DNA from: Octopus sinensis
Taxonomy: Eukaryota
NCBI RefSeq assembly: GCF_006345805.1
Contig: NW_021833258.1
Coordinates: 1 to 64,000 of the forward strand
Length of the DNA: 64,000 bases
Reading direction: 5' to 3'
This document shows positions 1 to 64,000 of the stretch, piece after piece. Within the stretch, counting starts at the first letter, position 1; each line of letters starts with the position of its first letter. Made by a program: the position numbers and the translations under genes. Below the pieces are notes generated by a model. The model did no database searches. It was not told the DNA's origin and saw only the letters and a program-made list of their open reading frames with translations.

Positions 1-350
1 ATAACTAAAATTACAGTCTAGACGACCGGTCATGTCATTAGTCTTAACGTGTATTTTCTTTTTGATAGAAGACAGATTATTTTTATATCCCTAATCAAAT
101 AAAGTAATTATGACTAACTTTGGCCAGTCATACCCCACGGCCACTGCCATTACATTTCCGTCCCCACTAAAGAAACCACCCGTCAATGGATTGGAATAAT
201 CACGTGAAGTACAAATCTTTTCTTCACTACGAATGTTCCAGCCATAGTAAAATCCGTCCTTCCAGCGTAAGCAGTGTTTTTTGACCGGGTGGAAGGCCAT
301 TTAGTTTATCTACCCACCCACAAAGCACCATGTGAACATTCTGAAGGTAA
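1..350 (-). CDS. RAE1: 3' part of a RAE1/Gle2-like WD40 mRNA export factor (BUB3 is the alternative paralogue); disrupted by small indels and one in-frame TAA; 5' part not found
   Basis: The minus strand gives FTF(R)CH-like ... AFHPV ... DGFYYGW ... PLTGGFFSGDGNVMAVAVGYDWPK. This follows the RAE1 C-terminal pattern FTFKCHR..AFHP..GSDG..FWD..PI.ACCFN.NG.IFAYA.SYDWSKG. A 28-nt GT-AG intron at 91..118 is followed by G-Y-K if one G is restored. Confidence 0.6.
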
Positions 351-599
351 AATAGACAGGTGTGATATTATTTTTAAGGAAGATTTAGGAAGTTTATTTT
401 AACAAAGAAAGGATCATTCCCTATTGAAGAAGCAATTTTCTAAATTTTATTTTTTAATTTACAATTTCATAAAACGTTCTCATTTATTCTCGGACAGTCG
501 AGAAATAGGGCTTTATACATGTTAGGACAATCTAGATCGTGATGATGTTATATTTGTTATTTGTTCTAAAAATTCATCGGGATAAATTTCCATTTTACT

Positions 600-1130
600 C
601 AATACATTTTCCGATCTATTCAATCAAATAGTCTACAACAATTATGTCAAAGAAATTGTGAATTTTCGAAAAAATGCGTATGATGGCTGCTCTTGCTTTT
701 GTTACAACATTAAATGTTGCTCATTATTTTAAATATTTGTGATTACAATGATTTTCCAGAAAAGGCTTAACCCGTATTAGACTATGTAGAAGATAATTAG
801 ATAGGTCTTCTCGACTGCCAACATGTACGTCTTTGCTTGCGTTTTTTTATTAATTGTGGAATTGTTTTGAGGAATCAAAAATTGCTGGTCCTAAAAAATA
901 ACTTTTGTGAAGTATGACATCATTCTTTTAATTCTTTAATTGAAGCCTACCATCCTACTATTTTAAAATTCGTTGATGTTTTGAAGAAGAAAAAAGCAAG
1001 GAACAAATCTAAAATTGAACTGCTGATGTAGAAAAAACTACACAAAAGAAAAAATACAGAGATAATGCATTAAGAATTCAATATATTGTAAATGACTTTG
1101 ACAATCGCGAAATTCTTAATTACTCGCAAT
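600..1130 (+). mobile_element. Degenerate MULE-type transposase relic
   Basis: With stops and frameshifts: DYVEDN*IG...LWN...NNFCE.*HHSFNSLIEAYHPTILKFVDVLKK. This matches the MULE C-terminal pattern YFEDNYIG..WN..TNN..E.WH..FN..HP.I..F...LK. No termini found. Confidence 0.5.
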
Positions 1131-3189
1131 GTAATTATCGGCGATGAATTTGCCGGTTACCGCCTTCTATGTGTACCACATCATCATAGTGAGATATTGG
1201 ATGCTGAATATTCTTAAAAGTTTTGAGAATTTTCATTAGAATTAATTTTGACTTCGTAAGCGAACAAGGGATTTGAGCCACGAGAAGATATTATTTTAAA
1301 ATCATTTCAGATGTCTTTAAAATCTTAGACGTGAAAACTAAAGTTTATTAGAGTCCAATTTTAGGTTTTCGTATTTCTTGAATATATAAGTCTGATACAC
1401 GTGAAAGAAAGGTTTCGTGGTATAAATAAATAATTCTCTTTCTTTAAATTGATTAAAATTTTCCTCTCTTAATAAATTAGTTGAAGATCCACTTAATGAC
1501 GGTATAAATCTACTTTATGAGTGAATGTGTTCTTTAGATTATATTGGTGGATTTGTGAGTTTTTATTATTAGAAAAAAATGGAATTTTGATTTAAACATA
1601 GAATTCACTTTTTAAAATTATTTCAGAATAAAAAACAAATTTTTTTTGTTTAATGTATCGTATCAAATAATTTTATCTACATTTTTTAAGGCCTTCTAAT
1701 AATATTTATTTTTTGTGTTCTATGCGCACGAAAAAATTTTTATTGTTAAAAAGTATTATGTCCTCAAAATAAACTGATTATATACATAATACGTGCATTC
1801 GTTTCCATTCTCAGTCAATGATCAGTACAGTTAACTTAAAACCTCGAAATGAATTATTTTGAACTACCGTATTTACGGGAAACGACATAAAATATTTATA
1901 GCTATGACAAAAACGTGGTGAGTGTGATCGTTTAGCCTCAACTTTTATGACCTTTGATCTTCTTCCCAATTGTTCCGTCATCTACTTTCCCGGAAACTCA
2001 TAAAATTGACCAAAGAACGTACTTTTTAATTGAATATAGATTTTTCAACCATGGCGTCAATCCAATCAGTGACAATCAAGAAAAAGATTGGGAGGACATG
2101 GTAAGAGGGTTGACAACCATCAAGTTTTGGAAAAGACGAATAGTCTTATCGCTATAAGAGAGGAACTGAGAATGTCAGTAAGGAGTTGACTCTTTTACTA
2201 CAATACGAAAGAGAGAGGTGTCGATACGTAACATGTCAGCGGATAACTGTCCTAAAAGAAGAAACATTAATTAAAGATAATTATTTGATTTAATTATATT
2301 CTTGCTCTGATATTAGAATAAGAGTTTTGCTGATTATTCTAAGATCCAGATTCAAATCTTTTTATCATCCCAAGGAAACACAGTCATTATATCAGCGAAT
2401 ATAAAGAAGGGATGTAACTGGCCTGTTTGTTAACGTTAAGGAAAGAGGATCTTAAGAGTAAGAATCAGTTTTTCCCTTCTGTATGTTAAGCTAGTCTCAT
2501 TACATTTAAATAGATTTTTCCAGTTTTTCCCCTTCCGTTGGATTCCATCCTACCATATTTGTAGAACAGTTATGTGGCATGCCAAGCAGTCTTCGGTGTG
2601 TCTTCTGAATTGTTAGAAGCCTTAAAAAGACCCACTTAACTCCCTTAACTGGGCATCTCAGGCATCCTTAATCACCCGAGAAGAAATCCTAAGATGTATC
2701 AGCTTGTGTGCCGAAGATAGCATTCTTCTTAACCAAGTCAATCAAAGAGCTCTTACTAGATTTTTTGTAAGAACCATCGCTTTGTTCACAGTGACAGTCC
2801 TGTTTTTGTCAGAGAAGTACTGGTTGACAAGCCTTTTTTTAAAACGAAAGATGAGAGATTTGTCAGATTGTTTACGTTCTCACTAACCTGACATCTAGAA
2901 ACGGTCAAAAATTTTAAAAACAAAATATTATTGATTTGAAATTTGAAAAATGAATTGATGATTAAATTGTTATAGCACACTTTCTATGCCAATTTAATTT
3001 TTTGGTGTCAAAAATGGAGCTTTTCCCTTTTATGCCCCGCAACCACTGAAAGTCGCATTTTTATTGAGATTGCATTTATATACTTTTTACTATCATATGA
3101 AGTATCAGATTATGGATTACTATCCATATGGCCATGCGGCCACTTATTATTTACTATTAAATTACAAGTAAAAAGCTAATCAATTACAG

Positions 3190-3400
3190 TTTTAGTCTGC
3201 TACAATATTTTTATTAATTCGTTTAGAAAATTTATGTAAAAAATTCTGTTTAAATTCTTTGATAATTCCAATTTGGAAAGTAAAGTCGAGCTTATTACTG
3301 TTTGCCTCACAAAAACTTTTAAAACATGAAAAGTGTGAAAATTGACGTACTCCAAGTTGTGACTCGAATAACATCATTTTTTTCGAAATGCTTTAATTAT
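3190..3400 (-). mobile_element. Short hAT transposase C-terminal fragment
   Basis: ORF 3192..3377 (LFESQLGVRQFSHFSC) resembles the KL.LFE.Q....HFP region of the intact transposase at 33495..35288. Confidence 0.3.
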
Positions 3401-3617
3401 CCTGTAGAAATCACAAATCAAGTTTTCCTTTTCTTGTAATTTCAGATTTAGCTCATTACTGCTAGTTGTAACATCAACCAAAAATGATAATTTTGATAGC
3501 CAAGCAAGATCTGATAATTCCGAATAATAGTTATTTTTACTGGTTAGAAAAATATCAATCTCAATTTGGAGTTTATAAAATTTAATTAATACATTACCAC
3601 ACCTAAACCATCTAGGC

Positions 3618-4501
3618 CAGGGGTTCTCAACTTTTTTAGCTCAAGGGCCAAATCGATAATTAAGATTAGCTTCGCGGGCCGCACAAAAAATATTTTATAT
3701 ATTTTCCATTTTACTAAATATTGATTCGCATAAATATGTAGATTCATATATGCATTATGTGTTATATTTTTGAATTTGTCTTGAGGAATTAATTTGTAAA
3801 AATTAATAATGGACGCATTTTTGAACAATGCCGCCAGTTCTATATCATGTTGTAAATTAATGAGTTCTAGTTGAAACTTTGCAGGCGCATCCTTAATTTC
3901 CACGCTGAATGGAGTTGCGAATATTTTCATTAAAGGAAGGAATTCTTTAAAATTCTAAAAATTAAATTTATATAATGTACCCCAAAACGTGTTTCAAATT
4001 GATTAATTAAATCACCAATTATGGATATGTTTTTTTTTGTTTAACCTTAAGAATGAATAATTAAATTTAAACATTATTAAAAAATTCACACAGCCAGTCC
4101 TCACATATGGCTACGAGGGCTGGTACGGTACGGAGGAGAGTGACTACCTGATCGAACAGTTGGAAAAGACAAGACGTTTCGCTATGAAATTGGCTTACGG
4201 AGTACAACTTGACGGAAGGTTAAAAGACTCACAAGAATCCTCTGTGCCCACGATCCGGATGGTCTTGGAGAATTGTCGTCAAACATGACTAGTATTGGGG
4301 ATACGCATGGAAAGAGACACTTCGGTGCCTTGTTTTTATCTCCCCGCCGATGATTTCTTCTTTGTTTTTCTTTTCGCTCAATAAACGCTATTCTATTCTT
4401 CTATTCTATTAAAAAATTAAAAAAGTTAGTTACTCTAGAGGGGCCGCAAAAAAATCCTGGGGGCCACATGCGGCCCCGGGGGCCGCATTTGAGAACCGCT
4501 G
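3618..4501 (-). mobile_element. Internally deleted hAT (GTF2IRD2/SPIN-like) element containing a LINE insertion
   Basis: TIRs CAGGGGTTCTCAA / CAGCGGTTCTCAA. Perfect 8-bp TSD ATCTAGGC (3610-3617, 4502-4509). ORF 3586..3930 carries a hAT dimerisation-region fragment (PF..FQLELINLQ..FYK). Confidence 0.85.
4087..4406 (+). mobile_element. 5'-truncated LINE copy (same family as 23417..24248)
   Basis: Near-identical to 23932..24248. (CTATT)n tail. 12-bp TSD TATTAAAAAATT (4075-4086, 4407-4418). Confidence 0.9.
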
Positions 4502-4687
4502 ATCTAGGCCTTAGATTAATAAGGTTTGAATAACCATACGGGGATCCATTTACTATTATTGCAAAATTGTCTAACATTTTGTCAATGTAGAAAATAGAGA
4601 TGAATTATCCTTACTTTTTGACCTTTGTAATTTATAAACAATAAGTCTTTTCAAAACAGGTTCATGACCTATGTGAATCTCCTAAAT

Positions 4688-5080
4688 CAGTGGTTCTCAA
4701 ACTTTTTTGCCTTGCATACCCCTTGCCATCTAAATAATTTTTCGCGTACCCTTTATCGATTTTTAAAAAATTAAAGAAAAAATATTTAATTAATGAGATG
4801 GATGGTGTTGTTTATCAACCACTAATCTATCAATTTCTAGATTCTTTGAGGAATGACATACGAATATCATGAACAACATTCAGCCTCACACGATGAAATG
4901 ATTTTAAACTAAACAACGATGAAAATCCTTGTTTGCAGATATATGTAGTCGGAAACAAAATCAAAAATTCAATTATATAAAATTCAATGTTGTGACATTT
5001 TGATATCATTTACATTAAAATTCAATTAATTGTGCCAAAAATTAAATAAATTTTCGCGTACCTCAGTTTGAGAACCACTG
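4688..5080. mobile_element. hAT MITE, deletion derivative of the family at 54911..57053
   Basis: TIRs CAGTGGTTCTCAAAC at both ends. The internal sequence follows 54911..55270 closely. Degenerate TSD TCCTAAAT / TCCAAAT. Confidence 0.85.
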
Positions 5081-5284
5081 TCCAAATGTTTGGTTCCTCA
5101 ATTATAAAAAAATGATTCTTATATTCATAGTATTAAAAATTATAGTTAATCACAAGTTATAAAATCTTAAAAAATACGGAAAGTAGCATAATGGTCAATA
5201 TCTCTCTAGGAATTGAAAGGTCACTTCGTGGAATTTTATTATTATGGCGAACTAAGTTAAAATTTAATAATAAATAATTCTAGA

Positions 5285-5400
5285 GAGTCATCCTGAGAAA
5301 TCCTGGCTCTTGGAACGTCTGTCGATCGACGCGATCCGCGGGAATGGCTCCGCTAGGCGGGCCGAGCGCCTCGTGAGATTATTGGTTAAATCATCTCAAA
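5285..5400 (+). mobile_element. 3'-terminal remnant of a CRE-type RLE retrotransposon
   Basis: Translates to ..EKSWLLERLSIDAIRGNGSA, the WL.QR.SIAI.RGN end motif seen in the other CRE copies here. Confidence 0.5.
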
Positions 5401-6777
5401 TTTGACTATAAATTTTTTGGTTGACATCGTTTAAGGCAACAGAATCTGCTCCTAACAAGAACATCATTTCACAGATAGTCGACGATGCAATTCAAATAAT
5501 TTGGTTCAAAGGGAAAATTCCCTTTGTTAATATCGGATTTTGCAAATTGTATGAAATCAGGTAAAATTTAATGTTTAGCTGCCAAAAATACTTAAAAATT
5601 TTTACTTCATTTCACATGTGCCGTTCACACCATTGTTTTGGAAAATAAGAGACTCTTATCCTGAAATTGATTTAAGAATAGCTACTGTACAAGCTGCAAT
5701 TAACAAGAACAATAAAAGAAAATCAGAAACTTTGCCGTTCCACTTCGTGTCCATTTAACAAGATGGGGGTCCTGACTTGATTCAGAAAATCTGATGAGTT
5801 TAAAATATTTCCGAATCCTTCGCGAATAATGAATGAACTGGTAAAGAACGTGTTATTATTATTATTAGAACCAAGATCACCGTCCAAAACATAAAACTAA
5901 TTAATCAGGTGATCCCGGCTTCTCTGAGGAGGGTCCTCAACTTTGCCCGGTGCTCCTCCCTTGTCCCGGCACAATTTCTGTGAGGGCGCGGAACGTAATA
6001 ATTCGATCCTAACTCAGGTTACTGCTCGCATGTTAAGAAAAAGAGAGGGAAAGGCATCGCGGCTTTCGGTATTTAAAGAGCTCTCCACTTCGATGAAACT
6101 ATCGAAATTTCCGAAACGATCTCGAGTGACCGACATATTCATTGATCGGAATTAATAGCATTCGATTTTGCTTCCAGGCTGAAAAATGAAACGAACTTTG
6201 AAAAAGCTCGATTGTCCCAATCAATCGTCTTGTTTAATCTTTCAGTTACTAAGAGCTGTTTCCTACCTCTTTTTGGCTTACAATAAAAATTTTTCATTCT
6301 TTCAAACTGTCATTTTATAATATTTATTTTGTCAAAATCGATTTTGAAATAGAATTGTACGTCTCGTGAAGCCATTAGGTAATTTCTAACTCTCTTGTAT
6401 GCATTTACGTTTAGTGGTATTATTTCGTTTGTATGAATTGTGATTATCTCTTTAATACAAACACTTTGATGTAGTATGGACAGGGTACTAAAGCTTGATA
6501 GAAGTAATAAAAAAACCTCAAAAGAGGCACAAAAATATGATAACCAGATAATCCCTACACACGGAAATCTTTAGTAAAAGGCGAAAGATTTATACGCTTT
6601 GCATAGGAATCAGATTAAACAATTTTATAACCCGTTATTGTGTAATAATCATTCAAAAGTAGATTTATAATATGTATAATTTTGCTTTAAATTGTCAAAA
6701 TTGACACTATAAATTATTCTCTTATTAACCGAGCTTTAATAATATGAATAAATAATTTTTTAAATTAATTTAATGTA

Positions 6778-8095
6778 CAGTAAACATCGTTAATTGCATA
6801 ACATTTGTCCACGGAAAATCGTATGCAATTAACCGATATATGCAATTATCCGATATTTTAATAAACATCAATAAATTTTTAATAGGCAAGAATAGAAAAT
6901 AATCAAAGACGTTAAAGAATCATTAATGTTGGACTGGCTAGTCTTCTGGCAAAGGCGTAGAGGGCTTTTTTCTAGTTCAAAAAAAGTTTTCCATATCCAT
7001 TTCACTCGTTAAATAGCTGTTAATAAGAAACAACATGCACCCATAGCTTCCGAACTGGTTGCTTTCACGGGTATGGGATCTTCATCGTCCTCATCGTCTT
7101 CACAAGAAATATCTCTTGAAATTAAACATATTTCTTCATCGGACATGATTCCGATACATTCTTCATCCTCATTAGCAACATCCATCGTTATTTCGTCACA
7201 TTCAATGTCACTAAACATATTTTCCCCCACTTCCTCATGGAATCCAGCCTTACGGAAACAGTTGTAAATTGTTACTATTTTGACTTCCCTCCAAGCCATT
7301 TTAATAATAATTAAATTTTAAAATTACAAATTATAATTATGCAAAAATTTTTATAAGAAAAAATAGTAAATGTTCCCAATGAGAGTATGCAATTAACCGA
7401 TTTATGCAATTAACCGATATGCAATTAGCCGATATTTTTTCAATGGAAACCATATAAGTTATGGTTTTAAACATGAATTTATGCCATTAACCGATTTATG
7501 CAATTAACCGATATGCAATTAGCCGATATTTTTTCAATGGAAACCATATAAGTTATGGTTTTAAACATGAATTTATGCCATTAACCGATTTATGCAATTA
7601 ACCGATATGCAATTAGCCGATATTTTTTCAATGGAACCATATAAGTTATGGTTTTAAACATGAATTTATGCCATTAACCGATTTATGCAATTAACCGATA
7701 TGCAATTAGCGATATTTTTTCAATGGAAACCATATAAGTTATGGTTTTAAACATGATTTATGCCATTAACCGATTTATGCAATAACCGATATGCAATTAG
7801 CCGATATTTTTTCAATGGAAACCATATAAGTTATGGTTTTAAACATGAATTTATGCCATTAACCGATTTATGCAATTAACCGATATGCAATTAGCCGATA
7901 TTTTTTCAATGGAAACCATATAAGTTATGGTTTTAAACATGAATTTATGCCATTAACCGATTTATGCAATTAACCGATATGCAATTAGCCGATATTTTTT
8001 CAATGGAAACCATATAAGTTATGGTTTTAAACATGAATTTATGCCATTAACCGATTTATGCAATTAACCGATATGCAATTAACCGATGTTTACTG
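6778..8095 (-). mobile_element. Non-autonomous pogo/Tigger element with an internal tandem array
   Basis: TIRs CAGTAAACATCG(G)TTAATTGCAT with TA on both sides (6776-77, 8096-97). ORF 7009..7299 AW..V...TIYNCFRKAGF plus an acidic tail is the Tigger transposase C-terminus. Confidence 0.85.
7387..8090. repeat. About 7.5 copies of a 94-bp tandem repeat
   Basis: Unit starts at 7387, 7481, 7575, 7668, 7760, 7853, 7947, 8041. Each unit has three ATGCAATTAACCGAT-like motifs and an AAACCATA-TAAGT-TATGGTTT hairpin. Confidence 0.95.
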
Positions 8096-8257
8096 TATTC
8101 AGCACATTAAAGGACGATTATTAAAATGATAGAAGATTGAAAACATGTCTTGTAAAACAAAATCAACAAGTGGCAACCCAAGTTTTTTAGCATTTAGGCA
8201 TATATAAACACATTACTGATACCACATTTATCATATAAGAAATACATTATTTTATAC

Positions 8258-9229
8258 CAGTGATTTTCAAGTGCGGCCCCTATGAATATTCATGAATAAA
8301 AAATTCTCACGTTATTTTATTTGTTGTTTTGATGTCGGTTTCTGAACGTTGTCGAAAAATTTCCGAGGAAAATAGGATTTTTCAACACATCTGGGCAGAA
8401 AAATATTTCATTATTGAGGTCAATGGAAAAACTCTTTGCCTAATATGCAATTCTATTATTGTAACTCTAAAAACGTATACAATCGAACGGCACTACCGTT
8501 CCCACTCTATTCTTTCTGACAAATTCACTGGTGTTTCTCGGACGAAAAAACTAAAACAAATGAAAGAAGATTATTTAAAACGATCATCCACTCTCAAAAG
8601 TGGCACATATTTGTCTAATATTAACCTGGCATCATACAAAATTAGTTACCTATTGGCTAAAAATATGAAGCCTTATTCTGATGGCGAATTATATAAAACG
8701 GCAATCGAAATATTTGCATCGGAATGTTGTTCGCCCGCTGTTTTCGATATTGCACACAATTTACCTCTAAGTAACGATACAGTATGAAAATTGTTTCGTA
8801 ATTTTTAGAATTTGTAAAGATTTTCAATATTATTCCTTTGCGCTTGAATGTTCCAAAGATATTTTAGATATCGAACAATTAGAAGTGTTTGTAAGGGGAG
8901 TAAGAGGACTTATGAATAAATGGAGGTGTGATAATAACTGGACTCCAGTATTATGGCATCATTGCATTATTCATCAGGAAAACCTAATTTCCAAAAATAT
9001 TAAAATGAAAAATTTAGCGATGTTTGAATCAACATATTTCTGCGAATCGACACTTAGTAAACTTGTCCGAATTAAAACAAAGTTTCGCAGCAGATTGACT
9101 GATACTCATCTATGTGATTTGTTACGTACTTCAACTAGTAGAATTAAACCTAATTTTGATTATTTAGTTAATAAATAATTGTTAAAAATTTTTGCGGCCC
9201 CTGAGTAAAGAAGCTTGAGAATCACTGTT
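8258..9229 (+). mobile_element. Internally deleted hAT (GTF2IRD2/SPIN-like) element
   Basis: TIRs CAGTGATTTTCAAG / CAGTGATTCTCAAG. Degenerate TSD TTTTATAC / TTCTAAAC. ORFs give the zf-BED-like N-terminus (CLIC..RHY), HCIIH and STYFCES..RSRLTD.HL; the middle is deleted. Confidence 0.85.
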
Positions 9230-9515
9230 CTAAACCAACTAAAAGTAAATGCGCCACAAAGAAGAATCAGAATATTTTCAGTTTAATAAAACAACCGGGG
9301 AATGCCCGATATATCAACAAACTCTGAATTGTATGTTTTACGCCAGAAAAAGAAATTATTTATTTTAATTAATTCAGAATTATATAAATTATTAAAAGTT
9401 TTGGAAACTATGTCTGAAACGACTTAATCTCTAATCCACCTCTTGTTTTATTTAAATGAATATTTTAATTAATAAGATTAGATTAAAATAATTTTCTTAC
9501 AATAAATTTATCACT

Positions 9516-11163
9516 ATGTTCATGTTGCTCACTCTTGTTGCAATTTGTGCAATATTGGTGATTATTTGTGCATTAATCCCTTCAATAAAACTATATTTTG
9601 TAATATAACTTAATATTAATTAAAGAAACAAATCCCCGAACTCCACTTTGAGGAGGACTCGGACATCCTCATCGCTGGAGCAGGCGTGTTCGGTTGTGCC
9701 TTTGGGTATGCCATGGCTCAACTCGGCCACAAAGTCACAATAATAGAAAAAGACATCCACAATAACACATCCAAATTACTGGGGGAATATCTCCAGCCTG
9801 GAGGAATACTAGCCTTGGAAAAACTCGGAATGAAGGGTTCTTTCACTTCTAATTTATCCTCACAGATTGTATCGAAGGAACTCTGGAAACGAAGGGATAT
9901 GTCCTCCACCACCACGACTCGGACAGCCAAGTAGATATTTCGTATTCATATGGCGGGAAAACTCCTATAAATGGGGTCACTTTCCATTACTATCAATTTA
10001 TTGACGCCCTTCGAAGAAAAGCCACATCAAATAAATTGTAAATATGATTTAAAGGCAGCTTAATAGACTTACCATAATTCCAGGAAATGTCACCAGAATT
10101 GTCAAAACGGCGGGAATTGTGGTTGGTTTTGAGTATGAAAATGGCGGGAAACAAAAAGTGGAATTGTCCCTTTAAGTAGATAGGTTTTGAAGGCCAGACT
10201 GAATGTGATAGCGGATGGTGGTCTATCCAAATTACGGTCCCAAATCCACCAAAAAACGCGGGAAACTCGATTTTCGTATTTCATTGGTTGTGTGCTCGAG
10301 GACTGTCCTCAAACAAGAGAGGACTACGCAGACATTATCCTCACTGACTCTTCTCCTATTCTTGTTTATCGAATATCCAAATCACAGTCTCGGCTTTTTG
10401 TGGATGTTGTGAAAGTCCCGACTAATATTCCTGCCTTTATATATGAGGAGATTATTCCCCGATTGCCTGGTTGAGTTACTGGGGTCATATATTTAAGAAA
10501 GTATGCGACCTTCTGTTGAGGATGCTGTGAATAATGCAGATATGATGGTAATGCCCTGCAGGAGTACTGCTAATTCGTTTCCGACAGTCCCCGGGCTGAT
10601 CCAAGGAGGAGACTCGTTCAATACAAGACATCCTTTGACTGGAGCAGGGTTGACTGTTGCTCTTTATGATGCCATTCTCCTTCGAAATAGACTTGAGGGG
10701 GTGGACTTGAGTAACTACCGGGCTGTTCTTAGGAGACTTGGGACATTTTCTATCGAAAGAGCCCTCAACCACTCGTTTGTGGTCAATGTCATGTCCTTTG
10801 CTCTCTACCAGGTGTTTGCCCCTGTTGACGGTCGGTTTTTGTGTATATTTTTAGAAGTAGGTCGGAATATCCGTTCTGCTTGTGTTGCCTATCTCCAAAG
10901 GAAGGGGGAGTGTTTGGCTGGCCCGACTAATCTGTTGGCAATGTTGGGTTGTGTCTGAATATTTTAGTTCGGTGTCTTCTCCTTTTATATTTTTTTATCA
11001 TTTTGGGTCGGTGGCTTTGCATTCTTGTTATCTTATTGGAAAGTCCCATTCGCTGAGGTGTCCTCATTTGATTGCTCGTGACGTATTTATTCATTTGATT
11101 AAGGCTTGTTGCATTGTTGGTCCTCTCATTTGGAATGACATTCGAACTATTCTATCCATTTAA
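9516..11163 (+). CDS. SQLE: Squalene epoxidase (squalene monooxygenase), 8 exons, 486 aa
   Basis: Exons 9516-9599, 9626-9836, 9866-10037, 10067-10157, 10184-10469, 10498-10830, 10855-10942, 10968-11163 total 1461 nt, open to TAA. GT-AG introns are 26, 29, 29, 26, 28, 24, 25 nt. Motifs: N-terminal hydrophobic segment, DILIAGAGVFG (FAD), GEYLQPGG, IADGGLSKLR, GDSFNTRHPLTGAGLTV, VVNVMSFALY, GECLAGP..LL, HF..VAL. Confidence 0.95.
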
Positions 11164-11210
11164 TCATTTTGAGGATGTTAATACTTTTGATTTATACTTA
11201 TTTTTTTAAT

Positions 11211-11216
11211 AATAAA
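11211..11216 (+). promoter_or_regulatory. Probable polyadenylation signal of SQLE
   Basis: AATAAA 48 nt after the stop codon. AT-rich context makes chance occurrence possible. Confidence 0.4.
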
Positions 11217-11988
11217 CTTGATTTATTAAATAGTTTTTGCAGGTGATCTGGAGAAGTCATTTTATCGGATACCCGGGAAAAAGTTTATTTGCAAAAGTTA
11301 GTTGACGACTACCGGAGATGCCATTCTTTGACAAAAGCTTTGAAAAATCGAAATACTGATGTTTTACCGAAAAGTATAATTTTGTACAATTTTTGTTTGA
11401 AACGAGTGGTTTAATGGTGAGAAAGAGAGACTTTTGAACAAACTGGGAAGCATGATTTCAAACCCACACTAGATAAAAAGAAAGCTGGAATGTCTGTTGC
11501 AAAGGATTTCATGACAGATTCTGAAAAAAAACTTTTTATTTAGCAGGGGACAATCGATTTCAAATTCGTGAACAAATATTGAAATTATATTTGATTGGAA
11601 ATATATTACTAGCGGTGCGCGTTGCAAAAATCAATTTTTATAACTAAAATAGAACAATTTCTATTATTATGTCGTGTCCCATGCTGGCTACATATTACCT
11701 GTCAACATATCATTTTTATTGGCACAAATTTACACAAGAAATGTCGTTGTTTAGACCACCAATAGCAGTCAAACTTTTTGCATCTAAGCCGAGTGATTCA
11801 TAATATTTTACAGCGGGGATTACGATGACTGTAGATTAGTAAAAAAACCGAGAATTTGATGAAAGGGGGTTCGCAGAGTGACGCATAGTCCCACATATTA
11901 ATGACGGAATAAACGAAATTCAATTCACATAACCTATTTTGAACGTAATCGGCATTTTATGTAAAATTTTGCAGAACTTGCATTAAAG

Positions 11989-12558
11989 CAGCAATTCCCA
12001 ACTGGGGTGCTGCTCCAAAAGAAAAGTGGCCGAGGAATTAGAGCTTTAATATTTAAAATTAAAATTTATTTATAGTTGTATAAGTTATTTTAATTCAATT
12101 AAAGAAACTTGAAAATTTTAAAATTAAAATAGTTAGTTATGAGCAATTTTTTTGGTGGTTCACATCCTCAATCTTCGGCGAATAAAAAACAAAAAAATAT
12201 GAATTTATTCTGAAAAATATTTGAACTATGGATTTACATAGAATAGAGATTGTGCATTGCCACTACCAAGGTGTATTGTATGCAGTAAAATTCTTTCAAA
12301 TGATGGGATGGTCCCGTCTAAGATGAAAAGCCATTTAGCCACTATGCACTTTTCTTTAAGAGATAAGAAATCATCATATTTCGAGAACATGTTAAAATCC
12401 CAGGAGACTCAAAGTGCCACATTCGTTAAAACACTTCACGTTTCTCAAAGAGCTTTAGATGACTTCTCTGATTTCTAATGAATATTGATTTTTTGAGTGC
12501 CGGGAGAAAAAAAACCTAGTTTTAGGTACCGCGAGCACAAAAAAGTTGGGAAACGCTG
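11989..12558 (+). mobile_element. Short internally deleted hAT (Buster/ZBED5-like) element
   Basis: TIRs CAGCAATTCCCAA / CAGCGTTTCCCAA. Perfect TSD CATTAAAG. The ORF has PRCIVCSKILSNDGMVPSKMKSHL (zf-BED of Buster type). Confidence 0.85.
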
Positions 12559-13057
12559 CATTAAAGCAACGAGGTTGTTGCATAATATTATCAACTAAAA
12601 ATAAATAGGGAGTTCAAAACACCTATTTGGATTTTGTTTGCAATTTTTCATTGAACGTGTTCGACTAATCGGTCTACCAAATCGTCTGAATCAGCTCATT
12701 TTACAACGAAATAACCTTCGAATGCAATTTGATAGCTATTGGAAGAACATTCCAGTATTAGCTTTAAGTCAGGGGTGCTCAAGCTTTTTGGATTTGCGGT
12801 CGCATAGCATTTTTTTCCTTCTCTTCCACGGCCGCACATTTTCTGCATTATTTTTTCGATATTAATATAGTTTTTTTTTAATTATTAAAAGTGACCGCAT
12901 AAGTTGCCCATTGTCATCGAGACCGAATGAGTTCTTGGACAGGAAATGCTCTCGTTCATCAGGGACATCATATTATTAAAATAAATAATTATTTCATGGA
13001 CAAAAGATAAGAAAGAAGGAAAATTAATTAAAAGAAATGTATTATACAAGTTATTCT

Positions 13058-13683
13058 GTGCAATAAGTATGGGATTAGACGTTCCAGAAAGTTGCGAACT
13101 CATAAGGTGCAGTCTGTGGTCGAGAATGCCAGAGTATGTATTAAAGTGGATACTAGTATCACACCTCGATACTTGTCCAGCACAATAAGCCGGACATTGT
13201 GGTACAAGATAAGGTCTCTGGCGAGATACTTATCATAGAAGTTGGCATCACATGTCTAGATCGTTTGACCACAGTGGAAGTGGAAAAGAAGTGTAAGTAC
13301 GACCTTCTTGCAAACGAGCTTGGGTTGATGCACAGATGCAAGGTCCTTGTCATTCCTTGCGTGATGACATGGGAAGGAATTGTATCTAAGTACCACAAGG
13401 GTTATCTCAGGCAGTTGGGAGTCGATAGTACATTCAGGCCTATATGCAGTCCACTGTCCTGAGGAGAACTCTAGAGAGTGCATCTGTTGATGCACGCAGA
13501 CCCAGCCCCCTAATGCCACATGGGCAGAATTGTCGGCTGGAAAATGCTCTCACAGAGCTATTCCTTCGACCAGAAGCAGAAGAGGCTGGTCTCCAGACTT
13601 CAGATGCGAACGGTTCGTCGGATTAGTTAGTTAACTATTTTATCTCGGGTTTTTGTTAATAAAGTGTGTCAATTAAAAAAAAA
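13058..13683 (+). mobile_element. 5'-truncated RLE non-LTR retrotransposon (NeSL/R4-like group)
   Basis: HNKPDIVVQDK..EILIIEVGITC..VEKKCKYDLLANEL endonuclease motifs. AATAAA plus A-tail. 14-bp TSD ATACAAGTTATTCT (13044-57, 13684-97). Confidence 0.9.
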
Positions 13684-14229
13684 ATACAAGTTATTCTAAT
13701 GACGGCCAGGATCTTTGGTATTTTTTGCGAGCTTATTGAAATCCACTGGTAGGGTAGATATCATTATGCGCAAACATGTCTCTAAGTTTGCATCCGTTAT
13801 CCGAGATGTATATTGACTTTTTAAATATTTCATTTTGGAAAATCATGTGAATCTACATCATTCAACATGAAAATCGAACTAAACGATACCTAACAACCTT
13901 ACGTTCGATATTATCTATTCAATAATGTTGGTTGACCATTATTTTATTAAATTGTTTAAAAAATTATAGTCAAACAAAAAATAAGGTTTTAATTTCACTC
14001 CTTATTGTTGGAAATTATTCTTCTCTTTTTAGGGGAGAATAGCTGCTTGTCCCTCGCTCTCCTCGCTCTCTATCTCTTTGTCAGACAAAGTTGTTATATG
14101 TCCCATAGTCGTGTTCCGATAGTATGCCAGTTCTAGAAGTTGTCGGCAGCGAAGGCGTATTCCTTACAAGATACCCTCATCTAATGCGTGTGTTCAATTA
14201 ACATATTTTTGAGGGTTCTTTTTAATAAA

Positions 14230-14720
14230 ACGGATTGGATGTATGTTCTCGTTGCTTTTTAATGGTTATTTTATTCATGTATATTTAAATCATTTCGAGA
14301 CAACTTCGTTCTACGTCAAAACATACCGGAATAGTTTTTATCTGGGTTTAATAGAATATCGAATTTTCATTTGCTTTTCTGAGGCGGTCTTGCGATGTGA
14401 TGCCCACTTTGATTATTTTCTGCTTTATTTTGTCTTAGATAAAAATATTAGGTTTGTTGTATTGGAATCTTGTCTCTGTCATAATTGGTATATCAGCTCG
14501 GATTTCAACATTTTCCGTCGATATTATAAACTGAGCCGAGTGAGCCTCTATCCTTCTTCCACTTTAAATACCGTAGGCACAAATGTAGATGGATGCACAT
14601 TACAACTTTGTTGTGTCTTTGGAGGTACTCGCTGTTTAACATTTTACCACACTGGGTGGCCAAATGGTCGACAGTTTTTCTGTTTTTCTTGCAATGATTT
14701 ATTAAATTGTTAATTGTTAT
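14230..14720 (-). mobile_element. Degenerate RLE retrotransposon fragment, same group
   Basis: The minus strand gives CKKNRKTVDHLATQCGKMLNSEYLQRHNKVVMCIHL, matching the 18.9-kb copy. Confidence 0.75.
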
Positions 14721-14999
14721 AATTCAAATTTAAAGATATATCTTTACATATTTATGACTTTATTATTTTATTTCTCACAACTTTTTCTTGCCAATAAATA
14801 GAAACACCTATCTATTTTTACTTTGATTTATTCAATTTTCATTCATATTTCAATTAAATAAAAAACCACAAATGAGTCATAATCATCATCTTATTATTAT
14901 AGCCTTTTCGACAGAAGCCATAGTCATTTATAGTCACAGACGAGACACACACTTTATTTTTAAGTAAAGAACAGTTCATGTTGGGACCGGGATATCTAG

Positions 15000-15660
15000 A
15001 AGGCCTCTGAAAGGCTCCAAGCTAACTTGGATCGGCTGAACTTATGGCTGACGGACGCGGCAAGTCCGCCACGTCCCTTTTCACTTCCGACAAAAGATTG
15101 GAAAGGACTTTAGTCGACTTAAAGCTGAAGAACGTGTCCGTACCCTTCTACAGGAGTCAGACGGTCCTAGGGGTAACCCTCGACATGCATCTCTGCTTCT
15201 CCGCACGCAGACAATTTCATTCGAAAATGCAAAAAAAATTGTACATCCTCAGAACTCTATCCGGTATATGGAAAAACGTGTCGCACTCGGTACTGGCGAA
15301 TATCTACAGTCAATACTTCGAACTGCCAATTGCCTACGCCTGCGGATCATGGGATCCGCGGTTATCGTGGTCTAACAGGAGACGAATCGAGGAGGCCCAA
15401 GAAAGGGCCCACAGATTAACCGATCGTTGGTCACACGATAACGAACGCCCCGATACAGCTCCTCTGGAGAACCTTATCAAGCTAAACCTCTGTCCGCCTG
15501 CAAATGCCCCGTCAAAAACGGCCTGCCGCCCAAGGCGATCTTTTATGAGCTCTTTGAAAGATCACCGAGCGAGGATGAGGTACCTGGTTGAGTGTATCGG
15601 GATCACGTGACGTTTGTTTGATTTTTACCGTGGCCTTGGCGGTTAAATAAAATAAATTAC
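15000..15660 (+). mobile_element. 3' end of a Jockey/I-like LINE
   Basis: ORF 15044..15610 has the post-RT pattern VLGVTLDMHLCF..KKLYILRTLSG..IYSQY..IAYACGSW, followed by an AAATAAAATAAA tail. Confidence 0.7.
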
Positions 15661-16099
15661 AATTAATTTTTAATCATGTTCGGATTTTTGTTTATTTTTT
15701 TCCTTTTACCTTTACCTTTTATGATTTTAAATCACGATAAAAATTTGAAATTGCTAAACTTCTCTTAAAAAAAGCATTCAATTCGAAAACTCGCTAGAAT
15801 GTTTCACAAAAGTATTTGAACAATCTCTAGAACAGTGCTTCCCGATTTGTTTTGAGTTCGCACCACCGTTTTTAAATCTAACAGAGAATTTCATTAAAAA
15901 AATCATTAAAAAAATATCTAGGTTCCTTGGGATTTTTCTTTCCTTTTAGTTTTAATTAATTCTTCGAAACGCGATTTTTTGTTTGCTAGTACAATTCTGA
16001 GATCGTTTTCAGGGCTAAAAGAGTTTCTGTTCTTATTTTTTATATATAATAGAGATGAAAATCCATTTATTTCAAACTTCATTTATTTGAAAAGTCCAG

Positions 16100-16562
16100 A
16101 TAAAATTGATTTTTAATTATTGCGTCTGCTTTTAGTTGATTCTCCTCCTCTTCGAGCCCGAGCAAATGTCTTCGACGGGTACACTATCCATTTTATAGGG
16201 CAGGCTATTTTTGTGGTTGTTCTCGAGTCCGATTTAATCGCATGCTTCGCCGCTGTAGGCAGGAGTTTATACTCCGGGCGCATGCTTTCCAATGTTCTCT
16301 TGATCACGATTGACTGGACATAAACTCGCGTAGATTTATGGACTTGTAAGGAGTTCTCGTAGTGCTTATAGAATTTGGATGTTATTTCATCCCACTTGAG
16401 AACCAACGGTACGACATTTACCTTAGCATTATGGATTAACCTCAATTCGCTTGCCAAAAGGTCGTATTTATGTAATTTCTTAACTTCCACATGCTTCAAA
16501 GATTGTTGAGAAGTAATCCCAATTTCAATCAGCGTAATGATGTTCCGAACTTTGTCGTAAAC
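16100..16562 (-). mobile_element. RLE retrotransposon 3' fragment, close relative of 18354..19700
   Basis: ORF 16113..16499 HVEVKKLHKYDLLASEL..VVPLVLKW..YVQSIVIKRTLESMRPEYK aligns by eye with 19100..19650. Confidence 0.8.
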
Positions 16563-16980
16563 TTATAGATATAAAAAATTGAAATAATTCAAATCAAAGT
16601 TGCTGATATAATAACCAAGAAATATATACTCAGTGAAAACTGTTCCTTTAGTAATTTTATCGGGAAGATGGTCACTCACCACATCATTTTCAACATAAGG
16701 CGAATCGCACAAACCACTTGAGACATTTGAAACAATAAACAATCTTAATCGATTACCACTTTGCTGCTGAAAATGGTTAGGCTCTTCAGACGTTAAAATT
16801 TGATGATTTTTTGATCTCAAAATTTACATTCTGATTTGACTTCACGCACCCATAGCCAGTATGCTTCGCCTTTAAGTCTCCAACAAGAATTGGATTTTCA
16901 TTTTTTATAAAACTTTTGACAATCGACAAATATTTTTTAACCTTTTGCAGTATATACCTCCAACGGTTATCCATCCAGTT
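16563..16980 (-). mobile_element. Apurinic-endonuclease (APE) domain fragment of a LINE
   Basis: ILVGDLKAKH..YG (GDxNA.H motif variant) and SDHLP motifs in ORFs 16786..16974 and 16563..16820. Confidence 0.65.
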
Positions 16981-17067
16981 GAAATCTTTAAATCAATAGA
17001 TGTTAATTTAGATACATTCTGTTCGATTTATTTTTAAGTCAATTAGCGATTTATTTTTAAGTCAATT

Positions 17068-18351
17068 TTTTGAGGGAAAAAAGTAATGGCACGAAATCCA
17101 ATTAATATTAGTTGCATTCCTTTTTGCTAGCAGAACTGCTTCCAATCGTTTTTTGTAAGAAAAAATTAGTTTTTGACATTCTACTTTAGAAATATTTTTC
17201 CATTCTTCGTAGCAAATTGTTTTTAATTCCTGGATATTTTTTGGTTTTCATAAGCCAACTTTTATTTTTTTCGCGACCGAAGGTAAAAGGACATTTTTCC
17301 AAAATTTCGCAATATTTAAGAGAATTCATCATTCCATCAATTACAAATAGTTCACCAACACCTGTTGATGAAAAACAACCCCACAACATGATACTATCTC
17401 CCCCGTGCTTTACGGTAGGTATGGTGCATTTTGGGATATACGCCTGATTTGATTTGCGCCAAATTGAAAGCGTGTAGTTCAGTCCGAAAAGTTGTATTTT
17501 TGATTCGTCCGACCACAAAATATTGTTTATGAATTCATTTTCTTTGTTCAAAAGATTTTTTGCATATTGGATTCGCGCTGAAAGGTGTATTTTCTTTAAT
17601 AACGGAACTCGACGGGGCCTTCGCTTATTGATACCTTCTTTGCGTAGTGTAGAAGTGATTGTACGAAGGGACACTGACGTTCCTGTGATTTTTAAATCAT
17701 CGGCCAATTCTTTTCGAGTTATTTTTGGGTTTGAAGTAACTAATCTTTTCATTAATGAAGAAGAACGCAGAGATATCTTTTTGGAGCACCCGATCTTGGT
17801 TTATTAATAACAGTTCCGCGTTGCTTCCATCGAGTAATAATATTTCGAACAGTACTTTTTGGTAATATCAACAATTTAGAAATCTCTCCATAACTTTTAC
17901 CGTTTTGGTGGGCAGTTACAACTCGTTGTTTTAGGTCCAAAGAATGCTCTTTCCTCATCGACGAGATAATTTTATTAAAAGGCGAAAAATAAAAGTATAT
18001 TATACTAATCGGAATCTACTAATCAATTATATTAATAGAACTAAGAATCAATTATTTCAAAGAAAAAACAAGGCACCAAAAGATAATCATTTGTATCTTA
18101 TTGTCAAAAAAATCCATATTTTTTGATAGTTTCATCACTTTTTTACACATCAAATTTGACGTTTTTCTAAATATGAAGCAAAAACAATTATATTTATTTG
18201 AAATTCATGAATATAATTAGCACGAAATGGGTTCAAAAGAATGCAAGATTTTATTGTGTAGCATGATGAACTAAATCGAAAAAGTTATCATTGTAAAAAT
18301 ATATTGAATTAAAAAAAATGATAGGTGTGCCATGACTTATTTGCCCCACTG
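17068..18351 (-). mobile_element. Defective Tc1-family transposon
   Basis: Right TIR CAGTGGGGCAAATAAGTCATGGCAC followed by TA; degenerate left TIR near 17068-17092. ORFs encode [30 protein letters not shown] with one frameshift and a deletion removing the second D and the E. Confidence 0.85.
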
Positions 18352-18353
18352 TA

Positions 18354-19700
18354 TCTGAGCTGTGCTGATAAGAGCTATTAGCTCTGCTGTCCGCTTTCAA
18401 AAGGAACGGGCATTAAGCAGGGTAATCCTGGTTACATAAGATTTATTTGGTCTCTGTGATGCATCAAAAAGAGCGAATGCTTCTCGAGTTCTCAAGGACC
18501 TATTGTTTGAGGAGAGATGGAATTCTGAAGGCCGTCAGATCTAAGAAAACACACATGGCCACTATCAAAGAATTCCTATGCAGAAAGTATCAATTTTCAA
18601 CTCCGGAAAGCGTCTATGTCCTCGATAGATTCCTCTGATGTCTCGTGGTGCTGTTTCCTCCACTCAGTAATTCATTAATTGCATGATTCGCCTCCGTAGC
18701 TATGAGTTTGTACGCATGCTCTCTAGTGTGCGTTCTAAAGGATTTGCAAAGAAAGCTCTTAATTGAACAGATACGGAAAAAATCGCTTTACTCGATTTGT
18801 TTTTTTTCTACGATTTAGTTGTGAATCTAAGGGAATCGTCCTGGTGGTTATCTCATGGGAACAACTTCCAAGGTCGGAGGGAATGCTGTGCATGGTTCAG
18901 GACCGCAACTTATTCTTTGACAACGGTGGTAGTTGTTACAACCATTGCAACGCCGCCAAAAAGACTGTGGATCATCTTGCTACAAAATGTGGCAGAATGT
19001 TGAACAGTGATTACCTACGTCGCCACAATGAGGTTGTAAGGTGCATGAATCTGCACATCTGCCGAAAATATGGGATAAAACAGTCTAGGAAGTTGAAGAC
19101 CCACTCCGTTTAGTCGACTGTCTCGAATGAAGTGGTCGAAATACGGGTTGAAACGACGATAAAGACGGATAGTTTAGTCAATAATAATAAACCAGACATT
19201 TTTATCTACGACAAAGTTCTGAACATCATTACGTTCATCGAAGTTGGGATTATTTTTTAACAATCTTTTAAGCATGTGGAAGTCGAGAAATTACACAAAT
19301 ACGATCTCTTGGGAAGCGAATTGAAGTTAATTTACAATTCAAATGTGAACGTCGTACCACTGGTTCTCACATGGAATGGAATAGTATCCAAATTTTACAA
19401 GCACTACCAAAACTCCCTACAAGTCTAAAATTCGACTCGTGCTTATGTCCAGACGATCGTAATTAAAAAGACAGTAGAGAGCATGCGTCCTGAATACAAA
19501 CTCTTGGCTACGGCTACAAATCATGCAATCAATGAACGACTGAGTGGAGGAAGCACCACCAGGAGACATTAGAGGAACCTGTCGAGGACATAAATGCTGC
19601 ATCCCGGCCCATGAATCTGGCTGAAGGAGGCGGATCAAAAGCAAAGAGGAGGAAGCCGAAACCAAAATTATCATGATGAGAAATATCTTCATTTTAATCA
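18354..19700 (+). mobile_element. Internally deleted RLE non-LTR retrotransposon
   Basis: CYNHCNAAKKTVDHLATKCGRMLNSDYLRRHNEVVRC..ICRKYG (CCHC-like), NKPDIF..IEVG, EKLHKYDLL; several stops. Confidence 0.8.
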
Positions 19701-19762
19701 ATTTACTAATCTGGATTTAATAATATTTTATTAAGTTAAATATTATTTAAATTAATTTTTTT

Positions 19763-20600
19763 ATGTTGGACAACCGTTTTGATTTTCATAAAATAATATT
19801 TTACAAGATGGCACACTTCCTCCTAAATGTTTAACATTCCTCTTATCTGAACAAAAACTTAGGAACAGTTCAATTTCTTCAGTGGAAGCACTAGTGCGGC
19901 AACTAATAGACATTGAATCGATTCAATTCGGAGATTTCACTCTCGGGAACCAAGAACAAACTTCAGTGTACTTTGACTTACGTCTTATCCCATCTCACAC
20001 AATTGTGATGGTATTATCATAATTCATACAATTTACAAAGAAACAAACAATTGATTTACTCTGTTCAAAAATATTGGAGAGTGCTCTTGAATTCGATATC
20101 ATTTGCGGAGTGCCCTTTGCAGCCATCAGTTTTGCCACAGTCAGTTATATATCTTATTAAAGTGTGTCTCCCTCGGGCTTAATAAGGGAATGATACTCAA
20201 AAGAAAGGAATTAAAGAAATATGGCACACAAAAATTAATCGAGGGGACGTGGACAAAGGGAATGAGGTGTCTCGTTGTTGAAGATGTTGTTGTCAGGGGG
20301 GATTCGATTAATCAAGTCGTCCAAGTAATTTTTGATCACAGTTTTTAAGGACCTGAGGAATAATGGACTGATTGTTGAAGACGCAATTACAATCTTGGAC
20401 AGAGAACAGGGCGGGGCTGCCAATTTACTGGCAAATAATGTCAAATTACATTCGTATTGCCTCACCAGTCATTTGATAGAGTACTCACGTGTAGTGGAGT
20501 CTATAAGGCAATCAGGAAGGAACCAGAGTTTGAGGGGATGGCCTCAAAATTATTTGAATTTATGCAGAACAGCTGTGTGGGGCTGACCTTGGTTGGTTAA
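19763..20600 (+). CDS. Stand-alone orotate phosphoribosyltransferase-like protein (homologous to the N-terminal half of UMP synthase); start codon uncertain
   Basis: Exons (19763-19775), 19808-20010, 20041-20139, 20163-20324, 20350-20453, 20480-20600 total 702 nt, 233 aa. Introns are 32, 30, 23, 25, 26 nt. Motifs FGDFTL..VYFDLR, CGVPF, KRKELKKYGT.KLIEG, CLVVEDVV..G.S, ILDREQGG, LHSVLT. Stop TAA at 20598-20600. Confidence 0.85.
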
Positions 20601-21419
20601 TAGTGATTTAGTCTCAAGGGCAATGGAGACTGCAAAAATAATGGAAAAAAGTCTTTGTTTTAGTTAATTTTCTAATTGTTTGATTTCAGCTTTCTTTTTT
20701 TTTATCTATTTTCTAATTAAGTTGCTTTTATAAGCAATACAGACACTAGAATCATCTAAAACTCCAGCAAATCTAGTAACGTCAGGGATCTCAGCTATAT
20801 CTAATTCTTTAATTAATATTGACTGTTTCCATTACTTAAAATTAAATACAGAAACACAAGTATATCTAATTATCGCAGCGTCTAATTCTCATGTTAAAAA
20901 ATATTTTTCAATCCAAATATATCGTAAACATAATAGTATTTGTAGTATTAATTTTTTCAGAATATTCATATGGCAGTTTGAATAAATTCTAAATAATATG
21001 ATAACAATCATCATTTAAAATCAAATTTGTTAATAAATTGTGAGAACAAAAATATACCTTTGTTTTTTCATCGCTTAAAACTTTTTTTCAAATAATAGAC
21101 CTATTCGGAAGCATAAGTAACAACCCACAACATCTGTTTCATGCTTATTGAACATCTTCAAATTAAAAGTTCAATAAACATTCTTTTTCCCGGTCTTAAT
21201 CAATACATGCTCTCATGTTGATAATTTTTAAGTTAAGTGGCGTAAAATTGACGTGACGCCAGAATAAAATATCAAAATATTGACGTGTCGCCAGAATAAA
21301 ATATTCTAATATTGATTGTTAGATGACAGATCAATCAAAAAATGTATTAACTTGTTTGGCTACAAATAAAAAAACGCTACACTGTCCTTGTCGATTTCCA
21401 GCACGACTGACGTATTATC

Positions 21420-21660
21420 TTACATTTAGTGTGTGATTACCCGAAAAACATTAAAGAAGGTGTCTACAGAACATGAGTTTAGAATGATCCCACCGGAATA
21501 ATGCCAAAAGTCTGGTTTACAAATGGAACAACGAAGGAAACGTTACCGAGTGCGACAATTAAGTTGAATTTGAGAACGTCCAAAGAAGAAGCCGGGGCTG
21601 TAAGATGGAGGAATGTTTCCATTGAGGAGATTAGCTTTAATTAGAAGAGAAGAAAAATTG
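21420..21660 (+). mobile_element. Possible RLE retrotransposon 3' remnant
   Basis: VITRKTLKKVSTEH resembles the (Q)S.VI..TLES...E end motif of the other copies; otherwise degenerate. Confidence 0.3.
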
Positions 21661-21739
21661 ACTGACAGAAAACGCATTTATTAAAAACTTAAGTAATGTC
21701 TCTCAGAAACGCTAATTTTGGTTCCTAGGAAAAAATCGG

Positions 21740-22180
21740 TTGATTCCCTCCATACTTGAACCCACTGAGATCGATCAAGGGGATGTGAAGAGACCGGACG
21801 GGATCACTGTATTTTTCCTCAACAAAAGAAAGCCACTCACCTAAGACGCGTGTGGACTCATTCTCGCCTCAGAACCTGCTGATGTCCCCATCCGCCCCTG
21901 GATCAATCGTCACAGTGCAAAAAGATGAGGAAGTACTCTTTGCTTATAGAGAAATACAAATTCCTTTCATTCGCTGTTGAGTCTTCCGGTTCCTTGAAAA
22001 AAGGCCAATTAGCTTCGTGCAGGAGATCGGATCTCGGATGTCTACATTCACAGGCAATGCCTGCGATTCGAAATGCTTATTGAGCGGATATCCCTTGCGA
22101 TAGTACGCTCTAACTCATCTTCGATCGCGTCAGCCTCTGGCATGGCAAACTACCGACACGACAAATAGATTAACATATTT
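21740..22180 (+). mobile_element. Degenerate CRE-type RLE 3' fragment
   Basis: EPTEIDQGDVKRPDGIT..KY...AVESSG..RISLAIVRSN with stops and frameshifts. Confidence 0.75.
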
Positions 22181-22209
22181 TATTCAATGAATTTTGATCT
22201 AAAACTATC

Positions 22210-22890
22210 AATGATCGAGAAGACGTTGCCCCTCAGAATTTGAAATGAGATTCTTTGGAACAGCCATTGCTTCTCCCGAGGTTCTTGTCTCCTGGAGATC
22301 AGTTTCCCGATTCTTCTAACGAGTTCAAGAGATTTGTTGCTCATGGCTCTGGATGTTTCTACAGAGATTAGGGAAAGATCACGTTGTCCTACAGGTTGGA
22401 GTATTTCAAGATTTTATGTTCATCAGCCTTTTTAGCGGCTGACTCTGGACTGATTGCCTAGTCGACTATATTCGTTTTCGAGAAAGTGTCCGTGCATGTA
22501 GAATCGCATCCGAGGCATTTCAGATTAATCCACGGAAAAAAATGACTCCATCTGGGCGTTTCCCGTCTGCACGCTAAAGCCTAACAGGCTCTAGTTCGGA
22601 AGGGAATCCTGCAGCTTGTAACGTAGTCAAAATAATCTCGTTGATAACGGAATATCTGGGTCACGCCCAGCACTCCTTCTCCATGAAAAGGGGTGTAGTC
22701 CTTTGGTATCGACTTTACTCTCACATCGGCATTGGCCCTCCGAACAAACATTAATTCCCAAGTGCATTGATATGTCAATCCTCACACAGTAATCATCGAG
22801 AAAAGTTCCAGACTGGAACTTCTTTATGAAAGAAGTCGTTAGAGGGGCGGTTTCCCTCGCGATAGGAATGAAACGATGCGGTTCGAGCCT
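22210..22890 (-). mobile_element. Degenerate CRE-type RLE 3' fragment, tail-to-tail with the previous one
   Basis: Minus strand: MHLGINVCSEGQCRC..VDTKGLHP..RPDG.. and IGKLISRRQEPREKQWLFQRISFQILRGN. Confidence 0.75.
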
Positions 22891-23416
22891 CAATGCAAGG
22901 TTGTCTGAGATGGATTTGCAGTTTGATTGCTACCAAGGATGAATTATTTATGATAAAAACAAGAGCCAATGTTACAGATTTGGTTAACATTAAATACACC
23001 ACAACAATGTGTCAGAATTTGTTAAAATCCTTTTTTCACCTAGCTTTTTTTTTACTTGTCACACGACACTCCCCAAATACCTTTGCAGTGATGCTGGATT
23101 TCTCAAAGGGGTCCAACAATCTGAGGAGTAACTGTATGTTGGAATCATGCTCGCGGCGTACGCCTGAGATCATGACTGGCTCACCTTGCTTACGGATTCA
23201 AAAGTTCGCTTTTCTTTGACAAACACAATGTCCGTTCCCTGACTGAAGTCCAAAAAATTGAGAATATACACTCCTCGCCAAAAAAAATGATTCAAAATTC
23301 ATATTTAGTTTTTCTTTGAAAATCTTATAAATATTCTAATTTCAAAAAACTTAGTAGATTAGTTGTAATTATTATTATTTAATTTTAATAAAATATTTGT
23401 TAATTGCATTAATTTG

Positions 23417-24248
23417 TCCGCTGTGGAAACCGCCTATCGGGGTGTGTGGAACTTAGAAGGGGAGTCCCGCAGGGATCTATCTTGAGTCCACTTCTGTTCA
23501 ACCTCTTCTTGGCGGACATTCCTCTGCCGTCGACACGTACTGGCAAGCTCGTTATCTATGCTGACGATATCCTGGTCATGGATACCTCGAAAAGGATATC
23601 GCAGTCTTGGAGACGACTGAAATCATACATTGCAACGCTAAAGATGTGGACTATAGAGAAGGGTTTGACCCTAGCACCGGAGAAGAGCACCATTTCATGG
23701 TTGCGGAGAGGGAGTCGCTATGCGGAGTCTTGTGCATATGCGATGAGTAGCTATGTGATGGATCTCTCGAAAAGAAAAAATCTTTCTTACCTGGGAGCAA
23801 CCATTAACTGTCGTGGCTCGTACGTAGAGCATATAGCAAATCAGAGAAAGAGGAGTGTGAGGATCCTCAAAAGCTTAACCAGGTTCCATCTGGATCCGGA
23901 AACGTACATCTACGTATACAAAACGTGTGTGCAGCCAGTCCTCACATATGGCTACGAGGGCTGGTACGGTACGGAGGAGAGTGACTACCTGATCGAACAG
24001 TTGGAAAAGACAAGACGTTTCGCTATGAAATTGGCTTACGGAGTACAACTTGACGGAAGGCTAAAAGACTCACAAGAATCCTCTGTGCCCACGATCCGGA
24101 TGGTCTTGGAGAATTGTCGTCAAACATGACTAGTATTGGGGATACGCATGGAAAGAGACACTTCGGTGCCTTGTTTTTATCTCCCCGCCGATGTTTTTCT
24201 TCCTTGTTTTTCTTTTTCTTTTCGCTCAATAAACACTATTCTATTCTC
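23417..24248 (+). mobile_element. 5'-truncated Jockey/I-like LINE inside the left Tc1 IR
   Basis: RT motifs GVPQGSILSPLLF, YADD. (CTATT)n tail. TSD TAATTTG (23410-16, 24249-55), confirmed against the uninterrupted right IR. Confidence 0.9.
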
Positions 24249-24382
24249 TAATTTGGAAAAATTAAAAGCATGACACACAATATGTTAGTATATGTCAGTG
24301 ACAAAAAAAATGATTCAAAAATATTATCTATACAAATATCTTGTTTTATATGATTTAATATCTCTATTTTAGGAAAAAGCAT

Positions 24383-27300
24383 ATGGATGACTTTACAAAA
24401 GGAAAAATTATTGCTTTATATGAAACAAAAATGACACTTCGGGCAATTTCTTTGAAAGTTGGGGTACATGAGGCCACAGTGTCTAATTTTATCCAACGAT
24501 ACAAAAAGAATGGCACAATCCATCGGAAACCAGGATCTGGAAGGCCAAAAATACTTGATAAAAATGATTTGAAAGAATTGATAAAGTATTCGGAAGAAAA
24601 TCCAACAAAAACATCTAAAGAGATCTCAAGTGAAATGACGAAACTAACCAATAAAGCAATTTCCTCAAGAACAGTTATAAGAAATCTTAATGAAAATGGT
24701 ATATTTGGACGTATTGCAAAAAATAAGCCATTTTTGAATATAAAACACACTAAAAAAAGATTAGAAATAACGAAAAGATTTCTTGCCATTTCTGATGAAA
24801 AATGGAAAACCACAATTTTCTCAGATGAATGCATTTTTTACGCCAATCCAAACAAAACTCGAAAAATAGTATATAGGAAGAGCGGTGAACAACTTAATTC
24901 CAAAAATATTTCAACAACAGTGAAATTTGGAACAGGTTGATTTGGCTTGAAAACAAAAAATAGGGAAAATCATGATATGGGGATGTTTTTCTTTTAACGG
25001 CGTCGGAGAATTAGTTTTTGTTGACGGAACATTGAATTCTGCAAAATATTTAAATCTTTTAGTCAACAGCCTACCGAGATCAGTTGCAAAAATGGGACTT
25101 AATGACTTTGTTTTTCAACAGGATAATGCACCGTGTCATACAGCGAAGTTAATCATGAATTATTTTGATAAAGAAAATATAAAAACACTAGACTGGCCAT
25201 CCCAGTTACCTGATCTAAATCCAATTGAGCATTTATGGGCTCATATAAAAGCGGAACTCAGTAAAATCGATTTGAAAAATGCTGAAGAATTAAAGCAGGA
25301 ACTTCTTCATATTTGGGGAAATACAGTGAATCCTCGCAAATTGGCCATTTTTGGTACATAGAGATTTTATGGCCAATTTGAGAAAATGGCCAATTTGAAA
25401 AAAATCAATATTTAAAAATAAAATAAACACGTTTAAATTTTATTAAAATAAAATTCAATCCCTAATTCCTTTTTATTTGCTCTTTTTACATTTTCTTTGT
25501 ATTTTCTTATTGCAGTAATCAGCGAAACATCATTCTCATTTTCTGCATTACAGTAAAGTTGCCTTTCTATTCTAGTTAATGTCTTTGCAATATCTTTTCT
25601 ATCGAGTGGATATATGATTTTTGTCTCTTCGTCGCTAATTTCAGACTCTTGATCCTCTTGTAAACAATTTTCGTTTATATCTTGATCTTCTGTGTTTTCG
25701 ATATTTAGAAAATCTTCGCTCATTAGAGGATCGAAAATGTCAGTTCTTTCAATTTCAGTCTCATAATGTTCAATTAATGTATTTTCGTGATTAGATTCAT
25801 TTAAAATCTTAAAACAATTTTGAATAGTTTCAGTAGATACGTCATCCCAAGCCATATTAACAAACAAAATTGCATCTTTTAATGTCAATTTTTTGTATGA
25901 ATTGTATACAGAAATATTTTCAGTCTCCAGCAAATCAGTTAAGTACTGTAGCTTTCTTCTCATGAAATGAGTCTTGAAGGTTTTTATAATTCCAATATCC
26001 ATTGGTTGTAGTAATCCAGTAGAATTTTTAGGAAAAATAAAATCTAATACAATCCAAGTTTTGAGGAATAGAATGTGCAGGACAGTGGTCTATTAGCAAT
26101 AAAATTTTCTTCTTTTTATTTTAAGCTGGAGATCAAAGCTAATAATCCAATCAATAAAAATAGATCCAGTCATCCAAGCTTTCTGTGAGCTATAATATGA
26201 GACAAGACATCCATAGTCAAAATTTTTAAAACATCTAGGCATTTTTGGTTTTCCAATCATCACAGGTTTCAATTTATGACTTCCGGTCATGTTTGAACAA
26301 AGCATAATAGACACACGGTCTTTAAAATTTTTGTATCCTTGGAATCGGTTTCTGCATACGCTTTTCGATGGAATAAGCTTGTAGTATAATGCAGTTTCAT
26401 CCAAATTATAAATTAGATCAGGCTTATACGATTTAGAAATTTCTTAAATTCTTCACGAAAAGAATTAATGTCAACTACTTTATCTGTTCGCATCTCTCCA
26501 TGTAATTTTAGCATTCTAAAACCGTGTCTCTTTTGAATTTTGCCAGAAATCCATTAGAATTTTTAAAGTTACTAAGTTGTAGCTCTTCGGCAAAATGCGC
26601 AGCCTTACACGATATTAAGGAATCATTCAAAAAACCACCTAAAAATTGGTTTTCAATTAATACCTTTAGACTCTATTGTATCCATCCATTCAATCAATTT
26701 TTCTTCAAGCGTAGGAAATTTTGGTTTGTGAGCAGCTTTATACGAATTTTGATAGATTTTCGAATCCCGTAAAATAGAGTCTTTATTAAGCAGTAGATTA
26801 TGATCGTCTTTCTCGAGATCGTCTTGTGGAATAAATGTGAGAATCTGTCAGCCAGAAGCTGACACGAAACACTGTCATTTTCTTCCTTGTAGTTTATAAT
26901 TTGTGTTTTTTCAAGAAAAGTGAGCCGAGTATAACGTCCACGAGAAATTTTATAAGACATGTGATTAAAAAAATAGTTTATTTTCTAATTAGAAAAATAA
27001 TAATTCAAAAATTGTGGCCAATTTGAGAATTGGCCAATTTACTAAGAAAATTAATTTTTTTCTTAGTAAATTGTGCAAAAATTGGCCAATTTAAAAATTG
27101 GCCAATTTAAAAATTGGCCAATTTGCGAGGTGGCCAATTTGCGAGGATTCACTGTACAGTCCGACCCCCAAATGGGGCACCAAGTGCCCCAAAATGCGGG
27201 GGTGCCCCAAAAACAGGGGTTTGTTATTTTTTAAAAATTAAACCATTAATAAACATCAAAAAACATTTTTACTAAAATATTCAGTTATTTTCTTTTTATT

Positions 27301-30300
27301 TATAGAGTTTTGTCTGATACTGTTCGTCAATTTCAGCCGAAAATCAAAAAATCTCGGAGCATACTTGGTGCAACATTAGAAATTTTTTCTTCTAAATTGT
27401 TAAGCAGATCTTTTGTTTTTGCTACGACATTTTCACTATTTTCGGTTTCTGAATATGTATCATAAACATTATTGTTCATGTCTTCGCATTCTCCATCAAT
27501 TGTTTCGTTAACAACTTGATCTAAATGTTCATCTGTTAGACCATAGGTTTTCACGAGAAATTTCTCGCGGCGCAAATGCTAATAAAAAATAATCTCGCGG
27601 CACATAATCAAAAATCAAAACATAATTATAAAATTCCAAATTCAAAATTTATTATTTTTACATAATTTTTCTATGTCTGGCTCAATATTTGATAAGGCCA
27701 GCCGCATTTCTGAATCTAAATCCAGTAGATTTTCTCGCTTATTTGTTTTAATGTTTTGTAATGCAGAAAATCCCTTTTCACACAAATAAGTTGTTGCAAA
27801 TTGTAGAATGATCCGCATTGCTTTATCTGTTATTTTTGGAAATCTAGAACGAATTTTGATCCAAAATTCGCCAATATTTAATTCCGTATGTGATAATTTT
27901 AAGGTACGATCATTAAATAGTTCAATAAGCTCCATATTTTCGAACAATGATAACTCATTACTATGACTAACCAAAAATAGATTCCGTATCTAAAACTAAT
28001 TATTTAAAATAAATACCCAATCATATTTTTCAATGTCTATGTCTGGAAAATAATTATTGACTTTTTGTTCCAATGATGTCAAATGCTCATATATAAGACT
28101 TTGTATTATGGTACCGTCAGAATCTAAATTGGCTTTATAAATTAGAATGCGAAACCATTAGTCTTAGGAAACATGCTAAAATCCCCACTTAATACTAGTC
28201 TTCTCCAATATGTAATATTCATTTTTAAAGCATTTAACTTGTCCGTACAACTCAAAATTGTCTCATTATTTCCTTGCATGCTTAGATTCACATCATTCAA
28301 TATCGAAAATATGTCCGTTAGATATGCTAATTTTAATTTCCAATTCGAATTGCTGATCAATTCATGAAATTGATAGCATTGTTCTCTCGTGAAAAATTCA
28401 GCTATCGTGTCCCTTAATTCATACACTCTGGCCAGTACCCTTCCCCGTGATAACCATCGTATTTCGGTATGTAACAATAAATTTTTATAACTTGCTCCCA
28501 TTTCATCGCATAAAGAATTAAAAATTCTAGAATTTTTAGATCGAGTTTTTATATAATTGATCATTTTTATGACATCATCTATAACTGATTTTAAAGCAGA
28601 CGGAAGAGTTTTCGAAACCAATACTTCACGATGTAAAAAACAATGTGTTGAAAGTATTTGATCATTCTGTGCTTTTAGTAAAGAAACCTGAATTTAATCA
28701 TATAATAAAACAATATACAAGTCCATTAAGTCTTCCAGACATAGATGGTGCCCCATCTGTGAATACACCAACACAATTTTTAAAGGAAATATTATGTTGA
28801 TTAAAATAATCAAATTGTACATATCAATTGCACGAGTAGTAGTAACTAGTGCCTTGCAGAAAAGAAATTGTTCAATAATACTTTCTGACTTTTCAGTACG
28901 AATATAAATAAGCAACTGTGCAATTCCTGCTACGTCAGTTGATTCGTCAATTTGCAATGAATATAAATTGTTTTTCATTATAGATACCACTTTTTCTTCA
29001 ATATCAAACGACATTGTACTAATTCTTCGACAAATAGTATTGTCAGAAAAGGGAATTTTCAATAATTTTTTTTCAAATTCCACGCCAAACATTGTTCGGA
29101 CTATTAATTTGCATGCTGGAAGGATAAGATTTTCGGCAATTGTATGAGGTTTCATTTTCTTGGCAATCAATTCCGATACTAGATAAGAGCACTTTACTGC
29201 ATCTTCTGATTTTCCAAATGATTTTGAAAATGATTTTTTACTTACTCTAAATATGTATATATATAATTATTAACACTACCTATGTTTTTTGCTTAATTCT
29301 TTAAAATAATCAATTGAATAATCTTTATATTCCGGGTGCTTAGATAAAAAATGTCTACGAAGTTTAGATGGAACCATTGATTCATTCGACAACACCTCCA
29401 TGCAAATCAGGCACTGTGGTAAACTATTTCCAGTGCCACAACAGTCAAAACCCATAGATAAAAAAGATGATTTGTAATGACGAATACTCCGATGCACAGA
29501 CATAACAAATAGCAACGTGATTATAATTTATTATAATTGTTTCATTATAAATAATTTTTAAGTTAAAAATTAAACAAAAAATAAGTAAATATAGATCTTC
29601 ACGCGGCACATTTTTTATCATCCCGCGGCACAAAAATGTGCCGCGGCGCAGTGTTTGAAAACCTCTGTGTTAGACAGTTTTTTGTTGCATAAGAATCACG
29701 GTTCCTGTCGATTTTCTTCCAACAATTAACAATACTTTTAGCATCTATTTTCTCCCATCCTTTTGAAATTAGCATCATAACCTGACGCAAATTTAATTTA
29801 CCAATAGAATGTGTAAAATTGTTTTCGAAATCTTGAAAACATAAAAATTCCATAAGAAAGAGGAATAATAATCTTTAAAAATCTTGATTATTCCCATATC
29901 CAAAGGTTGTAAATAGGGCGTTGTATTTTTCGGCAAAAATAAAAATTCGATGTTCGAACATTCGGCAGTTTTATGGCATCCCGCATTGTCAAGTATTAAT
30001 AATATTTTTCTGTTGTTTTTGCAAAACGATTCATTTATAAGTGTAAGCCAACTCATAAAAGTCTTTCCAGTCATCCATGCATTTTGAGAAGATGAATACA
30101 ATAACCCAAAATCTTGAACATCAAAATTTTTTAGACACCGAGGTTTTTTATATTTTCCAATAATCAATGGATTAAGTTTTCCCCCGATTAAACTGCAGCA
30201 TAGAAGAACAGTGAGTCTTTCTTTCCCTTGTTTATAACCAAAACACGGTTCGCCTTGTTCAACAAATGATTTTTGAGGAGTTCTTTTTATAAAAAGCGCA

Positions 30301-31125
30301 GTTTCATCACAATTAAATATATTCTCAGGTCCATATTTTAATACTTTCTGGTCATATTTTTCAAAATAATTTTTCACATAAGATAAATCACATGAAGCTT
30401 TTTCACCACATATTGACTTGAATTGAAGTTCATGCCGCAATTTAAATCTATCAAGCCACCCATTGGAAGCTTTAAAAGAAGTAAATCCAATTTTTGAAGC
30501 TGTAACTAAGGCAATTTTTTTCAAAATAGGGCCTGAAATCGGAATTTTATCTACGCGTAGTCTTTGAAATATTTCAAAGACTTGATCATCAAATTTATCT
30601 TTATCGGCTTTAAATGTGTCATATTCCTCAGAAATAGTATTGCCGTGTTGCAAGAAAGGTACAATATTTCGTTTTATTCTTGATATTGTTCCTTTACTTG
30701 TGTTGTACTTTTTCATTAGTTGCCTCTCAGATAAATTTTTCTTCAAAATTTCTTTAGCAATCTTCAATTTAGTTTCGTAATCCATAACCACAACAATAAA
30801 AATATAAATTGAAAATAAAACAAAAAATAATTAATTTATTATAATTTTATTTTATTTTTAATTCCTTATAAATGATTTTATGGTGCCCCAAAAATTCCAT
30901 AATTTTTTATCGATTTTTATTTTTTTTCTGCCAAAATGTACTTTTGGAATAAAGTGCCCCAAATTGCGGGGGTGCCCCAAAATCCGAGGGTGCCCCACCC
31001 CTGGGGTCTGCCCCATTTTGGGGTCGGACTGTATTCCTAAATATTATATTGAAAAACTTGTTTTATCTATGAAAAAACGTTGTTGGGATATTTTTATGGC
31101 AAAAGGAGGAAATACCAGATATTAA
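24383..31125 (+). CDS. Tc1 DD34E transposase, reconstructable as 334 aa; interrupted in this copy
   Basis: Joining 24383-24935 + 24964-25323 + 31034-31125 gives 1005 nt with no internal stop. This removes a 28-nt GT-AG intron (24936-24963) and the double pogo insertion. Motifs FSDEC, TVKFGTGKIMIWGCF, QQDNAP-x-NPIEH with D-34-E spacing, GGNTRY end. Confidence 0.85.
25324..27154 (-). mobile_element. pogo/Tigger transposon (family 1), frameshifted, with a 25-nt intron
   Basis: TIR CAGTGAATCCTCGCAAATTGGCCA, TA flanks, subterminal AAATTGGCCAATTT repeats. DETAL, KDRVSIMLC, QPMDIGII motifs. Intron 26639..26663 restores EWMDTIESK-G-GFLNDSLISCKAAHFAEEL. Confidence 0.92.
27157..31031 (-). mobile_element. 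pogo/Tigger transposon (family 2), split by a hAT insertion
   Basis: TIR CAGTCCGACCCC(C/A)AAATGGGGCA, TA flanks. ORF 29793..30791 has a CENP-B-like HTH, NCDETAL, KERLTVLLC, LDNAGCH, QPLDMGII; C-terminal piece at 27333..27575. Confidence 0.92.
27542..29667 (-). mobile_element. Buster/ZBED5-like hAT transposon with four micro-introns
   Basis: Perfect TSD TGTTAGAC (27534-41, 29668-75). TIRs CATAGGTTTTCA / CAGAGGTTTTCA. Introns 29247-29279, 28688-28718, 28133-28155, 27990-28016. Motifs zf-BED, IDESTD, TDGAP, HCFLH, RWLSRG, TYLCEKGFS. One frameshift near 28800. Confidence 0.93.
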
Positions 31126-33299
31126 TTACAAAGTTTTTAATTTTGAATCATTTTTTTTGTCACTGACATATACTAACATATTGTGTGTTGTGCTTTTAAT
31201 TTTTCCAAATTAATGTAATTAGCAAATATTTTATTAAAATAAGATCATAATAATTACAACTAATCTACTAAGTTTTTTGAAATTAGAATATTTATAAGAT
31301 TTTCAAAAAAAAACTAAATATGAATTTTGAATCATTTTTTTTGGCGAGGAGTGTAGATTCTGTAAGAATCAGAAGAGGGGTGTCATTTTTGGAGAAGGAT
31401 ACGATCTTAAATCATGTCCTTTGCAGAAGGAGTCCAAAATGAAGTGTGTAAACTTTAGTTCAGACGAGCACCTTTCCTGGTTTTCTGGCTGTCTACATGC
31501 AAGAGAAGCACAAAACAAGCATACACCGAAGGCTACTTCTTTCACAAGTGCTTTAAGGGCTCAGTCAGTGTGGAATCATTCGGATTTAGGTAGAGGAAAT
31601 CTAATTCCATGTTCATTGCTTAATAAATCTCCAATATTTATGAAATGAAGTAATAATATCAATTTTATTCTTTAAAATATAATTTATGGATCAAATCGAA
31701 TGCAAGCCTTTTTCCACTTGCACTGGTTACACCAAGAATCCCTCTGATGAATTCCGTAAAATTTGCGACATTTTCCTATTTTTTGAGCTTTTCTTGGCTG
31801 TTTAAGTGAAATTACTGCCTTTTTAACTTTATAAAAATGGGATTTCTTGTATATAAGGATTAAGTCAAGAAACCGATTTATTCAACGAATTTATTTTCCC
31901 TTTTCCGGAAAATAAAAATTCCGAGATTTTAGATACGTTCAATTTTCTTTTTAACTTTTTACGTTCTCTTGCGTATATTTGGCAGTAAATCGACGATTCC
32001 AAATGCATGTAGCTATATCTAAAAATAAATATCACTAAGTGTTCCAATATTTATTCCAATTAAAATGAATCTTACAATGGCAAACTTTCTGGTACTTGAT
32101 TTTCATCACTTACGTCACTGTCAGAACAGTTTTGCAGTTCAAAAAAACCTTCTTTTAAAAAAGACATGTTTTCGCTTTCCAAAGACTTCTAAAAATTGTA
32201 GTTAAGAGGATTAATCTATTCTTAAAAAATCGACAAAGTTGTATCAATCATTCTAAGTTCTGTCTATTAAATCAGCAGGCATTTTAAAAGAATATTTACT
32301 ATCTGAAATGCTCAAATCGCAATCGACTTGTCAGAAACCATCTGACAGCGATGACGTAGTCATACCGGCATATTTGAATCCTTCTTCGAGAGCATTTTGA
32401 TGGTTTCATTGAGGCGTCGAAAAACAGAATTGTCACTATCATTCGATGAGAGATTTGCTTGTAGTTAAAATTATGTAAAAATACTCCCAAACGTATCCTT
32501 AAAGTCCATTTGATCCACATTGAGTAGATCTAAATTAGGAGGCATTGTTTTAAAATTACCTGGAAAGACTATTGTTAATCATCTTAAACAGTATTACCTA
32601 CGATGCGGCAAATAGTTTTGTAAATATCAATTATACATGTATAGTTATTTAGGTTTGCCTTTGTGAAAGTACTTTTTATATAATTTCAATAAAAGCAAAG
32701 TTTCATTAAAATTAATTGTAATTAGTTCCTTATTTATTTCTTCTCTTAGCTCTCCTTCACTTGGTGCCTGGTCTTTCTGTAGGTGGGGCTGTATGTTCTC
32801 TCGATCCTGAATTTTGATCCCAAAATGTGAATGTTTAGCTAGTTGAATTCAATCATAGTGCTTAAATTCATGCTATCAAGATCTTTTTCAGAAAAACAGA
32901 CCAGATATATACTCTCACCGAGACCTCAACTTTGAACGAATTCATGTGATGTCTACTACCGTGAAACAATTCCGTCCCAGGATAGAACGAGCGGAACATT
33001 TTTACAGTCGCCTCGTGGATCAGATCCAACTCAGAAGCCAGGAGGTCGTATTCGTGGGACTTCTCCACTTTCACTTGATTCAGTGAGATCTGTGATATTA
33101 TTCCAACCTGGATAAGAAATATCACGTCCTGTGCCCTGTCCATAACAAATATGTCCGGTCGGCTGTTTTTTACATCAAAGTCTGTCCTGAGAACGGTGTC
33201 TACTCGTATTTCAACAAGATCGTTTGTCTCCACTGACTGAACAGAATTAGTCTTGAGATTCCTGGACATTTTATTTCATTTATCTTACAAGGTCTAAAT

Positions 33300-35441
33300 C
33301 AGGGCTGGCCAACCCAAGGCCCGCGGGCCGCATGCGGCCCGCGATGGAGTTTGGTGCGGCCCGCGAGAGAAATTTTGTATGTAGTTAACCTATAAATACA
33401 TTCAAGATAATTTTTCTTAAGTTTAATAAATAAAGATAAATTTTATAAGTTTAATAAATTTTAAAGTTTATCTATTTTTGTAGCTGTTATCAATATGAAG
33501 AAAAGGAAAATTTTTGAAGAAAACAGGCAATTCAGCAATCATTGGGAAGAAGATTACTTTTTTATAATGCATAATTCCAAGCCAACATGTTTAATTTGCA
33601 AGGAGAAAGTATCGGTGGTGAAAGAGTACAATGTAAGAAGACATTATGAAACAAAGCATTCCGAATACGCGAAATTTAGTAAGGAATTGAAAACAAGGAA
33701 ACTGGATTCGCTTAAATCTGAATTGAGAAATCAGCAAAGACTATTAAATTCATCGATACACTCTTCTTCTGATACTGTTAAAGCAAGCTACTCTGTTGCA
33801 ATGATAATTTCAAAGAGAATGAAATCATTTTCGGATGGAGAATTCGTAAAAGAGTGTTTGGATGCTGTCGTGAAAGACATTTTGCCAGATAAAACTAAAA
33901 AGTTTTCAAACATTAGCTTGTCACGTCAAACCATATGTCGCAGGGTTAATGACATTTCAAATGAAATTGTGGTGACTTTGCGTGATCAAATAAAATATTT
34001 CAAAAGTTATTCTTTGGCCTTTGACGAATGCACGGATATATCAGACACGTCTCAACTTGTAGTATATATTCGTGGAGTTACCGAATCTTTTCAAGTGAAA
34101 CAAGAAATGCTTAACCTTGTCAGTTTGAAAGATACTACAAAGGGCGAAGATATTTTCCAAGCTGTTATGAAATGTTTATCCGACAATGGAGCGAATTTAG
34201 AGACCCTTGCTGGATTGACAACAGATGGGGCGCCGGCTATGATTGGAAGAAATAAAGGAGTTGTAAAGCTAATAATGGATGAGATGGAGTCAAGAAGCAT
34301 AAAAAATGATTTATTTGTAATACACTGCTTGATACATCAACTCAATTTGTGCGCGCAAGTGTTGTCTATGAACCATGTTATGAGTGTGGTTGTAAGAACT
34401 ATAAACTTCATTCGTTCTCATGCACTTCAACATCGCCAGTTTAAAGAATTATTGAACGAGTTATATTCTCACTATGGTGATCTTGTGTATTTTTCCAATG
34501 TCAGATGGCTGAGTCGCGGAAAATGTTTAAAACGTTTTTTCGACTTGAGAGAAGAAATCAAAAGTTTTATGATGCATAAGAAAATGACATTAACTGAATT
34601 AAATGATGAAGAATGGATGCTAGATCTGTGCTTTTTGGTAGATATAACCGAAAAAATTAATCAATTAAACAAGGAGTTACAAGGACAGGATAATTTGATT
34701 ACTAATGCATGCCATCAAGTCAAAGCATTTCGAATGAAATTGTCATTGTTTGAATGTCAAATAAGAAATGGAAATGATCAACATTTTCCAACGCTAAATC
34801 AATTTAAAATCAGCCATTGTAAAAATTTCTTCAAGTACGCTGATGAAATAAAAAATCTTGCTGCAGCATTTGACAGTCGATTCTCGGAACTAAAAAAATA
34901 TGAGAAAATGTTTGAAACATTTTCTTCTCCATTTCATGTTGACGTTTCTATTGTTTCAAATACTTTGCAGACGGAAATAATTGACCTACAGTGCAACAGT
35001 GAACTAAGACTTGTTTATCCTACTATATCCAAAATTGACTTTTATAACAAATATGTGACTGCAGAAAAATATCCCAACTTAAGAATTTTTGCACAAAGAG
35101 TTGTAAGCTCCTTTGGATCTACTTACGTATGTGAATCATTCTTTTCGAAATTAAAGTTTAGTAAAAGTAGATATAGATCTTCTTTAACAGATAAAAACTT
35201 AGAAAACCAATTAAGATGTGCAACTAGTAATTGTGAAGTTGATTTGAAAAAATTAAATGAAGATAAAGAAAAACAGATTTCTCATTGATACGTATAATTG
35301 GACTGAATGCTATTTTACTAAATAAAATCTTATCTGTGTTGTTTTGATATCTATCCTTAGTATGTACATGTATATGCGGCCCGCGGAAAGGATTCATTTG
35401 GACAAAGTGGCCCGCGATGCGATTTGGGTTGGCCAGGCCTG
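33300..35441 (+). mobile_element. Full-length hAT transposon (GTF2IRD2/SPIN-like, Buster group)
   Basis: TIRs CAGGGCTGGCCAACCCAA / CAGGCCTGGCCAACCCAA. Perfect TSD GTCTAAAT. Subterminal GCGGCCCGC repeats. Confidence 0.97.
33495..35288 (+). CDS. Intact, intronless 597-aa hAT transposase
   Basis: zf-BED (CLIC..RRHYETKH), catalytic D (FDECTD), D (TTDGAP), CxxH (CLIH), RWLSRG, E (STYVCESFFS) and dimerisation domain, with no stop or frameshift. Confidence 0.95.
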   Translation: MKKRKIFEENRQFSNHWEEDYFFIMHNSKPTCLICKEKVSVVKEYNVRRHYETKHSEYAKFSKELKTRKLDSLKSELRNQQRLLNSSIHSSSDTVKASYSVAMIISKRMKSFSDGEFVKECLDAVVKDILPDKTKKFSNISLSRQTICRRVNDISNEIVVTLRDQIKYFKSYSLAFDECTDISDTSQLVVYIRGVTESFQVKQEMLNLVSLKDTTKGEDIFQAVMKCLSDNGANLETLAGLTTDGAPAMIGRNKGVVKLIMDEMESRSIKNDLFVIHCLIHQLNLCAQVLSMNHVMSVVVRTINFIRSHALQHRQFKELLNELYSHYGDLVYFSNVRWLSRGKCLKRFFDLREEIKSFMMHKKMTLTELNDEEWMLDLCFLVDITEKINQLNKELQGQDNLITNACHQVKAFRMKLSLFECQIRNGNDQHFPTLNQFKISHCKNFFKYADEIKNLAAAFDSRFSELKKYEKMFETFSSPFHVDVSIVSNTLQTEIIDLQCNSELRLVYPTISKIDFYNKYVTAEKYPNLRIFAQRVVSSFGSTYVCESFFSKLKFSKSRYRSSLTDKNLENQLRCATSNCEVDLKKLNEDKEKQISH

Positions 35442-36934
35442 GTCTAAATGAATACACCTGACATCTTTGTTTTGGCTCCGTATTTAATGACCATTTAGCA
35501 TTTTTCCGCACCTTGTTGGTAAGCGGTCCACCGTCGTCAACCCTCGTAATCCACAATTAAATATTGGTCCTTCATCATATATAGGGTTGGTTCGCTAGCT
35601 GAGAAGTTTTTTAAATACTTTTGCCAACACGAAGACTCAATTATGTTCCCTACAAATTAATTTATAGTGATATTATTAGTTAAAGATTTTTAATTTTTTG
35701 TTTTCTCACTAACAGATGTCAACAACCTTGCTGCTATTTATAACCCTGCTGACACTTCTGACCCGAGAGGGTGTGCGGCATTTGCCTTGGGTGTGCAGCA
35801 TAAAAGAGCTCTGATCCAATAACAACACAGAACTGTCCAAAAATGCCATTTCACATATTATTATCAATTGCAAAAAGTTTTACTCAGATAACTGGAAAAC
35901 CAAAAGATAAAGAAAAATGATTCCCTGTATAAGAGTGGACAATTCATGAGCTCATTAATTTGGTTTTTTTAACAAAAGAGGTAATCAGAGAAAACTTTTT
36001 ATTAAATTACAACAAATAAAAATTTTTCTCTAAAAAGTCAATTTTATTGACCTTGAAATTTTAAAAATTGTTTAAAAATCGACCTAAAAATACAAGTCGT
36101 ATACAGATGCTGATTGATTCATTGTTCAGGAACATACCGACTGACGAGATCGGTAACGCATTGAGCCAATCTGCCGAATGTGGTTGACAAGCGCGATGAA
36201 TACTTGCTAACTGAGACTGGTCGGCGTGGGAGCAGATAATTTTTTAAACAATTGTCTTCGATAATTTTTTTTACAAAAAGTGCTTCGACACAAGCAATCA
36301 ATTTTGTTGACTTGATAATTTACTTTTATTTAAGTGCATAATTATGCACCAAATGAGCAAAACATGTGATATAGTATGGATCACAATAAAATAATTTTAG
36401 AGTACTTCCTGCAAAAACTATATATGAAGCAGCATCAGTGATATGAAGAGAAAAATTCTTTTTTTTAATTAATTTTCCCTATAGTGTCATTAACAATTTC
36501 GACCTATAATAGAAGAATTTGGAAAGAAATCAAATGTTATAAAATTTTTTTAGATAATATCTTTGTAAATTTGCAAACGTTCCAACTAGACAGTCCACAA
36601 ACAAAAAACCTTAACAATTAAATAATTCAAAATAACTTTCTTTTGTTAAGCTAAAATTTCTACTATATAGCGGCAAGTAAACTTTAAAAGAAATGGATGT
36701 CCAGCACTTTCGAATAAGTTCGTTTACAAAAAAGCATTACATTCGGTGCAATAAAAAATTTTTTTGGGATCTTTTTCGCGAATATTTTTAGCTTTTATAA
36801 GATCAGAAAGCTCATTTTTATGGATATCTTTATAATTTAGAAAAGACTTTTAAAATAACAAAAATGTGATGCCGATTATTTTAAATTTATTTTGACGCTT
36901 AAAATTATGATATATTATTATTTAATTTTTTATT

Positions 36935-37280
36935 TAAAAATTGACCGATTAAAAAATGTGACCGGTGTTTGAGCGGACCAGGTTCGTATATTTTTTTTTT
37001 TTGATTAAAATTTTCATTTAATTTTCTAATTAATGGGGAATAAGTTATACACGAATTAATAAAGAGCCTGGAGGTCAGCTCAAAGTCGCCGCACTGCGTA
37101 TCGAATGGCAGTTTCCGCGGAAAATGGTTCGTATATTAAAATAAAAAATGGATAAACTAATTTATTCTTATTTGAAAAAAATGTGACCGGTTTTTGAGCG
37201 GACCAGGTGCGTATATTAAAATAAAAAATGGATAAACTAATTTATTTTCAAAAAATTTACCTAAAAATAAAAAAATTGAC
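36935..37280. repeat. Degenerate local repeats (about 80-bp modules)
   Basis: AAAAAATGTGACCGGT.TTTGAGCGGACCAGGT.CGTATATT occurs twice (about 36951, 37177). CGTATATTAAAATAAAAAATGGATAAACTAATTTATT occurs twice (about 37130, 37210). Confidence 0.7.
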
Positions 37281-37330
37281 CAGCGGTTCTCAAACCTTTT
37301 TTAGACTGAAGACCACCTTAAATAGAATAA
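37281..37330. mobile_element. Solo hAT terminal inverted repeat
   Basis: CAGCGGTTCTCAAACC matches the hAT TIR type in this window; no partner end or TSD found. Confidence 0.45.
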
Positions 37331-37489
37331 TTTTTTTTTCTACTAGCGCACAATTTTTGGCCTCATCGGGGGCATTTTTTTGCAATTAAATGGTATAGTT
37401 AAAATTTAATAATAAACGTAAAACAATTTATTTTTAATTTGAATTAGTAGGGTTTTTGGCCCCAATTTGCTTTGTTTCCTACGTGGTTT

Positions 37490-37630
37490 GGAGAGAAGAA
37501 TTGCCAAAAGAAGGGACGACCTGAGAGAGTCCTTTTGGCTTCTTCAACGCTTCATCATTGCCATAATCCGCGGCAACTGTTTCGCAATCCGTGATGTTGG
37601 GAGGGCGTCCTAAACTGCGTAATCTTAAAC
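37490..37630 (+). mobile_element. CRE-type RLE 3' remnant
   Basis: IAKRRDDLRESFWLLQRFIIAIIRGNC. Confidence 0.6.
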
Positions 37631-38099
37631 AAACTTTCTTTTTTTCTAACATTCTGGATGAAATTTTAACTATTAAAAAAATTTATTTTCACGATTTCGA
37701 ATTGCCTGAGACTCTTTGGAGAAGATGAAGAGTCTCGTTGTGGTTTTTGCTTTTCTTAGCGATCTTCGTCCCCAGCCAACGAAAAAAAAGAAAGTGATTC
37801 CGGACCGATTACCCCTAATTTCTCGGCGGCTATTGGCGCAAAAATTTGATTTCTAGTCAGGAACGAGTATTTTTTTGATTTTATGAGCTTTACGAGTTTT
37901 GCCGCCGAGCCGGGCTCAGCAACTGATGAGACATAAAAAATATCATAACAGACAATTTAGCAATAATTCGGTGAGATTTCTGATCTTTTTGTTCAGAATA
38001 ATTATACTTACTGGTTCTGGTTCTATGTTGTATGTCTGGTTTTATGTTGGACAAAGCTACTTGCATATCATCTTATACCTGTGGTTATTTCTATATTTT

Positions 38100-39600
38100 G
38101 TTTTTATCGCCGACCACTTCAAGAGACGACTCCAAACAGATGACACTTATACAACCACATTAATTGGTCATCCGCGAGGTTTATTGAACGAAATAACACT
38201 CTCGGAGGTCCTAGAAGCATTTCACCGTATGAACAATAACAGAGCTGCAGGATATGATGGAGTCCCAGGGGAACTACTCATATACGCTCCCAACAGTCTA
38301 GCGAGCTTTTTCGCACAGATACTGAACAAGGCGTTTGCCCAACACTGCCCACTTCCAATCGGGACAGGAATAATAATACCCGTCCAGAAACCGGGCAAAC
38401 AATGGGGACCCTGTGGAAGCCTGACACCGGTTGTATTAGTCACCTTTCTAAGGAAAACTCTATCGACTATTGTTCGAAACCGAATATCAAGATCAGTTGA
38501 TCGTTATCTCTTGCAGTCAGAGTGGCTTCAGACCTGGAAGATCCACGGCTAATATTGTTTGGACCCATCGCTGGATCAATGCAATATGTCAGAAGTATAA
38601 ACGATCCTTTCATGTCCTGGGAATCGACATGAGCAAAGCTTTTGATAGCATCAACAGGAGTAAACTACTTATCGTGTTAAAGAACATTGTAGATGAAGAC
38701 AGTCTACGCATGATACATATGCTATTATTGGAAACTCAACTTCTTGTCAGAATTGGCCCTAAGGAGTCTAGACTATTTCCTACAAATGTTGAAACCCCAC
38801 AAGGGGACACACTATCGCCTATATTATTTATCGTCTATCTGGAGGCAGCTCTGAGAGACCTAAGAGTAGAAATTGGATGTATGGACAACCAAGTTGTGGA
38901 ACTCATATACGCGGATGATCTTGATTTTATTACGAAGGATCGGAAATTAATAGAAATTATTATGGAGAAAGCAAGAACAATTTTCGATAAATGGTCACTC
39001 AATGTCAATAAAGAGAAAACCGAAATAACCACCGTCGAACGTATGCCAACTCGCATAGATGAGAAGTGGCGAAACGTCCGAAAACTCGGATCTCTTCTTG
39101 GCGATTCCGAAGATATTACCAGACAAAAAATATTATCAACAATTGCACTTAAAAAACTTCAATCTATCTGGATGAGAAAAAACCAAATTTCGACTAAGAT
39201 GCGCATACGATTATATAAAGCATTTGTCCGACCTGTCCTCATGTACAACGCAGGTACTTGGGGACATCAAAGAAAAACATGGAGCAACTTGACTCTTTCC
39301 ACAGTGGTCAACTGAGAAAACTCCTTGGCTATTCGTGGCCGAAGAAAATATCAAATGATCAATTATACAGGTTAGCTAACTGTGGGCCTATAAGTCTAAA
39401 TACTTACGAAGGAATATGCTCGGATGCCGATTGAAGGATGCAGACGATTAGGACGAAATCAGAAAGAGGGCAAGACGACGGAAGGGATGGAAGGGTCTAA
39501 CAACAAGAATAGTTAAAAACATGGCACAAGCGAAACCATAAACTTTGTTTACTGGCAACGCGAACGTGCATTAACTAACTAACTAGATAGTAGATTGTTT
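38100..39600 (+). mobile_element. 5'-truncated non-LTR retrotransposon RT (RTE-group-like), frameshifted
   Basis: AAGYDG..ELL, QSGFRPGRST, GIDMSKAFDSI, PQGDTLSPILF, YADD, LYKAFVRPVLMY across ORFs 37899..38552 and 38470..39315. (TAAC)n near 39570. Confidence 0.85.
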
Positions 39601-39995
39601 GAGAATAAAAGTAATGATCGTTAATGATAATTGTTATATATCCTGACCAGTCATATCCAAACTAAAAAAATCTTTAAATCCACTTTACGCCAAACCCTAA
39701 CACCCGTCTTGTTGCTGTGTGAAATATTTGCTGTAACAAGTTTCAAGGTCTTTGTATTGTGATTGTTTAAAATTCTAGAACCTTTGGCTTTAATTTTTAT
39801 AAGCACGTCAAACCGACTTTGCAAGCACATGAAAGACCACTTGAACCTTACTGAGTTGCTTCCTGAATGTATCTGAGACATGATCAGAGCATGTATATTT
39901 TCCTTCTGGTCTTTTTGAGTGAAATTTTAACTTCTTGGCATCATTTCTCCTAAGAAGTTTGTATGCTTTCTCGAAGTTGGAATTTCGCTTATTTT

Positions 39996-40879
39996 ATACC
40001 ATTTTTTATACTAAATGGCATTAACACCAAACTAAGTGGAGTCAATAGAAAACAAAATGGGATTAGCAGTAAATTAATTGGAATCAATTGAAAACTTAGT
40101 GGGATTAATACCAAACAATATGGGATTAACAACAAACTAAATGGGATTAACACCAAAAAATTCATTAAAATGTAATGTTAACCATATTTACAGTGTCACC
40201 AATATTTCCCTGTATTCCAGAAATAAAGTTTACACCATTTTTAAATGTAATTGTTTTTATTCTATCTACGATTATTTTTTCAAGTATTGTCTTCAATAAT
40301 TGACAAATTTTTCCTTTTTTGAATACAATTTGGTTTTTAAAGAAAAGATGTCGCTTTTCAGATAAGCTTTTACTTTTGACCATACATTTTCGATGGGGTT
40401 AAGCATTGGAAAATCATTAAATTCTTCCAATCGAAGAACTTTGATACCACTGTGAGCTGGTGCATTTTCCAACATAATATTAACTGGAATACCATGTTTG
40501 GTCCGTGCTTACCTCAAACAATTTTTCATCTAATGAAAAGTCTGATATTTTTAAAAAGCTCCTTTTACGATGTTAAACGGGTTTGACGAGTGACGCTGTC
40601 ATCAGTGAATTTGTCTAAAAGTGACTCACACGCAAGAAAAACACGAGAAGCGTAAATCGAGATTTCAAGCAATACTTGAATTTGATATTGATAATTGTGG
40701 AAAATGTAATTCAATTTTTCGTTTTATTCCATGAAAAATAATTGTTTTATCCTGTTTGACGCATGATATTGTAAATTCGACATGCTCTTTGTTAAACTTT
40801 TTTTCATAATTGCCACCTAATCTCACTTAGTTTTTTATTGATTCCACTTAGTTTGGTGTTAATCTCATTTAGTATGGTA
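39996..40879 (-). mobile_element. Internally deleted IS630/Tc1-superfamily element
   Basis: Imperfect TIRs TACCAT..ACTAAATG(G/A)(C/G)ATTAACACCAAACTAAGTGGA with TA flanks and ATGGGATTAAC subterminal repeats. ORF LENAPAHSG..PMLNPIENVWSKVK. Confidence 0.75.
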
Positions 40880-41169
40880 TAGTTTTCTGCGTTCCGACTT
40901 CCAATTATTTTCAATATTAGTTTTGGCCATTTTTGCAATAATAAATTTGACCTTGTCAATCGTGGAACTCGTGGGCGGCTTTTACTCTCTGGGTTTCAAC
41001 TAGGTGTACAATTATTGGGGTATACTGTCGGCATCTTGGTCGTTTATTATAGTAATTAAATCACTAAAAGATAATTGTCTTGATGATTCTTTCATATCAG
41101 TAATACAAATCCCACTGAATAAGTTGAACAATTTGAATAAGCAAAATATTTTATTTATACGCCGCTGAA

Positions 41170-41630
41170 TTTCCCTCGATGTTAGAACCGATAGGACTAG
41201 ACCGTGGAGATGGAAAACGCCCTGACGGGTCGACCTTATTCCCGTTCAGGGAGGGAATGGCACTCGTGTGGGATGTTACCTGCGTAGACTCATTTTCTTC
41301 ATCATCGTTGGTTGACTCCGCTTCTCGTCCTGGATCTGCATCTGCCCTTGCCGAATCTAGGAAAACTGCAAAATATGCCTCTTTGACCGATACCTGCTGC
41401 TTCATTCCCCTGGCTTTCGAAACCAGTGGGATAATTGGACCCAAAGCCCTCAAACTCCTCTCAGAGATTGGTTTAATCATCTCGAGGAGGAGTCACGACA
41501 GTCGTGAAACGAGCTGGCTTTTTCAGCGGATATCGTTCGCGATATTACGTGGAAATTGCCTGTCCGTCCCCTCGGCGACTCATCTAAATTAGTTAACTTC
41601 TCTATTTTACTTGTTATTTTATTAAAAAAA
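41170..41630 (+). mobile_element. 5'-truncated CRE-type RLE retrotransposon
   Basis: ORF 41179..41592: EPIGLDRGDGKRPDG..WDVTCVD..AESRKTAKY..LAFETSG..WLFQRISFAILRGN. Confidence 0.9.
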
Positions 41631-43499
41631 TCATTATGGTTCTGAAAAAAAATTTGATTAACATGTTCCGACGGAACAGACAAACTTCTTTACCGCAGGA
41701 ATCTACAATCCCAAGCAAAATTCTATTCTGAACTATTATTATTTGTCATATATTATTTTTTATATTATATTGAAAACTTCAAAAATATTTGATATTTAAA
41801 TCAGAATTAAATTTTTCTTCATTACAGATTTGACAGATAGCTAGACAACCAAACCAACTCGGGGAAATTATAATACGATCTGTTCACCATCTTAAATACT
41901 TTAATTATCTTATCAATTGTATTTTTCATCAATTTACCTCAGAGGACTTTAGGTGAGAACAAGAGTTGTCTCTACAATGCACTCATACTCTTCTACAATA
42001 TAGGCTTGTAAAAGACAGAAATACTAAAAGCTGAACTTATTTCACAAAGATCAGATACTACAAATTCTGTCTTTGCGAAATCAATCTAGAGTGGTGTATA
42101 GAATCCTCTACTAGAGAACAAGAATCATGCCAATCTTGGAGGACATTCTGGAGGCAAGATGGAGACTGTCTGGAGGCAGTGGAATGTCCCCATGTACGCG
42201 GCCATGGAGAATCACTTGCCTTGTACGCAACACGCTTCGGAGGCCGGTCAAAGGCAAGGATCTCAAGCGTCTTAAAGATGGCGAGAATCTCGACATGTTA
42301 CGTGACGCGGCTCAGGATAAAGCGAAATTGAGTCTTCAATTATGTAATCCCTGAATTCGTCAATTACTGCAAAACAATAGATTTCAAAGCATGTTATCCA
42401 AAATTATCCATGAATTTTTCTCTGTTTTAAGCCGTGTTTTTAAGTGCGAATAAATAAACTTTGAAAAGTTGAGAACTGAAATTTATGTATCATTAAAAAT
42501 ATTAAAATTTTTGAGATATTAAAGAATATTGGATGTTTAATAATAATGCAATCTTTCAAAGGTGGAGTTTTAATCTACCAATTTAACACAACAATCAGAA
42601 TAATTAAACGTGATAAATAAGTCAATTTAACTTTCCTGAATCTTTTGAAGATGGAATTGAATTCTAGTGAGCTGCAGTTAAGAATCCCTGACCTAATCCA
42701 AAAAGGTTTTATGAATATAAAATTACCATTTAAAATAAATCTTAAAATAGTCGATCGATAGTCTCTTCTTAATTTTAATTTAAGCAGATCCATATAATTG
42801 ACTACAACAAATAAACCAGAACATTCTAGTTTTAACAAAAAGATAATTTGCCAAAAACCTTCCTCCGCAGACTGCAAAAAAAGAACATAGAGCGTGCGGA
42901 CCAATTGCAGCAAAAATAACTCCACCAATAAACCAGACAAAAACATTTAAAAATAATCGGAACTTACTGAGAAACAGCTACAATTGTGGAATCTGAGATC
43001 GGTCTCCCAGTTTGGCAAGAAGACTCTTTACTTTTAAGAATAGACATTATTTTCTAAAATGGGGAATCATTTTAAAATAAATATTAAAAAACTTGCATAT
43101 TGGGAACCGAATTTTAAACCATTGGATTTTTAGACCTATTTTTTGAGGGTATTTGGGTCAGAAGAATTAATTTACTTAATCATGTATTCAAACTATACAT
43201 ATATATTCTACAACATCGATAAATATAGTCACTAATGTGACCAAAAATACATTTTTCGACTAAAAACGATAATATATTCAATATAAATTCCAAATGTTTG
43301 CGCCAAAATGTATTTCTACAGCGAAATAAGTCAATGGATCATTTCATAACTTTTTTCAATTCAACTGATCAAATCAATTGTTCTTTAAACAACAAGCATT
43401 CGAGCACCCCAATCTCGAAAAACGTGACTTTCCAAACGCCGAGACAATAAAATCAAGGACTAATCCATTTGTCCGTATGCGGAAGCGTGAAGACGATTG

Positions 43500-43550
43500 T
43501 CACCCGCTCGGCGACTCATCCAAATTAGTTAACTTCTCTATTTTGTTAAT
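43500..43550 (+). mobile_element. Extreme 3' stub of the same CRE family as 41170..41630
   Basis: CTCGGCGACTCATC(C/T)AAATTAGTTAACTTCTCTATTTT is shared with 41571-41610. Confidence 0.55.
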
Positions 43551-44572
43551 GATTGTGCTAATGAATAAAAATTTCTTGTCTAAACCGTCTGTTAATACTT
43601 ACTGATATATATGATTGTAAGCAATTTAAACTTATATACTTCACATACACTCCTAATAAGTCCCTCTTTACTAAAAGACAGTTTCCTTATTCCCAGATAT
43701 GGCCAATAAAGGTACCAGTCTAATTAACCCTACGATCAAACCATTTTAATACTTTACTAAGACATGAACAAAATTTATTGAGACTTAAAAACACGTTCTA
43801 ATACTCCCAAACATCTAAAACTAACAAATCACGTGAATACCTCATGTCCCACTGTTCTACACGAGAGTACAGCACATCTATCCCAACAAGGCATCCCAGG
43901 TCACGCAAACACACCTCCCCCGACTTGCTAATCTCTTCAAATCACCCTCCTTCAATTATAATCAATATTTCTACCAATTTATAAGAAAATCGATTCAAAA
44001 AACAATTCCAAATATTCTTCAAATTTTTTCCCGCCAATTCCCTTCGCAACTCCAGGCAACATAAATAGCCAATCAGCACCAACCAAGTCACACAATGTCT
44101 TTAAGAAATCACAGTGCCTGGTATATTCCCCATAGGAGGATGCCACAGCGAGGGATGTGAGTAAATCGTGACAGTCCTCTCCACATATACTCCTCACCTC
44201 CCCCTCCTCACATTTCAAAAACTCAGCCAACAGATAGAAACATCTATGCCATTAAACTGACCCCCCAACCCTTCAGCCTCCTCCCACTCTTCAGCCTTCT
44301 TGTATAATATTGAAAGAACATCCACAAGTGTTTCTGGAGAACTTTGGAGCCAGTGACCCACATGAGTACATCTGCTGATTATTGTGCAGTTCCACGTCGT
44401 TGTCATGCACTGTCTTGGCCACTGAGAAAGTAGCCCGTCCTTTCTCGACGTTTTTAAAGCGCAACGGGACTACAGGCTGCTTCTTGATTGCGTCGAATGC
44501 GTTCGTAATCACCCGCAAAACCCGTTTAATGAAATCCACTGAGAGTATACATCTTAATAATAAAATGGTATG

Positions 44573-44616
44573 GTGTGTGTCTGTCTGTCTGTCTGTGTGT
44601 CTGTCTGTCTGTCTGT
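44573..44616. repeat. (CTGT)n/(GT)n microsatellite at the Helitron 5' end
   Basis: Directly visible; this position is typical of animal non-autonomous Helitrons. Confidence 0.9.
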
Positions 44617-44769
44617 GCACACCCACATTCAAATTGTTACAAACCAGATCAAATTGTCAAAACCTTCCCTTTTGTAGTTATTCGATAATGAGGCACAATA
44701 AAAGGTTGATATCCTCTAAGAACCTTCCTGTCAAAAAATTTTAATAAGAAAGAATATCCTCGATGATGA

Positions 44770-45630
44770 GGTCCCCCAAAACCTTCAAGTCAATTTTCTG
44801 CGTTTTTGTTAAATGAACAACAAGAAAGTCCTCGACTCACATGATGTGGTCCCCCAAAACCTTCAAGCCAAAAAATTTAAAAAAAATTATTTTCTGCGTT
44901 TTTGTTAAATGAACAACAAGAAAGTCCTCGACTCACATGATGTGGTCCCCCAAAACCTTCAAGCCCAAAAATTAAAAAAAAATATTTTCTGCGTTTTTGT
45001 TAAAATGAACGACAAGAAAGTCCTCGACTCACATGATGTGGTCCCCCAAAACCTTCAAGCCAAAAAATTTAAAAAAAATTATTTTCTGCGTTTTTGTTAA
45101 ATGAACAACAAGAAAGTCCTCGACTCACATGATGTGGTCCCCCAAAACCTTCAAGCCAAAAAATTAAAAAAAATTATTTTCTGCGTTTTTGTTAAATGAA
45201 CAACAAGAAAGTCCTCGACTCACATGATGTGGTCCCCCAAAACCTTCAAGCCCAAAAATTAAAAAAAAATATTTTCTGCGTTTTTGTTAAAATGAACGAC
45301 AAGAAAGTCCTCGACTCACATGATGTGGTCCCCCAAAACCTTCAAGCCCAAAAATTAAAAAAAATTATTTTCTGCGTTTTTGTTAAAATGAACAACAAGA
45401 AAGTCCTCGACTCACATGATGTGGTCCCTCAAAACCTTCAAGCCAAAAAATTTAAAAAAAATTATTTTCTGCGTTTTTGTTAAATGAACAACAAGAAAGT
45501 CCTCGACTCACATGATGTGGTCCCCCAAAACCTTCAAGCCCAAAAATTAAAAAAAAATATTTTCTGCGTTTTTGTTAAAATGAACGACAAGAAAGTCCTC
45601 GACTCACATGATGAGGTCCTCCACAACCTT
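44770..45630. repeat. About 9 copies of a ~96-bp tandem repeat inside the Helitron
   Basis: Unit ATGAAC(A/G)ACAAGAAAGTCCTCGACTCACATGATGTGGTCCCCCAAAACCTTCAAGCC..TTTTCTGCGTTTTTGTTAA, with two interspersed variants. Confidence 0.95.
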
Positions 45631-47905
45631 CAAGCCTCGTGAGGCCATTAATTAGCTTAGCTATCTTTTTTCGATGACATAAATTCTTTTTTGTTAAATT
45701 TTCGTTAAAAAAATAAAATAAAAGCTCTAATTGTTATCGACCATGAATAGACTGTGCAATTATCAGATTTTGAAAACCACTAAAAAGGAAAAAGCAAAAA
45801 TTATTAGAGATTTACATAATTGATTCTTTTTAACTGCCGAAACTGACAAATTCGATTATGCTACTGTTTAGATTTCTTAAAAGATAGAGGCAAATAAAAT
45901 TTAAATTAGTCATGTAATTTCAATTTGCCTATATTTAAATCTCCTTGATTTAACAGGCTTTAATTTTTTTCCTTATAATACTACAAAGATGAAGCTGATT
46001 ATCATTTTCTTTACCGAAACAGACAAGTTCGATTATGCTAAAGTTTCAATTCCTTTAAACATAGAGGCAATTAAGTATAATGGCTTTGATTGGATAATAC
46101 ACTTTACATAAATTTCACTAAATAAATTTACGTAGAAAATTTAATATAAATTACTGATTCGCGTTTACAAAATCATAAGAATGTCCTATAAAGAGAGATC
46201 TGAGAATGTTAACAAACAAGAGAATATGAACCATATAACAAAAAAAGAGAAACGAGGGAAGATGTGCTTAAATGGTGAGGGAACTTAGACAACAGCTGAA
46301 CAAGGTCAGGACTGCTGTTAGACTCAACTACGGGTAATAGAATTATGCATTCTAGGTTAATTGTTTGGGATGAATGTACGATGGCTCATAAAGGCGCATT
46401 CAAGCAGTTGACCGAACATATAGAGATATCAAGAATTGTAGCGACCATTTGTTTGGGGGAGCATTAGTTGTATTGGCAGGTGATTTTAGACAGACGCTGC
46501 CAATTATTCAAAGAGGGACGCCTGCGGATGAATTGAATGCCTGCCTCAAATCGTCATATTTGTGGACACACGTGAAAAAGGTAAGCTTAGATGTAAATGT
46601 ACATGCACATTTACAAGGCGTTAATAGCATATTCCCACAAATCCTTCTAGATATTGGAAATGGGGCAATCACTTCAGAAATGCACGACCAGAAAATTAGG
46701 CTACCGGAAGAATTATGTATTTTCGTAGAAACAGCAGAAGCATTATTGAATGCCGTCTATTCCGAACTATCTGAACACTACGTGAATTTCGACTGGCTGC
46801 GTGAACGAGCTATATTAGCTCCACTTAATGATGAGGTACTTAATATAAATTTAGATTTATTAATGAAAATCCCTGGCAGAGAAAGAATATATAAAACGGT
46901 CGACGTTATTATGGACCATGAAAGGGCCTGCGATAGATTTAAGAGACTACAATTTCCGCTGAAGATAAGTTTTGCTATGACAATAAACAAGGCCCAGGGA
47001 CAGTCTTTAAAGGTAGTAGGCTTATTTTTAGAGAACGAGTGCTTTTCACATGGCCAGCTGTATGTGGGGTGCTCAAGGGTAGGTAGAAGAGAAATTTATT
47101 TATATTTGCCAAGGATGGACGGACTGCAAACATCGTTTATCCACAGGCCTTAGAATAAGGTTATATCAAAGCAGGTCGCATTTATATATCTACATAAATT
47201 TATAGTTATTTAAGGAAACTGCGAGCGTAGCGAGCAGGGCCTCCGCAGGAGCTAGCTCGCAGTGAGCGAAGCGAACTGCTGAGCTAGTGTTATATATAAC
47301 TGTAGGCCACACACACATTAGTAATGGCCACTGCATCCCCTGAACGGACGTAGGATATGGCATCTCGGAGATTTACCAGATAAAGTGGCCACAGATGTTC
47401 AATGAATGTTCTAGAATGAATAATCAGGCATAATCACCCTCCCTCAGATGGATAGTTCAGTATAAATCTACTGCTGGAGGAATATGCAGCTGAATAATAA
47501 ATATATATTACTAACCATGTCGAACAGGCCAACTTTCGTCTCCAAATAAAGTCAAAAACATGTCAAAAAATGAATTAACATGAGGTTCCATGACTTGGTG
47601 GTCAATATATCAATTTTTGTCACATTTTGTGACCTTCAAGACCAACTCGTTCACAGCCAAACATGCTGATTCTCTCACAGCGTGATTCTCCGCCTGACAT
47701 TCCTCCAAATAATAAATAACCTGCAAAATATAACCAACCAACCACCGTCTCCTTCATGTTCTGCTCAATCAGGGACCTTCCCTCATTCCCAGTGATCTCT
47801 GGCCACGCCCTCCGAGCCAACAACCTGACTCCCTTTCCCAAATAGTGCCTATTAAGACACAAAGGTGGCAATAAAATCGATAAATATTGATTTTTCATTG
47901 ATAAA

Positions 47906-48118
47906 TCAGAACAGGAAATGGCTTAGAAGAATTGCCAGGTGGCTTCCAAAGCAGCCCGTCTGACCTGGATTAGTAAGGAGTGTGTCCTTTACTTGATTCC
48001 GTCTGACCTTCGAGATTACACCCGCACCTACCTTTCGGGTTGCATCCTTGAACTTGAGACAACCTTTGAAGTTGGCACTGTGTCCCAACTTACCACAGTT
48101 GACACAGTACCTCTTCAT
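47906..48118 (-). mobile_element. LINE ORF1-like zinc-knuckle fragment
   Basis: CVNCGKLGHSANFKGC, like the terminal knuckle of Jockey/I ORF1 proteins. Confidence 0.55.
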
Positions 48119-48120
48119 AG

Positions 48121-48545
48121 GTGGCGAGGGGCGTGCGGCATCAGGGGGTCTTTTCTAATGTCAGAACAGTCTTTCGCGGGGTCCCTCAGGGCTCTGTGCT
48201 GAGTCCCACGCTTTTTAATGTCTTTATGGCATCTGCGCCCATGCCAGTCAATGCTCGTACTGAAATGGTAATTTATGCAGACGACATGGGATCACTCGAT
48301 AAAACCTGAGTGTGCGTGTCGTAGGCTACAGGTTGCTGTGGATGGACTTGTAAACTGGTGTGGGAGTAGGGGTCTAAAGATGCGTGGGGACAAGTGCAGT
48401 GTTCTCAAAGTCTGTAGAAAAACGAGGGGTTACATTAATTACGTCCCTAGGTTATTACTGAACGGGTCAGCAATTGCTGCAGTTGATCGGATGACTTATT
48501 TGTGCGTGCTCTTTAAGCCGTCCGGTAAGTTTGATGATCATTTCA
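48121..48545 (+). mobile_element. LINE RT fragment (Jockey/I-like)
   Basis: GVPQGSVLSPTLFNVF..YADD..LQVAVDGLVNWC...GLKM..KC; one frameshift. Confidence 0.75.
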
Positions 48546-49200
48546 TGAAGTTACTGAATGCTCAAATATTGAATTCCTCTTCTTTACCTAAAAAGATGAC
48601 ACCTTATACACAGCCATTAGATATGGGGATCATACAAATATTTAAAAACTATTGCTCAAATTATTATTGCTCAAAATGTTTAGTTGAATTTTATGCTTTC
48701 TGAATATCAAAAGTGACCTTAAAGAACGTCTTTCAAAATTAAATCTTCGTCGAGTTGTGATGCTGGCTTTAAAAAATTGGAATGAAGTACGCTCTAATTC
48801 TTTCTCGATCGCGTCGGCTTCCCGCACTTGAAGCTTTTAATTAATTAACTTGTAGTTATTGGTTGGTTTTCATCATTGAAAAAAATAGTGGTCTTAATTA
48901 TTAACGATCGCCCAACTGATAAAATAATAACCGAAGCTGTAAATGAAACATTGACAGAAGCTGATGATAAAAAAACAATTGGATGCAATTCTTTTATCTA
49001 TAATGAAGATTTAGTTGAAAACGAGGATGAGGCCGAGCAACAAATTCTGCAAACTTTGAAAACTCTGGAACAGAACATTTCCTGCATAGCACGAGTCATT
49101 AAAAAATTTTACGAATTGCTAATAACAGTAATGAGAAACATCCGAAATAGATACAAAATCAATGAAAAATAACCGATTACTTCATTAAAAAGTGATTTGA
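48545..49200 (+). mobile_element. pogo/Tigger transposase C-terminal fragment related to 27157..31031
   Basis: PKKMTPYTQPLDMGIIQIFKNY versus PKNTTPYLQPLDMGIIKIFKDY in pogo family 2. Confidence 0.7.
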
Positions 49201-49221
49201 TAGATATTAATAATTATTATA

Positions 49222-49572
49222 GGGTTTTCGAATCAATATAATAATTTTTGAATATTCAATCGAACCAGCGATGGTTCGCCGACAAATAATATCTAATGAT
49301 GTAGCCATCTAAGATCTTTTTCATTCTTGGCTTTACCATGGACTACCAAGTTTTTCCATACTGAAAAAACATTTTAAATAGGATTTAAAAATGGACAGTA
49401 TGGTCATTAGATATCATTAGATATTATTTGTCGGCGAACCATCGCTGGTTCGATTGAATATTCAAAAATTATTATATTGATTCGAAAAATTATTATATTT
49501 GTTCGAAAAATTATTATGATTTGAAAAGTTATTATATTGGTTCGAAAAATTATTATATTGATCCGAAAACCC
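49222..49572. mobile_element. Foldback-type MITE
   Basis: Ends GGGTTTTCG / CGGAAAACCC-like, flanked by TATA on both sides. About 75-bp perfect internal inverted repeat (49230-49309 vs 49413-49490). Several ~21-bp TTCGAAAAATTATTATATTG repeats in the right arm only. Confidence 0.8.
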
Positions 49573-49739
49573 TATACATTTATATGGTTTAAAATAAAAG
49601 ATTTCATAATGAAAAAAGCAAAAACCCACGATTTCCGACACAAAATGCCCCAAGCCGGAATTACACTAGTATGCTAAAAATACCAGATAAGGTAGTCAAA
49701 ACAAAATTGAAAAGTCCAGACAAAATTAGTTTTTAAAAA

Positions 49740-50110
49740 GTGCGTCTGCTTTCAATCGATTCCCCCTTCGATCCCGAGCCAATGTCTTCGACGGGGACAC
49801 TTATCCATTTTACAGGCAGGCCACTTTTGTGGTTGTTCACGAGTCCGATTGGAATGAAGCTTCTATGGTCTCACTCGGGGAAGCTTCCTCCGTCGTTGCA
49901 ACCCGTGTTATTTGACGATCTTCGGGTAAGTACATACCAAACATATATTCTGTACGCATGCTCTTCAATGTTTTCCGAATGACCACATACTGGATATAAG
50001 CTCTTCTTAAGTAGTCACTTTTTAGCATTCGACCACACCTCTTCGCTAAGTGATCAACTGTCTTTTGGCTGAGATACAATGACTGCACAATGCTTGTCAA
50101 AAATAGGTCG
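49740..50110 (-). mobile_element. RLE retrotransposon fragment with internal deletion
   Basis: KTVDHLAKRCGRMLKSDYLRR is fused directly to AYIQYVVIRKTLKSMR. Confidence 0.75.
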
Positions 50111-50183
50111 ATTCTCGAGTAATTATTTCCATGAGATAACGACTTAGAGGATTCATCAAAATCAACGTTGGGATCATTTAAAC

Positions 50184-50690
50184 CAGTTATTCTCAACCGT
50201 GGTGCATGTGCACCATTTTTGGTACATGGAAAATACTCGAAGGGTGCATTGAAAAAAAATTGGTACATGGTATTATTTTTCTAATATTTTTTTATTATCA
50301 GTAATTAGTACATTACAATAGTTAACCATTATCATTTGATACCTACTCGTGTCAATCACATGTCTGGTGGTAATTCATGTACGCCTCGGATTTATCGTAA
50401 AGAATATCTGAAATATGGATTTATTCCTTCCAGTGGAAACAAATTTAGGCCTTTTTGCAAAATCTGAAAATCTAGGCCATTTTTTCATAATTTTGAATAA
50501 TCTAGGGCTTTTTGCATAAATTTTTTTTGGCCATCTAATTAATTTGGAAAAGGAAATGACAATCAGATTTAAAGACGTGATTAATATGGAAATACCAAGA
50601 GGGATGATAAATCCTTTTTTGACTAGCACTGAAGAGGTGCAAATGGATTTGCAAGATGAATTTATTGGTTTTTTTATCATATTATTTTTT
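50184..50690 (+). mobile_element. One-ended Buster-type hAT fragment
   Basis: TIR-like CAGTTATTCTCAACC. RIYRKEYLKYGFIP N-terminal motif. On the opposite strand, INPF..EEVQMDLQDEFI. Confidence 0.5.
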
Positions 50691-51384
50691 TATAGAAATT
50701 AAATATAATTATTCTCACAAGATTATATCCATTTACATTTTGACCTCTCCGATTACGTGATGGTTCAGGGTTAGCTTAAATCTTTATTTCATAATAAGAT
50801 TCTTCACAAAATTTACAATCCAGTGAGGGAGTCCAGAATTTTCGAGGACCTGATACAGAAAGTCGTGATCGACCAAATCAAATGCTTTCTTCACATCATT
50901 CCGAGTAGAAAACAAATTATTTCCGTTTTGTTTTTGAATGCACTAATTAATTATTGCCTGCTCCTTAGCACCCTGGCACAGTCGTTGAGTTCGTAGCTGA
51001 TTATCGGCAATCAAGCTATATGCTTCAATATAATCTCCCAACATTTTGGTTACACATTTCGTAGCGGGCTTATATAAGTTAGGCATACATGGAAACACAA
51101 AAACATTATTTCCAATCTTTGTTGATTTTCTATAGATATATGTGCTTACAAATAAAGATATGCACCTAGGACAAATCTAACAAAGTTTCTAGTTTATATA
51201 TAAATCAATTTTAAAAATTAACCAGAAACATCAAGAGGGACTGTTAGAAACATATTTAATTCCACTGTCAATGAAACTGTATAAATACGACCCCCAACCA
51301 TCAACACTCTCGTCTAACTTTCCTCCTAAAAATCAAAAAAAATTTGAGAAATTGATAACCCTAATGGAATAACAAAGATAGTAC

Positions 51385-51900
51385 ATGGGGACGGAAAAAA
51401 ACCTGACGGGATCACTGTGTTTCCCTTCAACAGGGGAAGCCTCTTACCTGGAATGCCACGTGTGTGGACTTTTTCTCGCCTCGGAACCTGCTGACGGCAA
51501 GTGCCTCGTCTGGGATGCTACGTGCATCGATTCTTTCTCTCCATCGGCAATCATGTCATCTGCCACTTCCCCCGGGTCCGCTGCGGAAAAGGCTGAGACG
51601 GCCAAAATTAAAAAATACCAAGAACTTGGACGCCGTTTGATATTCGTACCAATCGCTTTGGAGACATCGGGCGTTGCAGGGCCTATAACTTTGGCCTTCA
51701 TCAGCGACATCGGGAGGAAATTGGCCCACAGGACGAAAGAGCCACGCGAGGTTTCGTGGCTATTGCAGCGGATATCCATCGCCATTCTCCGTAGCAACAC
51801 GCATGCGGTACTTTCCGAGGAGGGTGCGTGCTTTAGCCCCCCGGAATTTCCCCTCTGTACATTCCTAACTTAATTTGTTTTCTCTGAAATTAAAAACACA
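51385..51900 (+). mobile_element. 5'-truncated CRE-type RLE retrotransposon
   Basis: DGK.PDG..LVWDATCIDS..AETAKIKKY..IALETSG..WLLQRISIAILRSN. Confidence 0.88.
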
Positions 51901-52114
51901 TTTTCTACAATAATAAACTAACAATTATTTTTTGATATGACTTTTGATTACCCTACTAATTTAATAAATCTAGTTAACATCGAAGCTATTGTGTTAAAGT
52001 GTTAAAGTCTAAGCTATGTCTTACAATAACGAAAATCAAAAAGCACAAGAAAATGATTCAGGTTGTATTTAATCACTATTTTTTATTTAGAATGGAACTT
52101 AAATACTTATTCTA

Positions 52115-52520
52115 TACTAGCTCGGCAGCTCGCTTCGCTCACCGCGACCTAGCTCCTGCGGAGGGCCTGTTTCATCAAACAACTATAAGTTTATGTAGAT
52201 GTATAAAACTACTACCTTTAATGACTGTCCCTGGGTTTTGTTTATTGTCATTGCAAAACTCATCCTCAAAGGAAATTGCAGCCTTTTAAATCTAAATGGT
52301 AATTCATCAAAAATTATCGGAATTCGTGGAATATAAACATCCTCACCTCTATACTTACCTGTTAATATCGTCGCCACTACTATTAGCCATCAATTTTTGA
52401 TAACTAACCTCGTTCCGTTGCATAATTTAGGTGGCGCAAGATTTCGTAATAAAACCACTGGAACGCCTATCTTTAACTTTAAAAGATGATTCGGCATTCG
52501 AGAGGGATCTAAGGAGTTTA
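52115..52520 (-). mobile_element. Helitron 3' end with Pif1 helicase fragment
   Basis: The reverse complement of 52115-52170 matches the 3' hairpin-CTAG end at 47235-47287. Translation [44 protein letters not shown]. Confidence 0.88.
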
Positions 52521-52904
52521 AAAATTCAATCCGGTTGAATTTTTAGAAAATAACAAAAAAAATAAAAAAAACAAATAAAAATAAATAATTTAAAAACAAA
52601 AAAATAAAAAAAAACAAAAAAAAACTTTAAAAATTTGTGTAATAGTATAAACAAAAAAAATCTCTGCCGCCACGGCAACAACCTGTCTAATTTTTTTAAC
52701 AGCCAATTAAGATAATGCTTAAGAGCCTTTATAGTCCGAAGATTTAGCTTAGTGACCTTGATTAGACAAACCACTGGCGGAAATGGGGCACCTGGAGATG
52801 GGGCAGGCAGAGATGCGGCAGGCAGAGTAGCAGCAGCCAAAAAAGCGACACACAATAAAGATTAAATTAATTACCTTAAGCTGACCGTTTTTTCTTCAGC
52901 TTCG

Positions 52905-53130
52905 TTTTTCCTCCTTCGTTTATCTATTTAAAAAATTATTTTTGAATAATAAAAAATATTAGGAAAAAAGAGGCATACAGAAAATAAATTCTATCTTTAC
53001 GAAAAACTTCTTTTCTTAAGGTCGTCTTCCCTCCTTCGGTTATCTATTGAAAAAATTATTTTTGAATAATAAAAAAGTTTAGGAAAAGAAGCATACCGAA
53101 AATAAATTCCATCTTTACGAAAAACTTAAC
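52905..53130. repeat. Two ~120-bp direct repeats
   Basis: CTCCTTCG(T/G)TTATCTATT..AAAAATTATTTTTGAATAATAAAAAA..AGGAAAA..GCATAC.GAAAATAAATTC.ATCTTTACGAAAAACTT occurs twice. Confidence 0.8.
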
Positions 53131-53389
53131 TAAATATTTAATATTTTTACGCAAATTCTTCTGATTGCGCTGTCAATTGGTGGTAAATTGTGTTAATGAT
53201 TGTGGAAAAAAAGTTTTGCACGTTGTTGCTGTTGTTGTTCATTTCATTTTCTCTTTCAATTTTCTTTTTCATTCTTTGTTTTCTTTCTCTTTTCACTTTT
53301 TTTCAATCTTTTTTCGTTCTATCTAACCCACTCTTTTTCATCTCATTCTTTCTTTCCTATCTCATCTTACTTTATATCTCTCTATCCCC

Positions 53390-53563
53390 ATGTCATTTTG
53401 TTTTTTTTGTAAATCTGTTAATTCTCGCAAAACTGGTCGTTCCTGCGCCTCTTGCAATCAGTTTTTCCACCTCTCGTGTGTTAAACTCACTAAACGTGAT
53501 TCGGCGTCAATCCTTTCTTGGAAGTGCCCCTCATGCCTCCCACACACGTGGATCCCTAACTAA
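53390..53563 (+). CDS. PHD finger (C4HC3) at the start of the CRE-type ORF; 57 aa before a frameshift
   Basis: MSFCFFCKSVNSRKTGRSCASCNQFFHLSCVKLTKRDSASILSWKCPSCLPHTWIPN*: C-x2-C-x11-C-x2-C-x4-H-x2-C-x13-W-x-C-x2-C. Confidence 0.8.
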   Translation: MSFCFFCKSVNSRKTGRSCASCNQFFHLSCVKLTKRDSASILSWKCPSCLPHTWIPN

Positions 53564-54910
53564 GCCTTCTCCCCTCCCGGCGCCCATCCCGCCTGACAAG
53601 TTTCTGTCGCTTCTTTCCGAATCCCGAAGCCTCCGCGTAATCCCTGCAAGAATTCCCAAATCTGCGCGAATCTGCGTTGCTGATACGCTATCCGACATAA
53701 TCGATCAGTCCCTTAAAAGCAATCTTCCAGAACTTGGTGCAAACTATTTTCGTTTCCTTCTGTTTGTCTGGGAGCTGCCCCTCGTAAAACGGAGTCAGTA
53801 AATAGGACATCGGCCGCTCAGCAGATTAAAGACCGCTGCAGTTCGTTGATAAAGGCACCCTTCGACTTATCATGGATCACGCCAGATCGCCCCTCGACCG
53901 CGAAATCTCGCGGGCCTCTTAAACAAGACGAAGGGGTACGCTTAGCCCGGTCAGTTAACAGCAAACTAATGCAGGGAGATGTCTCTGCTGCTGTTCGCCT
54001 TATTTCATCCACGGCATCCATTGCCCCGCATACTGATTCTGTTCTGAATTCACTCCAGTTGAAACATCCTCCCCCTCCACCTGATATCCGTGAACCCCCT
54101 CACATAGCCAAAACCGAACGAATTGTTTCCTCCAGTGACGTGTTAGCCTGCCTTGGATCATTTCCACCGAGCAGTAGCGGGGGAGTAGATGGCCTAAAGC
54201 CGATACACCTAAAGGATCTTGTCGCGCCCATGACAGGGGAATCTGGTGCACGCCTCCTGTCCTCGATTGCATCCTTGTGCAGCAGAATTGTCTCTGGAAA
54301 TATCCCATCTTTTGCACGCGATTTATGTTCTCGGCCAAACTGACGGCACTTAATAAATTGATGGGGCATCAGACCCATCGCTGTGGGAAACACATTCAGG
54401 AGGCTCTCTGCAAAAATTATCCTCACTGTTATCCTCCTGATTTGAGCTCTCAGCTGCTGCCACATCAGTTCGGTGTCGGTGTTCGCGGTGCTTGTGAGGC
54501 TTCTGCCCATGGGGTGAGGGAGTTGATCATCAATGGCAATCCAAAAATCCCATATCTTGTTAAGCTGGACGTGCGCAACGCTTTTAACAGTGTTCGCAGA
54601 GACCACATCCTGTAAGTTGTGCACACCCGCTGCCCGGCACTCTACCCAATTGTCCATCTATCTTATGCGCGTTCCTCGAATCTCCTTTTTGGGAAAAATC
54701 TGCTGTCTTCAGCGTCTGGGGTTCAGCAAGGGGACCCATTGGGACCTCTCCTATTTGCCCTCGCAGTGGACCATATTGCTCAAAGGCTTTTGTGCCCGTT
54801 AAATTTCTGGTATCTCGACGATGTCACCTTAGGTGGCTCGCTTGAAAATATTCATAACGACGTTGCTGATATTATTTCGGGTTTTAGCCAAATTGGCTTA
54901 TCCCTTAATG

Positions 54911-57053
54911 CAGTGGTTCTCAAACTTTTTTTCCTTGCGTACCCCTTGCCATCTAAATAATTTTTCGCGTACCCCTTATCGATTTTTAAAAATTAAGGAA
55001 AAAAAATATTTAATTAATGAGATGGATGGTGTTGTTTATCAATCACTAATCTATCGATTTCTGGATCCTTTGACGAAAGACACACCCGAATATCATGAAC
55101 AACATTCAGCCTCGCACGATGAACTGATTTAATTAAACAACGATGAAACCTTGTTCGCAGAGATATGTAGTCGGAAACAAAAGCAAAAAATCGATTATAT
55201 AAAATCCAATATTGTGATATTTTGATGTCATTTTACACCAAAATTCAATTAATGGTGCAGATTCAAATAAGATTTTTGACTCGTAAGAATTTATTAATTC
55301 AATAACTTCTTCTTGAATATTTGAAGGCAAAACATTAACTTTTACGGAAAAAGGATTGACAAAAAACTTAAGATCTACTTCATTAATTTCAGGTATATAT
55401 TTTTCAATTTCATTCTTCAATCCAAGTAAATGGAAGTTATTTGATGTTTTAAATTTTCTATTTCATTTAATTTTAGATGGAAAATGTTTTCATTCAACTT
55501 ATCAAACATAGTAAAATTAGAATTTGTTGTATTATCTATCCACAGTTGGAGCTTCATACGAAAAGACCTACAATATTGCATTATTTCGTAAAAAACCTTG
55601 TTTTTTCTAAAAAGTCAACAATGGTAACTCCCTTAGTTTGTACCGATAAATTCAAAGCATTAATTCGCGAAAAAATGTCCGTTAAATAAGATAGCATTAC
55701 ACCCCAATACATATTGATAACTTTGATAAATATAATTTTTATTTTCGCGAAAAAAATATTCATAAATTTCATTCTTCAAACTGTGCACTCTGGAAAGAAA
55801 TTTCCTTTGGATAACCATCGAACTTCTGTGTGATATAGTAAAACCTTCTCATCTGAACCAAATTCTTCACAAATTGAATAAAAATTCGCGAATTTAAAGG
55901 ACTTTTTTTGATATGATTGACAATTTTAATAACATCGTCAAGAACATTTTTAAGTTCAAGAGGCATTGTCTTCACAGCAAGAACATAACGATGCAACATA
56001 CAGTGAAGATGTTTTACATTTGGATTGACAGATTGTACTCTACCTCGGAAACCAGAGTTACATCCAAGCATAGCTGGTGCTCCATCTGTGGTGCATGCAC
56101 TAAGATTTTGCCACAATAGGCCTATCATAAGTAAAAAATCAAAAATGTACCTTCTGTTTCAAAAAAACAATTAACTGCATCGAAAATATCAGAACCTTTG
56201 TGTTTAAAGGTAAGGAATAGTTGAACAAAAATTCTTCCTTAATATTTTCCATATAAAATATCGCACATAAACGAGTAACTGAGAGCAATTTGCTACATCT
56301 GTTGATTCATCCAATTGAATTGAAAATTTTTTAAAGGCAGCACTTTTTATTTCAGTAATGACCTAATAATAATTAACCAGAAAATAACTTGTTCTTTTAT
56401 GTTTTCGGATAGATCTCGTATTCTTCTATTGACGGTATCATTTGAACATGGAATTTTTCGAACAATATGCTCCAATTTATTGCCAGGGAAACATTCAAAC
56501 ATGTCCTTAATGCGTATAATAAGATTCTCGGCAATTGTATGTGGTTTTTTTTGGCTTTTGCGATCCGATATGAAATCATGTAAGAGAGTTTTGATAGTAA
56601 AAAATAATGTCAAAATTGAAAGAATCGTCTATTTTCCGAATATTATCTTTTTTTTCTTAAAAAATCATTTGGTTTTCCGATAGTTTCGAAATGATTAGAA
56701 ACTTGATGCCGAGAAAGTAATGAAGGTTTCATGGATTCAGGGCAAAGAATCTTTTGGCAAATAATACACTGCGGATGTGGCACACCGTTTTTAATCACAA
56801 AATAAAATCCATAGTTGAGATAACTATCGTTGTATTTTCGAATCTTGTTAACAGGTAAACTCAGAAAACTAGTAGCGTGGAGATTTATTTTATTATTATT
56901 ATTTAATTTAATTATGATTTTTATTATAATTAGAATTAATAACTTTTTTATGTTGAAACGAAAATTAAATAGATTTTCAAAAAATTTTCGCGTACCCCCT
57001 ACAGAATTTCGCGTACCCCTAGGGGTACGCGTACCCCAGTTTGAGAACCACTG
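54911..57053 (-). mobile_element. Buster/ZBED-like hAT with at least two micro-introns, frameshifted
   Basis: TIR CAGTGGTTCTCAAAC, perfect TSD CCTTAATG. Introns 56363-56388 and 56122-56150 restore IKEQ-VITEIKS..LDESTD and FETE-G-LLWQNLSACTTDGAP. Confidence 0.93.
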
Positions 57054-58058
57054 CCTTAATGGCTCCAAGTCGGAATTTACCCTGCTTTTCTCGATCATTC
57101 TTTATTTTATCCTGCTTTCACGTCCCTGTCCAGAAAGTTGTCGGTCTCTCTGCGACAGACCCGGACGATCTGGTCATCCTTGGTTCACCAATCTCTGGTC
57201 GAGGTATTTCCGCCGCCATTGACGTAAAAAACGCAGCTGGTCAAACACTGGAGCGTATCTCCCAACTGGCGCACATGTCGGGCTATTCCTTATAAGAATT
57301 ACCTATTCATCCCCCGCCTAACCTACCTATTCCGCTCGTCTCCATGCTTTCGGGAACCAGACCTCTTGTCCGACCTGGACTCCGTAATCTGGAAGTCAGT
57401 TGGGAAGCTTCTTAATGTTGACTTTGGCGGGGACCTACTTACCCGCGCAATGTTACCCCTCCGTTTCGGAGGCATCGGTATCCGCTCGTGCAAAGACATT
57501 TCTATCCCATGCTACCTATCTTCGCTCTCGGCATCAAGAAATTTTGTCAGTTCTGTTCTTTTTCGCTCCCCTGAACGTTTTGAACTAGCTGAATTTTCTT
57601 CTGCCCTCGCTGCCTGGACCGCCTCAGGTCTTTCCTTCCCCGTGGAGGATCACTTGCTGAGGAGTTGGGACTCCATCCGCTGCAAAGAAGTGGTAAAGTC
57701 CCTTAAAGGAAGCGCCGATCAAGTTAAACTCGCCTCGTTGAATGCAGCCTGTCACCCGCATTCTGGAGACTGGTTGAAAGCCATCCCTCTGTCCACCGCT
57801 GGCCTCCTCTTGGATGATGAATCGACTCGAATCGGGACCTGTCTTCGTCTGGGAATTCCCCTCTGCCACCCTCACCGGTGCAAGTGCGGCCACATGATGC
57901 CCCGATGGTCTCCACCCCCTTTCGTGCCGCTTAAGCACCGGGCGTATCCCGAGACACGCTGGCCTGAACCACGTCGTCAAACAGGCCCTCAATGCCGCAG
58001 GCTTCCCTTCTGTTCTGGAGCCTGCCGCCTCGACCGTCGCGACGGCAAGCGTCCAGAC

Positions 58059-60368
58059 CAGTGGTTCTTAACCTTTTTTAAGTCAGCGCCCCCTTTGACA
58101 CAATTCGAAGCTTCAAAATTTCAGCGCCCCCCTATTATTTAATTTATTTTTTTCAATTATAGATTTATTGGCAATTTTTTCGCCAATTGTTTCATTTTAA
58201 TATTTTCGAATATTACTTATTATTTTTTTAGAATTAAAAAGGGTATTCACAAACCAAACTTTTTTATATAAAAAAATTTTAGTGACTGCCTTGTGCTTGA
58301 TGGGAATTTGTCAATCGTTTTATGTCAGCTTCAATAGTCGACAGACTTAGTCTCAAATCTCCTCTATTCACAATTTGTAATTTATTTCTTTTTTTGGTCA
58401 AAATATTAGAGACTGCACTAAATCCTCTTTCAACTAGATATGTTGAAGGAAATGCTATTATAAGTGTTTCAATTTCATTCCACAATAAAGGATATTTTTT
58501 TCTATGAGTAACCCAGAATTGTTGATATCCATATTTGTTGAAAATGACTTTAGCTTCAAAGTCATATTTCAGATTTAATAAATTTTCTGTTATTTCTTGA
58601 GATAAATTAACGTTTTCAGTTTCAAATGGATTTATATACCAATCAAAAAATTTTAAATTTTCTAAATCTTCAAAGCGGATTTTCATGTCATCTTTAACAT
58701 TTTTAGATGCAAGCAAAAGCATTCACAGTCAGAATCCGTTAATTTTTCGACCTAATAAATATTATTACAAAAAATAACCCCAATTTTTGTAGATTTGGAA
58801 AATTAATAAAAATCTTTTTCTTAATATTGTTTTCATAAAGTTGTAATTTTTCAATAAAAGGCATAATAATTCCTTTTACATTTATTAAATTGATATTGTT
58901 TCCTTGCAAGCTAATATTTACTTGGTTGATTTTATAAAAAATATCAGCTAGATAAGCTATATCAGCTTTCAATAAAATCAACTTACTAAAATGATTAAGG
59001 AATAATTACCTAAAAATTCTCTGCTCATGTAACTGACAAAATTCTAAGATTGAATCATACAATTCAAAAAATCGACACAAACAGTTTCCTTTTGAAAGCC
59101 ATCTAACATGGGTATGCAAAAGAAGTCGTTCATAATGCTCATCGTTTTGTTCACAAATATGTCGAAATATTCTCGAATTCAATGGGTGCATTTTAATACG
59201 ATTTATTGCACATATGACAACATTTAGTGATTCATTCAGCCTCTCACTTAAATTTTTCGCAGCTAAATGCTGTCTGTGAATGACGCAATGGATTGTAAAA
59301 ATATTCGGTACTTTTTCCTTCATATATGCCAAAAACCCACGATGAACTCCAACCATCGCAGGTGCCCCATCTGTTGAACAAGCAAAAATATTGCTAAGGG
59401 GTATTTCATGTTTCAAAAAATATTGTTCAACAGTTTTGAAAATTGTTAATCCTCTTGTATCGAGTTCAAGGTGTTCAGAAAATAAAAATTCTTCTTGAAT
59501 TACATCATTTTGATTAATATAACGTACGTAAACTAATAAAAGTGCAACACTATCGTTGAATGTCGATTCATCAATCTGAATTGAAAATTTTGTTGTTCTT
59601 AAAAATGCACATAGGGTTTCTTCGATATCAAATGCCATTTCATCAATTCTGGAAGAAACAGAACTATTACTCAAAGGAATTGATGAAATTATTTGTTCAG
59701 AATCACAATCAACCATTGAATTTAACACTTCTTTGATAGCTGGTAATATTAATGACTCTCCAATAGTATGAGGTTTTCCTGATTTCGCTATCAATTGCGA
59801 TATTTTGTATGATGCTAATAGGCCTTTTTCAAGCATCTTCGAATTTTTTTGTAAATAGTTGATTAATCATAAGACGATTTTCATAATTATATTTCAGATT
59901 AGAAAAATAATTGATATCCGCATCAAGTTTGTCAGGATGACAAATCTTAAGATGATTTAGCATTCTTGAAGGCTTCATTCCTTCATTTGTAAAGACCTTT
60001 TTACACATAAGACACATTGGAAGTGAATTGTTATGGTCGTAGGGTATCACTCCAAACTTTAGGTATTCATCCGAATATATACGTCGTTTTACTTTTATCA
60101 GACATCTATAAAATATAATTAAAATATTTATTAAAAAGTTCTAAAATATTAAATACAATTAACAAATATTTATAAATATTATCAGTGAATAATTTTTTAC
60201 GTACACACACAGACAATTTGAATTTAGAATTAATAGAAAAGCACGTGATAATGATTTACAAAAACTAATAAAATATTTATAATAATTAAAAAAATTAAAA
60301 TTCCAGCGCCCCCCTAATATGTTCCAGCGCCCCCAGGGGGGCGCCAGCGCCCCCGTTAAGAATCACTG
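58059..60368 (-). mobile_element. Buster/ZBED-like hAT with two micro-introns
   Basis: TIRs CAGTGGTTCTTAAC / CAGTGATTCTTAAC, perfect TSD GTCCAGAC. Intron 58986-59009 and probable intron 58752-58778. IDEST, TDGAP, HCVIH, RWLSKG, STYLVERGFS all present. The remaining breaks are 1-nt indels in homopolymer runs. Confidence 0.93.
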
Positions 60369-61039
60369 GTCCAGACGGAATGACGGTCTTTCCATTCTCG
60401 GAGGGGAAATGTCTCGTTTGGGACGTTACCTGCGCGGACACCTTTGCCCCCGGGACCGTTGCTCAGTCTGCGTCCTCCCCCGGCTTCGCTTCCCGTCGGG
60501 GTGAGGAGACGAAGCGGAAGAAATACGTCTCTCTCTCACCAAATTACCACTTTGTCCCGATTGCTGTGGAGACAAGTGGGGTGATAGGGACGGGCGGAGT
60601 ATCGCTTCTGTCCGAAATTGGGAAGCGCATCAACAAGGGCACGAAGGACCACCGCGAAATCAGCTGGCTGTACCAGAGGATATCGATCGCAATCTTGCAA
60701 GGTAACTCGCTTGCAATCCGAGGTGCAGCCACTGCTGACTCTTAATTAGCTATTTTGGTTAAGTTTTTTTTTTCGATTGACTATCAAAGTGTTTTTCAAA
60801 ATCTGTTAATTGCACTCTATTCAAAGTCGTGCAATCTGTAATTGCACATTCTGTCAAAGTCAAATATGATAATCGCTTTAATTTTGATTCATGGTCGATA
60901 ATGATATATGCATTTAATTTTAAAGAGAAAATCATAGGATGAATTGAATTTCTTTATCGCGAATAATTGGGAGTTCATCATTGTTAATATTCTCTCTGTC
61001 GTTTTCATCAAGGATATTCTTGACGTAAATTTTACCTGG

Positions 61040-61720
61040 AAGGTTTAATGACCTCATCATATGTCGAAGACATTCACGTTGTTCATTTTAACCAAAAGCA
61101 GAAAATTTTTTTTAATTTTTTTTGGGGGGAAGGTTTTAAGGACCTCATCATGTATTCGAGGACATCGTAGTTGTCATTTTAACCAAAATGCAGAAATTTT
61201 TTTTAATTTTTTTTGGGGGAAAGATTTCAAGGACCTCTCATGTAGTCGAGGACATCGTATTGTTCATTTTAACCAAAATGCAGAAAATTTTTTTTTAATT
61301 TTTTTTGGGGGGAAGGTTTTAAGGACCTCATCATGTAAGTCGAGGACATCGTAGTTGTTCATTTTAACCAAAATGTAGAAAATTTTTTTTAATTTTTTTT
61401 GGGGGGAAGGTTTTAAGGACCTCATCATGTAAGTCGAGGACATCGTAGTTGTTCATTTTAACCAAAATGCAGAAAATTTTTTTTTAATTTTTTTTGGGGG
61501 GAAGGTTTTAAGGACCTCATCATGTAAGTCGAGGACATCGTAGTTGTTCATTTTAACCAAAATGCAGAAAATTTTTTTTAATTTTTTTTGGGGGAAGGTT
61601 TTAAGGACCTCATCATGTAAGTCGAGGACATCGTAGTTGTTCATTTTAACCAAAATGCAGAAAATTTTTTTTTAATTTTTTTTGGCGGGAAGATTTTAAG
61701 GACCTCATCATCGAGGATAT
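61040..61720. repeat. About 7 copies of a ~94-95-bp tandem repeat, inverted homologue of the 44.8-kb array
   Basis: Unit AGGACCTCATCATGTAAGTCGAGGACATCGTAGTTGTTCATTTTAACCAAAATGCAGAAAATTT..GGGGGAAGGTTTTA. Confidence 0.95.
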
Positions 61721-61806
61721 TCTTGATATGTTAGATTTTTGGGTGGAAGATTCTTGGAGGAGTTCATGATTTTAAGCTTGTTCCCCATTATTGGCTAATT
61801 ATAAGG

Positions 61807-63942
61807 CAGGGGTGGCCAACCGGTCGATCGCGGCATGTTTCGTGGTCGATCGCTCGATATATAAATTGCTAATTATTTTTTTTGTATTTAAATCATTGCA
61901 AAACTCATCCTCAAAGGAAATTGCAGCATTTAAATTATTATAAAAAAAATATTTATCAATATTAAAGTAAGTATTTTTCACGTGTCTTGTTATGAGGTGT
62001 AACAAAAAGTCCAAATCATATAAATTTAATGCCAAATGGGAAAAAGACTATATTTTTACGATGCACATGGAAAAATGCACATGTATGCTATGCAATAAAA
62101 TCATTTCATTACCAAAAAGGGGAAATCTTTGTCGACATTTTAATTCTTTACATCCCGAGTTCAACAAACACTTTCCTTTAAATTCCTTATTACGGGAAGA
62201 GAAAGTTGAACAATTAAAAAAATCTTTTTTTTCACAACATACAATTTTGAAAAAGTTTATTAATTCGTCCAGATCTGCAACAATTGCATCATTGCGAGTG
62301 ACTCGTCTCCTCGTAAAACACAAAAAACCTTTCACTGATGGGAAATTTTAAAATCTTGTTTTTTGGAAGCTGCCGATTCACTATTTGATGGTATGAAAAA
62401 TAAACAGGAAATTTCAAATTGCATCAAAGAGCTTCCTTCACCTCTCAAAACAGTCAATTGTCAGAAGGGCTGAAAGCATTTCTGAAAATCTTCTTTCGCA
62501 GTTAAAAAAGGATCTTTACGCATGTTCGTGTTTTTTTCTACAGTTTGACGAATCAAACGATGCTATTGATATCGCCCAACTATGTGTATTTTCCCGTTTA
62601 ATCTTCCATGATCTAACTGTCAAGGAAGAGTTATTTGCTATTATACCTATGAAAGAAAGAACAACTGGTGAAAATATTTATAATTCTTTCAAAACGTTTT
62701 TGTTATCATTCGAATTATTACCGTTAATGAAGAAACTTGTATCCATAACAACAGATGGAGCCCCTGCAATGATTGGGAATCAAAATGGATTTATTGCATT
62801 TTGTCGGAAAGATGAACATTTTCCGAAATTTTTATCATATCATTGCATCATTCACCAACATGCATTATGTGGGAAAATGTTAAATTTCAACTATGTTATG
62901 GAGACAATAGTTAAAATTATTAATTCCATCCGAGCCAAGCCCCTACAAAGAAGATTATTTCGACTTTTTCTAGAACAAGTCGATGCAATCTATGGCGATC
63001 TACCTTTACATTGTGACATAAGATGGTTAAGCAAGGGATTAATTCTCAGTCGTTTCAGAGAATTATTATCATACATTAAAGAATTTTCTAAAGAAAACAA
63101 CAAGAATTGGCATTTTCTTGAAAATCCTGTTTGGCTAATAAACTTGGCATTTTTAACCGATATTACCAGCAAACTGAATGAACTCAATTTAGAATTACAG
63201 GGAAAGAATAGATATATTATCGATATGATCAGTTCAATAAATGCTTTCATAATGAAGTTGGAATTATGGATATCTCAAATCAGAAAAGAAAATTTTACCC
63301 ATTTTCCTAACATTGAAGATGAATTCACAAAACAACTTGTGAATAAAAATCATTATGTCAATGAATTGCTATGGTACTAGAAAAAATAATGAACGAGTTA
63401 AATAACAGATTTAGCGATTTCAAGAAAATTACTATATTATGCAGTTTCTTTGTTTCTCCGTTCATGGATGTAGACATCGAAAATATTTCAGAAGAATTTA
63501 GCAAGATTTTTGACGTTGATCGAAGAAAAAGTCAAATAGAAATTATAAATCTAAAAAATGACATCACTTTAAATTACATTCAAATGTCAACATGTGGAAA
63601 TTTATGTCTCAGGAAAATATCCAATTTTGATTGATTCGTATCAACGAATTCTTTCATGCTTTGGAAGCACATATTTATCCGAAACATCATTTTCAAGTAT
63701 GAAAATGATAAAATCTCAATACAGGACACGTTTAGCGGATGACCATCTTGGGGATTGCATGAGAATAGCAATAAGCTTATACGAGCCAGAATTTGAAATA
63801 ATCGCAAGTGAATTACAATGCCAAAAATCGCATTAATTTTTAATTGTAAAATAAAATTTTTGATATTAAAATATATAAGTCGATCTCCAAAAAATCGCAA
63901 AATGAAAAGTAGCTCGCCGGTGAAAAAGGTTGGCCACCCCTG
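61807..63942 (+). mobile_element. Full-length but frameshifted hAT (GTF2IRD2/SPIN-like), no introns detected
   Basis: TIR CAGGGGTGGCCAACC at both ends, perfect TSD TTATAAGG. zf-BED, FDES, TTDGAP, HCIIH, RWLSKG, STYLSETSFS across five ORF pieces. Confidence 0.93.
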
Positions 63943-64000
63943 TTATAAGGGGAAAAGATTTTGACAATTTATCTGTACTTTGCCAATTTGAAGTTGGTGT

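Follow-up and report, generated by a model that had tools for sequence, protein, structure and literature searches.

Genes and transposons of the window

The window (the whole 64,000-nt stretch that was analysed) carries a squalene epoxidase gene (SQLE), an OPRT-like gene and copies of five DNA transposon families whose reading frames are interrupted by inserts of 23–33 nt (Table 1). All five are real mobile elements, with terminal repeats, target duplications (8-bp in hAT-A and hAT-B) and many copies at 98–100% identity. The Tc1 copy, with terminal repeats at 24274 and 31187, is broken in two at a TA, where other elements form a nested insertion of 5.7 kb, and pogo-1 is flanked at both ends by CAGTGAATCCTCGC repeats. 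In Tc1, it was the conserved motif and not Pfam that identified the DDE half. A second pogo element, pogo-2, matches HTH_Tnp_Tc5 and DDE_1. The Buster-type hATs match Dimer_Tnp_hAT, the DUF4371 matches being weak in single-ORF pieces. Among 5.8 billion proteins, NCBI's own faulty models aside, the nearest to the spliced queries were 51% identical for hAT-A and 37% identical, from a fish, for SQLE. For SQLE, a match at that level is neutral as to a fast-evolving spiralian source.

Table 1. Features of the window discussed in the text.
Feature	Position	Strand	Remarks
SQLE gene	9516–11163	+	Pfam SE; seven introns of 26, 29, 29, 26, 28, 24 and 25 nt
OPRT-like gene	19876–20481	+	at least three introns, of 30, 23 and 25 nt
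Tc1-family element, 5′ part	24274–25323	+	blastn against full copy L004: positions 1–1050 of 1204 bp; CDS start 24383; Pfam HTH_Tnp_Tc3_2
Tc1 intron	24936–24963	+	28 nt, GT..AG; excision joins VKFGTG/KIMIWGCF
pogo-1 element	25321–27156	-	CDS 26960 down to about 25436; Pfam DDE_1
pogo-1 intron	26639–26663	-	25 nt, GT..AG; excision joins TIESKG/GFLNDS
hAT-A element, Buster/ZBED5-like	27542–29667	-	8-bp target duplication GTCTAACA; inserted in pogo-2
hAT-A intron 1	29247–29279	-	33 nt, phase 2, in-frame stop; 31 nt in relics L065 and L066 (79–81% identical)
hAT-A intron 2	28688–28718	-	31 nt, phase 0; 30 nt in relic L067 (87% identical)
hAT-A intron 3	28133–28155	-	23 nt, phase 1
hAT-A intron 4	27990–28016	-	27 nt, phase 0, in-frame stop
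Tc1 3′ part with terminal inverted repeat	31032–31187	+	same copy as 24274–25323
Intronless intact hAT, GTF2IRD2-like clade	33465–35285	+	607-codon open frame; contrast case in the same genome
hAT-B element	54911–57053	-	terminal repeat CAGTGGTTCTCAAAC; perfect 8-bp target duplication CCTTAATG; inserted in LINE
hAT-B intron 1	56363–56388	-	26 nt, phase 0
hAT-B intron 2	56122–56150	-	29 nt, phase 1; excision restores exact spacing ahead of TDGAPAM motif
hAT-B intron 3	55568–55596	-	29 nt, phase 2
hAT-C element	58122–60300	-	right end approximate; CDS 60105 down to about 58282
hAT-C intron 1	58986–59009	-	24 nt, phase 2, in-frame stop
hAT-C intron 2	58752–58778	-	27 nt, phase 0, ends in in-frame TAG

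The original prediction listed ten GT..AG inserts, and all ten were found where it had placed them and with the lengths it gave. The list was right but incomplete, since hAT-B holds an eleventh, its intron 3. Within the window, a GT 5′ end and an AG 3′ end are present in 11/11 inserts, and retention of any of the 11 would give a frameshift or in-frame stop, as had been foreseen for nine of them. All introns were placed by homology, because ab initio calling by longest ORF picked one false GC-rich GT..AG pair in SQLE.

Exact restoration of the frame, also predicted, holds only locally; over their whole length the window copies bear further private 1-nt indels. The window copies of all five families are dead owing to such indels or to nested insertions. 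One private 1-nt indel is found in hAT-A, many in hAT-B and about four in hAT-C, and pogo-1 has six private 1-nt deletions. These other lesions are 1-nt indels, never blocks of 23–33 nt. The single G said to be needed after excision of the tenth insert, intron 2 of hAT-C, applies to the window copy, where the frame defect is a private 1-nt deletion; copies L054, L055 and L056 need no repair.

Each of the five families is represented elsewhere in the assembly by one or more copies with a full-length transposase ORF (334–593 aa) after excision of exactly these inserts, which are the sole ORF interruptions in the intact copies. The ORF is intact in L004 (Tc1, 334 aa), in L031, L032 and L033 (pogo, 502 aa), in L019 (hAT-A, 584 aa, all four introns excised), in L043 and L047 (hAT-B, 593 and 592 aa, all three excised) and in L054, L055 and L056 (hAT-C, 592 aa, both excised); for Tc1 and hAT-B it is so solely with the introns removed. 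Because ORFs of 334–593 codons in DNA of about 30% GC open in independent copies solely on excision of these exact segments, the inserts are far beyond chance. Once they are excised, the hAT frames align colinearly with those of intronless hATs. A check for fixation across copies had been proposed; the inserts were present in every fetched copy spanning the site and are not private to single copies. Among all copies fetched the intron sequences show little or no variation, that of pogo-1 being identical in 12/12.

The transposon introns (23–33 nt) match the introns of SQLE and OPRT (23–30 nt, n = 10) in size, as had been claimed, with medians of 27 and 26 nt respectively (Mann-Whitney p = 0.52). 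Their GC content is 19% compared to 28% (p = 0.02), the transposon introns being somewhat more AT-rich. A recount agreed with the proto-splice context reported for the ten listed introns: in 5/10 the donor directly follows AG, and in 6/10 the acceptor is followed by G. With the eleventh intron included, AG stands ahead of the donor in 6/11 transposon introns compared to 0/10 host introns (p = 0.012, small sample). No significant similarity was found between introns of the window, nor between any intron and its flanking exons; the latter result gives no sign of tandem duplication as the origin of the introns. Neither terminal repeats nor flank duplications were found around the inserts.

Intron positions in related elements

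As originally predicted, intron positions differ among the three hATs: the nine introns occupy nine alignment columns, and at every one of these columns intronless relatives align through. The outside hAT relatives, which carry PF14291, PF27073 and PF05699, lie mostly on short contigs that may be transcripts; the intronless state in genomic DNA was checked in one of them, P0125. This element, which shares 50% identity with hAT-A, lies on a genomic contig of 1.09 Mb and reads as a single ORF without interruption. In a tree, hAT-A was placed closer to outside elements than to the other two hATs. Comparison with outside homologues had been suggested as a way to detect introns shared beyond this genome; the nearest outside relative of hAT-A checked in genomic DNA has none.

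Intronless elements also occur within the window. Besides the intact GTF2IRD2-like hAT, the hAT at 61971–63942 and pogo-2 each contain no micro-introns and are interrupted by 1-nt frameshifts only. The pogo-1 intron site is read straight through by pogo-2, and that of Tc1 by a second Tc1-like element.

More diverged copies retain some of the introns. Introns 1 and 2 of hAT-A persist with GT/AG ends in three relics that are 79–87% identical (L065, L066, L067). In a Tc1 subfamily at 82% identity the intron measures 37 nt compared to 28 nt, both lengths being 1 mod 3, and the donors of its two copies are GT (L009) and GC (L008). A Tc1 family at 68% identity gives a match length of 580 compared to 581 nt across the intron site, which only suggests that it has the intron.

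Since the inserts are not private to single copies and the same introns were not met in the outside hAT relatives compared, gain within this lineage, and not inheritance, is the simplest reading. Repeated gain of micro-introns in the lineage, as the original prediction had it, is favoured by the nine positions and by the intronless P0125, although the gain itself is something that we infer. The introns could instead have been inherited, the transposons having arrived by horizontal transfer with introns that later shrank to host size. Transposase introns are indeed common in other hosts (Ac, Tol2, Tc1/Tc3, P), and the Tc1 intron has long been present in this genome. However, the nine different positions of the hAT introns, the lack of introns in P0125 and the absence of the pogo-1 and Tc1 introns from pogo-2 and the second Tc1-like element make inheritance improbable.

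Source of the scaffold

Ogino et al. (2010) reportedly described micro-introns in cellular genes of dicyemids. Many introns of the 27-nt class, a dicyemid trait, are found in the cellular genes of the window (seven in SQLE, at least three in OPRT, all of 23–30 nt), and both are typical dicyemid-style micro-intron genes. Among animals, introns shorter than 30 nt have been reported for Dicyemida and Myxozoa only (PMC13644364). The median intron length of dicyemids is 27 bp (PMC6543705); their spliceosomal introns have been established by cDNA and RNA-seq (PMC6736024, PMC6543705), and intron positions in their cellular genes are reported as conserved (PMC6736024, PMC6543705, PMC13644364). Dicyema japonicum was collected from O. 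sinensis, and its genome has 36.7% GC and 49% repeats (PMC6736024).

About 390 matches of seven repeat families all fall on small scaffolds, at coordinates below 1.2 Mb, although the same search reaches chromosome-scale scaffolds (C5 at 64.8 Mb). The window scaffold is itself small, and a second haplotype scaffold, C8713, bears the same locus. Most likely, the scaffold derives from a Dicyema-like dicyemid, one of the tiny parasites that live in the renal sac of octopuses, and was co-assembled with its host.

It could also be true octopus DNA, either because micro-introns mark one class of the octopus's own genes and transposons or because parasite DNA has entered the octopus germline. The sequence does lie within the Octopus sinensis assembly and is annotated by NCBI as octopus protein, the 99%-identical database proteins being labelled Octopus sinensis. 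Moreover, a search of the assembly with Pfam SE for a second SQLE, of octopus type, gave micro-intron copies and partial duplicates alone. UMPS was substituted for SQLE as the test of two organisms. The only UMPS found in the assembly, taken as the octopus gene, lies on scaffold C5 at 64.8 Mb and its exons stretch over 50 kb. Together with the confinement of the repeat families to small scaffolds, the second haplotype scaffold and the restriction of reported animal micro-introns to dicyemids and myxozoans, this renders an octopus origin very unlikely. The public octopus assembly and its protein annotation appear to include parasite scaffolds, whose micro-intron genes are mis-modelled and named octopus proteins.

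Active DNA transposons of dicyemids may have acquired their ultra-short introns de novo, on repeated occasions and in the fairly recent past, with at least nine independent gains in the three hATs in addition to those in Tc1 and pogo, a proposal that we advance tentatively and with more doubt than confidence. The enriched AG/G exon context may be a sign that the gains took place at proto-splice sites. On this reading, introns below the size range of ordinary animal spliceosomes might also confine these elements to the parasite, in keeping with their lack on octopus chromosomes although parasite and host are in lifelong contact. Animals rarely gain introns, and transposons with single-exon outside relatives offer a clear "before" state. 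These families could reveal how, and how fast, introns of 23–33 nt arise in an animal lineage with nearly the shortest known introns. If repeated recent gain is true, they would be one of the few animal systems that allow gain to be dated by comparison with an ancestor lacking introns and allow its mechanism to be studied.

Predicted splicing and relation to known transposase introns

In all likelihood, the window is dicyemid genomic DNA within the Octopus sinensis assembly, and its five transposon families (one Tc1, one pogo and three Buster/ZBED5-like hATs) have one to four U2-type GT-AG spliceosomal introns of 23–33 nt. Splicing is predicted from the reading frames, ends and sizes of the inserts. 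The element would be copied as DNA and would carry its introns in every copy, and production of transposase would require the transcript to be spliced by the parasite spliceosome; an unspliced message would meet a frameshift or in-frame stop at each of the 11 introns. That the ORFs are intact solely after splicing implies that these introns are processed by the parasite spliceosome in elements that are young and probably active. No near-identical full-length spliced hAT-A or SQLE protein was found in the collection of 5.8 billion proteins, and 0/6 spliced proteins looked up as exact sequences were present in protein collections; neither result says anything against splicing.

The segments might be removed from DNA, like the internal eliminated sequences of ciliates, and not spliced from RNA. 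Developmentally regulated circular DNA and DNA elimination have been reported from dicyemids. In the dicyemid assembly of Zverkov et al. (2019), many contigs are circular (PMC6543705). However, in their GT..AG ends and exactly in their size class the segments agree with dicyemid spliceosomal introns, the same kind of intron occurs in the neighbouring SQLE and OPRT, and terminal repeats or flank duplications were not found, so that removal at the DNA level is highly unlikely. Least credible of all is decay, that is, random small insertions in dead copies that begin with GT and end with AG by chance: the window copies are dead and have other lesions, GT..AG pairs 20–40 nt apart are common in AT-rich DNA and one false pair was chosen in SQLE, but the same inserts recur in every fetched copy, are the sole interruptions of intact ORFs in five families, keep GT/AG in diverged subfamilies and differ in size from the 1-nt lesions, and the intact sister copies differ in their flanks, which speaks against their being assembly duplicates of one locus.

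The transposon introns resemble the micro-introns of dicyemid host genes in size class (a literature median of 27 bp, 27 nt here), GT..AG ends, weak splice-site motifs and AT-rich interior. However, the latter lie in cellular genes at conserved positions, whereas those described here lie in mobile genes at positions unshared with relatives. A term search found no link between transposons and introns in PMC6736024 or PMC6543705, which do not mention transposons, or in PMC13644364, whose one mention concerns the transposon content of myxozoan genomes.

The description of these introns as a candidate for an undescribed system was overstated. Intron-bearing transposase genes are well known, hATs included: Ac of maize and Tol2 of medaka are both hATs, and Tc1/Tc3 of C. 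elegans, Minos and the P element provide further cases. As the DNA is most likely the parasite's, the micro-introns are most likely a fresh example of this known transposon habit. Animal Buster/ZBED5-type hATs are usually single-exon. As in Ac, Tol2, Tc1/Tc3, Minos and the P element, the host must splice the transposase mRNA, and the introns move with the DNA and are of host-typical size. Unlike theirs, the introns described here measure 23–33 nt, below what most animal spliceosomes handle, and their positions form a separate set in each of several families within a single genome.

In the P element, splicing of IVS3 is germline-specific, and its tissue-specific retention and the resulting repressor product have been proven by experiment. 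Retention would truncate the transposase here as well, but the regulated retention shown for IVS3 has no indication in these elements. The two roles first proposed for the introns, to license transposase expression or to serve as a splicing switch like that of the P element, found no support in the sequences analysed. Finally, introners, mobile elements that turn into introns of host genes, also tie transposons to intron gain. The relation is reversed in the families described here, where the introns lie inside the transposon genes and resemble neither one another nor the flanking sequence.

Short introns in the transposon pile

The 24.3-60.3 kb region is a nested pile of transposons, in which Pfam identified a Tc1-type element, two pogo elements and several hATs. 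Three-frame reading of each disrupted element recovered all ten GT..AG inserts of the original prediction, with identical lengths. The comparison with sister copies revealed one more in hAT-B that it had missed, giving a total of 11 introns. If retained, every insert shifts the frame or brings in an in-frame stop. A recount also agrees with the exon context first described for the ten (5/10 donors preceded by AG, 6/10 acceptors followed by G). Restoration of the frame by intron removal, as claimed, is observed in intact sister copies, but the window copies stay broken by other lesions. The G thought to be needed for the tenth intron reflects a deletion private to the window copy, and intact hAT-C copies need no repair. 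The window copies bear additional 1-nt deletions, mostly within homopolymer runs: six in pogo-1, a single one in hAT-A, about four in hAT-C and a large number in hAT-B.

Coordinates of the host genes, transposons and transposon introns in the window
Feature	Position	Strand	Details
SQLE (squalene epoxidase)	9516-11163	+	seven introns: 26, 29, 29, 26, 28, 24, 25 nt
OPRT-like gene	19876-20481	+	introns of 30, 23, 25 nt
Tc1, positions 1-1050	24274-25323	+	5' part
Tc1 intron	24936-24963	+	28 nt, GT..AG
Tc1, positions 1049-1204	31032-31187	+	3' part
pogo-1	25321-27156	-	part of nest inside Tc1
pogo-1 intron	26639-26663	-	25 nt, GT..AG
hAT-A	27542-29667	-	inside pogo-2; target duplication GTCTAACA
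hAT-A intron 1	29247-29279	-	33 nt, GT..AG
hAT-A intron 2	28688-28718	-	31 nt, GT..AG
hAT-A intron 3	28133-28155	-	23 nt, GT..AG
hAT-A intron 4	27990-28016	-	27 nt, GT..AG
hAT-B	54911-57053	-	inside LINE; perfect 8-bp target duplication CCTTAATG
hAT-B intron 1	56363-56388	-	26 nt, GT..AG
hAT-B intron 2	56122-56150	-	29 nt, GT..AG
hAT-B intron, newly found	55568-55596	-	29 nt; joins EKTR to SFRMKLQLW
hAT-C intron 1	58986-59009	-	24 nt, GT..AG
hAT-C intron 2	58752-58778	-	27 nt, GT..AG

No part of the Tc1 copy is missing, but a 5.7-kb nest of pogo-1 and pogo-2, the latter itself holding hAT-A, interrupts it at a TA. Layered nesting is seen at 24274-31187 and at 53187-58139, where the LINE is split by hAT-B. 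A short element at 4688-5080 (~390 bp) shares its terminal repeats with hAT-B, includes a portion of the hAT-B 3' end, and is probably a non-autonomous deletion derivative. The hAT at 61971-63942 (+) and pogo-2 at 29668-30830 (-) carry 1-nt frameshifts only; both were checked for micro-introns and none was seen. An ORF at 46392-47150 (+) is similar to a helicase of the Helitron or Pif1 type.

Sister copies and predicted splicing

A search of the window's own assembly yielded many copies of each of the five families at 98-100% identity, and in all copies fetched the inserts lie at the same site with nearly the same sequence. When exactly these inserts were removed and nothing else was changed, every family gave at least one full-length ORF: 334 aa for Tc1 (copy L004), 502 aa for pogo (L031, L032, L033), 584 aa for hAT-A (L019), 593 and 592 aa for hAT-B (L043 and L047, where the third insert must go too) and 592 aa for hAT-C (L054, L055, L056). 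Intact copies are located on scaffolds C8460 (Tc1), C12461 and C10215 (pogo), C12471 (hAT-A), C10950 and C1794 (hAT-B), and C9499, C8993 and C1794 (hAT-C). Open frames of 334-593 codons in DNA of ~30% GC cannot be due to chance. In a Tc1 subfamily with 82% identity to the window copy, the same site holds an intron of 37 nt instead of 28, both lengths being 1 mod 3. Decayed hAT-A relatives (79-87% identical) still have introns 1 and 2, at 31 and 30 nt respectively, and the GT and AG ends of both are kept. The introns are retained in diverged Tc1 and hAT-A relatives and therefore belong to the family consensus, predating the present copy burst. Rather than being private to single copies, as the original prediction had allowed, the inserts are family-wide and extend to these relatives.

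Judging from sequence, the transposon transcripts appear to be spliced, because the ORFs of young, multi-copy, apparently active families open only after removal of the inserts, because the inserts match the host intron class, and because GT/AG ends persist in diverged relatives. Since the elements move as DNA, the introns are copied along, and the transposase is obtainable from spliced mRNA only. Protein collections were searched for spliced products and yielded no transcript evidence. Expression licensing and a splicing switch, the roles first suggested for the introns, are hypothetical. Host-type introns in transposase genes are well known from Ac, Tol2, Tc1/Tc3, Minos and the P element. 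The present elements likewise carry them, and what had been proposed as an undescribed system is rather another case of this known phenomenon. New here are ultra-short, dicyemid-class introns in transposase genes, and their occurrence in several families of one genome, each with positions of its own, set against a background without introns. The term 'transpos' is absent from the dicyemid genome papers PMC6736024 and PMC6543705, and its sole match in PMC13644364 refers to myxozoan genomes and their transposon content, with no transposon-intron link.

Host genes and origin of the scaffold

The host genes SQLE and OPRT-like were rebuilt by homology. The size match proposed between their introns and those of the transposons is borne out (medians of 26 and 27 nt respectively, p 0.52), and the transposon introns have the higher AT content. 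In these small samples, 6/11 transposon introns have AG before the donor versus 0/10 host introns (Fisher p 0.012), and 7/11 versus 2/10 have G after the acceptor (p 0.08). The AG excess hints, on this small sample, at intron gain at proto-splice sites. Similarity of the introns to their own flanks or to one another was looked for and none was found; these comparisons gave no clue to the origin of the introns. The closest outside match of SQLE is 37% identical, a value compatible with a fast-evolving lineage but proving nothing. Apart from the micro-intron SQLE itself, an SE Pfam search of the whole assembly turned up only incomplete duplicates of the gene's three final exons (58-78% identical, micro-introns retained; scaffolds C453, C9338, C12760, C12464), and detected no octopus-type SQLE.

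Database proteins 99% identical to the intact hAT at 33465-35285 carry the name Octopus sinensis. Octopus genes differ in look from the window genes: the sole UMPS found in the 2.72-Gb O. sinensis assembly, on scaffold C5 near 64.8 Mb, has exons across 50 kb. Seven repeat families (the five intron-bearing families, the intronless hAT and the LINE) gave ~390 matches, all at coordinates below 1.2 Mb and none on chromosome-scale scaffolds; the repeat-bearing scaffolds of reported length are each smaller than 0.7 Mb. Among animals, only Dicyemida and Myxozoa are known to have introns shorter than 30 nt (PMC13644364), and the dicyemid intron median is 27 bp (PMC6543705). Dicyemids inhabit cephalopod renal sacs, and Dicyema japonicum, whose genome has 67.5 Mb, 36.7% GC and 49% repeats, was collected from O. 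sinensis (PMC6736024). We infer from the gene structures, the distribution of the repeats and the published intron data that the scaffold is most likely dicyemid DNA co-assembled with that of its host.

Scaffolds C9729, which bears the window, and C8713 both look like dicyemid parasite DNA in the O. sinensis assembly. C8713:29488-55753 and window 9000-35290 represent one locus: they share the transposon insertions and the private indels, and show a few amino-acid differences in SQLE. C8713 probably stems from a second haplotype of the parasite population, and its carrying the indels as well speaks for genuine 1-nt mutations rather than errors of assembly. NCBI lists protein models from the two scaffolds under octopus names, and the models are wrongly built; in two 'squalene monooxygenase-like' ones, a fragment of a hAT is joined to SQLE and micro-introns are read as coding.

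Gain or inheritance of the introns

When the three spliced hATs were aligned with intronless relatives, their nine introns fell in nine alignment columns, in agreement with the differing positions originally noted, and the relatives aligned straight across. The sole near-coincidence, hAT-A intron 3 and hAT-C intron 2, is three residues apart and differs in phase. Inheritance would have the closest outside homologues share the introns. Identity to hAT-A reaches ~50% in its nearest outside relatives; P0125, the one examined at the genomic level (1.09-Mb contig), consists of one unbroken ORF. In a quick tree, whose support values were not examined, these outside elements are closer neighbours of hAT-A than hAT-B and hAT-C are. 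Within the window, pogo-2 reads through the site of the pogo-1 intron, a second Tc1-like element (17189-17800) reads through the Tc1 intron site, and two hATs of the other, GTF2IRD2-like clade are intronless. The simplest reading of these sequences, with an outside comparison drawn from hATs, is intron gain within this lineage.

One of these two, the intact intronless hAT at 33465-35285, is present in at least 21 full-length copies (99-100% identity), every one of them on a small scaffold, and its nearest outside relative, 81% identical, is on a Logan contig from SRR10294826. This would suit an element that came in too recently to have gained introns, and makes it a candidate for recent horizontal transfer and continuing activity.

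Follow-up and report, generated by a model that had tools for sequence, protein, structure and literature searches.

The window, a 64-kb stretch of Octopus sinensis DNA, contains a non-LTR retrotransposon which extends approximately from position 53217 to 60745. Its domains are arranged in the order PHD finger, linker, reverse transcriptase (RT), CCHC knuckle and restriction-like endonuclease (RLE) (Table 1). The coding sequence carries seven frameshifts and three stop codons and is interrupted by two nested hAT insertions, so that the finger in this copy has to be considered a fossil. The copy itself is dead and has no function of its own.

Table 1. Positions in the window of the retrotransposon segments and of the two transposons nested in them.
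Feature	Position	Strand	Evidence
Putative 5′-UTR: CACGTTGTTGCTGTTGTTGTT, then T/C-rich leader	53217..53389 (5′ boundary approximate)	+	C+T content; alignment to the upstream region of L009
PHD-type zinc finger ORF, 57 aa	53390..53563 (C4HC3 core 53399-53536)	+	PF00628, AF2, Foldseek, identity to two O. sinensis copies
Pro-rich linker with family motif RIPKSAR (53649-53669), frame 3	53559..53798	+	Translation; tblastn to relatives
Pre-RT N-terminal extension including motif-0 region SSSGGVDGL (54170-54196), frame 2	53801..54340	+	phmmer
RT fingers and palm	54328..54910	+	PF00078 partial match, E = 2.1e-5; BLASTP to Cre-1_BM, E = 9e-26 (longest piece)
Nested hAT-type DNA transposon 1 (hAT1), foreign to the retrotransposon	54911..57053	-	TSD, TIR, read-through of joined flanks
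RT 3′ part and thumb, CCHC knuckle, start of RLE	57062..58058	+	tblastn to P0004, P0151 and P0301, ~35% over ~260 aa
Nested hAT-type DNA transposon 2 (hAT2) with FAM200/ZBED5-like ORFs, foreign to the retrotransposon	58059..60368	-	TSD, TIR, Pfam
Remaining RLE and C-terminus, stop codon 60743-60745	60377..60745	+	tblastn to P0004, 56% over 116 aa
Start of 3′-UTR	60746..60790	+	Sequence from 60788 on matches another repeat

The finger is encoded by a short ORF (MSFCFFCKSVNSRKTGRSCASCNQFFHLSCVKLTKRDSASILSWKCPSCLPHTWIPN, frame 2), which starts at the first in-frame ATG downstream of an upstream stop codon. Its zinc ligands follow the pattern C-x2-C-x11-C-x2-C-x4-H-x2-C-x15-C-x2-C, and a tryptophan is located two residues ahead of the final Cys pair. 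An earlier note on this DNA had recognized a complete C4HC3 PHD finger with this tryptophan from the letters alone and had proposed a HMMER search as a check. The ORF matches PF00628 over all 47 profile positions (1-47) with 30.7 bits (E = 3.2e-7), above the gathering cut-off of 24 bits and, judging by the profile, beyond chance expectation. All 29 family fingers match the same profile (E ≤ 0.01), which bears the assignment out. Across these 29 aligned fingers the C4HC3 ligands and W44 are invariant, and R13 and K14 are conserved in at least 90%. The AF2 model (pLDDT 87.2) predicts two short strands and a helix, and in Foldseek it was matched to the solved PHDs of Alfin-like 1/3, BPTF and PHF8 (TM 0.73-0.79). 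Furthermore, two other O. sinensis copies, both at the locus L009, have N-terminal fingers with 50-64% identity to it. A second PHD was not found by tblastn anywhere in the window. Two weak PHD-like matches, located at ~20.5 and ~23.8 kb, lack the C4HC3 pattern and are no zinc fingers; one of them lies within the RT tail of another LINE.

The leader upstream of the ATG had been described as pyrimidine-rich, and 84% C+T was indeed measured over the 160 nt at 53230-53389. Pyrimidines make up 0.84, 0.70, and 0.68 of the leader in the octopus copies. Positions 53219-53277 align with L009 702-640, located upstream of the ATG in the second octopus copy, at 76% identity (E = 1e-4), and the homology to L009 ceases farther upstream. 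An Rfam scan of 52400-61200 detected neither an HDV-like ribozyme nor any other family at the 5′ end of the element. The sole match in this region, RT-6, lies inside hAT1 and, with 22.2 bits (E = 0.26), stays below the gathering score of 46.7. The flanks of the window copy are TE-rich intergenic DNA without an rRNA match in the same scan.

Downstream of the finger, the linker begins with TKPSPLPAPIPPDKF and continues to the motif RIPKSAR in the +1 frame of the same strand. The single frameshift that the earlier note had placed between the two is confirmed by translation and lies near 53537-53565. In tblastn the linker is 44% identical to P0043 (locus L001), 57% to locus L002, and 46% to L009, and the motif RIPKxAR is present in 109 of the 263 relatives collected by that stage. 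The pre-RT piece gave 1626 phmmer matches at E ≤ 1e-3, the top one being 60% identical. The RT motif GIRPIAVGN (54365-54391) is read in frame 2 and is preceded by two in-frame stops. The motifs LDVRNAFN (54559-54588), QQGDPLGP (54718-54747), and FWYLDD (54805-54825) follow in frame 1, which has an in-frame stop at 54613. Between the two transposons, LPLRFGGIGIR (57453-57485), the CCHC knuckle CHPHRCKCG...DGLHPLSC (57864-57927), and DGKRPD (58041-58058) were identified, with four more frame changes in this segment. The last segment contains a further RLE motif at 60410-60433, KRKKY (60512-60526), and VPIAVETSG. The RLE of the window copy includes GKRPDG, WDVTC, and KRKKY of a predicted PD-(D/E)xK nuclease, and the residues equivalent to those of its RLE and CCHC knuckle are invariant in alignment A2.

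The first transposon is bordered by the perfect 8-bp TSD CCTTAATG (54903-54910 and 57054-57061) and has the TIR CAGTGGTTCTCAAAC with its inverse. It breaks the RT after IGLSLN, and the joined flanks give the in-frame sequence ...IGLSLNGSKSEF. The second one is bordered by the 8-bp TSD GTCCAGAC (58051-58058 and 60369-60376), has the TIR CAGTGGTTCTTAAC, and shows Pfam matches to the hAT dimerisation domain, FAM200-ZBED5 and DUF4371. It cuts the RLE within the PD motif, and the protein sequence is readable across the joined flanks. The repeat starting at 60788 adjoins a satellite of ~94 bp, which is also found at 44792-45781. Since the window offers no second DNA copy of the element for comparison, and the other repeat and the satellite follow downstream, neither the 3′ end with its tail nor the TSD of this copy could be defined.

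In intact relatives, a single polyprotein comprises the PHD finger, the Pro-rich linker with RIPKxAR, the RT, the CCHC knuckle, and the PD-(D/E)xK RLE. The earlier note had asked whether full-length copies hold PHD, RT, and RLE in one ORF. This is the case for an uninterrupted ORF of 994 amino acids at the second O. sinensis locus (L009, 2365-5349) and for an intact ORF of 1046 amino acids from another genome (P0301). The latter belongs to a family with 170 cluster members, whose 3.3-kb copies are 99.2-99.3% identical. Both the L009 and the P0301 copies are intact and apparently young. A TSD was looked for at the L009(+) copy, and none was resolved. All domains are also combined in a single ORF in P0017 and P0029. 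Neither an Exo_endo_phos (APE) domain nor a separate ORF1 was detected in the relatives, whose Pfam matches are PHD and RVT_1 only, apart from the C-terminal ubiquitin hydrolase domain added in some clade members. Among the named relatives, P0001 (locus L002) is the closest; its linker is present without a finger upstream. It seems to be 5′-truncated and is therefore uninformative in this respect. A PHD is absent from those named proteins in the databases that belong to the wider family (Lepidoptera, tardigrades). As for identity and architecture, it is almost certain that the 57-aa ORF is the native N-terminal PHD finger of a 5′-complete but dead non-LTR retrotransposon of the CRE group ('CRE-II'-like).

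The classification as a CRE-type RLE element, already suggested in the earlier note, was upheld by both BLASTP and an RT phylogeny. Cre-1_BM of Bombyx mori (#LINE/CRE-II) is the top match for every piece of the window copy, followed at a wide distance by SLACS, CRE1, CRE2, and CZAR and then by R2, NeSL, HERO, and R4. Full-length relatives are 38-55% identical to the Cre-1_BM RT over ~425 amino acids (E = 1e-90 to 1e-173). In the maximum likelihood (ML) RT tree, which is midpoint-rooted, gave long-branch warnings and uses 17 reference sequences from PMC5678591, CRE, CRE-II, and the PHD family are separated from R2, R4, NeSL, and HERO by a 100/100 split. Membership in HERO, R2, NeSL, or R4 was accordingly rejected from BLASTP and the tree; for R2, the PHD N-terminus and the lack of rRNA in the flanks speak against it as well. 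A CR1/L2-type LINE, in which a separate ORF1 with PHD/esterase precedes an APE-RT ORF2, was also rejected, as the PHD and the RT of intact relatives share one reading frame and an APE is missing. The RT piece of the window copy nests with P0001, P0004, and P0017. The PHD-bearing proteins form one clade (93/97), which was recovered in a second tree with an SH-aLRT of 98, where 14 of its 14 rows have a PHD or an N-truncated PHD. C2H2 and CCHC-knuckle N-termini map to other RT subclades.

The closest reference RT, which falls into the same clade in both trees, is that of Cre-1_BM, taken from the RLE-LINE alignment in suppl. S5B of Mahbub et al. (2017; PMC5678591). It shares the motifs GGxDGL, GGIRPIAVG, LDxxNAFN, QQGDPLGP, WYLDD, LPxRxGGxGxR, and CxCG...H..SC with the PHD family. 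However, Cre-1_BM, as placed by its RT, falls into a subclade whose full-length members begin with C2H2-type fingers (e.g., P0178 from Epargyreus clarus) and not into the PHD subclade. In the RT tree, the trypanosomatid elements SLACS, CZAR, CRE1, and CRE2 form the sister group to the CRE-II-like family, with an RT identity of ~23-29%. None of these four elements is known to possess a PHD. Canonical CRE elements encode RT and a C-terminal endonuclease region in one ORF, and a specificity for spliced-leader RNA genes is stated for them in general terms (PMC4640811). The insertions of the PHD family, in contrast, are found at unrelated sites. In a sample of three to four sites from one family, the insertions of the young PHD family are scattered over AT-rich sites without relation to one another; two are nested within another repeat, each at a different position, and one has a poly(A) tail. 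Spliced-leader RNA genes as a target were thus rejected, on the basis of this small sample and of the Rfam scan (52400-61200), in which no RNA-gene family was found at the window copy. The lack of a shared target sequence, which had been pointed out before, agrees with the few insertions inspected; it does not show that targeting is guided by chromatin.

R2 is the mechanistic model of target-primed reverse transcription (TPRT), and the N-terminal DNA-binding modules of RLE LINEs are thought to set target choice. The AF2 model of the P0301 protein matches the TPRT complexes of R2Tg, R2Pm, and R2Bm over ~900-1100 columns (E = 1e-22 to 1e-16), and R2 structures (R2Bm, R2Tg, R2Pm; 8gh6, 9nl3, 9nl2, 9dou) are the best whole-length structural match of the modelled PHD-CRE protein. 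A phmmer search of a full-length relative against the PDB returned one PHD chain only and no R2, so that a fold search was needed. R2 and the PHD-CRE proteins have a common order of N-terminal nucleic-acid-binding module, RT, CCHC, and RLE, whereas their RT clades differ. According to this model of moderate confidence (pLDDT 70) and the conserved motifs, an R2-like TPRT is likely for the PHD-CRE elements. For R2, an N-terminus of C2H2 and Myb domains and a specificity for 28S rDNA are stated in PMC11331408. The N-terminal slot occupied by the PHD holds these ZF/Myb binders of target DNA in R2; in the sister CRE-II lineages, either C2H2 fingers or one CCHC knuckle is found there. The PHD is therefore taken as the target-engagement module.

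The finger probably originates from PHDs of the H3K4me3-reader type. The family profile matches PHF2 best in the PDB (1.6e-9), followed by PHF8, EBS, BPTF, TAF3, and CFP1, all of them H3K4me3 readers. With PHF2, PHF8, BPTF, TAF3, Alfin-like 1/3, and EBS it shares the ligand spacing and the core ...C-x2-C-x4-H-x2-C-V-G-[IL]...W/Y-x-C-P-x-C. These H3K4me2/3 readers differ in having loop-1 cage tyrosines, a cage tryptophan, acidic residues, and a negative charge; when aligned to the profile, reader PHDs show W-F/Y-H, C-D-x-C, and acidic helices. The aromatic cage and the acidic residues for H3R2/A1, by which the H3K4me3-reading subfamily is recognized, are not conserved in the family fingers. The net charge of the latter ranges from +1 to +10 with a median of +6, compared with -4 to -8 in PHF2, PHF8, EBS, and BPTF, and an N-x-R-K-R loop is nearly invariant. 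As judged from its sequence, this conserved loop points to binding of DNA, RNA, or a nucleosome surface; it could also simply be a nuclear-localisation signal.

The best overall explanation, to which we assign a probability of about 0.55, is a native PHD finger in an element that integrates by R2-like TPRT and is tethered by the basic surface of the finger. The finger would have lost the conserved cage and the acidic residues of its ancestors and become strongly basic. It would most likely tether the RNP electrostatically to DNA, a nucleosome, or another nucleic-acid surface with little sequence specificity, and such a tether would yield dispersed insertions. That the finger itself binds DNA or chromatin in this way rather than reading H3K4 is, on its own, a tentative proposal, with the odds slightly against it.

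A finger acting as a functional reader of the H3 N-terminal tail, which would steer TPRT to chromatin with a given H3K4 methyl state like the chromodomains of chromoviral integrases, appears unlikely. Besides the H3K4me3 readers at the top of the PDB matches, this reading is favored by the superposition of the AF2 finger on the PHD-H3K4me complexes of Alfin-like 1/3 and BPTF (TM 0.73-0.79, rmsd 1.1-1.8), by the retention of the finger across a clade whose RTs are only ~40% identical, and by the absence of a target sequence common to the insertions. An aromatic residue occupies the cage position, two residues ahead of the His, in only about one third of the members, including the window copy (F) and its closest relatives (F/Y). 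Against this reading, no equivalent of the loop-1 cage tyrosines is found (this loop is devoid of aromatic residues in 30 of 36 fingers), and the tryptophan before the His is not conserved. The D/E positions which hold H3R2 and K4 in the readers are occupied by S, N, R, or K, and a finger with a net charge of +6 should repel the very basic H3 tail. The suggestion in the earlier note of target choice by chromatin state, with a finger reading the H3K4 state, thus draws partial support: the nearest relatives in sequence and fold are H3K4me2/3 readers, but the residues required for reading are not conserved. Canonical H3K4-methyl reading is considered less likely than electrostatic tethering. Given the aromatic residue at the cage position and the H3K4me2/3-reader neighbours, a residual or atypical interaction with the histone tail may nevertheless persist.

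The more far-reaching idea that a widespread CRE-type RLE clade, from octopus and many eukaryotes in environmental assemblies, swapped sequence-specific zinc fingers for a histone-reader-derived PHD docking TPRT on the histone tail or nucleosome surface is rather improbable. A native finger without a role in target choice is improbable as well; it would recruit a host protein, mediate nuclear import via the R-K-R loop, or serve RNP assembly or cis-preference by binding the element's own RNA. The basic N-x-R-K-[RK] loop, which resembles a monopartite NLS and would fit RNA binding, speaks for it, as does the C-terminal ubiquitin hydrolase domain of some members, which suggests an interplay with host proteins. 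However, the N-terminal slot of the finger contacts target DNA in R2 and holds classical DNA-binding (C2H2) fingers in the sister lineages, where these follow the RT subclades. Finally, the view that the PHD ORF is an unrelated fragment abutting the retrotransposon, either an exon of the host or part of a CR1/L2-type ORF1, could draw on the PHDs documented in CR1/L2-type ORF1p and some Crack/CR1 ORF2p (PMC3708506) and on the frameshift in the window copy, but it is refuted by the L009 copies, in which PHD, linker, pre-RT, and RT are contiguous in one frame, as they are in P0043/L001 and dozens of full-length proteins, and by the confinement of the PHD-bearing proteins to one RT subclade without an APE or a separate ORF1; the finger thus belongs to the retrotransposon, as the earlier note had assumed.

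PHDs in non-LTR elements were previously known from the CR1/L2 group, as the earlier note stated and as the literature on CR1/L2/Crack-type elements bears out. In Crack-17_BF and some CR1 families, the PHD precedes the endonuclease within the pol ORF (PMC3708506; for PHDs of APE-type LINEs, see also PMC4120745 and PMC3905857). These PHD-bearing LINEs of the CR1/L2/Jockey superfamily and Crack use an APE, whereas the PHD of the octopus family heads an RLE-type ORF of the CRE group without an APE or an ORF1. A PHD in CRE or RLE LINEs was not found described in the open-access literature searched, where only the PHDs of APE-type elements came up. The combination of PHD, RT, and RLE in one CRE-type ORF is therefore an architecture for which that search yielded no description.

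For genome annotation, the finding accounts for orphan PHD ORFs beside RT fragments in cephalopod assemblies. According to PMC13580325 and PMC11331408, R2 and other RLE LINEs are under development for gene insertion. If the exchange of zinc fingers for a chromatin-docking PHD were true, this clade would represent the first RLE LINE guided by chromatin, and a natural case of an N-terminal module swap re-programming target choice. As the N-terminal module differs among the sister lineages of one RT family, being a PHD, C2H2 fingers, or one CCHC knuckle, the family represents a natural comparative system for the relation between module and insertion-site choice. With the intact L009 and P0301 copies at hand, the same system bears on the possible recruitment of a chromatin-reader fold for site choice.

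The 57-aa ORF at the head of the window element (MSFCFFCKSVNSRKTGRSCASCNQFFHLSCVKLTKRDSASILSWKCPSCLPHTWIPN) starts with the first ATG in frame past a stop. It contains the C4HC3 ligand pattern with a tryptophan two residues N-terminal of the final cysteine pair and matches the entire Pfam profile PF00628 (E = 3.2e-7, 30.7 bits; gathering cut-off 24 bits). C and T account for 84% of the 160 nt 5′ of this ATG, and on the same strand, one frame over, the translation goes on with TKPSPLPAPIPPDKF...RVIPARIPKSAR. Hence the PHD finger with its tryptophan, the pyrimidine-rich leader and the frameshift to the linker and pre-RT region, all described in an earlier note on this DNA, were recovered.

Judging by its relatives, the PHD finger is native to the CRE-type element. 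A phmmer search of 1.84 billion representatives with the pre-RT piece gave 1626 matches. The same finger (C..C...N.RK....C..C....HL.CV.LT......W.C..C) was found upstream in 18 of the best 150, among them the full-length single-ORF proteins P0017, P0029, and P0062 with PHD and RVT_1. In the related protein P0043 (locus L001), PHD, linker and pre-RT share one frame, with 53% (finger) and 44% (linker) identity to the window. A second O. sinensis locus, L009 (contig VCDQ01011117.1, 1-5349), holds two further PHD-CRE copies. The copy on the forward strand has an uninterrupted ORF (2248-5349; 994 aa counted from the ATG at 2365) with the order PHD, ARIPKSAR linker, RT, LPLRFGGLGVR, CQPHRCRCG..HALSC, and DGKRPDG..VWDVTC, and may be active. 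In the copy on the reverse strand, ATG, PHD, linker and pre-RT are unbroken, and the finger is 64% identical to that of the window. Furthermore, another genome (ENA ERZ26859072) was found to hold a PHD family with 170 cluster members, in copies of 99.2-99.3% identity over 3336 bp with an intact 1046-aa ORF, P0301. Through the full-length relatives, L009 and the ERZ26859072 family, PHD, RT and RLE are thus found within one ORF, which the earlier note had named as a check. Several family proteins are already tagged with PF00628 and PF00078 by Pfam in databases.

The two L009 copies differ from each other and face head to head; the gap of about 1.8 kb that separates them contains an integrase-like ORF (1443-2288). 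The NCBI gene model at this locus (P0005, 608 aa) leaves out PHD and linker.

For the clade placement, 17 RLE-LINE reference RTs were taken from the alignment of Mahbub et al. 2017 (PMC5678591, suppl. S5B). For each of the window pieces, and likewise for all full-length relatives, the best reference match was the Bombyx mori element Cre-1_BM ('#LINE/CRE-II'), with 38-55% identity and E 1e-90 to 1e-173 for the full-length relatives. SLACS, CRE1, CRE2, and CZAR came next, with R2, NeSL, HERO, and R4 far weaker. The ML tree (LG+C20+F+G4; midpoint root, long-branch warnings) separates SLACS, CZAR, CRE1, CRE2, CRE-II and the PHD element family from R2, R8, R4/Dong, NeSL/Utopia and HERO at 100/100, and the longest RT piece of the window groups with the relatives P0001, P0004, and P0017. 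The RT comparison supports the CRE-type assignment made in the earlier note. RLE elements that lack target specificity usually belong to HERO (PMC4640811); membership in it was excluded by the weak reference matches and by its position on the opposite side of the split.

In the reference tree, a single subclade (93/97) unites all PHD-bearing rows. A larger tree was built from 78 non-redundant CRE-II-like proteins; there the SH-aLRT support for the PHD clade is 98%, and the finger or its N-truncated remnant is present in 14 of its 14 rows. Upstream of the linker motif RIPKxAR, C2H2 fingers were found in the subclade to which Cre-1_BM and the Lepidoptera belong. The largest subclade has a single C..C...HGP...C.GSG knuckle, and Cys-rich (CXC-like), SAP-like or ankyrin N-termini occur in further ones. 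As these modules differ by RT subclade, the N-terminal slot is an exchangeable module following RT lineages.

At the other end of the protein, several PHD-clade members (P0049, P0068, P0101, P0145, P0278, P0306) have a C-terminal ubiquitin hydrolase domain (USP/UCH, PF00443) behind the RLE. Their ORFs measure 1256-1806 aa, and in P0068 the match covers the entire UCH profile (E = 1.6e-57). We know of no description of an RLE LINE with a fused deubiquitinase. Other relatives bear Ulp1 (PF02902, P0337), OTU (PF02338, P0263) or ankyrin repeats.

When modelled with AF2 (pLDDT 87.2), the window finger can be superposed on the PHDs of Alfin-like 1/3, BPTF, PHF8/PHF2, TAF3, and Pygo (TM 0.73-0.79), and the best PDB matches of the family finger profile are PHF2 (1.6e-9), PHF8, EBS, BPTF, TAF3, and CFP1. 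These neighbors indicate derivation from the H3K4me2/3-reader type. However, where readers have the cage tyrosines of loop 1, 30 of 36 family fingers lack an aromatic residue, and the loop reads nearly invariantly N-x-R-K-[RK]. The cage tryptophan before the histidine is matched by an aromatic residue in only about one third of the members (F in the window), and S, N, R or K replace the C-D-x-C and acidic-helix residues. The 46-residue core carries a net charge between +1 and +10 (median +6), whereas the aligned stretches of PHF2, PHF8, EBS, and BPTF have -4 to -8. A finger this basic would be ill suited to the equally basic H3 tail; DNA, RNA or an acidic nucleosome surface are plausible candidates. 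Since the charge fits these better, electrostatic DNA or chromatin tethering is ranked, with modest confidence, above canonical H3K4 reading.

The AF2 model of P0301 (pLDDT 70.3; RT core 85-95) matches R2 proteins initiating TPRT (9nl3, 9nl2, 9dou, 8gh6, 8ib*) with E 1e-22 to 1e-16, and the matches extend over about 900-1100 columns. Lower in the ranking are LINE-1 ORF2p, group II intron RTs and Prp8. Together with the CCHC and PD...D...K residues, invariant in the family alignment, this model suggests an R2-like TPRT machine. The N-terminal ZF/Myb of R2 bind target DNA, and the PHD occupies their slot in the PHD-CRE protein.

The window copy, traced by translations and by tblastn with relatives, is a long-dead fossil with seven frame changes and three in-frame stops (54341, 54359, 54613). 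Its 5′ end probably lies near 53217, as another octopus copy has a leader that aligns from there on with CACGTTGTTGYTGTTGT and the T/C-rich tract. No 3′ boundary was found in the downstream sequence, and no second DNA-level copy in the 64-kb window. Joining the flanks of each nested hAT restores the retrotransposon reading (...IGLSLNGSKSEF... at one junction). The hAT 2 family moved recently, as its 276-aa ORF has an identical counterpart elsewhere in the genome (L008). The hAT ORF at 59006-59836 recurs at identical coordinates on contig VCDQ01005811.1 of NCBI assembly GCA_006345805.1, for which NCBI lists a relative of the element as an Octopus sinensis protein; the window thus corresponds to the initial 64 kb of this O. 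sinensis contig.

Features of the window
Feature	Position	Strand	Frame or remark
PHD	53390-53563	+	frame 2
Linker	53559-53798	+	frame 3
Pre-RT	53801-54340	+	frame 2
RT fingers and palm (GIRPIAVGN, LDVRNAFN, QQGDPLGP, FWYLDD)	54328-54910	+	frame 2 then 1
hAT-type DNA transposon 1, nested	54911-57053	-	perfect 8-bp target-site duplication CCTTAATG
RT thumb, LPLRFGGIGIR, CCHC knuckle, RLE start (DGKRPD)	57062-58058	+	frames 2, 3, 1, 3
hAT-type DNA transposon 2, nested	58059-60368	-	perfect 8-bp target-site duplication GTCCAGAC
Remaining RLE and stop	60377-60745	+	frame 2
CRE-II-like fragments	21743-22935, 36094-36249, 37443-37953, 38614-39246, 41155-41577, 51387-51816	both	protein-level, 35-59% aa identity to relatives
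Match to end of hAT 1 (57 bp)	4681-4737
~94-bp satellite arrays	61038-61711, 44792-45781	opposite	88-93% identity among units, 77-81% array vs array
Short common sequence adjoining each array	60788-60829, 45738-45781
Two tandem ~118-bp units	52890-53127		88% identical; ~90 bp upstream of presumed element 5′ end
64-aa ORF	52183-52377	-	C-terminal end ...RLQFPLRMSFAMTINKTQGQSL

Both nested hATs have the TIR CAGTGGTTCT..AAC and FAM200/ZBED5-like ORFs. At least five more CRE-II-like fragments, mostly RLE/C-terminal parts, lie in the window; none includes a PHD, as expected from their 5′ truncation. At 21.7-22.9 kb a pair of them lies in tail-to-tail orientation, and the 3′ UTRs look very short. 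The 64-aa ORF has no Pfam match at E<=0.01; its end looks like the motif that closes PIF1-type (Helitron-like) helicases at the C-terminus.

Young P0301-family copies were found at unrelated AT-rich sites, which fits the absence of a shared target mentioned in the earlier note, albeit in a tiny sample that is silent on chromatin. One copy ends with about 25 A, two are nested in another RT-bearing repeat at differing positions and orientations, and target-site duplications appear variable (~7-8 bp where readable). Nothing pointed to specificity for spliced-leader genes or rDNA.

One young PHD-family copy has CTTTCTAACTTTCTAACT on both sides (L004:3740-3770, 7170-7190; L003:930-1000). The uninterrupted copy of the host repeat (TATGTAAACTGAACG) lacks CTTTCTAACTTTCTAACT. 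The flanking pair differs from a simple target-site duplication; template jumps at integration may have produced it. A flank of a PHD-family copy in ERZ26859072 (L003:7230-7260) contains CAGTGGTTCCAAAATTGGG, a hAT terminus like that of the octopus window, which hints that the host may be a related invertebrate.

PHDs are documented in ORF1p of CR1/L2/Jockey-superfamily elements, as the earlier note stated for the CR1/L2 group, and N-terminally on the APE-RT ORF of some Crack/CR1 families (PMC3708506; PMC4120745 and PMC3905857). For RLE LINEs, zinc fingers have been described at the N-terminus, and for some NeSL/Utopia elements also Ulp1 proteases (PMC4640811). No report of a PHD on CRE or any other RLE element was found in open-access full text. 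The element described here is a CRE-group RLE LINE whose N-terminal module is a reader-derived PHD. The interest lies in the PHD clade and the intact octopus copy rather than in the fossil copy of the window.
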